Positions 1 to 36,738 of a stretch of 36,738 bases of DNA are shown one piece after another (position 1 is the first letter of the stretch; each line of letters starts with the position of its first letter). Location: the NCBI GenBank assembly GCA_944392675.1, contig CALXXK010000001.1, forward strand, positions 1 through 36,738, in the 5' to 3' direction. This DNA is from an uncultured Clostridia bacterium. GTDB lineage: Bacteria; Bacillota; Clostridia; TANB77; CAG-508. Below the pieces are notes generated by a model. That model was not told the origin of the DNA. It saw nothing but the letters and a program-made list of their open reading frames with translations, and did not search any database. The translations under genes were made by a program, and so were the position numbers.

Positions 1-695
1 GTACCAACTAGTATTCCATTTTTCCATCCTAATACCATTACAATTAAAATACTTAATACATTTTTTATTTCAATTCCTAATATATTTAAATCTCCAAAAG
101 CTGTTACAGCTATAGATAATATAAGACTTGTCCCTATAACTTCTTCTATTGAAAATGCTCTTTTGGTTGTAAAATCTTGTAATACAACTATTGAATTTAC
201 AAATATTTTATAAAATACTAATGCTATTATTGAAATTGTGATACTTGATAATATGTCATATATTGTAAATCCTGATATTGCAAATTTTATAATCTGAACT
301 AATATAGTTGCTAAAAATACATTCTTTCCAACTTTTAATTTTTCATTTCTTTCTTCTTCATTATAAATTGGTTTTAAAATAAATAATGAAACAATCATTA
401 CTAATGCGGTCAAGAAATAATCTAATGCTCCACCTACACCAAATTTAATAAGATTCCCTACTAATGATATTCCTACTATTCCTAGTAACGGTACAGAAGT
501 CGCAAAAAAAGCTCCTAACATACTTATACTAAAGATTGAAAATTCTCCCCCTATACCTACTAATGATAACATAAAAGAAATTATATATAGTACAATATAT
601 TCTTTACAAAATACATTTGAAAAAATTTTGTTCATATTTTCTTTTACTTTGTTTTTTTCCGGCTCTATTGTATTTTCATTTATATTTTGAAACAT
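1..695 (-). CDS. spoIIE: Stage II sporulation protein E (SpoIIE)-like, N-terminal polytopic membrane region; 3' end lies outside the window
   Basis: Not in the ORF track because the frame is open to the window edge. ATG at 693-695 is preceded by AAAGAGGTGG (701-710). A hand translation of the first ~130 codons (695 down to ~300) has no stop: MFQNINENTIEPEKNKVKENMNKIFSNVFCKEYIVLYIISFMLSLVGIGGEFSIFSISMLGAFFATSVPLLGIVGISLVGNLIKFGVGGALDYFLTALVMIVSLFILKP... A quicker reading of the remainder also showed no stop and gives ...KRAFSIEEVIGTSLILSIAVTAFG, which resembles the B. subtilis SpoIIE segment LKIEEIICFMILIASVLTG. There are multiple TM helices. Confidence 0.55.
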   Translation of the reverse strand, partial: MFQNINENTIEPEKNKVKENMNKIFSNVFCKEYIVLYIISFMLSLVGIGGEFSIFSISMLGAFFATSVPLLGIVGISLVGNLIKFGVGGALDYFLTALVMIVSLFILKPIYNEEERNEKLKVGKNVFLATILVQIIKFAISGFTIYDILSSITISIIALVFYKIFVNSIVVLQDFTTKRAFSIEEVIGTSLILSIAVTAFGDLNILGIEIKNVLSILIVMVLGWKNGILVG

Positions 696-908
696 CCTTA
701 CCACCTCTTTGTTTTTTATGGTCTTATTTTACTACTTGTCCTTTGTGGTTTTTGTCTTTTTTAGTAATCTATTTCTAAAAAGTTTTTTACATTTTTTTAT
801 ATTAATTTATATTTATTTTTTATTTTTCTTATATTACTTCATTTTGTAGTTTTTATTTTATTATAATTTGTTGAATTTTGTCAAGAGGAAAGAGGAGGGG
901 ACAGAGGA

Positions 909-1317
909 GGGGACGTTCCTTTAATCCCTAAAATTCGGGATAATGGGGACGGACCTTTGCAAAATTACCCTTTGGGGACTTATCCATAAAAGAATTTTAG
1001 ATTCTATAACATTTTTTACTATAAAAAACAAAGTATTATATATAAATTTTAATAATTATGAATACGAATGAAAGAATATTATAAATTCTTTAATTATCAA
1101 GTAGGAGAATCTCAAACTTGCTTTGAGAGGTGCCTGCTTGATAATTTTAGAATTTATTTGTTCTGTAATGTTAGCCGAGTAATTATTAAAATTTATATAT
1201 AATACTTTGTTTAAAATTTAAAGGATATTTATTAAAATTCCCTTTATGGATACGTCCCAAAAATGATAAAAGGTCCGTCCCCCTATCCCTAATTTTAGGG
1301 ATTAGAGGAACGTCCCC
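909..1317. repeat. Palindromic element A: 409-bp imperfect long hairpin with conserved ~50-nt terminal modules
   Basis: 909-958 is the near-exact reverse complement of 1269-1317. Further pairing: 975-999 with 1233-1258; a perfect 33 bp at 1026-1058 with 1180-1212; 1081-1089 with 1149-1157; 1092-1101 with 1137-1146. The apical hairpin is CTCAAA-cttgc-TTTGAG at 1111-1127. There is no ORF. Confidence 0.9.
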
Positions 1318-1321
1318 TTAA

Positions 1322-4300
1322 TTATTTAAGAACATATTTCTTTATTAATACTACACCTGCTGCAATTATTCCTAATATACTTAATCCAAGTATAACATAT
1401 CCTGTATAGTCTACTGATAAACCTGTTGCTGGAACTACATAGAATTCTTCTGCTTTATCATCATCATAGTCATGTGTTTCGTCATTTCCTGGTACATAGT
1501 TACCTGGAATTGTAATTAATGTAGATCCCCAAGTTTTACCTATTTGCATTACTTCTGCATGGTTTTCTACTCTATCACCTTCATTATTTGTCATGTCTCT
1601 AACACCTATCATATCAAAAGTTGCTATATTTTGATCTTCTAATGCACTTAATGCTGAGTCTTTTAATTCTTCGATTCCTACAACTTTATTTGTAAGTGTA
1701 AGCGTTTCTTGTAATTCTGGTGCTAATAATCCGTCTGTTATTAATTCTGCTTTTTCAGCCTCACTCTTTATATGCCAATTATTTTCGTCTATACCTAAGT
1801 CATTGTCTGTATAGTCTATAATTATTTCTGGTGTTAACCTTGCTACGTCATCTTTATTTTCATGTCCTTCTCCATATAAATAGAATTCCTTCGTCGAGTA
1901 ATCTACCTCAGATATATTTGTTACTTTAAATTCGTATATTACTGTTATTCTTACTGATTTTACTAATTCGTCATCTATTTCTATTTTTACTTCATCTTCA
2001 TTTTGTTCTGATTTTGGTATATAAACAATATATTTAGGATGATTTGTTATTGTTCCATTTTCATCTATATCTGCTTCTGATAAAGTCATTCCATTTGCAA
2101 GTTTTACTGTTATTTTCTTAATTCTCTTTTCAAGCATTAATCCTTGTCTTGATCTTTCGATGATACCAAAATCTACACTATTTATTATATTTCTGTATTC
2201 TGGTTTTTTAACTGCATATCCATTTTCTATTATGATATTTCCATTTGCGTCTTCCTCGTATTGATCCATATCTGGAGTATCTGGAGTATATTCTACATCT
2301 ACCATAAATTCTGGTGTATATGAATCCATTTTTGTTATTACTTTTTCTGAATCTGCAATTTCGTTACCATATGATTGATTTATTTGTTGTTTTTTGCCAT
2401 ATGTCATTGTTTCTGTTTCTTTATCCACATTTTGTCTCATTTCAAAATCATCAACTGCATCTGATACTCTTATTTCTGTATTTGAACTTTCATCCCATTC
2501 TACTCCTGGATACATTTGCTTAAATGGATCTTTGTACCATTCTGTTTCTCTTGAAGCTCCTTTATTTTCAAATGAGCTTTTATCAACTATTGTACTCTTG
2601 TAATCTTGAACTCTATATTTGTCATCTCCCCATTCGTATTGAACTATATAGTAATCAGGGACATATCCAACAAATGAATATTCTCCTTCTGATGATGTTG
2701 TAGTTACTGCATCTACCCATTGAGTTCCATTATACATTCTAGCAACAGTTCCATCTGTTTTTAATAGTGTTACTTTTACTCCTGCTATTCCTGGTTCATT
2801 GCTATCTAATCTTCCATTTCCTTGTCTTACTCTTCCTGTTTTTAATTCTTCAGTTTCTGTATCTTTATCTTCAAAGACTTTACCATACATTTCTCTTCTA
2901 TCTTGTAATACTAGTCTAAATCCTGGTGCTCTATCTGTATCGTCTTCATAAGTATCTGTATTTCCAGGTGTTGCATTTTCTGGTGCTGAATCTGTATCTA
3001 CACCTGCATATAGCTGACCATTACTATCAGTTGTAGTATATGATGCAACTTCTGCTACATTTTCTAAGTTTTCTCTATTATTTACTGCATTTTCTATAGC
3101 TTGTTTATTTAATCCAAATTGTATATATATTTCGGTCTGCATTTGTGGAGCTACCTCACTATTTGCTGTCACTATTACCTTTTTATATTCTGAATTATAT
3201 GATTGTTCTGCTGAGCATGTTAAGTTTCCTGTAATATGTCCACTTTCATCTACTCCTGTACCTGCTCCGATTAAATAATAATTAGTGTCAAAATAATCTA
3301 CTATTGTATTAATTTTTGTTGTAAGGTTTGTTGATTGATTTTTTAGTGTTATTTTGTATGTTACTCTTGCATTTAATTCTCCATCTTTATTTGCTTGATC
3401 TACTTTATAATAGAAATCCTCTTCATATACAGGTCTTGAATATGTCATATCTGAATATTTTTCTTTAAAGCTTACTCCAACTTTAAATTCATTATCATAT
3501 TCATCAGTACCTTTTATTGCTTCTTCTTCACTATCTATAAGACTTGATTTTTGTCCATATCTATATACATTGTCAAATCCATTTATCTCTACTATTGCAT
3601 TTTCTACGTCTTTTACCAATGCCATGTCTGGATGTTCTCTTTCAATAATTCCGAAATTTACATTTTCTATTTCATCATATCTTGGATTATATCCATCAGT
3701 TAAACTGTATACACCATTTGTTGACCCTACTACATGGTATTTATCTTGTGCATATATTTCATTTGGACTATAAATTATTTCACTCTTATGATCTCCCGTA
3801 TTGTATTCTACATCTGAAGAATTTGTTATTGTATTATATCTTTGATTTAAACTATCTCTTGATGATTTTATATCTTCTGCTTTTGAACCATCATCAAGTT
3901 CTGGATGTGGTGTAACTGAGTGATATTTCATTCCATTATATTCAAATTCTATTTCATATTCTTCTATATGTTGGGCTTCTATTTTTAAATCATCTCTTGT
4001 TCCCCAGAATTTATATTTGCCTTCTTCTAGTTTTGTACCTCTACTATCTGAACCTGAATATATTTCACATATAATTTGTCCTTTTCTTTTTAATGTGATT
4101 TTTACTCCATCTACACCTTCTCCTGGAGAATATAAGTCATCACCAACCCATTGTTTTCCTTCTCTTTCATCTACATAAACTACTCCTTCGATATCCACAA
4201 ATGTTCTTTCATTTTCTATAATTCTTTCTCCAGATGTTTGTAGTCCTCCTCCTGATACTTCAAATCCAGAACCTATTTCTTTTTCTGATACATCTTGATC

Positions 4301-6601
4301 TCCGATACGTACATTAAAGTATACATTTTCGCTTCCTACTTCGTATAAAGTATATGTTCCTGGTTCTGTAATACTAGGATCATCTAATGTCATCGTAATC
4401 GTACCATCTTTTAATGAGATTCCTTCTCCAACATATTGACTTTGTGACTTTTTATAATAATCATTATATTTTTTCCATTTTTCCCATTCTTTATGATCTT
4501 TATTATATTGTTCAGTATCATGTTTTCTTCTACTTCTTCGTTCTGTTGTATAATAAATATTTCCATCTTCATCTACATGTTTTACTCTAACTGTATAATA
4601 TTCTGTATAGTAATAATCATCATAATCTGGTTCTGGTTTATATTTAGTATACTCTTCATTGTCCGGATCCCAATTCTTAATTGCGAATTTCATTCCCTCT
4701 AATGGTACATTATCTGTATCAGCAATAACTTTTATAACTCCATCTCCTGGTGGCGTTGGTTCTTCTGGTTCGTCTGGTTTATCTTTCTTTTTATTTTCAA
4801 ATACTACTTCTACTGTTTTCTTATCTCCTGATGTCAATACCACTTTTTGTGGATTATTTGTTGATAATTCATAGTTTGTAGGTGCTTTTGTTTCTTTTAC
4901 ATAGTATGTTCCTGGTTCTAATCCTTTTATAGTTAATGTTCCTGTTGAATTTGTAGTTCCTGTTTCTACTACATCAGTACATGCTACATCTTTACAAATT
5001 ATGAATTCTGCTCCCTTTAATCCTACTGTTGTTCCTTCTGCATATTTTTTAATTATTAATTGTGTATCTTGTGATTCATTATATATTACTCTTGCATTTA
5101 ATTGCTCATTCCATTGTGCCCAATATGCATCTTGAAGTACTGTTGGCATATCTACAACTGTTTTTCCTGTTTTTCTTAACATTCTTCTATACATATTGTT
5201 CAATTTTTCCATAGCTTGACTTTTGCTATCCATTTCTAAAACACTATAGCCTTTTTCGTCTATTAAATATTGTAATACAAATGTAATTAGATTATATTTA
5301 TTTGTAAATTTCTCTGCATCAGAATTTGCTCCGTTTGTCATAATAGTATCATAATATCCACTATTATCTATATCTTTTATAATATTTTTCACATCTGTAC
5401 TATCAGGTCCATAATTTACACCTGCTAATACATACACCAGAGTACTTATATAATCTTTTAATTGTTTACTTCCTGTTAAATTTTCATAATATTTATTGTT
5501 ATTCGTGTATGTTATACTTTTTACAACATCATATCGGTATTTGTCACCTACTGTTACATTAGGAATTGTTCCTTGTATTTTATATCCATCTGGCGTTTCT
5601 TTTTCTATAATTTGGAATACATCACCATCTTTTAGTCCTGCTATTTCAACAGTACCATTTGCATTTGTTGTAAATACCTTAGCTGAACTTGCACTTTTTG
5701 TATATGTAACTGTACTACCACTTGATTTGATATAATATCCATTATTAGGTGAACCTACCTTTTTTAATACAAATTTTGCTCCTTTTAAAGGTTTTTGAGT
5801 ATCTGCGTCCATTTTTACTAATTTTATACTTTTTCTTTTTGTTTTATAACTAGTAAATACTATTCTATCTTGTCCTGCAGCAGATCTTAAAATTATAATA
5901 CGAACATCTTTGTCATCTTTTGCTGCTGATGCTGCTTTTGAATTACATGCATCCCAAAATGTTTTATTTTTCTCATAATATCCATCGTAATCATTTGCTG
6001 GATACCATATTTTGTATTCTCCATAATGGCTTGTTGAATAATGCCATAACCATCCTTTTGTATCATGATTCCAATAATACCATACAAGCATGTCTCTACC
6101 TTGTCCTGATTTTCCTCCTATTGAAAATTGAGTTACATAATTTTTAACAAAATATGCCATTGTATTAAATCTTTTCATTCCACTTGTATCTGATGATGGT
6201 ACATTAACTATTGTGTTTCTAAATGCTCCTATTTGTGCTGTTCCATCTGCATAAACATCTATTATATTTTTTATTTCAAATCTATCTTGACTTGCATTTG
6301 CGTGGCTATTAATACAGTTCCAATTATAATTTGGATATATAACATCACCTGTAAGTGAGTTACTAGAACCTGTTCCATATTTTATTAATGCATTTTGTAC
6401 ATTTATATTCATAAATTTTTCAGGATCATTTTTAGCCCATTCGTATAGCTCTGTTACTGTTTTGGGTAAAGTTTTATCTTTATTGGCCGCATTTATTTCA
6501 TCTTGTGTTGGTTGATATGCTGCTAAAGAAGGTTTATTGAAAACCACAAATAACATAAATACAAATATTAAACTAATTAGAATTTTTATTGATGTTTTCA
6601 T
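1322..6601 (-). CDS. Giant cell-wall-anchored adhesin (1759 aa). It has a signal peptide, a Cys-containing thioester-like N-domain, SpaA/Cna-B-type domains, an SdrD-B-like domain, DUF11-like modules and a VPATG sorting signal.
   Basis: N-terminal signal peptide (MKTSIKILISLIFVFMLFVVFNKPSLAA). Cna-B/SpaA signatures include KGAKFVLKK..TTNANGTVEIAGLKDGDVFQIIEKETPDGY and LKGAEFIICK..TNSTGTLTIKGLEPGTYYVKETKAPTNY. The SdrD-B-like stretch is IEGVVYVDEREG..GVDGVKITL. The C-terminus is VPATG plus a hydrophobic stretch plus KKYVLK (1325-1435). The ATG lies 1 nt after the stop of the upstream gene, with AAGGAGG inside that gene's end. It is a paralog of 11927-15931. Confidence 0.85.
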   Translation of the reverse strand: MKTSIKILISLIFVFMLFVVFNKPSLAAYQPTQDEINAANKDKTLPKTVTELYEWAKNDPEKFMNINVQNALIKYGTGSSNSLTGDVIYPNYNWNCINSHANASQDRFEIKNIIDVYADGTAQIGAFRNTIVNVPSSDTSGMKRFNTMAYFVKNYVTQFSIGGKSGQGRDMLVWYYWNHDTKGWLWHYSTSHYGEYKIWYPANDYDGYYEKNKTFWDACNSKAASAAKDDKDVRIIILRSAAGQDRIVFTSYKTKRKSIKLVKMDADTQKPLKGAKFVLKKVGSPNNGYYIKSSGSTVTYTKSASSAKVFTTNANGTVEIAGLKDGDVFQIIEKETPDGYKIQGTIPNVTVGDKYRYDVVKSITYTNNNKYYENLTGSKQLKDYISTLVYVLAGVNYGPDSTDVKNIIKDIDNSGYYDTIMTNGANSDAEKFTNKYNLITFVLQYLIDEKGYSVLEMDSKSQAMEKLNNMYRRMLRKTGKTVVDMPTVLQDAYWAQWNEQLNARVIYNESQDTQLIIKKYAEGTTVGLKGAEFIICKDVACTDVVETGTTNSTGTLTIKGLEPGTYYVKETKAPTNYELSTNNPQKVVLTSGDKKTVEVVFENKKKDKPDEPEEPTPPGDGVIKVIADTDNVPLEGMKFAIKNWDPDNEEYTKYKPEPDYDDYYYTEYYTVRVKHVDEDGNIYYTTERRSRRKHDTEQYNKDHKEWEKWKKYNDYYKKSQSQYVGEGISLKDGTITMTLDDPSITEPGTYTLYEVGSENVYFNVRIGDQDVSEKEIGSGFEVSGGGLQTSGERIIENERTFVDIEGVVYVDEREGKQWVGDDLYSPGEGVDGVKITLKRKGQIICEIYSGSDSRGTKLEEGKYKFWGTRDDLKIEAQHIEEYEIEFEYNGMKYHSVTPHPELDDGSKAEDIKSSRDSLNQRYNTITNSSDVEYNTGDHKSEIIYSPNEIYAQDKYHVVGSTNGVYSLTDGYNPRYDEIENVNFGIIEREHPDMALVKDVENAIVEINGFDNVYRYGQKSSLIDSEEEAIKGTDEYDNEFKVGVSFKEKYSDMTYSRPVYEEDFYYKVDQANKDGELNARVTYKITLKNQSTNLTTKINTIVDYFDTNYYLIGAGTGVDESGHITGNLTCSAEQSYNSEYKKVIVTANSEVAPQMQTEIYIQFGLNKQAIENAVNNRENLENVAEVASYTTTDSNGQLYAGVDTDSAPENATPGNTDTYEDDTDRAPGFRLVLQDRREMYGKVFEDKDTETEELKTGRVRQGNGRLDSNEPGIAGVKVTLLKTDGTVARMYNGTQWVDAVTTTSSEGEYSFVGYVPDYYIVQYEWGDDKYRVQDYKSTIVDKSSFENKGASRETEWYKDPFKQMYPGVEWDESSNTEIRVSDAVDDFEMRQNVDKETETMTYGKKQQINQSYGNEIADSEKVITKMDSYTPEFMVDVEYTPDTPDMDQYEEDANGNIIIENGYAVKKPEYRNIINSVDFGIIERSRQGLMLEKRIKKITVKLANGMTLSEADIDENGTITNHPKYIVYIPKSEQNEDEVKIEIDDELVKSVRITVIYEFKVTNISEVDYSTKEFYLYGEGHENKDDVARLTPEIIIDYTDNDLGIDENNWHIKSEAEKAELITDGLLAPELQETLTLTNKVVGIEELKDSALSALEDQNIATFDMIGVRDMTNNEGDRVENHAEVMQIGKTWGSTLITIPGNYVPGNDETHDYDDDKAEEFYVVPATGLSVDYTGYVILGLSILGIIAAGVVLIKKYVLK

Positions 6602-6602
6602 T

Positions 6603-9600
6603 TTAAACCTCCTTTCTTCTTTTGATGTAAATTATTCCTCCAACAATCATCAATATCACTATTAATGATAAGCTAATTGCTAATACTACTTTACCTGTAC
6701 TTATTGAAATTATTACTTCTGCTTTGCCCATGTCATCTTCTGTTTCTACATTGTTTCCATATGTTGAGTCTATATCGGCAATATTTAAGTCATTGCTTGC
6801 TTTTGCAATTTCAGCTTTATTTATACTATTCCCCAAATTATTTTCATTCATTGTTTTTGTTAATACTAATTTTATTGTCTGAGTTTCCCCAGGATTTATT
6901 GTTGTGTTTGTTAAGCTACTATTATGTAATTCCCCTTCTCTTGTTAAATACCAATCTGGATTTGATTTTTCATCAAATTGTAAATCATTTGGTATATAAT
7001 CTACTATTTCATTTACTTGTCCTGGAATTTCTCCTTCATTAGTTATTTTTAAATCATATTCTATTGTTACTACTGTTCCTGCCAATTCTTTTGCTTTTAA
7101 TTCCACTTTTGCTAATGTTGCATCATTATACTCTGTTACTGTTTTTGATTTACTATTTTGTACAGTTATTCTATTTATAGTTTTCTTTAATGATAAGTCA
7201 AAAATATTTTTCTCATAAAATCCTGCATCTATATTTCTAATTTCTAAATTACTTATTGTTATTTCATTTGTTATCGCTATTTCTTTATCTTGTCCATTTA
7301 TATTTACAACTTTAGATATAACATCAGAATTTGTTGATGCATCTGTATTTTGTACTTGATATTGTGTTACTGTATATTTATTTGTATCATACTCAAATCC
7401 TACCATATATGAATTTCCTGTTAAATTATCAAATTTATAGAATCCATTTTGATCTGTAGTAGTTTGTATTGTAGCTCCATTTTCATCTGTTGCTAATTGT
7501 CCTGTAGCTCCATCAAATAGCAATACTGTCATTCCACTCATTACTGATGAATCATCTCTTATACCATTCTTATTACTGTCTATCCATGCTATTCCACTTA
7601 GGGCTTTAAGTCTTTGACTTGGATTACTTGGATTTTCATTTATACCATCTTGCAATTTATATGTTATTACATTTGACTCTGTATAATAATCTCCACCCAT
7701 TGCTGAAATAACATTTTCAAATTGTTCTAAATCATATAAATTTTCTCCTACTACTGCATTTATTACTAAATCTATTTCTGAATATGCTCCTAATAAATAA
7801 TTAGCGCTTAAATATCCTTCTCCTGTATCACTATCTTTCTCATATTGAGCATCTGCTATTCTTTCTCCATCTTTCATTAAATAAGCTTCTGTTACATTTA
7901 ATATTGATGATACATTGTCTTCTATCAATAAATCTGCTTCTATATTAGATGTATTTCTTATATTAGCTACAAATTGAATTTCGTCACCTTCTTTAACAGA
8001 TTCTCCATCTATACTTGCTGTTTGTACAATTTCAAAATTTGCAATTCTATTAACGTCAGATTTTGATATTACATTTGAGTAATATTGATTTCCATTTATT
8101 GTAGCATTACATGAGAAATCATATGTTTTCTCTGTTTCACCATTGCCTATAGGTTCAACATATAAGTCTAAAACAAGTGTTAATGTCTCTTCAGGATCAA
8201 GTTTCTTTATATTAATTTTAATATTATTATCTGTAAATTCTTCATATGTGTAATTATCTCCATTTACTCTGTATTCATCTCTTAATGTTACTCCATCTGT
8301 TAATGATAAATTTAAAGTTATATTTTCTAATGTATTTTCAGAAATATTAGTAATATTATATGTAAATGAATTTTCAGAACCTGCAGAAAATATTACTTCT
8401 TCATTTTTTGAATATTTTGTTGTTAATTTTAGCTCTGCATCTTTTATTTTATTTTGCATAATATCTTTTGAAAGTTCAAAATCATCAGCTTTCATTTCCA
8501 ATTTTCCTATAGTTACTTCATTTTCATTTTTTGCTTTATTAATAGTAAATTCATATTCAAATTCTACAGTTTCACCATTTGTTAATACATCTTTTTTAAA
8601 TCCTTTTTCTGTTAAAGTTTCATCTTCTTCATAATTTGTAACTATTACTGGATTTCCTGTAACCGCATCTGGAACTTGCTCTTTTTTCATATTGAAAAAT
8701 GTAACATTATTATTTCCATCAGCATCTTGTTGTTTTCCTACTACAGAAAAATTAGTTAAATCCTTTCCTGTATTATTTGTTAATGTTATTATATGTTTTA
8801 CTGTTTGTCCTTCAAAAATTTCTTCTCCATCTTGTAATTCTTTTCCTCCAGAAATTGTTGTTATTTTTAAATCTATTCCTTCTACATTTTCTTCAATACT
8901 TAATGGTGATATTTGACTATTTTCTCCATCTCCTATTAATTTTAATGTTGTATAGTCCTCAAATTCTTGATTATTATATTCATATTGTAATCTTGTTATT
9001 TGGAAATATGTTTCATCATTTTGAACATTTTCTGGTATTTCAATTTTATAACTAACATTTATTACTTCTGATGGTCTTAATGTTGGTATCGATATTTTAA
9101 ACATTTTTACTTGTGACAAATCTTCTACATTTTCATACCATTGTTCACTATCAATTGATATGTTTTCTGTTGCATATAATACTTTTGCATCTGGATAATT
9201 TGTTTGTATTTGTCCTAATAATTTTGTTTGAATTGTTGATTTAAATTCATCACTTTCGTTTGTGGTATCTATTTTTCCTACTATAATTACATTATTTATA
9301 TCTGTTTCATAATTATTTATTACTGCTGTAGTAACATTTGCTTCTTTTCTTTGGGCATTTGTATCTAATTTACCTGTAACTGCCTTTTGTGATAATGTTT
9401 CTATTTGCTCGCTTTGTTCATTATATCCATTCATCATTCCATACATTAAAACACCATATTTAGAATTCATTTTTATATCTGCATTTACTGTATTTTCTTC
9501 ATTGTTTCTATTTTCATTTGTATATTTTAAAGTTATAACAGAATTTTTTGTAGGTGTTAATTTATTAAGTGTGATATTTGCGCTTATGATTATTTGTATT

Positions 9601-11447
9601 CCTTGATTTACACTATTCTTAAATTCTTTTTGCTCTCCTCTTAGTTGCATTTCTATCTTTTTCTCTGCTTTATTGTATTGAACTCTCTCTACCTCCATCT
9701 CGTCAGCATACATTTTTTGTATAGATTTTACTTCTATATTTTCTACTTCATCTGGTAGTTTTATTTCTACATACGGATTTTTATATAAATCATATTTATT
9801 ACTATCTGACTTTAATGTAGCTATAATTTGAATATTTTCGTTTTTTTGTAATGTAGAAAAATTAGTATTATTTACTTCAAGTTTTGCTTCTGAAACTGTA
9901 TCTAATAAATTCATATATGAACTTATAGATAGATAATCTTTTAATTTTAGTAGTGTTTCACTTTGCAATTTTGATATGTTCTTAAGGACTTCTTTACCAT
10001 ATCCTGTATCTGATTTTATTGCTTTTTCTAATATAATTTGTATGTTTCCTTGAGTTACTGGCTTACTTAAAATAATTTTTATGTTTTCTATATTATTTAT
10101 TTGTACATTTATATTTCCTGCTTCATCTTCTTGAGAATTTCTATCAATAGTTGATATTGTATTGTTTCCGTAGTCTATTATTGATATATTTGATTCTTGT
10201 CCTAAAATTTCTAATATTTGATTTTTATTAAATTTAATATTTTTATAATATGTACTATTATTTGTAGATAGTTCTTTATTATCATTTGTTATAAATGAAT
10301 TTTTTCCTGTTTCTACTTCTATATTTGAAATATTATCTATGTCTGATATTTCTATGTCTAATTTTTCTTGATATGTTGTTTCATTTCCTACATTTGCATA
10401 TAGATAACCTTTATAATTACTTTCTGTCATTTGTTTTTGTAGTGTAATTATTTCTCCTAATTCTTTTAATTCTACTTCTTTAGTATCTTGTTTTTGTATT
10501 AATTCTTTTGTATATACTCCTAATTCTAATTTTGTATCTAAATTTACTTTATTATTTTCTATACTATTATCATAATTATAAATTATCTTGTATTCGTCTT
10601 TTCCCGTTCCCCAAATAATATTATTTCCTTCTAATTCTATATTTTTTGTTATAATTATTTCTCCATTATTTTCATCATATGAGTAACTATTTTCATTTAG
10701 TTTCTTGCCATTATTTAATACTGCTACTATTTTCATTCCATTGTCTTTATCAGGTACTTTTATAGTTATTTTTTCATTTTTTATTGGTAATATATTATTT
10801 ACTACTTCTACATCTATTCTTTGTTGTAATAATGTTTTTCCATTATCCATTACAAAGTATTTTTCTATATCTTGAGAAAAATTAGTCTCCACATTTTCAG
10901 ACCATATTCCAGCTACTTTTATTTCGCCTTTTACATGTTTTACATCTTGCTCGTCATATTGATATTCTCCTTCTAGTGTTATTGATGTTTGTCTATCAAA
11001 ATAATCTGATGCAATTTTGTCATTTTTCTCAAATTTTATTGGAATATCTAGTTCTACTTGATTTCCATATATTACTTGATTTAAATATATTTTATTATCT
11101 TCAACAGATTTCACATATTTATTGTTTATTTTGTCTTTTGCAATAGTAAAATTCGGATTATTTATTACTATTACTGCATTATTTAGTGAACCTGTATCTC
11201 TTATATTTAAATTAATATACAGATTATCTCCATTTAAAATTGACATAGTTTTGCTATGTTTATTATTACCATTTTCTTTGAAATAGGCATTAAATTCAAT
11301 ATTAGTATCACTTATTCTATATTCTTGATTTTCTAAATTTTCGTATATAGCAATTGATAGCCCTCTACCAACTTCAAAAAAGTTAATGCTTATCATTGCA
11401 AACATTAAACCAATACTAATTATTGTCCTTAATATCCTTCGTCTCAT
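6603..11447 (-). CDS. Giant cell-wall-anchored repeat protein (1614 aa). It has an N-terminal TM/signal, many beta-sandwich (DUF11/CARDB-like) modules, a C-terminal SdrD-B-like domain and an SISTG sorting signal.
   Basis: RBS GGGAGG lies 8 nt upstream of the ATG. DUF11-like signatures include GQTVKHIITLTNNTGKDLTNFSVVG and VKEGDEIQFVANIRNTSNIEADLLIEDNV. The SdrD-B-like stretch is LSGIAWIDSNKNGIRDD..GMTVLLFD..TDQNGFYKFDNLTGNSYMVGFEY. The tail is SISTG plus a hydrophobic stretch plus KRRKEV (6606-6707). It is co-linear and homologous with 15953-20839. Confidence 0.85.
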   Translation of the reverse strand: MRRRILRTIISIGLMFAMISINFFEVGRGLSIAIYENLENQEYRISDTNIEFNAYFKENGNNKHSKTMSILNGDNLYINLNIRDTGSLNNAVIVINNPNFTIAKDKINNKYVKSVEDNKIYLNQVIYGNQVELDIPIKFEKNDKIASDYFDRQTSITLEGEYQYDEQDVKHVKGEIKVAGIWSENVETNFSQDIEKYFVMDNGKTLLQQRIDVEVVNNILPIKNEKITIKVPDKDNGMKIVAVLNNGKKLNENSYSYDENNGEIIITKNIELEGNNIIWGTGKDEYKIIYNYDNSIENNKVNLDTKLELGVYTKELIQKQDTKEVELKELGEIITLQKQMTESNYKGYLYANVGNETTYQEKLDIEISDIDNISNIEVETGKNSFITNDNKELSTNNSTYYKNIKFNKNQILEILGQESNISIIDYGNNTISTIDRNSQEDEAGNINVQINNIENIKIILSKPVTQGNIQIILEKAIKSDTGYGKEVLKNISKLQSETLLKLKDYLSISSYMNLLDTVSEAKLEVNNTNFSTLQKNENIQIIATLKSDSNKYDLYKNPYVEIKLPDEVENIEVKSIQKMYADEMEVERVQYNKAEKKIEMQLRGEQKEFKNSVNQGIQIIISANITLNKLTPTKNSVITLKYTNENRNNEENTVNADIKMNSKYGVLMYGMMNGYNEQSEQIETLSQKAVTGKLDTNAQRKEANVTTAVINNYETDINNVIIVGKIDTTNESDEFKSTIQTKLLGQIQTNYPDAKVLYATENISIDSEQWYENVEDLSQVKMFKISIPTLRPSEVINVSYKIEIPENVQNDETYFQITRLQYEYNNQEFEDYTTLKLIGDGENSQISPLSIEENVEGIDLKITTISGGKELQDGEEIFEGQTVKHIITLTNNTGKDLTNFSVVGKQQDADGNNNVTFFNMKKEQVPDAVTGNPVIVTNYEEDETLTEKGFKKDVLTNGETVEFEYEFTINKAKNENEVTIGKLEMKADDFELSKDIMQNKIKDAELKLTTKYSKNEEVIFSAGSENSFTYNITNISENTLENITLNLSLTDGVTLRDEYRVNGDNYTYEEFTDNNIKINIKKLDPEETLTLVLDLYVEPIGNGETEKTYDFSCNATINGNQYYSNVISKSDVNRIANFEIVQTASIDGESVKEGDEIQFVANIRNTSNIEADLLIEDNVSSILNVTEAYLMKDGERIADAQYEKDSDTGEGYLSANYLLGAYSEIDLVINAVVGENLYDLEQFENVISAMGGDYYTESNVITYKLQDGINENPSNPSQRLKALSGIAWIDSNKNGIRDDSSVMSGMTVLLFDGATGQLATDENGATIQTTTDQNGFYKFDNLTGNSYMVGFEYDTNKYTVTQYQVQNTDASTNSDVISKVVNINGQDKEIAITNEITISNLEIRNIDAGFYEKNIFDLSLKKTINRITVQNSKSKTVTEYNDATLAKVELKAKELAGTVVTIEYDLKITNEGEIPGQVNEIVDYIPNDLQFDEKSNPDWYLTREGELHNSSLTNTTINPGETQTIKLVLTKTMNENNLGNSINKAEIAKASNDLNIADIDSTYGNNVETEDDMGKAEVIISISTGKVVLAISLSLIVILMIVGGIIYIKRRKEV

Positions 11448-11822
11448 ATGCTTTTCCTCCCTTAATTTACTATATTTATAGTAGAATATTTATACTTATT
11501 TATCAATGGTATTTTTTTGCAAGAATTTATGTTTATCTACGGATAGGGATTTTTAGCTATTTTTTACGTTTTTTTAATAATTTTGTTACACTATTGTTAC
11601 ATTTTTTATTTAACCTTCTATTATTTATTTTTTTATTGTATACATTCTTTGTATTCCTTAAATCCGTTAGCTTTAAAAGCTTTTTTTCAGTTCATAACTT
11701 AGACTAACCCCTGTTATCTGAAAATATATAATTAGATTGTAATATAAGAAACAATAGCGACATGATTTAAATGCTCTATTATTTTAGTTAATTAACATGT
11801 CGCATCTTTGTTCGCGCGCCAA

Positions 11823-11850
11823 ATTTTACGTAATTAAAATCTGTGTACAA
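11823..11850 (-). promoter_or_regulatory. Candidate sigma-A-type promoter for the 11447-1322 bicistron
   Basis: The minus strand reads TTGTAC-16 nt-TAAAAT (-35 at 11845-11850, -10 at 11823-11828). It lies just downstream of the 11891-11919 terminator. If real, the leader is about 370 nt. AT-rich DNA produces such matches by chance. Confidence 0.3.
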
Positions 11851-11890
11851 CTATTTTAATTATAGGATATATAATTCCATATAATTAAAT

Positions 11891-11919
11891 AAAACTGTTG
11901 ACTTTTAATCAACAGTTTT
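11891..11919 (-). terminator. Rho-independent terminator candidate after CDS 11927-15931
   Basis: AAAACTGTTGA-cttttaa-TCAACAGTTTT is an 11-bp perfect stem starting 8 nt past the stop codon. It is followed on the minus strand by a T/A-rich tail (ATTTAATTAT). Confidence 0.55.
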
Positions 11920-11926
11920 ATTTATG

Positions 11927-14900
11927 TTATTTATTTAAGACTTTTCTCTTTATGATAATTATTCCTACAACTCCGACTGCTAATGCTCCTACTACTATAC
12001 CAATAATCATTCCGAAATTTCTATTTTGTCCTGTTGGTGGTGTTACAATTACTGGTGGTGATTGGTCGTCATCTATTTCATCTTCACCTTCTGGAACATA
12101 GTTACCTGGTGTTGATGGTATGTCTCTTCCTCCTGTTTTGTTTACTTCTACTAATTCAGTATAGTTCGTTAAATAAATTTCGTCTGCTACTGATAGTATT
12201 TTTGAAACATTTAATGTTACATTTGCATTTTCTGTAGGTTTTAAGTTTTGCTCTGCTAATTTTTCAGTATATAGTATTATGCTGCCTTTTACACTATCTG
12301 TATTATATACTTCTTCTGAAACTAGTTTTAATTGTTGTATTTCTTCTACTGTTTTTTGTTCCCATCCTTGTTCTTCATTATTTTCAGTATCAAAAGCCCA
12401 ACCTTGGTCTAAGTAATCTATAATTCCTGTTGGTGATATTGTTACTAATTTGTTTGGATCTTTATCTGTTCCGTATTTATAGTAATCTTCACTTATATAA
12501 TCTAATTCACTGTTATTTTTAGCTGTTATCTTATATTCTACTTCTAGTAATGATCCTTGCATTAATTCTTTGTCAATTTCTACTCTTACAAATCCTTTGC
12601 TTGTATCTTTAGGTGGTTGTGCTGTAACATGATTAGATTCTTTTATTATATTTCCATTGTCATCAAATTCTGCGTCTTCAATTACTTGTCCATTTGCTAG
12701 AGTAACTTTTAGTTTGCTTACTCTCTTAACTAGTTCTATTTCTTGTCTTGGTCTTTCTACAATACCGAAATCTACATTTTTAATTTCATATACAAGCTCA
12801 TCTCCAGTTGCATCTGTTACTGCCATATCTGTATTTTCTACTGTTATTCCCATTGTTGGTGTAGTAGAATCCATTAATACTTTTGTTGTTTGTGATGAAT
12901 TTGTTATATTTTTTAATTCTTCGTCTATTTCTTGTCTTTGACTGTAATCGTCTACAGCGTCTGTCCATCTAGTGTCTACATCTTTTTTGTACCATTCTTT
13001 GTCTTGTGTATTTTGAGAATATCTGTCTTGGTTATATACTGTTCCTTTATAGTTTTGTACTGTATATGTTTCGTCTCCCCATGTGTATGTTAAAGTATAA
13101 TCTCCTGGAATGAATCCTGCAACAAGGAAGTCTCCGTTTTCATCAGTATTTGATTCGTAAACTTTTCCTGTTCCTGTATTTTCTGTTAATGTGATTTTTA
13201 CTCCTGGTATTCCAAGTTCACCATCTTCATATGCTCCGCTTCCTAATCTTTCTTCTCCTGTTTTTAATTCAGGTGTTGTTCCGTCAAGGAATACTTTACC
13301 CATTAATTTTCTTCCATCTGCTACTTCTAATCTTAATGCTGGAGCTCTATCTGTATCATCTTCAAATGTTGTTGTATCTCCTGGAACTGCATTTCCTGGG
13401 TTAGAATCAACATCTACACCTGCATATACATTTCCTTCTTTATCAAATGTTGAATAAGAATTAATTTCTGCTACATTTTCTAATAGATTATTTTGTCCTG
13501 CACTTGCTCCTTGTTCATCTATTATTCTTGCTACAGCTTCCCTATTTAATTGGAATTGTACATATATTTGTGTTTGTTCTTGTGATGCTATTTTACTATC
13601 TGATAATTCTATAATAGCTTTATTATATTCTGAGCTATATCCTTCATCTATAGTATAATTTAAACTTCCTAAAACATTTCCGCTTTGGTCTATATCTGTT
13701 CCTGCAGCTACTATAGTATAATTTTTATCATAGTAATCAACTACTGAATTTACTTGTGATACAAGGTCTGTAGCTTGATTCTTTAATGTGATTTTATATG
13801 TTATTTTTACTTTTAATTCTCTGTCTGAATTATTGTCTGTATATTCATAGTCTGATTGATATATTGCTCTTGTATATGTCATATTAGAATATTTTTCTCC
13901 AAATTTAACACCTACATTAAATAAATCTTCTCCTCCATTTTGTGCTTCTCTTGTTTTTTGTTCATACATATATGTATGTCCATATCCATTAATTGATAGA
14001 TTTACATTATTTAAATCTTTTACTAATGCTAAATCTGGTTGTTCTCTTTCATATAGTCCTAAATTAATATTCTTTATTTCTTCTTCTCCTACAACATAAT
14101 GATCTATGATGTTATATCCTGTTTGTTCTGTTTCTGCTGTAATTGGATAATTTCCTTTATTTGCTAATGTCAATACCTCGGCATTTTCATCTTCATATGT
14201 TACATTATTTAATTTAGTTTTATATTCTCCAGAATTTTTAGTATATGATAAATCATGTACTTTATTTCCATTTTCATCTTTTGTTATACCTGTATCTGTT
14301 CCTGTACCTTCTATACTGCTAAATCCGTTATTAAATAATGCTCTTGTTTCACTGCTTTCTGCTGCTTTTGAACCATTATCTTTATCTATATATGGTACAA
14401 CATTTGTAAATGTTAATCCATCATATTCAAATTCTATATAGTAATTTGGCAATTCTGCTACTAATACATCCACAAATTGATATGCTCCTTTATCAGCTGT
14501 TGTTGTTTCCATAATAGTATTTCCTGATTTATCTTTTAATCTAACGGTTATTCCATTTAATAATTTATCTCCATAATCAAATTCACCATCATTATATAAA
14601 TCATTTCTTATTGCTTGTTTTTCTGAAATTTTATCTAACCATACATATCCTGAAAGTTTTATGTATTTTTGGATATTTGGTACTTTTAATTCTGATGTTT
14701 TGTCTATTACAACTGAACCTGCTATTCCTTCTGATATTATCTCATATCCATAATTAGGATTTTTAGTTTCATAAGCTACATATGTACCAACTAATAAGTT
14801 TTTAACTGTAAATTCACCATTTTGATCTGTTATAAATTCTGTTGCTTCATCTCTACTAGATACATATGATATAGTTCCATTAGAATTTTGTTTTACATAT

Positions 14901-15931
14901 TCTCCTGTTTCTTTGTTTTGTAAAATAAATCCTACACCCGATAATTTAATTTCAGAATTTTCTACTATTTTTATTACTTTTAAATTTCCTAATAGTGGTA
15001 TATTATAATCAAAATTTTCTTTAATTGTATCATTTTTTGTATATGAATCTCTAGCAATTAAATTTTGTGTACCATTTTGATTTTCTAAAAACCATATTTT
15101 TGCACATTTTACTTCATATTTACAACTTCCTGACATTCCTGTTATTTCTGTTACACCTTTATCTGCTGGTATTAATGCATAAAATGATTTTCCTGATTTG
15201 ATTTCACTAACTTTTGTGTCTACTAATTCTTTTCCTTCGTATCTATTATATATTACTCCACTGATTGCTTTTCCATTTTGATCATATACAGATATATCAC
15301 TTAATTTTCCTGAGAATGTCCATTTAAATGGTCCTACTTTTATATATGATTTTCCATTTTTAGTTACTGTACTAGCTTTTATTTTATCTTTATTTGTGTT
15401 GTCTTCTAAACTTTGATTTTCTTTAATATTTGTAGCATAGTTTTTTGCTTCTGTTATTAGATAGTCATATTGTGATTCTCCAGCATTTCCTACCATAAAT
15501 CCATTAGGTATATTATATTTTTGTCCAACTTTTCTTCCCCATTCTGGAAGATAACTCCATAGTGCATTTGCTACTGGTCCTTCACTTTTGTCTATTCCTT
15601 GTGATTCTGTTCCATTATCTTTTGATAATATATATGCAAATACTCCATTTTCCCATGCTGTTATTTTTTTGTTATCAGCTTGGTTTATTGATTGTAGTCC
15701 TTCTATTGTTACTATTGAATTTACTTTATAATTTACTTTCCAAGCTGGTAAACTCTGACCATGCTGTACACAAAATAGATTAGGATCTGCCACATAATCA
15801 AAATATGACTTAGATAATGTATCTCCAATTTTGTAATTTGTATATGATGCTGCTTTTGATATATTAGCTATAGATAGCATAGCTGTAATTATAATTAGTA
15901 TTAATATAATTTTATTTTTTATCTTTTTCAT
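11927..15931 (-). CDS. Giant cell-wall-anchored adhesin (1334 aa). It has a signal peptide, a Cys-containing thioester-like N-domain, SpaA/Cna-B and SdrD-B-like domains and a TPPTG sorting signal.
   Basis: Signal peptide MKKIKNKIILILIIITAMLSIANISKAAS. RBS AAGGAGGT lies 8 nt upstream. The Cys motif is LFCVQHGQSLP. The Cna-B signature is LSGVGFILQNKETGEY..TDQNGEFTVKNLLVGTYVAYETKNPNYGY. The SdrD-B-like stretch is LSGYVWLDK..GITVRLKDKSGN..TTADKGAYQF. The tail is TPPTG plus a hydrophobic stretch plus KRKVLNK (11930-12043). There are long co-linear matches to 1322-6601, for example EREQPDLALVKD / EREHPDMALVKD and TYKITLKNQATDL / TYKITLKNQSTNL. Confidence 0.85.
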   Translation of the reverse strand: MKKIKNKIILILIIITAMLSIANISKAASYTNYKIGDTLSKSYFDYVADPNLFCVQHGQSLPAWKVNYKVNSIVTIEGLQSINQADNKKITAWENGVFAYILSKDNGTESQGIDKSEGPVANALWSYLPEWGRKVGQKYNIPNGFMVGNAGESQYDYLITEAKNYATNIKENQSLEDNTNKDKIKASTVTKNGKSYIKVGPFKWTFSGKLSDISVYDQNGKAISGVIYNRYEGKELVDTKVSEIKSGKSFYALIPADKGVTEITGMSGSCKYEVKCAKIWFLENQNGTQNLIARDSYTKNDTIKENFDYNIPLLGNLKVIKIVENSEIKLSGVGFILQNKETGEYVKQNSNGTISYVSSRDEATEFITDQNGEFTVKNLLVGTYVAYETKNPNYGYEIISEGIAGSVVIDKTSELKVPNIQKYIKLSGYVWLDKISEKQAIRNDLYNDGEFDYGDKLLNGITVRLKDKSGNTIMETTTADKGAYQFVDVLVAELPNYYIEFEYDGLTFTNVVPYIDKDNGSKAAESSETRALFNNGFSSIEGTGTDTGITKDENGNKVHDLSYTKNSGEYKTKLNNVTYEDENAEVLTLANKGNYPITAETEQTGYNIIDHYVVGEEEIKNINLGLYEREQPDLALVKDLNNVNLSINGYGHTYMYEQKTREAQNGGEDLFNVGVKFGEKYSNMTYTRAIYQSDYEYTDNNSDRELKVKITYKITLKNQATDLVSQVNSVVDYYDKNYTIVAAGTDIDQSGNVLGSLNYTIDEGYSSEYNKAIIELSDSKIASQEQTQIYVQFQLNREAVARIIDEQGASAGQNNLLENVAEINSYSTFDKEGNVYAGVDVDSNPGNAVPGDTTTFEDDTDRAPALRLEVADGRKLMGKVFLDGTTPELKTGEERLGSGAYEDGELGIPGVKITLTENTGTGKVYESNTDENGDFLVAGFIPGDYTLTYTWGDETYTVQNYKGTVYNQDRYSQNTQDKEWYKKDVDTRWTDAVDDYSQRQEIDEELKNITNSSQTTKVLMDSTTPTMGITVENTDMAVTDATGDELVYEIKNVDFGIVERPRQEIELVKRVSKLKVTLANGQVIEDAEFDDNGNIIKESNHVTAQPPKDTSKGFVRVEIDKELMQGSLLEVEYKITAKNNSELDYISEDYYKYGTDKDPNKLVTISPTGIIDYLDQGWAFDTENNEEQGWEQKTVEEIQQLKLVSEEVYNTDSVKGSIILYTEKLAEQNLKPTENANVTLNVSKILSVADEIYLTNYTELVEVNKTGGRDIPSTPGNYVPEGEDEIDDDQSPPVIVTPPTGQNRNFGMIIGIVVGALAVGVVGIIIIKRKVLNK

Positions 15932-15952
15932 TAAAATTTACCTCCTTTCTTC

Positions 15953-18900
15953 CTATATTTCATCTATTTTTATATTATTCTTTTTTCTTATAACTACAAG
16001 TGCTACTATTGATAACATTACAACTATTATTATAGCAATTCCAACATATACAACTCCACCTGTTTTTATACTTAGAATAACATCTGCATAGTCCATATCA
16101 TTTTCGCCTTGAACTTTATTTCCTGGTGTTGAGTTTATATCACCAACGCCTAATTCATTATATGCTTCTGCTATTTCTGCTGTATTATTTACACGTCCTG
16201 TATTATTTTCTGTCATTGTTTTTGTTAGTGTTAATGTCAATGTTTTTGTTTCACCTGCTGCTATTTTATCATTTGCTATACTTGAATTATATAATACTCC
16301 GTCTTGTTGATACCAATCTTTGTTCATTTCTGAACTAAATTGAAGATCATTTGGTAAGTAGTCTGCTATTTTTCTAGCATATCCTTCTACTTCTCCTTCA
16401 TTTTTTACATTTATTTTATATTCTATTATTACTGTTGTTCCTTTTAATTGTTTTGCATCTATTTCTACTTTTGCTAATTTTTCATTATTAAATTCTTTAA
16501 CTGTTGTTCCTGCTGAATTTTGTAATATAATTTTGTTCACATATTTTTCTAATTTTAAATCAAATGTTTTTAATTCAATTAGTCCTATATCAATATCTGA
16601 AATATTATTATTATTCATTGTTATTATATCTGTTCCTGTTACTTGTTTAGTATTTCCTTCTATATTTAATTCTGTTGTCATTGCATCTGAATTTTTAGTT
16701 TCATCTGCTCCTTCTACTTTATATTTAGTAACTGCATATTGTGATGTATTATATTCAAATATTACAATATATTGTCCATTTGCTATATTGTCTAAAACAT
16801 ACATACCTTGTGCATTTGTTGTGGTTTCAAGTGTTTTTCCTGATTTGTCTTTTACTAAATTATTTGTTTGAGTATTTAATAATTTTACTTTTACATTATC
16901 TAATGTTTTTTCATTATCATCTTTTATTCCATTTGCATTTTCATCAAACCAAGCTAATCCACTAATCATTCTTGATCCTTGTGCGATGTCATTATTTTCT
17001 GTATTGTTATCATTATTTTCGTCGTTTCCTGTATTATTATTGCTGTCTCCTGATTGTGTTTCTTCTATTATATGATTTATAGTATCTGTTCCTGCCATTG
17101 TTTCTCCAGCAATTTCTACATATGCTTTATTTGAAATTGCTTCTGCTTCTTCTCTATCATCTGCTTCGTTAACAATTGTTTGTATTTTTACTTCACAACT
17201 ACCATTTGCCATTATGCTTAATCTTATTTCTACTTGATTTGTTTCTATTCCTTCAACAGGTTGTCCATCTACTGTTACATTAGTTATTGTTAATTGTTCT
17301 GGAATAGTATCTTTTAGAACTACATTTTCTGCTCTACTTTCTGAACTATTATTTACTACTATTGTATATTCTATTATGTCTCCTGCTTTTACATATGAAC
17401 TTTGTGTATTTGATGTCATTGACATTGTAATATTATAGTTACTTATATTATCTGTCCAAACATTAGATTTATATTCTTTAGAAGCTTCGTCTTTAGCTAT
17501 TACATATAATTTAGCTTCATTATTTTTTGTTGTGCTTATATCCATACTATATGATAATACTTTTACTTCTCCTGGTTCTAATGAACCTATATTTACTTCT
17601 TGAGCATATTGCATTTCTTCTGATTGCATATTTTCATTAACATTTTCTTTTTGTATTTCATCTTCTGGATTAAATACTCCTTCAGTTCCATCTGCAATTA
17701 TTTCATCATCTGACACTTCTTGACTTCCCATTCCTGTATGTAATGTTAATTTTTCTACTTGTAAGTTATCTGATATATTTGTTTCTACTTTTACATTTTC
17801 TTGTTTAGCGTCTGAAATATTTTCTATAATTGCATAATATTGAACTGCTCCATTTCCATATAAATTTATACTTCTATCTGTAACTCTTTTTACACTTACT
17901 CTTAGATTTCCTTTTTCTGTTGTTGTCTGTACTTCATTAGAATCGTTTATTGCTTCTCCATATTTTGTTTCTATTGAATTTGTAAGTGTTGTATTTTCAG
18001 CTGTATCTGAATTTACTCTTACTTCATATTCTACAATTGCTTTTTCACCAACCGCTATTTTTTCTATTGTTTTTGCGAATTTATCTGTTTCTATTTCTTT
18101 GTAATATGATGAACCTGTATATTCATAATTTGGTTCTGGTTCTACTAATGTTGTTCCTTCAGGTATTTGTCCTGTTACTACTGCATTTTGTACTTCTTCT
18201 GAACCTGTATTAGCAATTTCTATATGATATTTTATAACTTCTCCATTTTTTACTTTTGTATCTGAAGTTACATTTTCATTTCCTATTGTTGCACTTAATG
18301 TTGTTTCTATTTTTGGTCCTACTCCTGTATCCATTTCGATATCTGTTGATTCGATTGTATTTGATACATTTGTTGCACTATTAGTGTAACTTACGTCATA
18401 TCCTTCTGTTGCTTTTTGGTTATATTCAAGGTTTTCTGGAACTTTTATACTATAAGTACCTACTATACTTTGTTGTGGTTCTAGATTATTATTATATTCT
18501 ATTAAGTATTTTTTACTATTTTGAGTTGCATCTTGCGTCCATCCATTTTCAGTGTTTTGTAAGTCATTTGTTGCATTTTCATTATCTGAATAATAAATTG
18601 TTGCATTTTCCATGTTTATTCTAGTTGCTAGTTTTGCTCCTAAGTTGTTTGATTCACTATCAGTAGGAAATGTTCCTAATACTTTCATATTATTTATTGG
18701 TTCTGGATTATTATTAATTATCTCTAATTCTACTTCTAATTGTTTTCCATCTTCACCTTTTCCCATTGATATTGTTTGTGTTTTTTCTTGCCCTACTGTT
18801 TCTATTCCTAAGTCTTTAATGCTATTTATTGCTGTTACATCTGTAGGTGCTACAATTTGTATATCTTTAGAAGCTGTACCTACTTCTTCTCTATTTATAT

Positions 18901-20839
18901 ATTCCATTATTATTGGTTTTGTTGCAGTAGCTGATTTTTTATTTACAATAATATCTGCATTTATAATTATTGTTGCTCCTTCTATTGATTGTTCTTTATA
19001 TTGTGTTTGTTTACCTGCTAATGTTATTGTCAAAACTCTTCCATTTACTGTATAATTTTGTATTGCTAATTCATTTTCATAAACTAAATCTACACTATTT
19101 ATTCTTATTTCTTCTACTTCTTCTGGTAAATTGATATTTATTGTTGGATTTTCATATAAATTAAATTCTTCACTATTTGTACTTAATATAGCTTTCATTT
19201 CAATATTGTTTTCAACTACTGTAGATAAAGTATCTTTATTTACTTCTAATCTAGCTGATGTTTTTGTTTCATTTAGAACTATTTCTGAAGTAGCTTGTGT
19301 TTGTATACCTAATGAATATCTAACTCCATTTGTTACATTTAAATTATATTCTGCTATTGCTGTTGTTTGTATTTTGTTAACATTTCTTAATAAATTTACG
19401 TCATTTTGTTTTATTGTTTTTTCATTATTGAAATCTATTGTACCTTCTTTTATAGGTGTTGATGTTCTTATTTCTATATTTCTTGCTTCTACATTTGAAT
19501 ATTCAATAACTATATTTCCATTTTCATCAGGTGTTGTTGATGAATCTACTCTTGCTATTCTTTGTCCATCTTGATTTATTATTTCTATAACTCCACTTTT
19601 TCCAAAAATTTCATCAAAGCTTTGTTTACTAAAAGATGTTTTTGTATATATTACATTTGCATCTTGTAATATATTTTCATTTGTTACAAAATTATTTTGT
19701 TCTTTTACACTTATATATTCTGCTGTATTAGCTAAATTTACTACTAATTTTGTAGTTGTATTATAATTTCTATCTATACCAGAATATAATTTTCCTTTAA
19801 ACATTTGTTGTTCATTATTTTGTGTTGATATAGCTATTGTTGTATCTTTTTCTTCATTATTTAATGTGATTTTTGTATCATTTGCTTTAATTTCTTTGTC
19901 ATTATATAATGTTAAAGTTTCTTGTGATGTTATTTCTATATCACTTAAATCTATATCTTTTTCATATATATATGTTAATATGATATTTTCATTTCCAGAT
20001 TTTTTCCAATTAATTTTATTGTCTTGTGTCAATTCATTTGAAAATTGAAATTCTATATATCCTTCTTCATTTTTATATTCATATGATGTCATATTGTTTA
20101 GGTTAACAACTTGAACAACTTCTGGTTGTTCTTTTTCTATTTCTGGAATATTAATTTTTGAATTTATGTTTTTTATTGGATAATTATTATTTTTTAATCC
20201 TAAATTTAATGAAAATTGTATAATTCTTTTTTCTTCTCCATTAAATTTCATGACTTTATTTGTAATTATATCTATGCTATTTTCTATATTTTCTGGTGCA
20301 TCTACTTCAATTAATTTTAAGTTCACTTCTCTACTTGAATCTATTGTTATATTTCTTTCTGTACTATCTTTGTATTCACCAGTTAATGTTATTTTACTAT
20401 TCATGTTTAATAAACCTGTATCTATTTTATCTTCCATTACAGGTTTTATTTTTAAATCAATTTCTGCATTTGTTCCTGCATTTAATTGATTTAAATATAT
20501 CTTATTTCCTTCGATTCTATTTACATACTGATTTTCCGTTCCTACTAATGTAAAGTTACTATTTGATAGTTCCACTTGTCCGTTGAAATATCCATCTTTT
20601 TTAACATTTACATTTATGTATAATATCTGTTCTTGTTCTTCTGATGTAACCTCTAAGGAATTTGTATTTTTTCCTTCTTCATCTTTAAAGTACGCATTAA
20701 ATTCTATATTAGCATGGTTTGTAGCTAATATGTCTGCAGCATAACTTATAAAAGTTGAACCAACTAAAATAAAATTGGCAATTGTCATTGTTAATATTAA
20801 TGCTACTACTATACTAATTTTTAGAAGTTTGTTTTTCAT
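15953..20839 (-). CDS. Giant cell-wall-anchored repeat protein (about 1628 aa). It has an N-terminal TM/signal, DUF11-like modules, an SdrD-B-like domain and an SIKTG sorting signal.
   Basis: The track ORF starts at 20863, but AAAGGAGG lies 7-8 nt upstream of the ATG at 20837-20839 (MKNKLLKISIVVALIL...), so that start is preferred. DUF11 signatures include VKNGEVIKYHIEIANTGSEEVQNAVVTGQIPEGTTLV and VKAGDIIEYTIVVNNSSESRAENVVLKDTIPEQLTI. The SdrD-B-like stretch is ISGLAWFDENANGIKDD..NVKVKLL..TNAQGMYVLDNIANGQYIVIFEY. The tail is SIKTG plus a hydrophobic stretch plus RKKNN... (15956-16072). Confidence 0.85.
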   Translation of the reverse strand: MKNKLLKISIVVALILTMTIANFILVGSTFISYAADILATNHANIEFNAYFKDEEGKNTNSLEVTSEEQEQILYINVNVKKDGYFNGQVELSNSNFTLVGTENQYVNRIEGNKIYLNQLNAGTNAEIDLKIKPVMEDKIDTGLLNMNSKITLTGEYKDSTERNITIDSSREVNLKLIEVDAPENIENSIDIITNKVMKFNGEEKRIIQFSLNLGLKNNNYPIKNINSKINIPEIEKEQPEVVQVVNLNNMTSYEYKNEEGYIEFQFSNELTQDNKINWKKSGNENIILTYIYEKDIDLSDIEITSQETLTLYNDKEIKANDTKITLNNEEKDTTIAISTQNNEQQMFKGKLYSGIDRNYNTTTKLVVNLANTAEYISVKEQNNFVTNENILQDANVIYTKTSFSKQSFDEIFGKSGVIEIINQDGQRIARVDSSTTPDENGNIVIEYSNVEARNIEIRTSTPIKEGTIDFNNEKTIKQNDVNLLRNVNKIQTTAIAEYNLNVTNGVRYSLGIQTQATSEIVLNETKTSARLEVNKDTLSTVVENNIEMKAILSTNSEEFNLYENPTININLPEEVEEIRINSVDLVYENELAIQNYTVNGRVLTITLAGKQTQYKEQSIEGATIIINADIIVNKKSATATKPIIMEYINREEVGTASKDIQIVAPTDVTAINSIKDLGIETVGQEKTQTISMGKGEDGKQLEVELEIINNNPEPINNMKVLGTFPTDSESNNLGAKLATRINMENATIYYSDNENATNDLQNTENGWTQDATQNSKKYLIEYNNNLEPQQSIVGTYSIKVPENLEYNQKATEGYDVSYTNSATNVSNTIESTDIEMDTGVGPKIETTLSATIGNENVTSDTKVKNGEVIKYHIEIANTGSEEVQNAVVTGQIPEGTTLVEPEPNYEYTGSSYYKEIETDKFAKTIEKIAVGEKAIVEYEVRVNSDTAENTTLTNSIETKYGEAINDSNEVQTTTEKGNLRVSVKRVTDRSINLYGNGAVQYYAIIENISDAKQENVKVETNISDNLQVEKLTLHTGMGSQEVSDDEIIADGTEGVFNPEDEIQKENVNENMQSEEMQYAQEVNIGSLEPGEVKVLSYSMDISTTKNNEAKLYVIAKDEASKEYKSNVWTDNISNYNITMSMTSNTQSSYVKAGDIIEYTIVVNNSSESRAENVVLKDTIPEQLTITNVTVDGQPVEGIETNQVEIRLSIMANGSCEVKIQTIVNEADDREEAEAISNKAYVEIAGETMAGTDTINHIIEETQSGDSNNNTGNDENNDNNTENNDIAQGSRMISGLAWFDENANGIKDDNEKTLDNVKVKLLNTQTNNLVKDKSGKTLETTTNAQGMYVLDNIANGQYIVIFEYNTSQYAVTKYKVEGADETKNSDAMTTELNIEGNTKQVTGTDIITMNNNNISDIDIGLIELKTFDLKLEKYVNKIILQNSAGTTVKEFNNEKLAKVEIDAKQLKGTTVIIEYKINVKNEGEVEGYARKIADYLPNDLQFSSEMNKDWYQQDGVLYNSSIANDKIAAGETKTLTLTLTKTMTENNTGRVNNTAEIAEAYNELGVGDINSTPGNKVQGENDMDYADVILSIKTGGVVYVGIAIIIVVMLSIVALVVIRKKNNIKIDEI

Positions 20840-21057
20840 TTTTATTCCTCCTTTAAAAAACATTTAAAATTAATATTTCCTTTATATAATATAAATTTTT
20901 TATAAAAAAATCAATTATTAATATTAATGTATTTTTTTATCATTTTTTGTTGTTTTACGGCTTTACACATTGCATATATAGATGATTTATATTACATTTT
21001 TATAACATTTTTGTAATAATTTGTAATATTCCTTATTTGCATAAAACACCTATCTAT

Positions 21058-21086
21058 ATTATATCGCTTTTTTATTGATTTTTCAA
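21058..21086 (-). promoter_or_regulatory. Candidate sigma-A-type promoter for the 20839-11927 bicistron
   Basis: The minus strand reads TTGAAA-17 nt-TATAAT (-35 at 21081-21086, -10 at 21058-21063). It would give a leader of about 210 nt. The match is consensus-like, but the background is AT-rich. Confidence 0.35.
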
Positions 21087-21266
21087 TGCTTTTTTACAAA
21101 AATAAACCATTTATGTTAATTTTTTTTGCAATGCTAGCCATTTAATAAATAAAATATGATAAGATAACTTTTATATATTTATAAAATGTAACATAAAAAT
21201 TTATCAAGAATATTATATTACATAGTTTTAAAAGTTTTGAATATATATTTTTTAGAGGTGATATTT

Positions 21267-21731
21267 TTGGATAATTTTAATATTGATGAAAATTCTATTA
21301 ATAAATTAAAGGATATGATGAATAAGGGTGATCTTTCTGACGTAATTTCACAAATTCCTCCTGAAATGCTTCAAAATTTTTCTAACATGATGTCTTCTAA
21401 TGGTGCAAATAATTCTAATAATAATTCAAATAATTCTAGCAATTCTAACTTTACAAATGATTCTACAAATAATTTTTCTAATAATAATGGAAATAACAAC
21501 TTTGATTTTTCTAAAATTGATATGAATACTATCATGAAAATGAAATCAATAATGGACAAAATGAATACTACAAATGATCCAAGAACAAATCTTTTGAATT
21601 CATTAAAACCTTATTTACGTGAAGAAAGAAAAAGCAAACTTGACCAATATGCCAATCTTATGAATGTTGCAAAAATAGCTGAATTATTTAATTCAGAAAA
21701 TAATACTAAGGAGAATAAGTCTAATGATTAA
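21267..21731 (+). CDS. Hypothetical Asn-rich low-complexity protein with a structured C-terminal segment
   Basis: The track ORF begins at 21237. A TTG at 21267 lies 6 nt after AGAGGTG (21253-21260) and gives MDNFNIDENSINKLKDMMNKGD... The centre is an N/S-rich tract. The C-terminus, NLLNSLKPYLREERKSKLDQYANLMNVAKIAELF, looks like a folded helical motif. Confidence 0.6.
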   Translation: MDNFNIDENSINKLKDMMNKGDLSDVISQIPPEMLQNFSNMMSSNGANNSNNNSNNSSNSNFTNDSTNNFSNNNGNNNFDFSKIDMNTIMKMKSIMDKMNTTNDPRTNLLNSLKPYLREERKSKLDQYANLMNVAKIAELFNSENNTKENKSND

Positions 21732-22158
21732 CTTTCCTTTTTTTAGATTTCCTTATAATTATAAATATTATAACTATACACCATATCCAATTAAACAAAT
21801 TCCTAATTCTACTACTAATAATTATTCTAATCCGAATAATACTAATTATAACAATAATGATATTGACAAGACTAACCATTATAATTCCGATAAAGATACA
21901 TTAAACCATACAAATAATATTAACACTGAAAATGAAGATAATAAAAATCAATATAAAAAAAAATCATCTAGATATAATTCATTTAACCCAATCAATCTCA
22001 ATTTTTCTGGCTTCGATGATATTGAAATATTAGAAATAATGGGTATTAAATTATATTTAGATGATGTTATTATAATTGGTTTATTATTTTTTCTTTATAA
22101 TGAAGGAGTTAAAGATGATATTTTGTTTATTTCACTAATTTTATTACTATTAAGTTAG
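21724..22158 (+). CDS. Hypothetical Asn/Tyr-rich protein with a C-terminal membrane anchor
   Basis: The ATG overlaps the upstream stop by 8 nt (coupling), and AAGGAG lies about 10 nt upstream. The C-terminus is hydrophobic: LEIMGIKLYLDDVIIIGLLFFLYNEGVKDDILFISLILLLLS. Confidence 0.55.
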   Translation: MINFPFFRFPYNYKYYNYTPYPIKQIPNSTTNNYSNPNNTNYNNNDIDKTNHYNSDKDTLNHTNNINTENEDNKNQYKKKSSRYNSFNPINLNFSGFDDIEILEIMGIKLYLDDVIIIGLLFFLYNEGVKDDILFISLILLLLS

Positions 22159-22165
22159 CTTATTT

Positions 22166-22786
22166 CTATTCTATTTCAATTTTATCGTCTATTATACTCA
22201 CATAAGCTTGTCTATATAGTGGTTCTTCATCTCTATCAAATTCTTTTACTATATTTGCAATTCTAATTTGAACAGTATCTAACATACCTGCTGCAATAAT
22301 AGCTTGCTTATTTCCTTTAGCTCCTGCATGTGCTAGTCCTCTAAGAGCTCCTAATACAATTATATTCTCTGAAGCCATTACCTCTGCTCCTGAGTTCACA
22401 TCTCCTATTATTACTAAACTTCCTTCTGACTCCAGCTTTTGCCCTGAACGCAATGAACCTCTGTGAAAAGTGGTTTCTGATATTGTTGTCTTTTTCTCAA
22501 ATGTCTTTTTTATACTATGTAGTCCTAGACTTTTTGGCATATCAAAATCTATGTCTACATCTATTTTACTTTTTATTAACTCTTGAATTTGTGCTATTTC
22601 TTTATTTTTTAATACTTTTCCTACTACTCTTATTGGAGTTTTTTCATCTTTGTATAGTTTCTTTAAATCTGGTAATTTCTTTTTTAATGCTGATATTAAT
22701 TCAATTTGCTCTGCATCTTCATTTAACTTAATAATTATTTCATTCCTTTTCAAATTAATACTAACACAATTCTTCATTTTTAACAT
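22166..22786 (-). CDS. minC: Septum site-determining protein MinC
   Basis: The C-terminal beta-helix signature is HRGSLRSGQKLESEGSLVIIGDVNSGAEVMASENIIVLGALRGLAHAGAKGNKQAIIAAGMLDTVQIRIANIV. The true start may be the ATG at 22777 (MKNCVSI), which has better RBS spacing. Confidence 0.85.
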   Translation of the reverse strand: MLKMKNCVSINLKRNEIIIKLNEDAEQIELISALKKKLPDLKKLYKDEKTPIRVVGKVLKNKEIAQIQELIKSKIDVDIDFDMPKSLGLHSIKKTFEKKTTISETTFHRGSLRSGQKLESEGSLVIIGDVNSGAEVMASENIIVLGALRGLAHAGAKGNKQAIIAAGMLDTVQIRIANIVKEFDRDEEPLYRQAYVSIIDDKIEIE

Positions 22787-22827
22787 CCTTCTTTCTTTTT
22801 TGTATTACTAGAAAATTTAATTATTAT

Positions 22828-22926
22828 AACTTACTCTTAGTAGTATTTGATAAATTTTTAAGTTTCTTTGAAAATTATATTGAAAGATAAACTTAGAAAT
22901 TTATCAAATACTACTAAGCATAAGTT
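22828..22926. repeat. About 99-nt near-continuous hairpin between PBP2 and minC
   Basis: A perfect 22-bp inverted repeat pairs CTTAGTAGTATTTGATAAATTT (22836-22857) with AAATTTATCAAATACTACTAAG (22897-22918). It extends outward (22828-22833 with 22921-26) and inward (22859-22865 with 22889-22895; 22866-22869 with 22883-22886). No U-tract follows on the minus strand. Confidence 0.8.
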
Positions 22927-22937
22927 AAACTATTAAT

Positions 22938-25049
22938 TTACTGCATAATTTCCACATATGGAACAGCTGACATATCTTCTTCAACATTTTGTGTATTCAT
23001 TCCAAAATATTCTTGCATGATATCTCTTACAACTTCTGCTGTATAGTTTCCATGTCCTCCATTTTCTACCATAACTACTATTGCGATTTCTGGATTATCA
23101 AATGGTGCAAAACCTACAAACCATGCATGTACTTGATTATTTGGTGCTTCTGCTGATCCTGTTTTTCCTCCTACTGATATATTAAAATCTTTAAATCTAA
23201 CATATGCCGTACCTGAGCTATCTTGTGTAACAGATTCCATACCTGCTAATACTGCATCTAGATTTTCTTGTTTTATATTTAAGTCTTGTTGTTCTTCTTC
23301 ATTAATTCCCAATTTTTGATTTACAAATGAATTTATTTCTTGTTTTGATGCTTCTGTTCCATCTGCTTTTCTTATTGTTTTTACTATGCTTACATCTATT
23401 TGATGTCCTCCATTTGCTAACATACTTATATATTTAGCCATTTGTAAAGGACTGAATTCATTATCAAGTTGTCCTATTGCTGATTGTAATGTATCACCAG
23501 GTCCCCAAGTAGGTTCATTTGGATGTAATTTTTTCTTTGACTCTTTACTAGACACAACTCCTGATGTTTCTGATGGTAATTCTATACCTGTTTTATTTCC
23601 TAGTCCAAAATATCTTGCATATTTTTCTAATGTATCGATTCCCATTCTATCCGCAGTTTCATAGAAGAAATAGTTACATGATCTTTCAATTGCTTGTGAT
23701 ACATTTAACCATCCATGTCCTGTTCCATAATCAGAATAATACCAACATTTTGGTTGATAATCTTTATATTTTCTATATACACCTGTGTCATTAATTCTTG
23801 TATTTAAATTGATAACCCCTGATTCTAAACCTGCAATTGCTGTTATCATTTTAAATGTTGATCCTGGAGAATATGAATTTTGTATAGTTTTATCTACTAA
23901 TGGTTTTGCAGAATTGTTTGTATAGTTATTCCATTTTTCTGTGCTTATTCCCCCTACAAAATCTGCTGGATTATAGTTTGGATAACTTGCCATTGCTAAA
24001 ACTTCACCTGTATTTACATCCATTACGACACAAGCTCCTGCTTTTGCATCAAATCTTTGTCCAAATCCTCCACTTGCTATTTTATTTATATTTGCTTCTA
24101 AAGCTGTTTCCGTTATTTTTTGTAAATTAGCATCTATTGTTAGCACAACATCAGCTCCTGCTACAGCTTCTTTAGCAGTATATTCTGCTGTTGTTGTTCC
24201 GTCTACTGCCATATCTATTTGTTTTGTTCCATTTTTTCCTTTTAAATATTCTTCAAAAACATATTCTATTCCTGTTTTTCCTATAATATCATTCATTCCA
24301 TATGTATCTTTTCTTTTTTCATATTCTTCACTTGTAATTTGACTTGCATAACCTAATATGTGTGATGCTAAGCTACCTGATGTATATTCTCTTACTGGTT
24401 TTACTACTATATTTATACCTGCATATTTATCTGAACTTTCACTAAATTCTGCTACTGCTTCTGCTGGTATATTATCTGATATTTCTACAGATTTTGTACT
24501 ACTATAGCCATTTACTGTTATTTCATATCTAATTAACATTACTTTTCTTGCATCTTGAACATTATCAAATTGAATTTCATATCTATCTTTTAATTTGTTA
24601 AAAGCTTCCTCTGCTGTAATATTTTCATCAAAATTATTATCTTCTTTCCAAGAGCTTAAACTTTCACCAGAAATTGTAAATTCAAATGGTTCAACTTTTA
24701 TTGGTAATATATCATCATAAGAACAACCATATTTTTCTAAAGTTTGTACCATATTTAATATGGCTTGATTTAGATCTGCATCTTCTACTTTTGTTTTATA
24801 CATTTCTAATGAATATTGTATTTTAGAAGTTACTAAATCGACACCTGTTCTATCAACTATTGAGCCTCTAGCTGCTTCTAATGTACTTTCTCTTGTCAAT
24901 CTTGTATTTGATTGTTCTCTATATTCTGCTCCATGCACTATTTGAAGGTTAAATAGTTTTATAATCAATATTATTCCTACAATATATATTAATACAGTTA
25001 ATATATTAAATCTTAAATTGATATTTAGCTTACCTTTTCTTTTTACCAA
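22938..25049 (-). CDS. mrdA: Penicillin-binding protein 2 (elongation-specific class B transpeptidase)
   Basis: There is an N-terminal TM helix. The transpeptidase motifs are STFK (PGSTFKMITAIAG), SCN (ERSCNYFF) and KTG (GGKTGSAE). The start is TTG, preceded by GAGGTG. The gene lies immediately downstream of mreD. Confidence 0.85.
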   Translation of the reverse strand: MVKRKGKLNINLRFNILTVLIYIVGIILIIKLFNLQIVHGAEYREQSNTRLTRESTLEAARGSIVDRTGVDLVTSKIQYSLEMYKTKVEDADLNQAILNMVQTLEKYGCSYDDILPIKVEPFEFTISGESLSSWKEDNNFDENITAEEAFNKLKDRYEIQFDNVQDARKVMLIRYEITVNGYSSTKSVEISDNIPAEAVAEFSESSDKYAGINIVVKPVREYTSGSLASHILGYASQITSEEYEKRKDTYGMNDIIGKTGIEYVFEEYLKGKNGTKQIDMAVDGTTTAEYTAKEAVAGADVVLTIDANLQKITETALEANINKIASGGFGQRFDAKAGACVVMDVNTGEVLAMASYPNYNPADFVGGISTEKWNNYTNNSAKPLVDKTIQNSYSPGSTFKMITAIAGLESGVINLNTRINDTGVYRKYKDYQPKCWYYSDYGTGHGWLNVSQAIERSCNYFFYETADRMGIDTLEKYARYFGLGNKTGIELPSETSGVVSSKESKKKLHPNEPTWGPGDTLQSAIGQLDNEFSPLQMAKYISMLANGGHQIDVSIVKTIRKADGTEASKQEINSFVNQKLGINEEEQQDLNIKQENLDAVLAGMESVTQDSSGTAYVRFKDFNISVGGKTGSAEAPNNQVHAWFVGFAPFDNPEIAIVVMVENGGHGNYTAEVVRDIMQEYFGMNTQNVEEDMSAVPYVEIMQ

Positions 25050-25062
25050 TATTACACCTCTT

Positions 25063-25596
25063 CTAAAAATATCTTGTTAGTATTATATTTCCCTTATATT
25101 CGTTTTCTATATAATATCCTGCTTTTTGAATTAATGGATATATTATTATTGTTAAAATTAAATTGTATATAACTTCTATTACTAAGATTTTTACAAAATT
25201 CATTATTTCTACACTATTTGATAATAATACATAATTTAAAAAATATCTAATAACTTCAAATATTATTGTTGATGCTAATACCATTACCATAATAGTTATT
25301 CTACTATCTTTTGAAAAATTTTTGTCAAATAATCCTGCCAAAAATCCAATTAGTCCTAATCCTACAGCATATATTCCTATCTTAGTCCCTATTAGTAAAT
25401 CTAATATAAGTCCTATTACAATTCCATAGATTGTTCCCATTGTTTTATTAGCAAATAGACCTATAAATAATACAAATACCACAAATAAGTTTGGCATTAT
25501 TCCAGATATAGTAAACCAATTAAAGAAGTTAGATTGCAAATAATATATTATAAATACTGTTAATATCAAAACTATATTTATTATTGTTTTTTTCAA
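25063..25596 (-). CDS. mreD: Rod shape-determining protein MreD
   Basis: A 177-aa polytopic membrane protein located directly after mreC. The TTG start is preceded by AGAGGTG. Confidence 0.75.
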   Translation of the reverse strand: MKKTIINIVLILTVFIIYYLQSNFFNWFTISGIMPNLFVVFVLFIGLFANKTMGTIYGIVIGLILDLLIGTKIGIYAVGLGLIGFLAGLFDKNFSKDSRITIMVMVLASTIIFEVIRYFLNYVLLSNSVEIMNFVKILVIEVIYNLILTIIIYPLIQKAGYYIENEYKGNIILTRYF

Positions 25597-25610
25597 TTAG
25601 TTCACCTCTT

Positions 25611-26444
25611 TTATTCATTAACTATCACTAATACTGTATCTAATTTATTAAAATCAACTGCTGTTTCTACTAAGGCATATCTATCTGTAATATTTTGTGT
25701 ATTTTCTACTTTTTGTATAGTACCTACATGTATTCCTTTTGGATAAATTCCTCCTAGACCTGAAGTTTCTATACTATCTCCTTGTATTACATTTGCTTCA
25801 GTTGGTATATACATTGCTTTTAATGTTGTATTATTTTCTAGTGTTCCTTTACAAACTATTGTGTCTTTATTACTCATTGTACAACTAACAGAACTTGCTG
25901 TATCTATAATTGTTTGAATCTTTGCTGTATCATCAGTAACTGATATAACATGTCCTACTAGTCCCTGATCTGCTATTACTGTCATATTTTCTTCTATGCC
26001 ATCTTTTTTGCCTATATTTATAACTATTGTTTTTGAATAATTACTAATATCTTTATTTATAACATATCCTGGTACTGTTTTATATTCCCCATATTTTTCT
26101 GTTAAATTTAGATATTCCTTTAGTGTATTATTCTCTGTTTTTATGTTTTCTAATTCTCTCAATGATTGCTCTAGCTCACTGTTTTTTTGCTTTAACTCTT
26201 CATTTTCTTGTTTTAGATTATTTATATCTGTAAAAAATGTACTATTTCCGCTTAGTTTATTTTTTAAATATGTTAAACCATTTTGAATTGGCATAACTAA
26301 ATTACTTGCTGCATTTTCAAAAAATGATGTATTATTTTCTCCATTTGAAAATATTACTATTAAGATTAATAAAATTACAGTTATAATTATTCCTATTATT
26401 CCACTTTTTTTGTTTCTATACATTTTTTCTCCTTTTTTTTCCAT
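25611..26444 (-). CDS. mreC: Rod shape-determining protein MreC
   Basis: It has a TM helix, a coiled coil (NNLKQENEELKQKNSELEQSLRELENIK) and the MreC beta-domain motifs GLVGHVISVTDDTAKIQTIID and TSGLGGIYPKGIHVGTI. The likely true start is the ATG at 26423 (MYRNKKSG), which has AAGGAG just upstream. Confidence 0.85.
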   Translation of the reverse strand: MEKKGEKMYRNKKSGIIGIIITVILLILIVIFSNGENNTSFFENAASNLVMPIQNGLTYLKNKLSGNSTFFTDINNLKQENEELKQKNSELEQSLRELENIKTENNTLKEYLNLTEKYGEYKTVPGYVINKDISNYSKTIVINIGKKDGIEENMTVIADQGLVGHVISVTDDTAKIQTIIDTASSVSCTMSNKDTIVCKGTLENNTTLKAMYIPTEANVIQGDSIETSGLGGIYPKGIHVGTIQKVENTQNITDRYALVETAVDFNKLDTVLVIVNE

Positions 26445-26513
26445 TGTAGTAATTGAAATTGTCCATTTTTATATTTTCTTTTTAATGTATTAACAAATTG
26501 AGTTCACTTTAAT

Positions 26514-27545
26514 TTATCTTCTTTTTCGTGCGTTAATTAGGACCGTTTTTAATCTTTCTAAATCTTCTAGTGTTTTTCCTGTTCCTCTTACTACACAATC
26601 TAAAGGTTCTTCAGCAACATATACTGGCATTCCTGTTTCTATACTTATTAATTTATCAAGATTTTTTATTAAAGCTCCTCCTCCTGCTAAAACAATTCCT
26701 TTTTCCATTATATCTGAAGCTAATTCAGGTGGAGTTTTTTCTAATGTTATTTTTACAATATCTACAATTTTTGTTATTGATTCTTTTATTGCCTCTTCTA
26801 CTTGGACAGAAGTAATTTGCACATTTCTAGGTAATCCGTCCACTAAATCTCGTCCTCTTATTTCCATAGACATTTCTGTCATTAAAGGCATTGCACATCC
26901 TATTTGAATTTTTATTTGTTCTGCAGTTGTTTCTCCTATCGCTAAATTCATTTCTCTTTTAACATAATTTACAATGTCTTCATCTAATTCATCTCCAGCA
27001 ACCCTTAGGGAATGGCTAACTACAATACCTCCTAAAGATATAACAGCTACTTCTGTTGTTCCTCCTCCTATATCAACAATTATACTTCCACTTGGTTCTG
27101 CTACATCTAAAGATGCTCCTATAGCTGCTGCCATTGGTTCTTCTATTAAATAAACTTCTTTTGCTCCTGCTTGTAAAACAGATTCTTCAACTGCTCTTTC
27201 TTCTACTTCTGTTATTCCTGAAGGTACGCCTACAACAACTCTTGGTCTACCTATACTATATCTCTTTCCAACTTTTCCAATTATATTTTTAAGCATTAAT
27301 TGTGTTGCTGTAAAATCTGCTATGACTCCATCTTTTAATGGTCTTACTGCTTTTATTTGATCTGGAGTTCTTCCTAGCATTTCTTTTGCTTCAGTTCCTG
27401 TTGCCATAATATTTCCTGTTTTTCTATTTATTGCAACAACTGAAGGTTCTTTTAAAACAATTCCTTTTCCCTTTACTGTAACTAATAAATTTGCTGTTCC
27501 TAAGTCAATCCCTATGTCTTTTGATCCAAATGTAAAAAATTTCAT
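26514..27545 (-). CDS. mreB: Rod shape-determining actin-like protein MreB
   Basis: Full-length MreB signature: DIGIDLGTANLLV, VIADF, IEEPMAAAIGA, VDIGGGTTEVAVISLGGIV, GIVLAGGGALIKNLDKLI. Confidence 0.95.
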   Translation of the reverse strand: MKFFTFGSKDIGIDLGTANLLVTVKGKGIVLKEPSVVAINRKTGNIMATGTEAKEMLGRTPDQIKAVRPLKDGVIADFTATQLMLKNIIGKVGKRYSIGRPRVVVGVPSGITEVEERAVEESVLQAGAKEVYLIEEPMAAAIGASLDVAEPSGSIIVDIGGGTTEVAVISLGGIVVSHSLRVAGDELDEDIVNYVKREMNLAIGETTAEQIKIQIGCAMPLMTEMSMEIRGRDLVDGLPRNVQITSVQVEEAIKESITKIVDIVKITLEKTPPELASDIMEKGIVLAGGGALIKNLDKLISIETGMPVYVAEEPLDCVVRGTGKTLEDLERLKTVLINARKRR

Positions 27546-27568
27546 CTTATCTTTTCCTTTCTTTTTAA

Positions 27569-28288
27569 TTATTTAACATCCTTTTCTGAACTTTTATCAG
27601 ATATCATTTCTGAAAAAATGCTAGTATAATTCATGTCTCCTATAACTATATGGTCTAAAAGTTTAATTCCTAAAAGTTGTGCCGCATCATATAATCTTTC
27701 TGTAATTGTGATATCAGATTTGCTTGGTGTACAATCTCCTGTTGGATGATTATGTACTAAAATTATTTTTGGTGCTTTCATTTTTATAGGCTCTGACAAA
27801 ACATCTTTCATACCAATTTCTGCAAAATTTGTTCCGCCTATTGCTATATCATATATCTTTAATATCTCATTTTTTTCATTTAATATTACTAATTTTGCAA
27901 TTTCTTTTTTTTCATATCTTAATTCATTCATTAATAGCTTTGCTAAATCATATGGTTGGCCCACTTTTATTTTTTTATAGTTATTTGGTCTAGACATTCT
28001 TATTGCTAGCTCACATACTGCTTTTAATTGAATTGCTTTTACTTTTCCTATTCCATTTATTTTTTTTAATTCTTCTATTGTAACATTTCTTAAAAAATTT
28101 AACTCATCAATATTTTCATTGTTCAATTTTAATATTTTTTGTGCTATTTGTACAGAATTTTCAGTTCTAGTTCCCGTTTTTATTATAATTGCCAATAATT
28201 CTGCATTTGATAAGTTTTTTTCTCCATATAATTCTAATTTCTCATATGGTCTTTCTAATTCTGGTAATTCTTTCATTTTTAGAGACAA
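27569..28288 (-). CDS. radC: RadC-family JAB/MPN domain protein (UPF0758)
   Basis: It has an N-terminal HhH region (ELLAIIIKTGT) and the JAMM motif ILVHNHPTGDCTPSKSD. The start is TTG, 5 nt after GGAAGGGA. Confidence 0.85.
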   Translation of the reverse strand: MSLKMKELPELERPYEKLELYGEKNLSNAELLAIIIKTGTRTENSVQIAQKILKLNNENIDELNFLRNVTIEELKKINGIGKVKAIQLKAVCELAIRMSRPNNYKKIKVGQPYDLAKLLMNELRYEKKEIAKLVILNEKNEILKIYDIAIGGTNFAEIGMKDVLSEPIKMKAPKIILVHNHPTGDCTPSKSDITITERLYDAAQLLGIKLLDHIVIGDMNYTSIFSEMISDKSSEKDVK

Positions 28289-28331
28289 ATAAATCCCTTC
28301 CTTTCTTTTTTTATTTGCCCCTATTTTTTTC

Positions 28332-28589
28332 TTATATTTTCTTATATATGAATATTGCCAAAGTCATTCCTATTATACTGGCAACACTTATTTTGAATGT
28401 TAATGCAAAAGATAGTTTTAAAACTCCTAGATCTAGTGGAATTGGATTTTCTAGCCCAAAACTTTGACTATATGATAACCACCATAACCAATCAACCTTT
28501 GATGCTAATTCTCCTAGTAATCCCCCTACTACTAGTCCTGACAAAATAAATATTAATAATATCCATATATTTTTTTCTTTTGTTGCCAT
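28332..28589 (-). CDS. Small membrane protein, DUF4321-like
   Basis: An 85-aa protein with two hydrophobic segments. The central FGLENPIPLDLGVLKLSFALTF pattern and the position next to radC/mreB are as I remember for DUF4321 proteins. RBS GGAGGT lies 6 nt upstream. Confidence 0.55.
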   Translation of the reverse strand: MATKEKNIWILLIFILSGLVVGGLLGELASKVDWLWWLSYSQSFGLENPIPLDLGVLKLSFALTFKISVASIIGMTLAIFIYKKI

Positions 28590-28841
28590 ATTTTTACCTC
28601 CAATATTGTTCCGTCTTACGGGTATTTATTTTTTCACATAAGTATTATATATTGATTTAACATTTTTTTCAAGTAAATTTTGGTATTTTCTTCAATTAAG
28701 CAATTAAAAAGTTGAATTAATCTTTTATTTATGATATATTTAAAAAAGTTAATTATTTTTATTACCAAAAATTGTGCATTTAAATATAATAATATTAGTA
28801 GTATAATATAATTAGTACTTTTTTAGGAGGAATTTCTTTAT

Positions 28842-29477
28842 ATGAAGATTGAAAAATTAACTGAAAATAAAATTCGTGTTATCATCAATGATGAAGATTT
28901 AAAGCAAAATCATACAGATTTACATACAATAATGACAAAATCCTTAGAAAATCAGGGATTATTTTTAAACATACTATCAAAAGCAGAAAAGGAAGTAGGT
29001 TTTTATACTGAAAATTGTAAACTTCTTATCGAAGCATTTTCTACTCCTGATGATATGTTTGTTTTTACTATTACTAAATATAATGAAACTGACTTTAAAG
29101 ACATTTTACCAAATACTCCCAAAAAATTAACAGTTAAAAGGAAATCCGTAAATATTAATAATTCAAATTCTATTTATAAATTTGATAGTTTTGATGAATT
29201 TTGCAATTTCTGTAATTGTATAAATAACAAAAATCAATTTGAAATAAATAAATTATCAAAACATATTTCTTTATATTTATATAATGATACATATTATTTG
29301 ATACTTTCAAATATTAATATAAATTATAAAAATATAAAAATATTTTATAATACAATATCAGAATTTGGAAAATTTGTTTCAAACTCTAACACTTTTAAAA
29401 CCAAACTGATAGAACATGGAAATAGTATTATTAAAAAGAATGCAATTTCTATAGGAATAAAATATTTTTCAGAATAA
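28842..29477 (+). CDS. mecA: Adaptor protein MecA-like
   Basis: The N-terminus, MKIEKLTENKIRVIINDEDLKQNHTDLHTIM, resembles the MecA N-domain (MEIERINE..V.F......L..R). The size is about 210 aa. An AGGAGG is present upstream. Confidence 0.6.
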   Translation: MKIEKLTENKIRVIINDEDLKQNHTDLHTIMTKSLENQGLFLNILSKAEKEVGFYTENCKLLIEAFSTPDDMFVFTITKYNETDFKDILPNTPKKLTVKRKSVNINNSNSIYKFDSFDEFCNFCNCINNKNQFEINKLSKHISLYLYNDTYYLILSNININYKNIKIFYNTISEFGKFVSNSNTFKTKLIEHGNSIIKKNAISIGIKYFSE

Positions 29478-29540
29478 ATTTTTATATAAATTAAATTTTA
29501 ATAAAACTAAAAATAACTTAAATTTATTTTAAATAATCAT

Positions 29541-29605
29541 GGAGGGTATCCATTTTAACTCATTTCTACTTTTTAGGATATAGTTCAAAATAGATTCCCT
29601 CTTTT
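29541..29605 (+). terminator. Terminator candidate downstream of mecA
   Basis: GGAGGGTATCCATTTT (29541-29556) pairs with AAAATAGATTCCCTC (29587-29601), 13 of 15 positions. TTTT follows. The loop is large, about 30 nt. Confidence 0.4.
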
Positions 29606-29618
29606 CATTATTCAATAA

Positions 29619-29646
29619 AATCCAGATTATCTATAAAATCTGGATT
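29619..29646. terminator. Bidirectional terminator candidate between mecA and the M23 peptidase gene
   Basis: AATCCAGATT-atctataa-AATCTGGATT is a 10-bp perfect stem. T-rich sequence follows on both strands. Confidence 0.5.
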
Positions 29647-29673
29647 CTTATTTTACACATTTTTTATAATTTT

Positions 29674-30693
29674 TTAATATAAATAATTTTGTGGATTATA
29701 TGCTACTCCATTTACTCTTATTTCTAAATGTAAATGTGGACCTGTAGAATTTCCTGTTGATCCAACTGCCGCTATAGTTTGTCCTTGTGATACACTAGCA
29801 CCAGCTGAAACATATAATTTACTACAATGAGCATAATATGTTTGAACATTATTTCCATGTGATATTACTATCATATTTCCATAAGATCCTTTATATCCAG
29901 AAAAAGTTACTGTTCCTGATGCAGCAGCTGCAATTGGAGTTCCTGCTGATGTTGCTATATCTAATCCAGTATGTGAAGATCTTCTTATTGCACTTCCAAC
30001 CCCAAATTTTGATGTAATAATACCTGAAACTGGTCTTATCAAACTAATTCCTAAATTCGCTTTTCCTCCTGATGTTTTACTTGAAGTATTAACAGATCCT
30101 GTTGCTTTATATGTATTAGTTTTTGAACTTCTAGTACTTGCTACCGTTACTTTAACTGGCTCTACATATAATTTAGCTATTGCTTCATCAGAAGATACAA
30201 AATCTTTCATTTCTGTTTCATATTTTTCTGCTATTGATAAATTATTTATATTTGTACTACCTTTTTCTTTAAGTGTATCTATTACTTTTTGAGCTTCTTC
30301 AAAACTAGAAACATAGTACTTCTCTTGTCCATTATCTAATATAGAATAATATCTATAATATTCTATACCTTGTTCCTTTACCTTATTAAATATTTCATCA
30401 TCATTTGTTACTACATCCTTTTTTAATAAACATAACTTATATTCAGGAAGATTTTCTACTTGGACAAATGCTGTGTTATTATTTTCTCCATCTCCGTGTT
30501 CTACAAAAGTATTAATTTTATGTTGTAGTTCTGTTCTATTTTCTGTATATCCTACTTGCTCTCCTTCTATATAAACACTATATGTTGGTTTATATAAAAA
30601 AGCTATTGCTCCAATTATTAAAAAAATTGCAATTACTAAAAGAATAAACATTTTTATTCCTTTTTTTGTATGTACCATTAATTTTTTTAACAT
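29674..30693 (-). CDS. M23 (LytM) family peptidoglycan metalloendopeptidase, membrane anchored
   Basis: It has an N-terminal TM helix. Catalytic motifs are HTGLDIA, YGNMIVISHGNNVQTYYAH and GSTGNSTGPHLHLEIRVNG. RBS AAGGAG lies 8 nt upstream. Confidence 0.85.
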   Translation of the reverse strand: MLKKLMVHTKKGIKMFILLVIAIFLIIGAIAFLYKPTYSVYIEGEQVGYTENRTELQHKINTFVEHGDGENNNTAFVQVENLPEYKLCLLKKDVVTNDDEIFNKVKEQGIEYYRYYSILDNGQEKYYVSSFEEAQKVIDTLKEKGSTNINNLSIAEKYETEMKDFVSSDEAIAKLYVEPVKVTVASTRSSKTNTYKATGSVNTSSKTSGGKANLGISLIRPVSGIITSKFGVGSAIRRSSHTGLDIATSAGTPIAAAASGTVTFSGYKGSYGNMIVISHGNNVQTYYAHCSKLYVSAGASVSQGQTIAAVGSTGNSTGPHLHLEIRVNGVAYNPQNYLY

Positions 30694-30830
30694 TACAATA
30701 TCTCCTTTGTATATGATATTGTAATATTATTGTAATTTTTATAAAATTGCAAAGATTATGAATTGCTAATTTCCGTAAGATTTTTTGTTTTTTCTTCGTT
30801 ATTCTTTATTTTTTATGTTTTTTCTTTATT

Positions 30831-31191
30831 TTAGGGGACGTTCCTTCAATCCCGAAAATTAGGGAACAAAGGGACGGACCTTCCAGATTTCATTAAGCTT
30901 CTTCCCATCAGGTTCCCCCTATTTATCATCAAATATTTGATTTTGAATGTGATTGAAATAATTTTAGAAATTCTTTATTAATTTTTTGGAAAATGTTCGC
31001 GTCGAGCTTTAGCTCGGACTAAGTGAAAGGGTGCCAAAAAATTAATTTAGAATTTTTTAAATTATGTATTGAACCGAAAAATCACATATTTGATGATAAA
31101 TAGGGGGAACCTGATGGGAAGAAGCTTAATGAAATCTGGAAGGTCCGTCCCTTTGTTCCCTAATTTTCGGGATTGAAGGAACGTCCCCTAA
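30831..31191. repeat. Palindromic element B: 361-bp element with 106-bp perfect inverted arms and the same ~50-nt terminal modules as element A
   Basis: 30831-30936 is the exact reverse complement of 31086-31191. Inner pairing includes 30977-30989 with 31034-31046. The apical hairpin is CGAGC-ttta-GCTCG at 31003-31016. There is no ORF. Confidence 0.95.
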
Positions 31192-31258
31192 AAAAATGAA
31201 TAAAAAAATTAATTTTGTAAAAACTATTTAAGAATTTAAAATGAAAGGAAGGATAAAA

Positions 31259-31447
31259 ATGGCAGATTTAAATCAAATGGAATTACAACATTTAAGACAC
31301 TTAATAGGTGCACATGAAACTGCATATCAAAAATTAAACACTTATTCATCTCAAGCAGTTGATCCACAAATTAAACAATTATTTACTAAATCAGCTCAAG
31401 ATGCATTAAATACTAAACAAAAATTAATGACTTTTTTGAATAATTAA
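31259..31447 (+). CDS. Small CotF-domain spore coat protein (62 aa)
   Basis: The ATG at 31259 lies after GAAAGGAAGG. The sequence MADLNQMELQHLRHLIGAHETAYQKLNTYSSQAVDPQIKQLF has a Coat-F-like helical pattern. The track ORF starts earlier, at 31241. Confidence 0.6.
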   Translation: MADLNQMELQHLRHLIGAHETAYQKLNTYSSQAVDPQIKQLFTKSAQDALNTKQKLMTFLNN

Positions 31448-31467
31448 ATAGTAAGGAGGAAAATATA

Positions 31468-31713
31468 ATGGATGAAAAAACTATGGTAAATGATATTTTA
31501 TCAGGTGTTAAATCTGATTTAACAGCTTATCAAACAGCTATTTCTGAATCAGAAAATATGCAATTAAGACAAACTTTTCAACAGATAAGAAATAATGATG
31601 AAAGTTTTCAATATGAATTATTTAAAATTGCTCAATCTAAGGGGTATTATATACCTGCTCAAAAAGCAACTGTAACTGAAATAAATACTGTTAAAACAGA
31701 ATTATCAAATTAA
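31468..31713 (+). CDS. CotF-family spore coat protein (81 aa)
   Basis: DEKTMVNDILSGVKSDLTAYQTAISESENMQLRQTFQQIRNNDESFQYELFKIAQSKGYY matches the Coat F domain pattern. RBS AAGGAGG is present upstream. Confidence 0.75.
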   Translation: MDEKTMVNDILSGVKSDLTAYQTAISESENMQLRQTFQQIRNNDESFQYELFKIAQSKGYYIPAQKATVTEINTVKTELSN

Positions 31714-31778
31714 AAATTAATTGTAAATTAATTTTTATATTAGTATTGGAAAGTGTGTGACTTTCTATAACAGCACAA

Positions 31779-31809
31779 AAAGATATCTTATCAAAATGAA
31801 AGATATCTT
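31779..31809. terminator. Bidirectional terminator candidate between the cotF-like genes and pcrA
   Basis: AAAGATATCTT-atcaaaatg-AAGATATCTTT is an 11-bp stem. It is followed by TTTT on the plus strand and preceded by AAAA, which gives a T-run on the minus strand. The stem is AT-rich and weak. Confidence 0.45.
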
Positions 31810-31817
31810 TTTTCTAA

Positions 31818-34160
31818 TTAAATTATTTCAAGGTTTGCAAATTTTGCCATTAGTCGTTTATGCCCTACTTTATCAAAGTTTATATCTACTTTTAAATCTT
31901 CTCCTTCTGGTTCTACTGAATTTATTGTTCCTTCCCCAAATTTTTTGTGATATACTCTTATTCCTGCTTCATATTTACTTAAATCTACTTGCTGTGCTGA
32001 TTTCTTTCCTATATTATTTAAGTTATTTAGAAAGCTTTCTGCTGTTCTAAACATAAATCCATTTGAATTGTTTGATTTTTTTACATTTCCTGCAATTGCT
32101 ACAGATGGTTCTTTTTGTGTATCTATTTTGTATGTCTTTATATTTCCAGAATTTTTACTTCCATATGTCCAACTATATGGTGAATCTTCAAACATCCTGT
32201 CTTTATTTGTTTTTCCATCACTGTCTCCAAATACATCTTGATATCCTTCTAGTAAATCTTCTGGTATTTCCTTTAGAAATCTTGATACTGGATTATAACT
32301 TGTTGAACCAAATATTGTACGCTGTCTACTGCATGTTAAAAATAAATAATTTTTTGCTCTTGTGATTCCTACATAACATAAACGTCTTTCTTCTTCTAAT
32401 TCTTTTGGTTCTGAAATTGATTTGTATCCAGGGAATATTCCTTCTTCCATTCCTACTAAAAATACTACTGGAAATTCTAGTCCTTTTGCACTATGTAATG
32501 TCATAAGTGTTACGGATTCTTCATTTTCTTCCATATTGTCAAGGTCACTTGATAATGTTATTCCTTCCAAAAATTCTCTTAGTCCATTTTCTGCAAACTC
32601 TTCTTCAAATTCCATTGCGACTGTTAAAAATTCTTCTAAGTTTTCTATTCTATTTTCTGCTTCTATTGTATTCTCATCTTCTAATGCTTTTGTATATCCT
32701 GTCTTTTTCAATGTTTGTTTGATTAATTCTGATACTGATAAGTCTTCTATTTTACTTTTTAGTTCCTCTATTGTATTTATAAATTCTCTTGAGTTTAAAT
32801 ATACTCTATTTAGCCCATATTGCTCTGCATCTTTTATTATTTCATACATTGATTTTTCATTTGAAATTGCTAATTGCTCTACTTTGTCTAAACTAGTTTT
32901 CCCAATTCCTCTTTTGGGTTCGTTTATTATTCTTTTTAAACTTAAATTATCTGCATTATTTTGTATTAATCTTAAATATGCAATTATATCTTTTATTTCT
33001 TTTCTTTCATAGAATTTTAATCCACCTACAATTTTGTATGGAATATTTTCTCTTCTGAAAATATCTTCTATTGCTCTTGATTGTGTATTCATTCTATATA
33101 AAACTGCAAAATCAGAATATTTATAATATTCTTCTCTTTTTAGATGTTCTATTTGTGAAACTATATATGAACCTTCATCATATTCGTTTTCTGCTAAATA
33201 TACTTGTGGTAAATTTCCCTGTTCGTTTTCTGTCCATAATTCTTTTTTGTATTTTACTTCATTATTTTTTATTACAGCATTAGCTGCTTTTAATATATTT
33301 CCTGTACATCTATAATTTTGCTCTAATTTAATTATTTTAGTTCCTGGGAAATCTCTTTCAAAATTTAAAATATTTGAAATGTCTGCTCCCCTAAAAGAAT
33401 ATATTCCTTGGTCATTATCTCCAACAACTGTTATATTTCCATTTCTTGATGCGAATAGTGTTATTAATGTAAATTGTGATTTATTAGTATCTTGATACTC
33501 ATCTACTAAAACATATTTAAATTTATTTGAATAATATTCTAATACATCTGGATTTTCCATTAGTATTTTAATAGTATAATTTATGATATCATCAAAATCT
33601 ATTGCATTATTTTCTTTTAATCTTTTTTGATATAATTCATAAACGGTTGCTATTGTTTCTTTTCTGAAATCTCCATTTGCTCTTAAAGTATATTGGTCTG
33701 GCTCCAACATTTCATTTTTTGCATTACTTATTTCTGAAAGAACTGATCTATCATTAAATAATTTATCATCTATCGCTAGGTCTTTCATACAATTTTTTAC
33801 CAATGTTTTTTGGTCTGATGTGTCAAATATAATAAATGAAGTGTCAAACCCTATTCTATCTATAAATCTCCTTAAAATACGCACACATATTGAGTGAAAT
33901 GTTCCCATCCATATGTCTTTTGCTGGGTCTCCTACTAATCCTGCTATTCTTTCTTTCATTTCATTTGCGGCTTTATTTGTAAATGTTATTGCTAGAATAT
34001 CCCATGGCTTAACATTTTTTTCTCCTATTAGATAAGCTATTTTGTGTGTTAATACTTTTGTTTTTCCGCTTCCAGCTCCTGCTATTACTAAGCATGGCCC
34101 TTCTGTATTTACTACGGCTTCGTATTGTTTGTCATTTAATCCTTTTAATATATCTTGCAT
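31818..34160 (-). CDS. pcrA: ATP-dependent DNA helicase PcrA (UvrD/Rep superfamily 1)
   Basis: The Walker A motif is AGAGSGKTKVLTHKIAYLI. Other motifs are DEYQDTN, TLHSAKGLEFPVVFLVG, RRLCYVGITRAK and the C-terminal PcrA-type tail VYHKKFGEGTI. Confidence 0.9.
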   Translation of the reverse strand: MQDILKGLNDKQYEAVVNTEGPCLVIAGAGSGKTKVLTHKIAYLIGEKNVKPWDILAITFTNKAANEMKERIAGLVGDPAKDIWMGTFHSICVRILRRFIDRIGFDTSFIIFDTSDQKTLVKNCMKDLAIDDKLFNDRSVLSEISNAKNEMLEPDQYTLRANGDFRKETIATVYELYQKRLKENNAIDFDDIINYTIKILMENPDVLEYYSNKFKYVLVDEYQDTNKSQFTLITLFASRNGNITVVGDNDQGIYSFRGADISNILNFERDFPGTKIIKLEQNYRCTGNILKAANAVIKNNEVKYKKELWTENEQGNLPQVYLAENEYDEGSYIVSQIEHLKREEYYKYSDFAVLYRMNTQSRAIEDIFRRENIPYKIVGGLKFYERKEIKDIIAYLRLIQNNADNLSLKRIINEPKRGIGKTSLDKVEQLAISNEKSMYEIIKDAEQYGLNRVYLNSREFINTIEELKSKIEDLSVSELIKQTLKKTGYTKALEDENTIEAENRIENLEEFLTVAMEFEEEFAENGLREFLEGITLSSDLDNMEENEESVTLMTLHSAKGLEFPVVFLVGMEEGIFPGYKSISEPKELEEERRLCYVGITRAKNYLFLTCSRQRTIFGSTSYNPVSRFLKEIPEDLLEGYQDVFGDSDGKTNKDRMFEDSPYSWTYGSKNSGNIKTYKIDTQKEPSVAIAGNVKKSNNSNGFMFRTAESFLNNLNNIGKKSAQQVDLSKYEAGIRVYHKKFGEGTINSVEPEGEDLKVDINFDKVGHKRLMAKFANLEII

Positions 34161-34279
34161 ATTTTGTTCCTTTCTTTATTCAAAACTCTGTTTGTATTCT
34201 ACCATATCTTTTCGACGTTTTCAAGATTAAATATATATTTTTTGGAAATTATCAAATAGCACTAGGCATGAGTGGTAAC

Positions 34280-35023
34280 TTATATCATAGTAGCTAATAT
34301 TCCTAACAAAAATCCTATTATATTTCCAATAGCTGTCATTCTTCCATGGTATAATTTATTTGATTCTGGTACAAGCTCTCCTGATACTATATATAACATT
34401 GCACCTGCAGCAAAACTCAAACATATTGCAATTATTTCTTGTGATATGTTTCCTATTATTGCTCCAAAAAATGCTCCAATTCCTGTTGTCACTCCTGATA
34501 ATACTACATAGAAAATAACTTTACTTTTTTTCATTCCTCCATTTTTCATAGGTACTGCCATTGATATTCCTTCTGGTATATCATGCAAGCATATAGCTAT
34601 TGCAAGAGCAAACCCTAATTTTATTGATGCTTCAAATCCTGACCCTATAGCTAATCCTTCTGGAAAATTATGAATTGCCAAACCTATTGAAACTATTATT
34701 CCTGTTTTTAATAATGTATTTTTACTATTTTTATATTTTTCATTTACGCTAAATTTCTTCTCAACTAATAAATCGCAAAAAATCATCATTATTATTCCTA
34801 ATATTATTCCTATTATGACATTTGATATATTGCTAATCCCTAGGGCTTCTGGAATTAATTCAAAACATATTATTGATGTCATTAACCCAGATGCTAAAGC
34901 TAATATGAAACTTAGAAATTTGTTTGAATTTCTTTTTAGTACTACTCCTAGTATTCCACCTAATGTAGTTCCAAATGTTCCAAAAAATAAACCTATTAAT
35001 GTGGTTTTTATTATTTCTTGCAT
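34280..35023 (-). CDS. ZIP family divalent metal (zinc) transporter
   Basis: A polytopic membrane protein carrying the ZIP signatures GLAIHNFPEGLAIGSGF and AICLHDIPEGISMAVP. Confidence 0.8.
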   Translation of the reverse strand: MQEIIKTTLIGLFFGTFGTTLGGILGVVLKRNSNKFLSFILALASGLMTSIICFELIPEALGISNISNVIIGIILGIIMMIFCDLLVEKKFSVNEKYKNSKNTLLKTGIIVSIGLAIHNFPEGLAIGSGFEASIKLGFALAIAICLHDIPEGISMAVPMKNGGMKKSKVIFYVVLSGVTTGIGAFFGAIIGNISQEIIAICLSFAAGAMLYIVSGELVPESNKLYHGRMTAIGNIIGFLLGILATMI

Positions 35024-35136
35024 ATAAAAAACTCCTTAAAATATTCTTTATTTTAGTTTATTTTAAAGAGTTTTATTTTATTACAAATAGTTTTAACCAA
35101 TTTTTATATAGTATTTTTTATTTCTTATTATTATTT

Positions 35137-35673
35137 TTATAATAATTTTTTATCTATTATGTTTCCTTCTATGTCTTTCAAAACAAGTTCTTTTTCATCT
35201 AAAATTAAATAACTATTTTTCGTATCATTTTTTGGTAATGAAATAGAACCTGCATTTGCTACTATTATACCATCTTTTTCTTTTATAAAACCTGTATGAA
35301 TATGTCCATATATTAACATATCTATTTTCTTTTTTGGTAATTTATCAATATTGTATCTATGTCCATGTGTAAAAAATACATTTAAATTATTAACCTTCAT
35401 TTCTAGATTATTTTCTAATTTAAATTCCGAAATCATTTGATCTACTTCTGCATCACAGTTTCCCTTTACTGCTAAAATTTTATCTTTTAAAGAATTTAAT
35501 ATTTTTGCGACTTCCATAGGTGCATAATCTTTAGTCAATGAATTTCTTGGTCCATGATAATATAAATCCCCTAATAAAATTATTTTATCTGGTTTTTCTT
35601 TTTCATTTATTTCTAATATTTTATTTGCATAGTAACTTGATCCATGAATATCTGATATTATTAATAATTTCAT
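35137..35673 (-). CDS. YfcE/MJ0936-family metallophosphoesterase
   Basis: Metallophosphoesterase motifs are present in order: ISDIHGS, LGDLYYHGPRN, GNCD, THGH, GHIH. RBS AGGAGG lies 4 nt upstream. Confidence 0.8.
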   Translation of the reverse strand: MKLLIISDIHGSSYYANKILEINEKEKPDKIILLGDLYYHGPRNSLTKDYAPMEVAKILNSLKDKILAVKGNCDAEVDQMISEFKLENNLEMKVNNLNVFFTHGHRYNIDKLPKKKIDMLIYGHIHTGFIKEKDGIIVANAGSISLPKNDTKNSYLILDEKELVLKDIEGNIIDKKLL

Positions 35674-35727
35674 ATAACCTCCTACTAGCTTTCTGCAATT
35701 AGTATATTTTGTTTAAAGTCATAAACA

Positions 35728-35772
35728 TTTTTATCTAATAAGAATTTCATAAAAATTCCTATTAGATAAAAA
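35728..35772 (-). terminator. Hairpin downstream of prfA (possible terminator or RNA-stabilising stem)
   Basis: TTTTTATCTAATAAGAATTT (35728-35747) pairs with AAATTCCTATTAGATAAAAA (35753-35772), 19 of 20 positions, with a 5-nt loop. There is no clean U-tract after the stem on the minus strand. Confidence 0.35.
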
Positions 35773-35788
35773 ATATCACAAAATTTTT

Positions 35789-36738
35789 TTATTCTTCTTC
35801 ACCTTTTAGTTTTTCTGCTCTATCTGCTGCAATTAAATTATCTATCATTTCGTCAAGGTCTCCATTCAAGAAATTTTCCATTTGATATATACTCATACCT
35901 ATTCTATGATCTGTTATTCTTCCTTGAGGATAATTATATGTTCTTATTTTTTCACTTCTATCCCCTGAACCAACTTGACTTTTTCTTGCATTTGCTACTT
36001 CACTATCTTGTTTTTGTTTTTCTATTTCATATAATTTGGTTCTTAACATTCGCATTGCATTATCTTTATTTTGGAATTGTGATCTTTCTGTTTGACATTC
36101 TACTACTATTCCTGTTGGTTCATGTATAAGCCTTACGGCTGATGAGGTTTTATTGATATGTTGGCCTCCAGCTCCTGAAGCTCTAAACACTTCCATTTTT
36201 ATATCTGATGGATTTATTTCTATTTCTACATCTTCTACTACTGGTAAAACAGCTACAGTCGCTGTTGATGTATGAATTCTTCCACTACTTTCTGTATCTG
36301 GCACTCTTTGTACTCTATGTACACCACTTTCAAATTTTAATCTACTATATGCTCCTTTTCCTGTTATCATAAATGATATTTCTTTATATCCTCCAAGTCC
36401 TGTTTCGTTTTCATTTAAAACTTCTAGTTTCCAATGTTTTTTCTCTGCATACATTGTATACATTCTAAATAGTGTACCCGCAAATAAAGCTGCCTCTTCT
36501 CCTCCAGCTCCTGCTCTTATTTCACAAATAATGTTTTTATCATCATCTGGGTCTTTTGGTATTAATAGAATTTTTAATTCTTCTTCTATTTTTGGTAACT
36601 TATCCTTTGCTTCATAATACTCTGCTTCTGCCAATTCTTTCATTTCTGGATCATGTAATAATTCTTCTGCTTCTTCCATTGCTTGTTTTTCTTTTTTATA
36701 TTCTCTAAATTTTAAAACTATATCTTCTATGCTTGCAT
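35789..36738 (-). CDS. prfA: Peptide chain release factor 1; N-terminus lies outside the window
   Basis: The GGQ motif is [13 protein letters not shown]. The RF1-type recognition loop is [25 protein letters not shown] (a PxT tripeptide rather than the SPF of RF2). The frame stays open upstream of the track's first Met through to the window edge ([25 protein letters not shown]). Confidence 0.9.

Follow-up and report, generated by a model that had tools for sequence, protein, structure and literature searches.

REP, BIME and REPIN repeats are short, G+C-rich, imperfect extragenic palindromes that occur in high copy, usually in Proteobacteria, together with the Y1 transposase RAYT (TnpA_REP) (PMC3116915; PMC2817692; PMC3333891). 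Bacterial MITEs and modular repeats, among them Correia/NEMIS, RUP, BOX and ERIC, are non-coding, intergenic and multi-copy, measure less than 600 bp and carry terminal inverted repeats (PMC3184786). Imperfect inverted repeats are also a substrate of quasipalindrome template-switch mutagenesis, a replication error that turns them perfect by copying the nascent strand (PMC7202029).

Here we describe a large repeat family of uncultured gut Clostridia, represented by two hairpin elements, E1 (908–1318) and E2 (30833–31189), in a 36,738-nt stretch of DNA (the window) from an uncultured Clostridia bacterium. The family lies within the known REP/BIME/MITE kind of repeat and is not a new kind of system. 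We think it probable, with some reservation, that E1 and E2 belong to a mosaic group of non-coding DNA palindromes, selfish or neutral and REP/BIME/REPIN- and MITE-like, in which the arms are matched at the DNA level and the interiors are interchangeable.

Composition of the two elements

E1 and E2 are composites in which a GGGGACG shell surrounds a cargo core (Table 1). The shell is a lineage-specific palindromic module of 50 nt, in which GGGGACG words (boxA and boxB) flank a CCC-N-AAAATT-N-GGG mini-palindrome; all four copies were located where the original prediction had placed them, as the inverted termini of the two hairpins. Exact GGGGACG occurs six times in the window against 0.09 expected, always within E1 or E2 and never outside, and boxes of the GGGACGTTCCTT type, with up to two mismatches allowed, occur eight times against 0.25 expected. 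The mini-palindrome at 1286–1305, which had been described as perfect, falls short of a perfect 20-mer through an asymmetric central AA/TT and a differing last base. The extra box noticed beside E1 reflects a tandem duplication whose unit joins 6 nt of flank to the first 6 nt of E1; the related locus L058 shows the mirror image at its right end, where GTCCCC and 7 nt of flank are present in duplicate.

Table 1. Features of E1 and E2, with positions in the window.
Feature	Position	Strand	Description
E1 left junction, tandem duplication	891–902 + 903–914	+	AGAGGAGGGGAC twice, 12 nt; read directly
E1 left shell module	908–957	+	boxA GGGGACGTTCC, mini-palindrome CCCTAAAATTCGGG, boxB GGGGACGGACC
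E1 degenerate boxD TTTGGGGACTTATCCATAAAAG	971–992	+	partner 1242–1264; family-II alignment
E1 cargo, core II	1026–1212	+	asymmetric centre; BLAST and alignment
E1 right shell module	1269–1318	−	ends 3 nt short of stop codon 1322–1324
E2 left shell module	30833–30882	+	variant CCCGAAAATTAGGGAACAAAGGGACGGACC
E2 variable stem segment V, left arm	30883–30930	+	diverges fast between copies; right arm mirrors every change
E2 cargo, core I	30931–31092	+	conserved, asymmetric
E2 variable stem segment V′	31093–31139	−	exact complement of 30883–30930
E2 right shell module	31140–31189	−	fourth module copy

Folding energies are −191.8 kcal/mol for E1 (z −18.9 against shuffled sequence) and −253.5 kcal/mol for E2 (z −33.1), and the outer arms of E2 are perfectly complementary over at least 102 nt. 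The cargo is a member of a separate palindromic element family, with core I in E2 and core II in E1 distantly related, and this family can exist and insert without the shell. The interiors had been reported to share no obvious sequence; 1055–1097 of E1 is 79% identical to 30940–30982 of E2, and the core-I HMM matches E1-type elements weakly but collinearly on either side of the apex. Core II has perfect 33-bp inner arms (1026–1058 and 1180–1212), the E1 interior reaches 99% BLAST coverage with L081, L065, L003, L051 and L058, and the counterpart of its boxD in other family-II copies is the palindrome GGGGACGCGTCC (family-II alignment). Apical hairpins (1111–1127 in E1; 31003–31016 in E2) and GGTGCC hexamers (1129–1134; 31030–31035) are present as first described; the common polarity read from the hexamers reflects core homology, and their bias relative to the gene strand is weak (13 opposite, 5 same). 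Core I of E2 contains a promoter-like motif, TTGAAT-N16-TAGAAA.

Family forms, sites and interiors

Four related Clostridia MAGs, to which the window genes are 88–92% identical, together contain the module at at least 82 loci, as expected of the multi-copy, intergenic, non-coding REPIN- or MITE-like hairpin repeat originally proposed. It corresponds to no known family: no Rfam model reached its gathering score, those scoring below it were all generic long-hairpin miRNA models, the phage and plasmid collections searched gave no match to the elements, and these do not form the termini of any known IS. The comparison DNA consists almost entirely of short-read MAGs and metagenome contigs, from which palindromes and repeats assemble poorly, so that some of the hybrid arms, and the orientation of the core, may be artefacts; true contig ends carry at least 25 module matches.

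In related genomes the module departs from the strict inverted-terminus arrangement described for the window. The family includes 46-nt minimal palindromes, solitary modules, doublets of ~110 nt, nested or tandem mosaics and elements of 200–500 nt, and its mosaic grammar comprises Aa minimal palindromes, AB solos, ABba doublets, nested or tandem AAB and ABAB, and boxC and boxD variants. Interiors fall into family I (E2 type, nine copies), family II (E1 type, six full and four short copies), family III and others. Those of further copies are self-complementary too, which bears out the palindromy of differing interiors; their divergence is not idiosyncratic, since each of the two cores belongs to a multi-copy family of its own.

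The E2-type core I is 95–99% conserved among its nine copies in sister MAGs and occurs without any module at at least 120 human-gut metagenome loci, neither boxA nor boxB being found in any of 88 complete metagenome copies. Positions 30920–31081 of E2 are 83–86% identical to these module-less copies, above the sole detectable coding homology between the taxa (65–75%). At one sister-genome locus (L036, 3637–3880) a core-I unit stands between 41-nt arms of its own, the module being absent, and the orthologous site in the window, near 28705, is empty. On the strength of this distribution core I is independent of the shell, and its conservation beyond that of coding DNA is a hint of some function, or of horizontal spread, that goes beyond a neutral palindrome. 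Segment V is far less conserved than the module and the cores, a contrast that calls for selection acting on each copy or, alternatively, for a few competent lineages from which all copies descend.

Shells keep to fixed intergenic positions against stop codons, and their interiors vary among close relatives. The facing stop codon lies inside the element or no more than 6 nt away at 50 of 108 boxA ends, against 102 of 4620 random intergenic positions (2%), and stops fall at −1, −15/−16 and −23, in the three reading frames; the stop codon beside E1 is that of a 1759-aa surface-protein gene on the minus strand. Gene contexts are mostly tandem or convergent. E2, between an M23 peptidase gene (29674–30693, −) and a Coat_F-type operon from 31241 (+), and its orthologues occupy a divergent promoter region and not a 3′ end, and a solitary module lies within the infB–rbfA operon and is therefore probably transcribed. 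At the E2 site the window carries family I (353 nt), L036 the short form of family II (250 nt) and L035 a 46-nt minimal palindrome; strains with an identical 81-aa neighbouring protein have family I in some cases and short family II in others. The exchange junction at this site lies inside boxB, not at the AAAATT spacer, and the whole module, variant bases included, is identical between strains with family I and with short family II, the left module matching that of E2. Three different interiors are found in L051, L052 and L058 (the flanks of L052 and L058 being 96–98% identical), and interiors also differ between L003 and L012 and between L008 and L065.

Arm matching and its explanation

Evolution of the two arms is concerted. 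Pairing extends to 99.0% of cells in alignment A2, where the covariation score is 0.300, compared with at most 0.058 for slid partners and with 500 shuffles of which none reached 0.300. In the V helix (helix 2; 99.7% of cells paired) 32 of 45 pairs have changed in both arms, none has changed in a single arm, and the 32 include no one-sided or G-U intermediate. Arm mismatches number 595 G.T and 627 A.C, and thus show no strand bias. L206 has AGGGGGC in both arms, where its relatives read AAC on the left and GGC or AGC on the right, so that two substitutions were copied from arm to arm. Covariation without one-sided intermediates, together with L206, points to copying at the DNA level and not to an RNA fold; of the two causes first suggested, a mechanism that regenerates palindromes therefore fits better than a selected fold. 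In the core, the apex is invariant and the closing stem co-varies between subtypes.

Under the mosaic-palindrome reading, arm identity would be kept during replication, one arm serving as template for the other once the palindrome has extruded into a hairpin, with quasipalindrome template switching and hairpin heteroduplex correction as candidate routes. Interiors may be exchanged by the nesting of one palindrome inside another or by ectopic gene conversion, with the conserved 50-nt modules as homology arms and possibly after hairpin breakage. Primary spread to new sites would need an enzyme supplied in trans that recognizes the GGGGACG hairpin; a RAYT/IS200-type Y1 HUH transposase is our best guess. 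Any effect on the host, for instance through a hairpin at an mRNA 3′ end, would be secondary. The co-occurring RAYT or IS200-type gene once envisaged was not found linked to the module in the sampled DNA: the single Y1 gene is an IS200 with ends unrelated to the module, the 82 loci contain no multi-copy ORF family, and no transposase or recombinase in the loci sampled is tied to the module.

Palindromy could also be maintained by selection on an RNA fold, if the elements were 3′-UTR hairpins that end or stabilize transcripts or if the cores were small RNA genes with an internal promoter-like TTGAAT-N16-TAGAAT, an apical structure and a U-rich tail. This is unlikely, even though shell ends touch or fall within stop codons, the module in infB–rbfA is probably transcribed, the closing stem co-varies beneath an invariant apex, core I is conserved across taxa more than coding DNA, and folding is very strong (z −19 and −33). 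No U-tract follows the hairpins, a terminator scan returned no site in E2 and one weak site in E1, and the flank logo lacks any run of A or T; the promoter-like matches are about as frequent in shuffled sequence, no Rfam family matches, and E2 and its orthologues do not lie at a 3′ end. The lack of one-sided or G-U intermediates in the V helix and of a mismatch strand bias is expected for DNA copying and would be unusual for RNA compensation.

The flank before GGGGACG reads W-A (W-A-G with the first G), with TA at ~62% and AA at ~32% of ends; CTAG precedes 32 of 157 ends and GTAG six. Such flanks would suit cut-and-paste MITEs moved into TA by an IS630 or Tc1/mariner DDE transposase, the palindromy being that of long terminal inverted repeats. 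Apposition to stop codons would then follow because TAA and TAG contain the TA target, and an insertion close to the end of a gene would be tolerated because the element brings its own stop codons in each of the three frames. We regard this account as quite improbable. At 27% G+C, TA is frequent in any case; neither the 540 kb of loci nor the phage and plasmid collections contained an autonomous partner with GGGGACG ends; a clean empty site bearing a TA duplication was not found, the single comparison of filled and empty sites for a shell (L051 vs. L052) not being a clean insertion; and interior turnover at fixed shells and arm-to-arm copying are left unexplained.

It is very doubtful that the module is the site of a site-specific recombinase at which interiors are swapped or inverted as cassettes, as at an inverton- or integron-like docking site. 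Its layout is lox-like, 13-8-13 (TTCCTTTAATCCC-TAAAATTA-GGGATTAAAGGAA), with GGGGACG on the flanks; half-modules break exactly at the AAAATT spacer (L002, L042), the minimal palindrome equals two outer half-sites joined there, spacer polarity is fixed relative to boxA and boxB, and close relatives hold different interiors at one site. At the E2 site, however, the exchange falls inside boxB, with the module identical across both interiors; the left spacer is inverted relative to the right one, a structure that simple circle integration cannot yield; and a flipped core was never seen among strains or orthologues. No recombinase gene adjoins E1 or E2, and just two tyrosine recombinases occur in the loci, one of them a XerD homologue, neither being specifically linked to the elements. 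Chimeric joins or spurious palindromes from short-read metagenome assembly, to which the many module matches at contig ends and the hybrid arm combinations of metagenome copies might point, are scarcely credible as an explanation, given that independent assemblies share the E2 sequence (window, L205, L210–213), five others the alternative interior, and at least nine copies consistent arms and cores, and that assemblers tend to break at such repeats and not to invent perfect 100-bp inverted arms.

Comparison with known systems

Integron attC sites have conserved terminal boxes and a variable palindromic centre and are recognized as folded single strands; they follow ORFs in mobile cassettes, in arrays beside the integrase. 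The present family shares the conserved boxes and the variable, still palindromic centre, but its sites are dispersed, lack integrase and array, and enclose non-coding cargo. The mobile G+C clusters of yeast mitochondria are palindromes scattered in a very A+T-rich genome, with TAG or AG flanks, nesting and arrays. Our elements are likewise G+C-rich palindromes in A+T-rich DNA that nest and form arrays, with W-A-G flanks, whereas the clusters belong to a eukaryotic organelle, are much shorter and enclose no conserved core.

Template switching is known as a mutational hotspot in reporter genes and has not been described as a means of maintaining a repeat family (PMC7202029); here it would account for the mirrored multi-base changes of L206 and for the missing one-sided intermediates. 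With bacterial MITEs the family shares its non-coding, terminally inverted, multi-copy, intergenic nature, deletion derivatives of various lengths, and common ends around different interiors. It differs in its perfect arms of ~100 bp and in conservation that is higher in the core interior than in the subterminal stem, whereas MITEs usually show the opposite; neither a clear target-site duplication nor an autonomous IS bounded by these ends was found here. Palindromic repeats of this general sort are also IS targets (compare PMC1525189), and in related loci an IS3-family IS occupies one fixed position of the core-bearing element.

Unlike REP, BIME and REPIN repeats, this family belongs to Firmicutes, is built on a unit of 46–50 nt with repeated GGGGACG words around a mini-palindrome, has W-A-G flanks in place of the GTAG tetranucleotide, abuts or contains stop codons at its shell ends, and has no RAYT in the DNA sampled here; its elements reach 350–500 nt through the inclusion of a second palindromic element that has a distribution of its own. 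Common to both are short, G+C-rich, imperfect extragenic palindromes in high copy, singletons, inverted doublets that fold as one hairpin, mosaics with conserved linker motifs, positions that differ between copies yet remain complementary, and, as in E. coli, a locus content that varies between strains.

Palindromic elements of the window and their dispersed relatives

The window has a G+C content of ~27% and the gene content of an ordinary Clostridia chromosome (mreBCD, PBP2, minC, radC, pcrA, prfA, Coat_F), with no tRNA or tmRNA genes within it. The original prediction, that a ~50-nt module occurs four times as the inverted ends of two hairpins, is borne out: all four copies were located at the predicted sites, bounding the elements E1 (908-1318) and E2 (30833-31189). 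GGGACG boxes match eight times in the window (0.25 expected) and exact GGGGACG six times (0.09 expected), the latter all within E1 and E2 and nowhere else in the window. Each element folds as a single long hairpin (E1, -191.8 kcal/mol, z-score -18.9; E2, -253.5 kcal/mol, z-score -33.1), and the outer arms of E2 match perfectly over at least 102 nt. The extra box proposed beside the left end of E1 is present as a tandem AGAGGAGGGGAC at 891-914, and the apical hairpins and GGTGCC hexamers lie in the predicted positions. Two details had to be corrected: the mini-palindrome within the module, taken to be perfect, has an asymmetric AA/TT centre, and the interiors of E1 and E2, thought to have no obvious sequence in common, share 43 nt at 79% identity as well as conserved AAATTCT and AGAATTT blocks. 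Between the minC-like and PBP2 genes there is a separate, unrelated 44-nt inverted repeat (22822-22865 and 22889-22932), with 89% complementarity and a loop of 23 nt. The giant surface-protein genes of the window (see table) encode SpaA, SdrD_B, DUF11 and CarboxypepD_reg domains as well as membrane anchors at the C-terminus; they have internal paralogous segments in common (e.g., 2874-3067 and 13290-13483, 73% identity).

An exact-pattern scan covering one genome per species found the module in at least 82 stretches, all of the matches listed being within four uncultured Clostridia or Clostridium MAGs. Flanking genes of the window are 88-92% identical to those of these four MAGs, so that the window belongs with them to one genus-level group. 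As the main caveat, nearly all comparison DNA stems from short-read MAGs; at least 25 module matches lie at true contig ends, as expected of a repeat that breaks assemblies. The module was held always to be an inverted terminus, and this is so in the window but not in the related genomes, where solitary, minimal and tandem forms occur (see table). The arrangements seen, with A and B for boxA and boxB, are Aa, AB, ABba, AAB and ABAB, plus boxC and boxD motifs; ABba doublets number ~36, outer perfect runs reach 121 nt, and half-modules terminate at the AAAATT spacer. The three outcomes that would have overturned the original prediction did not occur: the module has further copies in related genomes, the additional interiors are self-complementary, and the elements match no known IS or prophage.

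Features of the window, forms of the repeat family and key comparison loci (L-numbers denote comparison loci carrying the module or a core; CALXAB, CAMMNR and CAMMMI are related MAGs)
Feature	Location	Strand	Description
Module, E1 left end	window 908-957	+	50 nt
Module, E1 right end	window 1269-1318	-	50 nt
Module, E2 left end	window 30833-30882	+	50 nt
Module, E2 right end	window 31140-31189	-	50 nt
Giant surface-protein genes	window 1322-20863	-	four consecutive genes (1759, 1614, 1334, 1636 aa)
Minimal form			46-nt palindrome GGGGACGTTCCTTTAATCCCTAAAATTAGGGATTAAAGGAACGTCCCC
Solitary form			boxA-mini-palindrome-boxB module
Doublet form			~110 nt
Nested or tandem array form			e.g., L052, ABABbaba
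Further GGGGACG-based boxes in arrays			boxC GGGGACGGGCTATTTTG, boxD GGGGACGCGTCC
Long form			elements of 200-500 nt
Candidate ligands of a putative binding protein			folded 46-nt palindrome; GGGGACGGACC
Module-less core-I unit	CAMMNR L036 3637-3880		~245 nt, 41-nt arms; orthologous window site ~28700-28715 empty
IS200-type IS	L001 4847-5598 (CALXAB010000069.1)		752 nt; absent at L075 1023/1024 (CAMMMI)

Shell, cargo and interiors that change at fixed sites

The module forms a shell around a cargo that differs between elements. When 28 long elements were compared all-against-all, their interiors grouped into family I (E2 type; nine copies), family II (E1 type; six full and four shortened copies), a family III and some singletons. 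The family-I core (core I) of ~160-190 nt is 95-99% conserved; it is flanked by two hypervariable stem segments (V and V'), and both of these adjoin a conserved module. A scan of metagenome contigs with the 22-nt core-I apex sequence found it at 120 or more human-gut metagenome loci. None of 88 complete core-I metagenome copies among the matches listed contains boxA or boxB, and GGGGACG does not exceed its chance frequency in 971 kb of these loci; core I is there embedded in a ~480-520-nt quasi-palindromic element with variable outer arms of its own. Window positions 30920-31081 are 83-86% identical to the metagenome copies; the sole detectable coding homology between the window and these loci is at 65-75%. 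One core-I unit without modules, together with the empty orthologous site in the window (see table), shows that the core unit is inserted DNA and can move independently of the shell. This unit has TTAAAAAA on both sides, and an extra ~19-nt target duplication complicates its comparison with the window. That V arms are the halves of a split host hairpin is rejected for this unit, the empty window site being without those arms.

A core-I HMM matches all six full family-II elements, collinearly on either side of the apex (E-values 0.005-0.4 on the left and ~3.5 on the right; 1 of 200 shuffles gave a match). On this weak evidence cores I and II appear to be distant relatives, which would explain the common GGTGCC polarity. 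Core orientation relative to gene strand (13 to 5) is too weak a bias for use. A scan of viral contigs gave no match to the module or core II and one to the core-I apex, at 11998-12019 of the viral-classified contig L203 (IMG/VR UViG_3300045988_149678). At another locus (L129 8877-11222) a core-I element lies between a gene for a 516-aa large serine recombinase and a polysaccharide deacetylase gene that is apparently 5'-truncated, and may be part of an element that interrupts genes; a different palindrome containing GGGGACGGAC follows a stop codon immediately at 100-240 of the same locus.

Interiors also differ between orthologous sites. The E2 site holds a family-I interior in the window, a shortened family-II interior in CAMMNR (L036) and, in CAMMMI (L035), nothing but the 46-nt palindrome. 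Ten assemblies with an identical 81-aa Coat_F neighbour divide equally between family-I and shortened family-II interiors; both groups carry the same 50-nt module variant, which places the exchange junction within boxB. Three loci (L051, L052 and L058) represent one site with three interiors, the flanks of L052 and L058 being 96-98% identical, and interiors differ likewise in three further pairs (L003 and L012, L008 and L065, L055 and L057). Deletion between short direct repeats can turn long forms into short ones: the L012 core, for instance, has TATGAT on either side, and a deletion there yields the inner element of L052. An invertible segment is not indicated: no flipped core was found, orientation being the same in the window, L205, L210 and the orthologues L051 and L058, and no invertase adjoins E2, whose neighbours are M23 peptidase and Coat_F genes. 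That E1 and E2 are the ends of one 30-kb island is rejected, since DNA adjacent to E2 is syntenic in sister genomes, variation at one site is independent of that at the other, and E1 is missing from the CALXAB orthologue of window 1-890.

Concerted change of the arms and placement at gene ends

The two arms of an element change in concert. In the nine-copy family-I alignment 99.0% of cells are paired, and the covariation score of 0.300 compares with at most 0.058 for slid partners and is reached by none of 500 shuffles. Within the V-containing helix 32 of 45 pairs have changed, in every case on both sides; there are no one-sided changes and no G-U or mismatch intermediates, though sequential compensation of the kind seen in RNA should leave such. 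No strand-specific wobble bias is seen, arm mismatches in 97 distinct core-I elements being about equally G.T (595) and A.C (627), and so there is no sign of one strand being the folded, selected one. At the E2 site the left arm is AGGGAACAAAGGG and the reverse-complemented right arm reads AGGGAGC... or AGGGGGC... according to strain; one locus (L206) has AGGGGGC in both arms, which indicates that two substitutions were transferred together from arm to arm. Quasipalindrome template switching produces such transfer (PMC7202029) and is, we infer, what probably keeps the arms matched; hairpin heteroduplex repair or gene conversion between the arms would have the same outcome. Outer arms of the metagenome core-I subtype are less strictly matched (8 of 29 distinct arm pairs are perfect), and many of these pairs are hybrids of two arm types, which points to either recombination or inversion between dispersed copies, or assembly chimeras. 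In several loci (L088, L096 and others) the left arm belongs to one locus type, and the right arm, or the mirrored left region, to a different one.

Elements with resolvable context are intergenic in 53 of 54 cases, between tandem (31), convergent (16) or divergent (6) genes, and the remaining one, within a gene, is no more than a chance 10-mer. At 50 of 108 boxA ends the facing gene has its stop codon inside the element or within 6 nt of it, compared with 102 of 4620 random intergenic positions. Internal stops cluster at -1 (a TAG completed by the G that begins the element), -15/-16 and -23, which correspond to the three reading frames, so that the element can stop translation in any of them. 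E1 lies 3 nt past the stop of the 1759-aa surface-protein gene, and E2 is among the few copies located in a divergent promoter region. One solitary module is found 5 nt past the infB stop and upstream of rbfA (L009 2047-2092; orthologue L045 1845-1890), within the conserved nusA-infB-rbfA-nrnA operon. Where two elements bracket a gene, it is a housekeeping gene (nrnA, rbfA, infB, histidine kinase), and the nrnA-like protein has a C-terminus (...GRSFNPEN) encoded by the adjacent element. The apposition to stop codons may arise because genes tolerate insertions at their very 3' ends, or because neutral spacer was trimmed away next to an element that stayed in place; a further possible cause would be a targeting mechanism. 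A scan for intrinsic terminators (G+C-rich hairpin plus U-tract) gave no terminator-like site in E2 and one weak internal site in E1; beyond the element ends the flank logo lacks A or T runs, and the ends are without a following U-tract.

Candidate mobilisation and comparison with known systems

No multi-copy ORF family was found in the 82 module-bearing loci (ORFs of at least 80 aa gave orthologue clusters only). A tblastn search of 540 kb of these loci with IS200 TnpA, E. coli RAYT, XerD and Hin returned one IS200 with ends unrelated to the module and two tyrosine recombinases, a XerD homologue and one other, unlinked to the elements. The IS200-type IS, bounded by the hairpin ends ACCCCCTGTTTTACAGGGGGT and ACCACCAGTTTTACTGGTGGT, carries a minus-strand gene for a 168-aa Y1 TnpA; the flanks of its filled and empty sites are 100% identical, which indicates recent transposition and a Y1 transposase active in the lineage. 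No autonomous element with module termini was found in the loci, viral contigs, phages or plasmids, and E1 and E2 had no blastn match among phages and plasmids. The flank logo reads W-A before GGGGACG ends (W-A-G before GGGACG), and TA or AA adjoins both ends, in a genome of only 27% G+C. A filled and an unfilled target site (L051 and L052) do not form a clean pair, neither this comparison nor that of the core-I unit in L036 gave a clean target-site duplication, and the GGGG ends show no 5-bp duplication of the Tn3 type. Our best guess, by analogy with REPINs (PMC3333891), is that a RAYT-type Y1 enzyme recognising the hairpin would be the mover of the family, yet the GTAG diagnostic of such systems is missing, and the DNA sampled yielded no such gene.

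In an alternative that we regard as improbable, the GGGGACG shells would be docking sites for hairpin-specific recombination of single-stranded DNA and the cores mobile non-coding genes, e.g., small RNAs. A putative enzyme would both restore perfect arms and place cassettes in the apex of a palindrome that has extruded; if true, non-coding cassettes would be exchanged through a dispersed system resembling integrons. It is kept in view by the turnover of interiors at fixed sites in near-identical strains, by the conservation of core I across taxa above that of coding DNA, and by half-modules that break at the AAAATT spacer. In attC systems a cassette array lies beside an intI gene, with attC after each cassette ORF. 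Unlike integron attC sites, those described here are dispersed among housekeeping genes, with no array or integrase in the window or loci.

The family breaks assemblies, many contigs ending in it, marks gene ends, and provides a natural data set on arm-to-arm copying in long palindromes; its two layers, a widespread, highly conserved core within a lineage-specific shell, are unusual. A dedicated hairpin-acting enzyme or a function of the core, if true, would make it a new mobile-DNA mechanism instead of a descriptive repeat family; at present it is of use for annotation and as a lead, with no new principle. Rfam models gave no window match at the gathering score and, below it, only plant miRNA long-hairpin models, and the literature on the motif yielded only unrelated CRISPR repeats containing GGGGACG.

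REP/REPIN-type repeats are well studied in Proteobacteria; for the A+T-rich Firmicutes of the gut, a group represented mainly by MAGs, descriptions are, to our knowledge, poor. In REP/REPIN-RAYT systems a single-copy Y1 (RAYT) gene is flanked by the repeats. In how it works, the present family most resembles REP, BIME and REPIN sequences (PMC3116915, PMC2817692, PMC3333891) and MITEs. Like REP it is a short, imperfect, extragenic palindrome in many copies, like REPIN it forms inverted doublets that fold to a single hairpin, and like MITEs it is non-coding, multi-copy, shorter than ~600 bp and bounded by terminal inverted repeats. An IS3-family IS of ~1.46 kb (L085 2800-4248; L103; L104; L121 4358-5806; inverted repeats TGAAGTGAACCC... 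and ...GGGTTCAGTACA; 3-bp duplication CAC) occurs in core-I elements of different assemblies, in both orientations and always at the identical position GCGCTTTCAC/CACTCAGGCTC, a site-specific targeting of the palindrome that resembles that of IS1397 in REP. In REP/REPIN-RAYT systems the foot of the hairpin is preceded on its 5' side by a conserved tetranucleotide, GTAG (PMC3333891); of 157 ends in the present family, 6 have GTAG (32 have CTAG, 25 TTAG and 23 AAAG), and REPIN-RAYT membership is not established. The nearest architecture is that of BIMEs, with units in alternating orientation, recurring extra motifs and a composition that varies by locus and strain; the likeness is one of architecture only, the units being unrelated to E. 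coli palindromic units. What sets the family apart from known ones is its GGGGACG word grammar, its size, its tight apposition to stop codons and its two-layer structure of shell and core, with a cargo core that is more conserved than the subterminal stems and also occurs in taxa without the shell.

Follow-up and report, generated by a model that had tools for sequence, protein, structure and literature searches.

A family of nested GGGGACG palindromes in intergenic regions of uncultured gut Clostridia

Element A, an intergenic palindrome located at positions 908–1318 of the window (the whole stretch of 36,738 nt of DNA from an uncultured Clostridia bacterium analyzed here), belongs to a family of nested palindromes, not described before, that occupies intergenic regions in uncultured gut Clostridia. 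In our view, this nested palindromic repeat is probably non-coding and non-autonomous, with a composite of the REPIN/BIME type as its nearest known analog. A full-text literature search using the motifs of the element, RAYT/REPIN in Clostridia, and invertons with ncRNA as subjects retrieved no account of such a palindrome family. Element A itself is known from a single assembly.

Structure and genomic context of element A

The preliminary description of this DNA had placed a rod-like hairpin with a symmetric bubble at positions 909–1317, which become 908–1318 once the terminal A/T pair is counted. All the pairing blocks listed there were recovered with a repeat finder: 908–947 with 1279–1318 (40 nt, 90%), 945–958 with 1269–1282 (14/14 paired), 971–998 with 1235–1262 (82% paired), 1026–1058 with 1180–1212 (33/33, perfect) and 1081–1116 with 1122–1157 (81%), the last of which contains the apical TCTCAAA-CTTGC-TTTGAGA at 1110–1128. 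Folding of both strands, as had been proposed for a check, produced a rod with a bubble on either strand, and the unpaired 22 × 22 bubble (1059–1080 opposite 1158–1179) was present in both predicted folds. The minus-strand RNA, which corresponds to the sense of the adhesin transcript, folded with −177.8 kcal/mol versus −76.6 ± 6.2 for shuffled sequences (z = −16.4), and the plus-strand DNA with −114.2 kcal/mol versus −35.5 ± 4.0 (z = −19.6); no shuffled sequence was as stable as element A on either strand.

From its ends inward, the element is composed of paired layers, to which we assigned no strand, surrounding an oriented core. The left terminal module (908–958, ~50 nt) pairs with the right terminal module (1269–1318), which is its inverted copy, and the same module also ends element B (see below) and dozens of other loci. 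The left module contains a first motif copy, GGGGACGTTCC, at 909–919, a small local hairpin at 925–940 (TCCC-TAAAATTC-GGGA) and a second motif copy, GGGGACGGACC, at 945–955; likewise, the right module contains CGTCCCC motifs at 1276–1282 and 1311–1317 and a local hairpin at 1286–1301 (TCCC-TAATTTTA-GGGA). The left second module (971–999), delimited on the basis of the 82% repeat and of the alignment with the related loci L017 and L071, pairs with the right second module (1233–1262, GGATACGTCCC). It represents a decayed version of the ACCATTTT-GGGGACGCGTCC-AAAAAGGGAAT hairpin module: the sequence found in element A at 974–985, GGGGACTTATCC, is a mutated form of the palindromic GGGGACGCGTCC, which is intact in both L017 and L071. 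The inner arms, left (1026–1058) and right (1180–1212), form the perfect 33-bp inverted repeat and enclose the asymmetric conserved core (1059–1179), whose better-folding strand is the plus strand of the window. This core consists of the left bubble strand (1059–1080, with motif GAATnnGAnTGnAnnAATnTTAnAAATTCTT at 1060–1090), the helices 1081–1116/1122–1157 with the apical hairpin at 1110–1128, a GGTGCC at 1129–1134 and the right bubble strand (1158–1179), which ends in GCCGAG.

The left junction is covered by a tandem duplication of AGAGGAGGGGAC (two copies, 891–914, plus strand). Its first copy yields GGGGACAG (897–904), compatible with the published motif GGGGWSAS (PMC3733652), and its second copy contributes the first GGGGAC of element A. 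The flanks of the element are GA...TT. An ORF of 44 codons within element A was discarded, as it is not conserved and most copies of the family have ATG-TGA at that spot.

The location of element A relative to its neighbors is as initially described. The stop codon of the minus-strand ORF 1322–6601, which by domain match codes for a SpaA/SdrD-type surface protein of 1759 aa, is 4 nt from position 1317, and spoIIE is on the same (minus) strand, with the start of its ORF, matching SpoIIE_N, at position 695, 213 nt beyond the other end of the element. A promoter-like sequence, TTGACA-18-TAAAAT, is located on the spoIIE strand (884–855, minus), 24 nt from element A. Otherwise, the window consists of core chromosome (mreBCD, minC, PBP2, radC, pcrA, prfB), and no transposase or recombinase gene is encoded in these 36.7 kb.

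The window also contains the sibling copy that had been noticed initially, element B (30833–31189, plus strand), situated between divergent genes. It has the same terminal modules as element A and, at 30945–31082, a core homologous to that of A, whereas the intermediate arms differ; the ~50-nt termini common to both elements have the sequence AGGGGACGTTCCTTyAATCCCkAAAATTmGGGA...GGGACGGACCTT. The self-complementarity of A (0.77) is lower than that of B (0.86), in agreement with the initial impression that A is the more decayed of the two.

Copies, forms and distribution of the family

A 20-nt pattern scan of a genome collection with the terminal motif GGGGACGTTCCTnnAATCCC identified more than 110 genome loci. 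The listed matches all come from human-gut MAGs designated 'Clostridium sp.' or Clostridia, and single MAGs contain at least 11–16 of the listed loci each. In the window, the terminal motif occurs four times versus 0 expected, and GGGACG nine times versus 0.42 expected, with all nine within the intergenic elements A and B. Neither A, nor B, nor an L131-type copy matched any sequence in plasmid and phage collections. Likewise, the terminal motif was not found in viral contigs, where two pattern scans gave either three chance matches in an unrelated phage of higher GC content or none.

Repeats bearing the motif appear in two forms. The first, which is common, is a solo hairpin with the motif in the loop (e.g., GGGATTT-GGGGACGTTCC-TTAAATCCC); in the second, to which the window copies belong, two ~50-nt modules are placed face to face. 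We found 25 complete inverted pairs, corresponding to 24 separate elements, of 48–499 bp and with a self-complementarity of 0.62–0.98. These window-type palindromes fall into size classes of 48 bp (L019, L031, L034), ~110, 145, 205, 313–355, and 409–499 bp, and the longer ones contain extra GGGGACG modules (GGGGACGCGTCC, GGGACGGGCTATTTTGGCA) nested within the outer pair. Relatives of the A type occur at other sites in other genomes, with a full-length identity to element A of 82% for L017 and 89% for L071. The copies of the family are found in diverse contexts, including convergent genes (L031), divergent genes (element B) and unrelated loci (L017, L071, L165). In many copies, the flanking bases are TA or A...T, with TA-GGGG...CCCC-TA in B, L018, L037, L041, L059, and L105; these genomes are AT-rich.

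The outer modules frame a Y1 transposase gene in related genomes

We listed the ORFs present between inverted units spaced 0.6–4.5 kb apart; all of them were housekeeping genes save for a Y1 transposase gene in locus L063 (273–1055), which is flanked by inverted GGGATTT-GGGGACGTTC-TTTAAAATCCC hairpins. Its deduced product, of 261 aa, contains a Y1_Tnp domain (Pfam, E = 4.6e-10) with the motifs NHAH and YIHNNP, and no HTH domain was detected in it by Pfam at E ≤ 0.01. Its best NCBIfam match is REP_Tyr_transpos ('REP-associated tyrosine transposase'), with E = 2e-18 and a score below the equivalog cut-off. A database search retrieved 555 homologs at E ≤ 1e-10, one of which was named RayT by JGI; the Y1 proteins have 255–265 aa.

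The genomic context was compared for seven Y1 homologs. The genes for P0006, P0012, P0032, and P0055 (loci L176, L182, L188, and L190) share a neighborhood, with ferredoxin/LPG-synthase upstream and PFOR downstream, and have inverted hairpins on either side, with GGGACG in the loop or at the end. The same hairpin framing was observed, in a different neighborhood, for the gene of P0102 (L185); flanking hairpins were not found near the genes for P0013 and P0050. The flank from L190, GGGGACGTCCCTTAAAATCCC-TGTTTTA-GGGATTAAGGGACACCCC, reproduces the architecture with two motifs that is present at the ends of elements A and B. The Y1 gene of the related genomes is single-copy, syntenic and of the RAYT/TIRYT type; for the organism of the window, no Y1 transposase was found in the 36.7 kb and a few strain contigs.

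Since modules of this kind stand inverted on either side of a Y1 (HUH) gene in related genomes, the outer arms of the palindromes can be considered REP/REPIN-like. The conserved motif of the modules is GGGGACG(N3-4)C, located in the loop of the solo hairpins or at the terminus of the window-type copies. The modules lack the 5′ GT[AG]G tetranucleotide that canonical REPs have at the base of their hairpin, and the combination of NHAH and YIHNNP in the enzyme does not fit cleanly any one published subclass; therefore, we describe the arms as resembling REP/REPIN sequences in mechanism, without assigning them to any named REP family. Additionally, an unbiased count over whole hairpins gave 18 G.T versus 22 A.C in the outer arms, that is, no strand bias, indicating that the arms behave as DNA palindromes, which is consistent with their maintenance at the DNA level. 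Among the 193 loci, we found no autonomous element with the termini of the family.

A covarying core on unrelated arms

Elements A and B share the asymmetric core, including both bubble strands, the helices above them and GGTGCC. Metagenome contigs searched with the pattern of the left bubble contained this ~165-nt core in 51 loci, nearly all from human gut, and in every one of them the core is at the apex of a longer hairpin. The arms define three subfamilies: arms with GGGGACG termini (window, L017, L041, L059, L088, and L022), arms that end in GGTTACAATTCACAGyC (L131, L048, and ERZ1643246 groups), and short, A/T-flanked arms resembling bidirectional terminators (L122 group). Cores that are 96–98% identical are thus found on mutually unalignable arms, the arms of each pair being nearly perfectly self-complementary (e.g., 60/60 in L048). 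This wholesale replacement of the arms around nearly identical cores suggests mobility rather than slow RNA evolution. The only genes recurring beside the core were orthologous neighbors.

In an alignment of 28 core sequences, 97.4% of the cells were paired and compensatory changes occurred in 14 of the 30 pairs; none of 500 shuffles was as good, and slid registers were paired in only 40–53%. The consensus fold has −25.5 kcal/mol on the GAATG...GGTGCC strand (the plus strand in the window) versus −1.8 kcal/mol on the opposite strand, G.U is found in 14 columns versus A.C in four, and a covariance model scored 110–158 bits in sense versus 25–51 bits in antisense. The G.U excess was first obtained with a structure selected by RNAalifold; in the unbiased recount it disappeared from the arms and was retained in the core. 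These results suggest that the core is constrained on one strand, a constraint that we take as suggestive and not as proven since the G.U excess stems from few independent events and self-correcting palindromes also give rise to compensatory changes.

The strong covariation and the strand preference of the core could also be expected from a novel structured RNA read from the plus strand, either an ncRNA or a regulatory switch, for which the arms would be an extended closing helix; the clear preference of the covariance model for one strand and the conservation of purine-rich internal loops across subfamilies with different stems agree with this possibility. However, Rfam 15 gave no gathering-score match in the window, with only chance-level matches around element A, and no match at E ≤ 1 for six other core-bearing loci; there is no conserved promoter in or beside the core, and the core flips relative to its flanks. 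Moreover, where the neighboring genes all read in one direction, the structured strand lies antisense to them more frequently (~12 sites vs. 5), a difference that is not significant, and recombination between the arms of palindromic DNA produces 'compensatory' changes without any selection on RNA, while the G.U excess amounts to few events. Overall, we find this explanation unlikely.

Four other readings of the core were considered and rejected: a sigma-54 promoter in GGTGCC/TGGCAC (the −12 is not conserved), a sigma-70 promoter (the −10 is not conserved), an IS110 bridge-RNA-like molecule with two internal loops, and a 6S-like RNA, suggested by the rod with a bubble. Against the last two, the loops are conserved and not programmable, there is no adjacent recombinase and the element is multi-copy.

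We tentatively entertain a more novel proposal, that the core could be a new class of strand-specific structured RNA or ssDNA module that colonizes the apexes of hairpins, both terminators and REP-like palindromes, building 'onion' palindromes layer by layer and flipping its orientation. Such a module, distributed among uncultured gut Clostridia, might be either a mobile element that targets hairpin loops and encodes no protein, or a regulatory cassette that is both portable and invertible.

Variation at orthologous sites

The site of element B was retrieved from strains of the window species by means of the neighboring CotF-like protein, and it was always occupied, with the same flanks and termini. 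Nevertheless, its interior varies among strains: L166 and L171 have the interior of B, whereas L165 and L167–L170 have an interior of the A type with a deletion of ~150 bp between two AAATTC repeats. Likewise, at one orthologous site L017 contains an A-type and L041 a B-type element, and the more distant L050 has an ordinary terminator hairpin there, with a TTGACA promoter immediately after it. A window-type palindrome in one species also corresponds to a solo GGGGACG-loop hairpin in others (L019 vs. L057/L003 and L037 vs. L119/L115). The presence of window-type or solo copies at orthologous sites indicates that the family is a long-term resident of particular intergenic slots. Among the orthologous sites compared, we found no empty sites, with the flanks joined, as the occupant was always a member of the family or, in L050, a terminator; in these same sites, neither a target-site duplication nor an insertion polymorphism was established.

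The core of L158 is inverted between flanks that are identical to those in L122, L138, L148, and L150, and this was the sole clean inversion found. The remaining candidates for inversion have chimeric flanks or lie at contig ends; they may reflect rearrangements or errors of assembly. Several contigs break off inside elements.

Possible roles in transcription, inversion and transposition

The preliminary description had put forward that element A could act as a giant terminator or 3′ stabilizer, or insulate spoIIE from the adhesin operon. Its placement, 4 nt past the adhesin stop codon and 24 nt before the TTGACA-18-TAAAAT sequence, and the −177.8 kcal/mol of its minus-strand RNA are in line with this idea, as is the fact that at least one gene reads into 30 of the 34 copies scored. 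Elsewhere, the family stands in for an ordinary terminator hairpin (L017/L041 vs. L050); the terminator and promoter occupying the slot in L050, together with the promoter-like sequence beside A, indicate that the family tends to occupy the gap separating a stop codon from the promoter that follows. Additionally, REP/BIME and Correia elements influence mRNA stability and termination (PMC3733652, PMC6006769). However, the hairpin is followed on the adhesin (minus) strand by the sequence CGUCCCCUCCUCUGUCCCC (CCUCCUCUGUCCCC), with no U-tract, so that it does not conform to an intrinsic terminator, and a terminator scan of the element yielded one weak internal site only (1287–1265). Members of the family are also located between divergent genes, such as element B, and elsewhere, a terminator has no need for an asymmetric core or for GGGGACG modules, and the interior is swapped or half-deleted between strains at a single site. 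A purpose in termination, stabilization or insulation is, therefore, not what defines an element that belongs to a family dispersed in many contexts, and we judge a dedicated function of this kind to be quite unlikely. Termination, stabilization or processing by RNase III at element A would be possible, at best as a by-product.

A further alternative is that the element is an inverton, in which a site-specific recombinase would flip the segment between the arms and cause phase variation of surface-protein or sporulation genes. As in invertons, inverted repeats enclose a segment that is asymmetric; L158 shows a clean flip as compared to L122/L138/L148/L150, loci that are otherwise near-identical, and several contigs break within elements; large adhesin genes adjoin element A, as is typical of inverton neighborhoods (PMC11892184). 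Conversely, the core lacks a conserved promoter, no invertase is encoded in the window, and the entire element is palindromic, instead of having merely short flanking repeats. Flipping of the center of a hairpin is expected from arm recombination or template switching, with no need for a dedicated enzyme, and A is represented by one assembly. We thus deem this alternative very improbable. Finally, an ordinary IS-derived MITE mobilized by a DDE transposase (e.g., IS630/Tc1-mariner-like, with duplication of a TA target) would account for the long terminal inverted repeats and for the many copies with TA or A...T flanks, but it is scarcely credible, given that TA flanks are weak evidence in AT-rich genomes and A itself has GA...TT, that no autonomous element or parent IS with these termini appeared among the 193 loci, that the sole gene found framed by the modules is the Y1 transposase, and that solo hairpins of the REP-like form, whose loop contains the motif, are common.

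Maintenance and significance of the nested palindromes

We favor the interpretation of element A as a REPIN/BIME-type composite, for which the following model can be proposed. The GGGGACG modules would be the recognition substrates of the Y1 enzyme, and this HUH enzyme would cut and rejoin single-stranded GGGGACG hairpins in trans, thereby spreading and maintaining the family. Recombination between the arms, in a flip-flop with copy correction, would keep each copy self-complementary, and the interiors could be swapped by recombination between copies through their shared termini, or by re-insertion into the center of resident palindromes. The RNA resulting from read-through of the adhesin gene would fold into an imperfect duplex of ~190 bp that might block 3′ exonucleases or attract RNase III, as a side effect. 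As for the core, our best guess is that it forms a strand-specific single-stranded structure, of DNA or RNA, serving the propagation or processing of the element itself. A point against this model is that arm recombination alone does not account for near-identical cores on wholly different arms.

Element A probably represents the REP/REPIN-BIME type, in a host group where this was not expected, and carries a conserved cargo. Most work on REPIN-RAYT systems concerns Proteobacteria, and the large RAYT group 1/subclass 2.1-like proteins have been described without associated REP structures. A clade of AT-rich human-gut Clostridia unites GGGGACG hairpins, a framed and syntenic Y1 gene, and nested composites with a covarying cargo, and represents a tractable system for the upkeep of repeat populations by Y1 enzymes outside of Proteobacteria. 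It raises the questions of how the symmetry of the palindromes is preserved amid the turnover of the arms and of whether the cargo itself serves some function. On a practical side, the elements disrupt metagenome assemblies, favoring chimeric joins and local inversions. Additionally, they adjoin promoters and stop codons of genes such as spoIIE and large adhesin genes, so they may lead to strain-specific changes in expression.

Comparison with known systems

Correia (CREE/NEMIS), ERIC, RUP, and BOX elements are structured MITE-like repeats that are co-transcribed with neighboring genes. As with the family described here, they are intergenic, palindromic and multi-copy, and produce long RNA hairpins upon read-through; some of them contain conserved internal sites for protein binding or processing. 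These repeats are not known to be related in sequence to our family, for which neither a TA duplication nor a DDE partner was found and whose architecture is nested and modular.

Invertons, such as fimS, cwpV/flgB from C. difficile or the promoters of Bacteroides polysaccharides, resemble our elements in having an asymmetric segment between inverted repeats, with both orientations found at one locus. They differ in that neither a promoter nor a recombinase was identified here, in that the repeats make up most of the element, and in that the same core is present at many loci from many species.

Similarities also exist with TIRtrons, whose TIRYT proteins (Di Nocera et al., 2013; PMC3733652) have been equated with subclass 2.1 of TnpA_Y1 (Quentin et al., 2018; PMC6006769). 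TIRtrons also have RAYT-like genes between inverted repeats, rather than between classical REPs, and a G-rich motif (consensus GGGGWSAS; PMC3733652), some of their repeats being moderately abundant and dimeric; TIRYT are, in addition, long proteins (~240–260 aa) with a C-terminal, HTH-like extension. Nevertheless, the motif found here, GGGGACGT, mismatches the last two positions of GGGGWSAS, and only variants such as GGGGACAG and GGGACACTCC fit the consensus. Likewise, YIHNNP and NHAH place our enzyme closer to subclasses 2.4/2.6 than to 2.1. In the vicinity of subclass 2.1 genes, Quentin et al. (2018; PMC6006769) detected no REP-like structures, whereas clear hairpins flank the Y1 gene here.

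As with the REP/BIME/REPIN sequences and their RAYT (TnpA_REP) from E. coli and Pseudomonas, our family comprises short intergenic palindromes in high copy number, often just past stop codons, and pairs of inverted units that generate larger hairpins. It also coincides with them in the single-copy, vertically inherited Y1 HUH gene placed between inverted units, which in our case occurs in related genomes; RAYT 'REPtrons' are recognized by their single copy, their synteny and the inverted units on either side (PMC6006769). BIMEs, moreover, contain conserved central motifs between two inverted REPs. Conversely, REPs are defined by the tetranucleotide 5′ GT[AG]G (PMC6006769), which is lacking here, where GGGGACG(N3-4)C appears in the loop or at the terminus. 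The hosts are Clostridia instead of Proteobacteria, the composites reach 300–500 bp with several nested layers, and the central cargo is a covarying asymmetric module of 165 nt that is also carried on unrelated arms.

Termini, cargo and core of the palindromic repeats

The inverted ~50-nt GGGGACG modules that bound elements A and B also occur around other sequences, among loci retrieved from other genomes or metagenomes, mostly of gut Clostridia. In its smallest form the palindrome is only 48 bp long (locus L031, 2925–2972) and lies between the convergent ORFs 2582–2947 (plus strand) and 2957–4681 (minus strand), providing the stop codons for both. At the orthologous site of locus L093, the left module alone is kept and is followed by different cargo. 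In L105 (2455–2953) and L093, GGGGACG termini like those of A and B enclose a different interior that has no match to the core, the ~165-nt apex module; the cargo held between these termini is therefore of more than one type.

In cores of the L122/L133 type (e.g., L133, 2768–2944), both bubble strands contain the pentamer GAATG, as direct repeats (GAATGAAATGACGAATGTGAATGG ... GGAATGGAATA). Because of this arrangement, the bubble may not be an open loop, but instead a non-canonical helix rich in purines or an array of protein-binding sites.

Junctions, flanks and occupancy

The left junction of element A is spanned by a 12-nt tandem duplication (AGAGGAGGGGAC twice, window 891–914), with no equivalent at the right end; cleavage followed by rejoining could have left this duplication as a footprint, as could slippage. 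Located 24 nt from this left end, a near-consensus promoter-like site (TTGACA-18-TAAAAT, 11/12; minus strand, 884–855) lies ~160 nt upstream of the start of the SpoIIE_N ORF (695); this is probably the promoter of spoIIE.

The site of element B (window 30833–31189) was occupied in every retrieved strain (L165–L174), with identical termini and a variable interior, which is B-type in some strains and a half-deleted A-type in others; three contigs of this set break off within the element. Among L131-type copies (L114, L116/L131, L146, L149, L162–L164 and L125) the flanks are recombined among loci; L146, for example, joins the left flank of L114 to the right flank of L131. Either repeat copies have truly rearranged with one another, or the metagenome assemblies are chimeric at the repeats.

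Elsewhere in the window, the minC-like and PBP2-like genes are separated by an unrelated 111-bp palindrome (22822–22932), whose 44-nt arms are 89% complementary and enclose a 23-nt centre. Four giant surface-protein genes occur in a row (1322–20863; 1334–1759 aa; SpaA, SdrD_B and DUF11 domains) and have internal repeats in common (e.g., 2874–3067 vs. 13290–13483, 73%).

Position of the RAYT-like gene

The RAYT-like (Y1 transposase) gene keeps a single chromosomal position in L176, L179, L182, L188 and L190, following the gene for a 56-aa ferredoxin or an LPG-synthase gene, and preceding the gene for a PFOR TPP-domain protein. The products are only 43–60% identical to the L063 query; conservation of the position despite this divergence suggests long vertical inheritance of the RAYT-like gene.

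Follow-up and report, generated by a model that had tools for sequence, protein, structure and literature searches.

The window analysed here, a 36,738-nt stretch of DNA from an uncultured Clostridia bacterium, carries two bicistronic units on its minus strand, R1-T1 and R2-T2 (Table 1). The original prediction, made from the sequence alone, had described them as a tandem duplication of a two-gene module. All four ORFs were found at the positions given there by ORF reading, every peptide quoted for R1, R2, T1 and T2 was located in these proteins, and the tandem R-T module pair is genuinely present. The R1 reading frame reaches position 20863. We placed its start at 20839 (MKNKLL), which has a GGAGG ribosome-binding site and agrees with the N-termini of the orthologues. 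The remaining window consists, as proposed, of housekeeping genes, namely mreBCD, PBP, minC, radC, mecA, a pcrA-like helicase, prfA and the 5' end of spoIIE. For the right end, an RF2 gene with a programmed frameshift was weighed and rejected, since direct reading showed prfA (RF1), which runs off the window. The two small flanking ORFs sA and sB are rich in Asn, with a C-terminal membrane helix in sB, and neither matched a Pfam or NCBIfam family at permissive thresholds.

Table 1. Coordinates of the genes, domains and signals of the R-T locus within the window.
Feature	Position	Strand	Details
spoIIE, 5' part	1..695	-	conserved downstream border of the locus
Terminator-like hairpin 3' of T2	1265..1287	-	
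T2 gene	1322..6601	-	1759 aa; T1 paralogue across the C-terminal ~1000 aa
T2 sorting-like signal	1325..1459	-	VVPATGL, membrane helix, KK tail
T2 N-terminal head	5831..6520	-	aa 28-257; possible short thioester domain; Cys96 in WNCIN, Gln in GQDRIV
R2 gene	6603..11447	-	1614 aa; co-linear R1 paralogue; 29% identity
R2 sorting-like signal	6606..6725	-	ISISTGK, membrane helix, KRRK tail
R2-T2 promoter-like site	11478..11506	-	TTGATA, 17 nt, TACTAT
Terminator-like hairpin	11886..11924	-	perfect, 16 bp; directly 3' of the T1 stop codon
T1 gene	11927..15931	-	1334 aa; signal peptide
T1 sorting-like signal	11930..12046	-	VTPPTGQN, membrane helix, KRK tail; TIGR01167 15.5
T1 predicted thioester-domain coding region	14978..15850	-	aa 28-318; Cys54 codon 15770-15772, Gln289 codon 15065-15067
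R1 gene	15953..20839	-	1628 aa; signal peptide; ORF, profile and orthologue evidence
R1 sorting-like signal	15956..16075	-	LSIKTGG, membrane helix, RKK tail; TIGR01167 16.6
R1 C-terminal CLIPPER/DUF11 domain core	16163..16429	-	K1432, D1493, N1552
R1 N-terminal all-β region	18320..20731	-	aa 37-840; ~7 β-sandwich domains, no Pfam family
R1-T1 operon promoter	21058..21086	-	TTGAAA, 17 nt, TATAAT
sA and sB	21315..22158	+	two small divergent ORFs; conserved flank genes of the locus
minC	22166..22786	-	conserved upstream border of the locus

The tight coupling claimed for the genes within each pair agrees with our reading of the junctions. The 21-nt gap between R1 and T1 contains AAAGGAGG, whereas R2 and T2 are separated by 1 nt and the ribosome-binding site AAGGAGG sits inside the final codons of R2. 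The promoter of the R1-T1 operon, TTGAAA-17-TATAAT, is conserved at at least 80% in 56 loci. A terminator and a promoter had also been proposed between T1 and R2, and both were recovered, as the 16-bp hairpin and a promoter-like site whose region is kept in close relatives (loci L010, L012 and L037). c-di-GMP riboswitches are used for C. difficile adhesins. This type of control was considered here and discarded, as no riboswitch or leader came up when the T1-R2 spacer and the entire window were scanned with Rfam. We likewise discarded an invertible promoter (phase variation), since only AT-rich inverted repeats of low quality lie upstream of R1 and R2.

Pairwise comparison supported the paralogy of R1 and R2, which are co-linear over their full length (29% identity across ~1700 alignment columns, E 2e-143). 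For T1 and T2 the claim holds for the C-terminal ~1000 aa (33% identity, E 1e-147), but not for the N-terminal regions, which differ. At the DNA level, the paralogs share only short identical runs, as stated before: the longest exact match is 15 nt for R1/R2 and 19 nt for T1/T2, not above shuffled controls, and the best-conserved parts are 66-72% identical in blastn. Among the related loci, a second, faster-evolving R-T pair is present in about 70% of those that are informative, which shows that the duplication is ancient, in line with the old tandem duplication originally proposed. This second pair is an old paralogous copy, and its head type and length differ among loci.

Comparison with relatives, all of them metagenome-assembled genomes, revealed a strictly conserved arrangement. 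R followed by T was found in 85/85 species-level loci, always between minC and spoIIE and in the order C-b-a-R-T-(R-T)-E. The original prediction had let its partnership idea depend on R and T being neighbours in other genomes, and they are coupled in every one of these loci. The 101 R-to-T junctions mostly measure 12-29 nt or 1 nt, and the gaps from T to the next R range from 207 to 516 nt. Several hundred genomes, counted at species level, of uncultured Clostridia from the gut of humans, chickens, rabbits and mice have the pair at this one chromosomal position. The locus, delimited by minC and spoIIE, is syntenic and belongs to the core of this large clade.

The R proteins are almost constant in length (1590-1673 aa). 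Their N-terminal part was modelled for R1 by AlphaFold as an all-β region (pLDDT 84.7). Foldseek returned Ig-like domains of PrgB, integrin legs, α2-macroglobulin MG domains and the C123 region of antigen I/II as similar structures. The best structural matches were the Ig-like stalks of PrgB and antigen I/II (PDB 8beg, 7l0o, 3qe5); with 7-9% sequence identity and a low global TM, this is a generic fold likeness and not family membership. The R N-terminal family comprises 1469 cluster representatives, none of which is named. The β-sandwich array of R1 is followed by a CLIPPER/DUF11- and bMG10-like region, an SdrD_B domain and a C-terminal CLIPPER domain, which together with the N-terminal domains and including those matched by Pfam amounts to roughly 13 domains by our estimate. 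R1 scored 45.9 bits against PF01345 (cutoff 24.6; DUF11/CLIPPER E-value 8e-12) and 59.2 bits against TIGR01451 (cutoff 24; E-value 2.9e-16), while R2, though co-linear with R1, gave no DUF11 match at E≤0.01.

All of 114 R proteins keep K1432, D1493 and N1552 within the C-terminal CLIPPER domain. The solved CLIPPER domain has a Lys-Asn-Asp triad (PMC12617251), and the parallel set in R1 is a candidate isopeptide triad. The original prediction had pictured R as a repeat 'stalk' protein. This description did not hold, since self-BLAST of R1, R2, T1 and T2 found no internal sequence repeats and R is instead a fixed-length array of diverged β-sandwich domains. No adhesive head was recognised in R; the first 824 residues of mature R1 are modelled as β-sandwich domains only. 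With no identifiable binding domain, R may be called an adhesin by analogy. It resembles CLIPPER (DUF11) adhesins such as Acinetobacter silvestris B9T28_05395 (PDB 9IFR; PMC12617251) in the DUF11/CLIPPER and TIGR01451 matches, the Lys/Asn/Asp set, the long multi-domain stalk, the signal peptide and the sorting region. It differs from them in its unique N-terminal β-sandwich array of ~800 aa outside any Pfam family, its SI[RK]TGG signal, its fixed length and the lack of both tandem sequence repeats and an identified adhesive head.

In T1, a signal peptide is followed by a predicted class II thioester domain, a SpaA (CnaB-type) domain, SdrD_B/prealbumin-like domains and two CnaA/CLIPPER-like domains. 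The N-terminal region of T2 is longer and contains two SpaA domains. Several profile models named in the original prediction matched: SpaA in T1 and T2 (E-values 2.8e-10 and 1e-30; 40.6-106 bits, cutoff 23.1), SdrD_B (PF17210) in all four proteins (39-51.6 bits, cutoff 29.7) and DUF11 in R1. The SpaA residues K321, E388 and N419 are invariant among T orthologues, as are K1069 and N1256. The stalk of CnaB/CnaA-type domains is probably stabilised by isopeptide bonds.

The thioester-domain model of Pfam, also named there, gave no match to a T head, and neither T1 nor T2 was hit by such a model from Pfam/NCBIfam at permissive thresholds. Searches of PDB sequences with T1, R1 and a T1-head profile returned nothing either. 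The fold of the T1 head was predicted with high confidence (AlphaFold pLDDT 90.2) and shows strands and helices, a β-sandwich insert and a long hairpin in an order that fits class II. The best four Foldseek matches in the PDB were class II thioester domains (6fwy, 6fwv; E 4e-7 to 1e-4, probability 0.97-1.0). As the superposition is poor (TM ~0.3, rmsd ~10 Å), the fold call rests on the ranking, the topology and the motifs. Thioester domains carry the motifs [YFL]C-phi-zeta, phi-Q-zeta-phi-phi and TQxx-phi-W, the last of which is not essential (PMC6194298). FCVQ and TQNLI of T1 fit the first two. Cys54 in FCVQ is invariant in 24/24 T1 orthologues, and the Cys and Gln are invariant in 20-24 orthologues; Gln289 and Asn290 in TQNLI are invariant and lie at the turn of the long predicted hairpin. 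At the third motif, Trp125 is invariant in PV(Q/A)NA(I/L)W, the Thr is replaced, and the Gln of the orthologues (PVQNAIW) is not kept in T1 (PVANALW). The strict Cys motif was present in 64/76 near-full-length T ORFs; most of the other 12 had a close variant (YCTE, FCTE, YCTQ, YCLG, YCIL) or a truncated or miscalled N-terminus. Conservation within T is lowest in the head (0.42-0.52 vs. 0.6-0.73 in the stalk), as expected of an adhesin. Taken together, fold and motifs support a class II thioester domain in T1 with a predicted Cys-Gln bond.

For T2 the assignment is only plausible. The first position of its Cys motif, NCIN, is atypical, and the head motifs are conserved in close orthologues, GQDRIV only there. 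A profile comparison of the T1 and T2 heads was not significant and aligned only the Gln-bearing strand, and a database search with the T2 head found zero relatives. The earlier view of T as a Cys-domain 'tip' is therefore retained in part: the Cys head of T1 is class II thioester-like by fold and motifs, but T has a stalk and an anchor of its own and does not need R as a stalk. Compared with TIE proteins of class II (BaTIE/BasC of Bacillus anthracis, EfmTIE86, SaTIE; PDB 6fwv, 6fwy; PMC6194298), T1 shares the head with its Cys/Gln motifs, β-sandwich insert and long hairpin, the CnaB-type domains and a C-terminal sorting-type signal. T differs from these proteins in being 2-3 times longer (1334-1759 aa), in its additional SdrD-B and CnaA/CLIPPER-like domains, in escaping Pfam and PDB sequence searches and in ending in xPxTG instead of LPxTG; its thioester is a predicted one, and its gene invariably comes right after that of a partner rod protein.

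All four proteins begin with a signal peptide and end in a motif, a hydrophobic segment and a basic tail, in this order. Export, C-terminal anchoring and profile matches to adhesin-stalk domains bear out their earlier description as surface proteins. The label 'sortase substrate' could not be established. The LPXTG pentapeptide is absent from all four (LSIKTG, SISTG, TPPTG and VPATG instead). TIGR01167 was the top family for every tail, yet at 15.5-16.8 bits it scored around its cutoff of 15.9, and the alignments begin only at the TG. No sortase turned up in the window, nor in the related loci (1.84 Mb), where all ORFs were scanned for the TLxTC motif; the sole match, a protein of 337 aa, was rejected as an IstB/DnaA-type ATPase. 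The motifs themselves are strongly conserved within each family: T keeps [VI][TI]PxTG in 120 orthologues, R keeps SI[RK]TGG, with [IL][ILV][SG][ILV][RK]TG in 119/120 orthologues, and every one of 114 R proteins, paralogues of ~30% identity included, has the TG. A literature search on these motifs yielded nothing relevant. They can be compared with the SrtB substrates of Clostridioides difficile, which carry (S/P)PXTG and include collagen-binding-type adhesins (PMC4155245, PMC4591827). The TPxTG/VPATG of T fits xPxTG with its hydrophobic stretch and basic tail, except that position 1 is T, I or V and not S/P, whereas the SI[RK]TG of R lacks the Pro of the clostridial signals.

We favour, with a probability of about 0.7, a reading of the locus as a core element of the clade that encodes co-expressed, separately anchored fibrillar adhesins, a rod-like R paired with a thioester-headed T. 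Each operon, with its own promoter and terminator, would produce a pair of giant, acidic, Sec-exported proteins, held at the surface through the C-terminal xxxTG motif, the membrane helix and the Lys/Arg tail; a sortase would carry out this anchoring. T would be a TIE-type fibrillar adhesin, whose N-terminal thioester domain (class II in T1) could bind its target covalently via the Cys-Gln thioester, raised on a stalk of CnaB-type (SpaA), SdrD-B/prealbumin-like and CnaA/CLIPPER-like domains. R would form a rod of constant length, ~1600 aa, of which the first 860 aa are predicted to fold into ~7 β-sandwich domains, with CLIPPER/DUF11 and SdrD-B domains behind them. Co-transcription from the conserved sigma-70-type promoter and translational coupling would mean that R and T are made together. 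The likeliest outcome would be two separately anchored fibrils that cooperate in attachment to the host, to mucus or to other cells. From the number of domains, we roughly estimate a fibril length of about 50 nm. The original prediction went further and proposed stoichiometric co-production and fibres; what points to either is only the gene coupling.

Anchoring by sortase has a rival explanation. One or both proteins, R especially, might not be sortase substrates at all, with the C-terminal membrane helix acting as the tether and the TG having a structural role at the membrane interface. The Pro-less motif of R directly follows the last CLIPPER β-strand, leaves no wall-spanning spacer and abuts the membrane helix with its TG, and C. 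difficile SrtB leaves the equally Pro-less NVQTG uncleaved in vitro (PMC4155245). The sortase-free window and related loci fit this idea as well. However, motif, hydrophobic stretch and basic tail reproduce the classical layout of a sorting signal, TIGR01167 leads for all four tails, and an invariant T-G across such diverged R proteins exceeds what a plain anchor needs, so that we consider a simple tether rather unlikely while giving it some weight. Less credit is due to the stalk-and-tip picture of the original prediction, spelled out here as a single covalent, giant pilus-like fibre of two components, in which a sortase would join the Thr of the T xPxTG to a Lys of R, making R the stalk or base and T the thioester tip. 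Pilins handled by different sortases carry different motifs in sortase-assembled pili, and R and T do keep distinct, family-specific ones in addition to their strict co-conservation and translational coupling in 85 loci. Pilus loci, however, normally carry their own class C sortase, and 0/85 loci have a sortase gene adjoining the pair. The score of 28 for the pilin model NF033902 lies below its cutoff (95), a YPKN-type motif was not seen, R is ~3 times the size of known pilins, and T comes with a long stalk and a membrane anchor of its own. The Lys in the first strand of the R N-terminus (EFxAYFK) is conserved in first-position R proteins, but its case as an invariant pilin-type acceptor is weakened by Glu in some R proteins and its absence from the long forms. 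Thioester tips are known on pili, for example Cpa (PMC6194298). In the case of Cpa, on the Spy0128 shaft of Streptococcus pyogenes, the gene of the thioester protein also adjoins a stalk-type gene and the motifs differ; the R-T locus departs from this system in having neither a class C sortase nor a pilin motif and in encoding two giant proteins with complete stalks. Polymerisation of R or T is not indicated. The most far-reaching version, a new type of giant heterodimeric fibre in which an unlinked sortase joins T onto R and R to the wall, with [TI]PxTG and SI[RK]TGG directing two different transpeptidation fates, seems to us improbable. If true, a large clade of uncultured gut Clostridia would have, as a core organelle, a thioester-tipped filament of ~3000 residues.

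It is similarly improbable, in our opinion, that the pair is mainly a structural component of the envelope, such as a surface coat, spacer or cell-cell connector, and not a host adhesin. Such a role would explain why the pair is core, fixed in length and located beside cell-shape and division genes: its position between mreBCD-PBP-minC and spoIIE is invariant, the length of R is nearly constant, and R has no head domain. In addition, 9-20 kb go into the locus even in relatives on ~1.6 Mb contigs, which are probably whole small genomes; it would take up ~0.6-1.2% of the DNA of such a genome. Against this, thioester adhesins bind their targets covalently, and their heads capture targets in all characterised cases (PMC4450167, PMC6194298). 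The varying heads and length of the second pair fit a diversifying contact with external ligands, and R and T form transcription units separate from their neighbours, with the divergent small ORFs in between.

To our knowledge, almost all work on thioester adhesins has dealt with pathogens. In the present clade, a divergent member that is invisible to the Pfam model is always encoded together with a rod protein of 1600 aa. For these little-known commensals, the R-T locus is a strong candidate for the principal attachment apparatus. The locus also offers a pair of conserved non-LPXTG motifs, the processing of which is directly testable, and the R N-terminal family, with its 1469 clusters, could enter the domain databases.

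Four very large minus-strand open reading frames fill the left half of the window (G+C content ~27%), at exactly the positions that had been predicted (table below). Pairwise alignment bore out their proposed paralogy: the rod-type surface proteins R1 and R2 are co-linear over the entire length (29% identity, E 2e-143), and the adhesin-type proteins T1 and T2 share 33% identity over the C-terminal ~1000 residues (E 1e-147), with unlike N-terminal regions. Common to R and T are only the last domain and the anchor region. Exact DNA words shared by the paralogues are short, in line with the original prediction (at most 15 and 19 nt, not longer than in shuffled controls), and blastn gave 66-72% DNA identity in the best-conserved stretches. 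The R1 start codon has a GGAGG site just upstream and agrees with the N-termini of the orthologues. The postulated tight coupling within pairs is present as well: the gap between R1 and T1 measures 21 nt and includes AAAGGAGG, and R2 and T2 are separated by 1 nt, with the ribosome-binding site AAGGAGG lying within the final R2 codons.

Positions of the main features in the window
Feature	Position	Strand	Description
T2	1322-6601	minus	ORF, 1759 aa
T2 head	5831-6520	minus	N-terminal region of T2, shorter than T1 head, no sequence relation to T1 head
R2	6603-11447	minus	ORF, 1614 aa
T1	11927-15931	minus	ORF, 1334 aa
R1	15953-20863	minus	ORF; start codon at 20839 (MKNKLL)
sA + sB	21315-22158	plus	two small Asn-rich ORFs, divergent to R1; sB with C-terminal membrane helix
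prfA (RF1)	35789-36738	minus	ORF listed as 296 aa, PCRF and RF-1 domains; in-frame upstream to window end

About 210 nt upstream of R1 lies a TTGAAA-17-TATAAT promoter (conserved >=80% in 56 loci). A terminator and a promoter had been placed between T1 and R2, and here we found a perfect 16-bp hairpin after T1 and a promoter-like site ahead of R2, in a region conserved in close relatives; T2, too, is followed by a hairpin. Each R-T pair is a single transcription unit with translational coupling, so that R and T can reasonably be inferred to be co-produced. The leaders matched no Rfam family, and no convincing invertible element was detected. Short direct repeats of the TGTAAC/TGTAAT type occur upstream of both R1 (approx. 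20985-21030) and R2 (approx. 11585-11610) and might represent a site for a common regulator or, the DNA being AT-rich, have arisen by chance. A ~200-nt stretch of the T1-R2 spacer (approx. 11700-11880) occurs in this genome only, and the close relatives L010, L012 and L037 lack it. Part of it is G+C-rich and includes a short inverted repeat, GCGACATG ... CATGTCGC; Rfam gave no match for the stretch, which may have arisen as a small insertion.

SpaA (CnaB-type) and SdrD_B/prealbumin-like domains were detected by Pfam in T1 and T2; the head of T1, ~290 mature residues at its start, had neither a Pfam nor a PDB sequence match. An alignment of 20 orthologues revealed in this head an invariant Cys in FCVQ (FCVE or YCME in relatives), an invariant Gln-Asn in TQNLI and an invariant Trp in PV(Q/A)NA(I/L)W, the counterparts of the motifs [YFL]C-phi-zeta, phi-Q-zeta-phi-phi and TQxx-phi-W that define bacterial thioester domains (PMC6194298). 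The AlphaFold2 model from the same alignment (pLDDT 90.2) predicts N-terminal strands, a helical bundle, a ~80-residue β-sandwich and a long β-hairpin with the Gln, which is the class II thioester topology as given in PMC6194298. Using Foldseek against the PDB, the best four matches were class II thioester domains of EfmTIE86 (6fwy) and BaTIE (6fwv) with E-values of 4e-7 to 1e-4, and all lower-ranked matches were weak and unrelated. Because the TM-scores to the thioester domains were low (about 0.3), the modelled thioester fold of the T1 head is supported rather than proven. In the stalk, Lys321/Glu388/Asn419 of the SpaA domain and Lys1069/Asn1256 of the last CnaA-like domain are invariant, as would fit isopeptide bonds.

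Conservation within T is lowest in the head. The strict Cys motif is present in 64 of 76 near-full-length T ORFs, and the remaining 12 are mostly close variants of it or have truncated N-termini. The T2 head carries a Cys in WNCIN and a Gln in GQDRIV just ahead of the first SpaA domain, both kept in close orthologues. A profile comparison of the T1 and T2 heads was not significant, and the N-terminal 238 aa of T2 had no relative at E<=1e-3 in a 5.8-billion-protein database; contigs L010, L012 and L037 do carry orthologues, and this head type is rare or poorly indexed. Motifs, predicted fold and stalk domains therefore assign T to the thioester-isopeptide-ester (TIE) adhesins as divergent, very long new members, firmly for T1 and plausibly for T2.

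The C-terminal half of R1 matched DUF11 (now CLIPPER), TIGR01451, SdrD_B and, weakly, bMG10. CLIPPER, an isopeptide domain of the CnaA-like type, is characteristic of the stalks of fibrillar adhesins (PMC12617251). The solved CLIPPER domain has a Lys-Asn-Asp triad, paralleled in R by Lys1432, Asp1493 and Asn1552 of the last domain, which are invariant in 114/114 R proteins. Over its N-terminal ~820 mature residues R1 matched no Pfam family; the AlphaFold2 model of this region (pLDDT 84.7) consists of β-strands only, arranged in about seven sandwich domains, and Foldseek returned generic Ig-type stalks (PrgB, antigen I/II C123, integrin legs and α2-macroglobulin MG domains). As R contains a sandwich-domain array and no internal sequence repeats, its earlier description as a repeat stalk protein is right only structurally. 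R proteins have hardly any Cys, are strongly acidic and keep a nearly constant length (1590-1673 aa) at about 50% identity; no distal binding domain was identifiable in them. A profile of the N-terminal region matched 1469 cluster representatives, starting at ~residue 40 of a ~1600-aa protein in most full-length matches listed, and none of the clusters sampled carried a name.

The claim that all four proteins are sortase substrates was only partly supported. LPXTG is absent from all of them. T orthologues conserve [VI][TI]P[ASNP]TG, followed after about six residues by a membrane helix and KKK, and R orthologues conserve [IL][ILV][SG][ILV][RK]TGG, leading straight into the membrane helix; the T-G pair of this motif is kept in 100% of R proteins, including paralogues that are about 30% identical. 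The LPXTG-anchor model TIGR01167 was the top-scoring family for 4/4 tails, with scores around the cutoff (15.5-16.8 vs 15.9) and a match covering only TG onwards. C. difficile SrtB cleaves the signal (S/P)PXTG, to which the T motif is similar. In vitro it leaves NVQTG uncut, and the R motif, without Pro, recalls that sequence (PMC4155245). Neither the window nor 1.84 Mb of related loci contained a sortase-like ORF. Based on the motif comparison and this absence, anchoring by sortase is likely for T and uncertain for R; the membrane helix and basic tail would be enough to keep both at the surface, sortase or not.

T1 and R1 homologues are abundant in metagenomes, and none is named. Scanning one genome per species yielded at least 557 R-encoding stretches; the best 80 of these all derive from metagenome-assembled genomes labelled uncultured Clostridia, Clostridium, Eubacteriales, Bacilli or just bacterium, obtained from gut samples of human (including Hadza and Nepali), chicken, rabbit and mouse. 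We classified all ORFs in 91 fetched loci, corresponding to 85 distinct species-level places, and found the same order in all: MreD-PBP-MinC-(two small divergent ORFs)-R-T, then SpoIIE or another R-T pair. Nearly all R-to-T junctions (n=101) measure 12-29 nt (mode 20-21) or 1 nt, and the T-to-R spacers 207-516 nt. Not a single complete R in these loci lacked a T next downstream, so the suspected partners are co-conserved neighbours without exception in the 85 places.

Among informative loci, about 16-18 contain a single pair and about 45 at least two. When 114 R proteins were placed in a neighbour-joining tree, the majority of first-position copies fell into one coherent clade and the majority of second-position copies into separate long-branched clades. 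R2 of the window clusters with the second copies of L010, L012 and L037, its close relatives, and also with those of distant species, including 1800-1926 aa forms; in L007, another close relative, the second R is of a different type. From the pair counts and the tree placement we infer that the duplication is ancient, which backs and refines the proposed old tandem duplication: one pair is conserved, the other is fast-diverging, variable in length and at times lost or replaced. Pair order is not fixed, since in some species (L050, L091, L067) the conserved R1-type pair stands second, with a divergent pair upstream of it.

The best-supported reading, with a probability of roughly 0.7, is that R and T are two co-expressed, separately anchored fibrillar surface proteins. 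T would act as a thioester-tipped covalent adhesin, and R, a headless rod, could be a co-adhesin, spacer or partner. The original prediction instead combined R as stalk and T as tip in one fibre. Strict co-conservation and two distinct conserved C-terminal motifs would fit such a fibre, but T has a full stalk and anchor of its own, the R N-terminal Lys is not universal, and neither an adjacent sortase nor a pilin motif was found, making this arrangement improbable. Retention by the membrane helix alone, mainly of R, is conceivable but on the unlikely side, and a mainly structural role in the envelope is improbable. T and R each belong to a known kind, TIE adhesins and CLIPPER-type fibrillar surface proteins, respectively. 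What is new is, first, that R and T form an obligate module whose position in the core genome is fixed in a large clade of uncultured gut bacteria and, second, that this module was duplicated long ago, giving one conserved and one variable pair. The non-LPXTG motifs, which are conserved, and the N-terminal family of R, which has no name, are new as well.

Elsewhere the window carries housekeeping genes, as anticipated: prfA, metallophosphoesterase, ZIP transporter, PcrA/UvrD helicase, cotF, M23 peptidase, mecA, DUF4321, radC, mreB, mreC, mreD, PBP and minC; the first 695 nt encode the SpoIIE N-terminus. RF2 with a frameshift was ruled out for the prfA ORF, as the frame runs on to the window end and reads as prfA. 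The small ORFs sA and sB, without Pfam or NCBIfam match, stand where minD/minE would be expected after minC, and their synteny is kept across species in about 60 related loci. Their conserved cores read ...DPRxNLLxSLKPYLR..KK.K.DQYANL (sA) and EILGIKLYLDDLIILGLLFFLY (sB). Relatives of the locus also occur on contigs of ~1.6 Mb (L001/L002, 1.6 and 1.5 Mb; P0370, 1.6 Mb). These contigs probably represent complete small genomes, of which the adhesin locus would then occupy about 0.6-1.2%.

Follow-up and report, generated by a model that had tools for sequence, protein, structure and literature searches.

Element B, a nested palindrome between divergent M23 peptidase and cotF-like genes, is one copy of a high-copy hairpin-forming repeat family in uncultured gut Clostridium species

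The palindromic element that lies between an M23 peptidase gene and cotF-like genes of an uncultured Clostridia bacterium (element B) belongs to an abundant and so far undescribed family of nested repeats that form hairpins, found in a few uncultured gut Clostridium species. The window, meaning here the whole 36,738-nt stretch of DNA that was analyzed, is ordinary chromosome of a low-GC spore former, with spoIIE, surface-protein genes, minC, a PBP gene, mreBCD, radC, mecA, pcrA and prfB. Taken together, the evidence makes it likely that the family is lineage-specific, high-copy and non-coding, that its members are nested (“Russian-doll”) palindromes of a REPIN/MITE-like kind with arms symmetrized at the DNA level, and that element B is passive at its locus. 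A sequence-only reading of this stretch had described the palindrome; membership in a high-copy repeat family and the position of element B at an inversion junction go beyond that description. Literature searches on the family motif and on Clostridium MITEs found nothing relevant.

Element B has two layers, an outer pair of ~50-nt hairpin units and an inner 261-bp type-1 cassette. The sequence-only reading reported 106-bp perfect inverted arms, and these are exact: 30831–30936 is the reverse complement of 31086–31191. The single mismatch that it placed at the end of the arms is at 30937/31085; beyond it 7 further bases pair, rather than the 4 bp first counted, such that the extended arms, mismatch included, run over 30829–30944 and 31078–31193. 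A repeat finder places these extended arms within a looser 165-nt pair (87%). The spacer is indeed partly self-complementary, with a second-order inverted repeat (30958–30989 with 31034–31065, 88%) and an apical hairpin, CGAGC-TTTA-GCTCG, at 31003–31016. By contrast, the description of a spacer patch as the only GC-rich part of the region is inaccurate because the arms, at 42% GC, exceed the 27% GC of both the window and the spacer. As single-stranded DNA, the 365 nt that take in element B with its extended arms fold into a single hairpin along their length (dG −161 kcal/mol, z = −31.9); none of 100 shuffles folds as well. The parts of the element are as follows, with the strand given where one applies.

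30831–31191: element B, whole, a nested palindromic repeat element of 361 bp, identical in the independent assembly L082.
30831–30936: left perfect arm, 106 nt.
31086–31191: right perfect arm, 106 nt, partner of 30831–30936.
30833–30882: left outer unit, a ~50-nt imperfect hairpin module common to element A and at least 80 loci in four MAGs.
30833–30844: A-box AGGGGACGTTCC of the left outer unit.
30850–30865: small hairpin TCCC-GAAAATTA-GGGA of the left outer unit.
30871–30880: B-box GGGACGGACC of the left outer unit.
31140–31189: right outer unit, mirror image of the left outer unit.
30881–31141: type-1 cassette, 261 bp, made up of two V arms, conserved inner arms and a core.
30881–30930: left variable arm segment V, 50 nt, identical to its partner 31092–31141.
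31092–31141: right variable arm segment V, partner of 30881–30930.
30931–30944 (partner 31078–31091): conserved inner arm AAATATTTGATTTT, containing the sole arm mismatch.
30945–31077, plus strand: asymmetric type-1 core, 91–100% identical among copies, with the inner repeat and the apical hairpin described above.

What kind of family does element B belong to? A scan with the terminal pattern AGGGGACGTTCCTNNAATCCCNAAAATTNGGGA, using one genome per species, gave matches at no fewer than 80 loci, and all of those listed are in four MAGs of uncultured Clostridium/Clostridia, namely CALXAB01, CAMMNR01, CAMMMI01 and CAMLUO01. The window represents a fifth genome, 88–92% identical to the four family-bearing MAGs in shared genes. 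Family termini beginning AGGGGACGTTCC occur as singlets, in 48-bp mini-palindromes, and in elements of 110–822 bp. Among the matches listed there are 158 termini, 41 of which are at contig or locus ends, and 43 paired elements (48, 57, 110–112, 120–157, 203–291, 311–355, 409–499 and 822 bp), plus single units. The ~50-nt unit runs from an A-box, GGGGACGTTCC, through a small TCCC-loop-GGGA hairpin and a short variable spacer to the B-box GGGACGGACC. The interior between two inverted units can be empty, as it is in forms of 110–112 bp and in the collapsed form of 48 bp; otherwise it is a type-1 cassette (for example, element B), a type-2 cassette bounded by GGGGACGCGTCC boxes (for example, element A), or a whole further element (for example, at L044, where the perfect arms are 122 nt). 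Arms that are both long and perfect are usual for the family: in other copies they measure 109, 108, 104, 103, 90, 90 and 89 nt. Copies mostly abut or overlap the 3′ ends of genes, and promoter-side sites like that of element B are a minority. The window has a second member.

908–1318: element A, with the same outer units, a type-2 core and degenerate arms, between the end of a surface-protein gene and spoIIE.

Element A shares its terminal 50 nt with element B; its arms are strongly degenerate, with ~34 nt still good. In L075 the matching site has nothing more than a terminator-like hairpin, GGGAACGCGTCCC. Inserts of a third nested kind (GAACAATAGCGGGCTTTTTT...AAAGCCCGCGTTATTGTTCG) occur within family elements at L071 5869–6690, L029 2455–2953 and L058 964–1233, with no convincing ORF; the 822-bp element at L071 likewise has no plausible ORF and holds only another nested repeat. 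Some termini add the last codons and the stop to adjoining ORFs (tail ...RGRSFNP*), as at L043 4948–5430, L008 634–1617, L046 5309–7774 and L071 5754–5891. Hence, the C-termini of annotated proteins, including SpoIIE, are altered. Similarity searches with element B against plasmid and phage collections gave no match, the terminal pattern had no match in viral contigs, and JGI metagenomes scanned with the flank pattern and with the unit pattern gave no match with either.

Palindromes of this length are difficult to assemble, and the sequence-only reading had allowed that the arms might be a fold-back chimera. Contigs from the wider population were taken from ENA/NCBI and picked by their encoding exactly the 81-aa CotF protein of the window. 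One independent sample assembly (L082) has the identical 361-bp element with identical flanks. Four further samples (L087–L090) have the same variable right arm, and L087 also has most of the core; their contigs start inside element B. Short-read assemblers evidently break at element B, yet its sequence is reproducible. The allele of the same site in one sister species, referred to here as the L032 species, is also reproduced in five samples. An assembly artefact could draw on the four samples whose contigs stop within the element and on the share of listed family termini that coincide with contig or locus ends, but the recurrence of the same sequence in L082, of the right arm in four more samples, and of the sister-species allele in five makes the chance of a chimera negligible.

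Why are the arms free of errors? The strongest evidence comes from 11 type-1 copies that were aligned with their cores co-oriented, yielding 111 arm pairs. Changes on both sides are seen at 47 of these pairs (148 cells), and changes on one side only are seen at none; 98.7% of cells are paired, with wobble in only 3. None of 500 shuffles reaches these values, and slid controls give 10–17 two-sided pairs. Across the 11 copies, conservation is high in the outer units and in the core. The V segment (28–50 nt) has a mean identity of 56% between copies, yet within copies there are no mismatches in 403 nt. The rare arm mismatches, taken over all elements, have no bias between G:T and A:C.

The same tendency is visible among alleles. 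In six samples of the L032 species, variants within the 258-bp element are confined to two neighboring positions and the positions that mirror them. The combination of GGGAACAAAGGG on the left with CCCTTTGCCCCC on the right, which makes two mismatches, is present in three samples; two samples have CCCTTTGCTCCC on the right, which leaves one mismatch; and in L083 the left side reads GGGGGCAAAGGG, a 2-nt change that results in perfect arms, with no differences in 800 nt of flank. The allelic series at the mirrored positions is thus AA/TT, AA/CT, AA/CC and GG/CC. The arm mismatch of element B is itself polymorphic: at 31085 the base in L087 is A, the partner of the window's T at 30937 (the L087 contig begins at ~30958, so it does not cover the left arm). 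Not every change symmetrizes: in the imperfect core region L087 and the window have three differences, two of which lower pairing. In 5 of 43 elements, where chance alone would give 0.43, complementarity continues past the canonical termini by at least 5 nt.

As a pattern, error-free arms of 106 bp are a property of the family, and they appear to be made at the DNA level rather than by selection on this locus. One arm would be re-copied repeatedly from the other, by intrastrand template switching in the hairpin or by arm-to-arm gene conversion, and the same process may also extend the palindromes outward and flip their loops. In inverted repeats, template switching leaves homogenized arms, changes in multi-nucleotide steps, expanded arms and inverted spacers as its signatures (PMC8604942, PMC7202029, PMC8794818). 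We infer that replication template switching underlies the arm identity, while arm-to-arm gene conversion, or arm re-synthesis during transposition, would produce an identical pattern. The conserved core (91–100%) beside the fast-diverging V segment hints at some constraint. The sequence-only reading had argued from the instability of long perfect palindromes as SbcCD targets; this argument is weakened because the spacer is 133–149 nt and long perfect arms are normal in the family.

A comparison of the locus in relatives, which the sequence-only reading had proposed, separates the history of the outer units from that of the interior. The B site is occupied in all three sister species, at exactly the same point and with conserved flanks. 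It holds 355 bp with a type-1 core in the window, 252 bp with a truncated core of the other type (type 2) in the L032 species, and only a 48-bp palindrome in the L031 and L077 species, whose 48-bp alleles have the 8-nt loop in opposite orientations. The type-1 cassette is found at this site in the present species only. Other orthologous sites, among those examined, are always filled and have differing interiors (438 vs 313, 48 vs 421, 291 vs 309 vs 461, and 415 vs 315 bp), with core types exchanged between species. Since all of the sister species are filled and their interiors differ, the outer units are old residents whose interior turns over, and the pair at the B site has been in place since before the four sister species split. 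The type-1 cassette, being unique to this species at the site, was installed recently; replacement of the interior could have occurred by ectopic gene conversion between copies instead of insertion. Because the 106-bp arms are not conserved at the B site, locus-specific functional constraint is removed as the reason for their perfection. The three readings of error-free arms that had been offered at the outset thus fared differently. Homogenization has direct support in the family covariation, the 403 mismatch-free nucleotides and the L083 allele, and recent formation holds for the inner cassette. Functional constraint at this locus does not hold up, with a 48-bp stub in two species, a different cassette in one, and conserved promoter flanks.

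What, then, does element B do where it is? The divergent context given in the sequence-only reading is right: on the minus strand the M23 peptidase gene has its start at 30693, and on the plus strand two CotF-like genes have theirs at 31259 and 31468. Element B is upstream of both neighbors. Two conserved regions separate it from these genes.

30694–30830, minus strand: conserved upstream region of the M23 gene, likely its promoter, outside element B and conserved in sister species and outgroups.
31192–31258, plus strand: conserved upstream region of the cotF operon, outside element B and conserved in sister species and outgroups.

These flanks are conserved also in the species that have only the 48-bp stub. 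The promoter-like hexamers nearest to M23 and cotF are in the flanks, and a promoter scan found one weak inward-facing pair inside each arm of element B. A terminator scan of 30500–31500 found no terminator-like sites; on both strands the hairpin is followed by A-runs and by no T-run. Element B has no Rfam match at gathering score, and a tRNA and tmRNA search found none. Generic long-hairpin plant MIR models scored at under half of their thresholds and were set aside as structural mimicry. There is no evidence of a locus-specific regulatory role or of a promoter switch, and element B, whether selfish or neutral, is most likely passive where it lies between two promoters in conserved flanks. 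Elsewhere in the window, an unrelated palindrome at 22822–22932, between the PBP gene and minC, has 44-nt arms that are 89% complementary, and the sole similar sequence found for it is at L084 5825–5998. The stretch 1322–20863 holds four consecutive giant paralogous surface-protein genes (1334–1759 aa; SpaA, SdrD_B and DUF11 domains) that share internal DNA repeats, for example 2874–3067 with 13290–13483.

Several other explanations of element B have to be weighed against a passive family copy with symmetrized arms. It could be a very recent MITE insertion whose arms are perfect for lack of time, with no copying from arm to arm. The inner cassette is indeed missing from the B site of the sister species, element B is identical in two independent assemblies, and a type-1 cassette shows a filled/empty polymorphism at another site. 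We nonetheless consider this improbable, given that V segments that have diverged so far between copies match perfectly within them, that two-sided changes have no one-sided counterpart, that the outer units predate speciation and are still perfectly complementary in the window, and that the L083 allele is a symmetrizing double change in situ. Independent decay of the repeats of a MITE is disfavored on the same grounds because it would leave one-sided changes, and none were seen.

Somewhat less probable again is selection of the hairpin as a terminator, mRNA stabilizer, insulator or small RNA, with the covariation reflecting RNA structure. This would sit well with the location of most copies at gene 3′ ends and with the highly conserved core, and REP, BOX and Correia elements influence transcripts. 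However, a stem under RNA selection would show G:U intermediates, which were not seen (3 wobble cells beside 148 two-sided changes), and there is no G:T bias among the mismatches. Nor do the missing T-runs and terminator-like sites, the Rfam results (plant miRNA models only, far under threshold), the unconserved interior at the orthologous locus, or the position of element B upstream of both neighbors and downstream of neither favor an RNA function. A further idea, close to one in the sequence-only reading, is that extrusion of the 106-bp arms as a cruciform regulates the divergent M23 and cotF promoters. The position between two divergent genes and the very stable predicted hairpin invite it, but sister species keep the same promoter flanks with only a 48-bp stub or a different cassette, the nearest promoter-like hexamers are outside the element with just the one weak inward pair per arm, and the family is mostly at gene 3′ ends; we judge such a switch very improbable.

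How do copies arise? The type-1 cassette can move by itself. “Naked” type-1 cores, which have no outer units, are found as 238–252-bp palindromic elements with ~55-nt arms of their own, and one of these is polymorphic for presence and absence between the window and a sister species.

28700–28718: empty site in the window, where the sister species L032 has a ~265-bp naked type-1 element (3634–3899).

The window is uninterrupted at ~28709, and the filled allele also has a 20-nt tandem duplication beside the element, which obscures any exact target duplication at this insertion. Across 43 elements, target-site duplications of 2–8 bp, sought at three boundary offsets, do not exceed shuffle expectation, and no flanking direct repeat reaches 3 bp. 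Of the 43, 18 have TA on both sides, compared with 16.5 in shuffled sequences; the flanking bases (A at −1, T at +1) are part of the palindrome, and no fixed flanking tetranucleotide was seen outside it. The termini of naked type-1 copies contain TTAC, which is only a lead toward IS200/IS605-type insertion.

A mobilizer was sought in ~0.5 Mb of flanking DNA from parts of four MAGs, and no RAYT, DDE or Rpn-type gene adjoins any copy there. A tblastn search of the ~0.5 Mb of repeat-bearing loci with an approximate RAYT (YafM) query gave no match, and a similar search with an approximate IS200 TnpA query found only one true IS200. This IS200 is in a related MAG (L001 4960–5466, minus strand, between recJ and fabI; Pfam Y1_Tnp, E 5.5e-40); its hairpin ends are unrelated to the family and no unit flanks it. 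The end hairpins of this IS200 have GTTTTAC loops and naked type-1 termini begin TTTTAC or TTAC, a coincidence of some interest. Weak IS200 matches in L046 and L075 were rejected as spurious, as they are inside SpoIIE genes. No unit-bearing locus has the Rpn/PD-(D/E)XK genes that outgroups have at the homologous locus, and the genes adjoining the inspected copies are housekeeping genes. The fetched loci contain no autonomous partner with the same ends, nor did the plasmid, phage and viral searches supply one. New copies probably arise through a hairpin or single-stranded intermediate with an enzyme acting in trans. Group 1 RAYTs do occur in Clostridia (PMC5581495).

Element B also coincides with a rearrangement. 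In more distant relatives, found through CotF homologues, the order is always pcrA, a small cotF-like gene, cotF and M23 on one strand. Relative to these outgroups, window positions 28800–30830 and 31808–33053 align in one orientation and 31190–31713 in the other. The cotF operon (~0.5 kb) is therefore inverted in the clade of the window, making M23 and cotF divergent, and since it is inverted relative to every outgroup examined, the divergent arrangement is derived.

31191–31713, plus strand: cotF operon segment, inverted relative to outgroups, with element B occupying the left junction.
31714–31807: right inversion junction, with no family element and only terminator-like palindromes.

Element B is at exactly one of the two junctions. 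Homology to the outgroups ends at 30826–30832 and restarts at 31190–31191, and the gap between, which is the left junction, is taken up precisely by element B. In L104, the closest outgroup, neither of the future breakpoints has an element. Outgroups L091 and L109 have unrelated or distantly related palindromic elements in the cotF–M23 spacer, which identifies this spacer as a recurrent landing site. Palindromic repeats of other kinds, with GGGAC-type motifs, are at L109 1770–2030 and at L091 2246–2340 and 3600–3665, and the L109 repeat bears a weak resemblance to the type-1 cassette (local score 76 vs a shuffle maximum of 61). Other outgroups have Rpn/YhgA-like PD-(D/E)XK “Transposase_31” or PDDEXK_2 genes in the cotF–M23 or pcrA–cotF spacers (L095–L098 2300–3350, L093 752–1606), which suggests that the cotF neighborhood is an insertion hotspot. 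Element B would thus mark the small inversion behind the divergent gene arrangement. The palindrome may have provoked the inversion, or it may have arrived afterward.

A bolder proposal is that the family is a new kind of bacterial mobile DNA: hairpin elements that lack both target-site duplications and a RAYT or DDE partner, that enter or replace the centers of existing palindromes, that are arm-templated at each copying event or continuously, and whose fragility drives rearrangements such as the cotF-operon inversion. We hold this to be unlikely.

What are the implications of this family? First, it appears to be a clean natural case in which the arms of inverted repeats are kept error-free by DNA-level copying, not by selection on RNA structure, with evidence that extends down to population alleles. 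Second, low-GC gut Clostridia join the hosts of REPIN-like repeat populations that persist vertically, and the family adds to these populations much longer arms and an unusual nested, cassette-exchanging architecture. Third, the repeats have practical consequences, since they break short-read MAG assemblies and append short tails to neighboring ORFs. Fourth, element B coincides with a micro-inversion that rewired the promoter region of sporulation genes. Element B itself should not be taken as a locus-specific regulatory device.

The family is most readily compared with REPINs, which consist of inverted hairpin-forming units with compensatory changes on both sides of the hairpin (PMC3116915). 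Here, too, two inverted hairpin-forming units surround a less conserved spacer and the whole folds as a long hairpin; copies are numerous and extragenic, as doublets and as singlet remnants (at least 80 loci, with 43 doublets among the matches listed); compensatory changes span the hairpin (47 of 111 pairs, reached in 0 of 500 shuffles); and the same loci are kept across related species with no target-site duplication. The differences are also clear. REPINs are mobilized by RAYT tyrosine transposases (Y1 HUH), encoded by a single-copy gene that the repeats flank. REPs are roughly 20–40 nt and have a conserved 5′ tetranucleotide of the GTAG type, whereas the units of this family are ~50 nt and begin AGGGGACG (A-box AGGGGACGTTCC). 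Its elements reach 460–822 bp, with exchangeable cassettes, conserved asymmetric cores and perfect arms of more than 100 nt, and the host is a Firmicute with no RAYT in the ~0.5 Mb examined. Bacterial MITEs, such as Correia and IS630-derived elements, are similarly small, non-coding, intergenic and present in many copies with terminal inverted repeats; they share with the family filled/empty polymorphism, and some family copies give stop codons to adjoining ORFs. The family differs from them in lacking target-site duplications, with TA not above shuffle expectation, in having no parent IS with the same ends among the sequences seen, and in having arms that co-vary rather than decay independently. 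A classical DDE MITE is disfavored because target duplications are absent, units occur as singlets, the architecture is that of a hairpin, and elements persist at the same sites across species.

Other systems resemble the family in single respects. PATEs derived from IS200/IS605 have subterminal hairpins without terminal inverted repeats and insert in one orientation beside a fixed tetranucleotide, whereas this family has long terminal inverted repeats and no fixed flanking tetranucleotide. Element B also lacks the GC-rich hairpin followed by a T-run that makes an intrinsic terminator. The BOX elements of pneumococcus, boxA–boxB–boxC repeats of a Firmicute, share with the family a modular build, hairpin-forming ends and an intergenic location; their modules are in tandem rather than in nested palindromes, their stems are much shorter, and we know of no transposase for them and of no sequence relationship to the family. 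A parallel for the arms is quasipalindrome correction by replication template switching, which perfects imperfect repeats in multi-nucleotide steps, expands arms and inverts spacers. The double change in L083, the flipped loop of the 48-bp alleles and the outward complementarity match these features. Quasipalindrome correction has been described mostly for short inverted repeats, whereas here it would act on the 100-nt arms of a mobile family.
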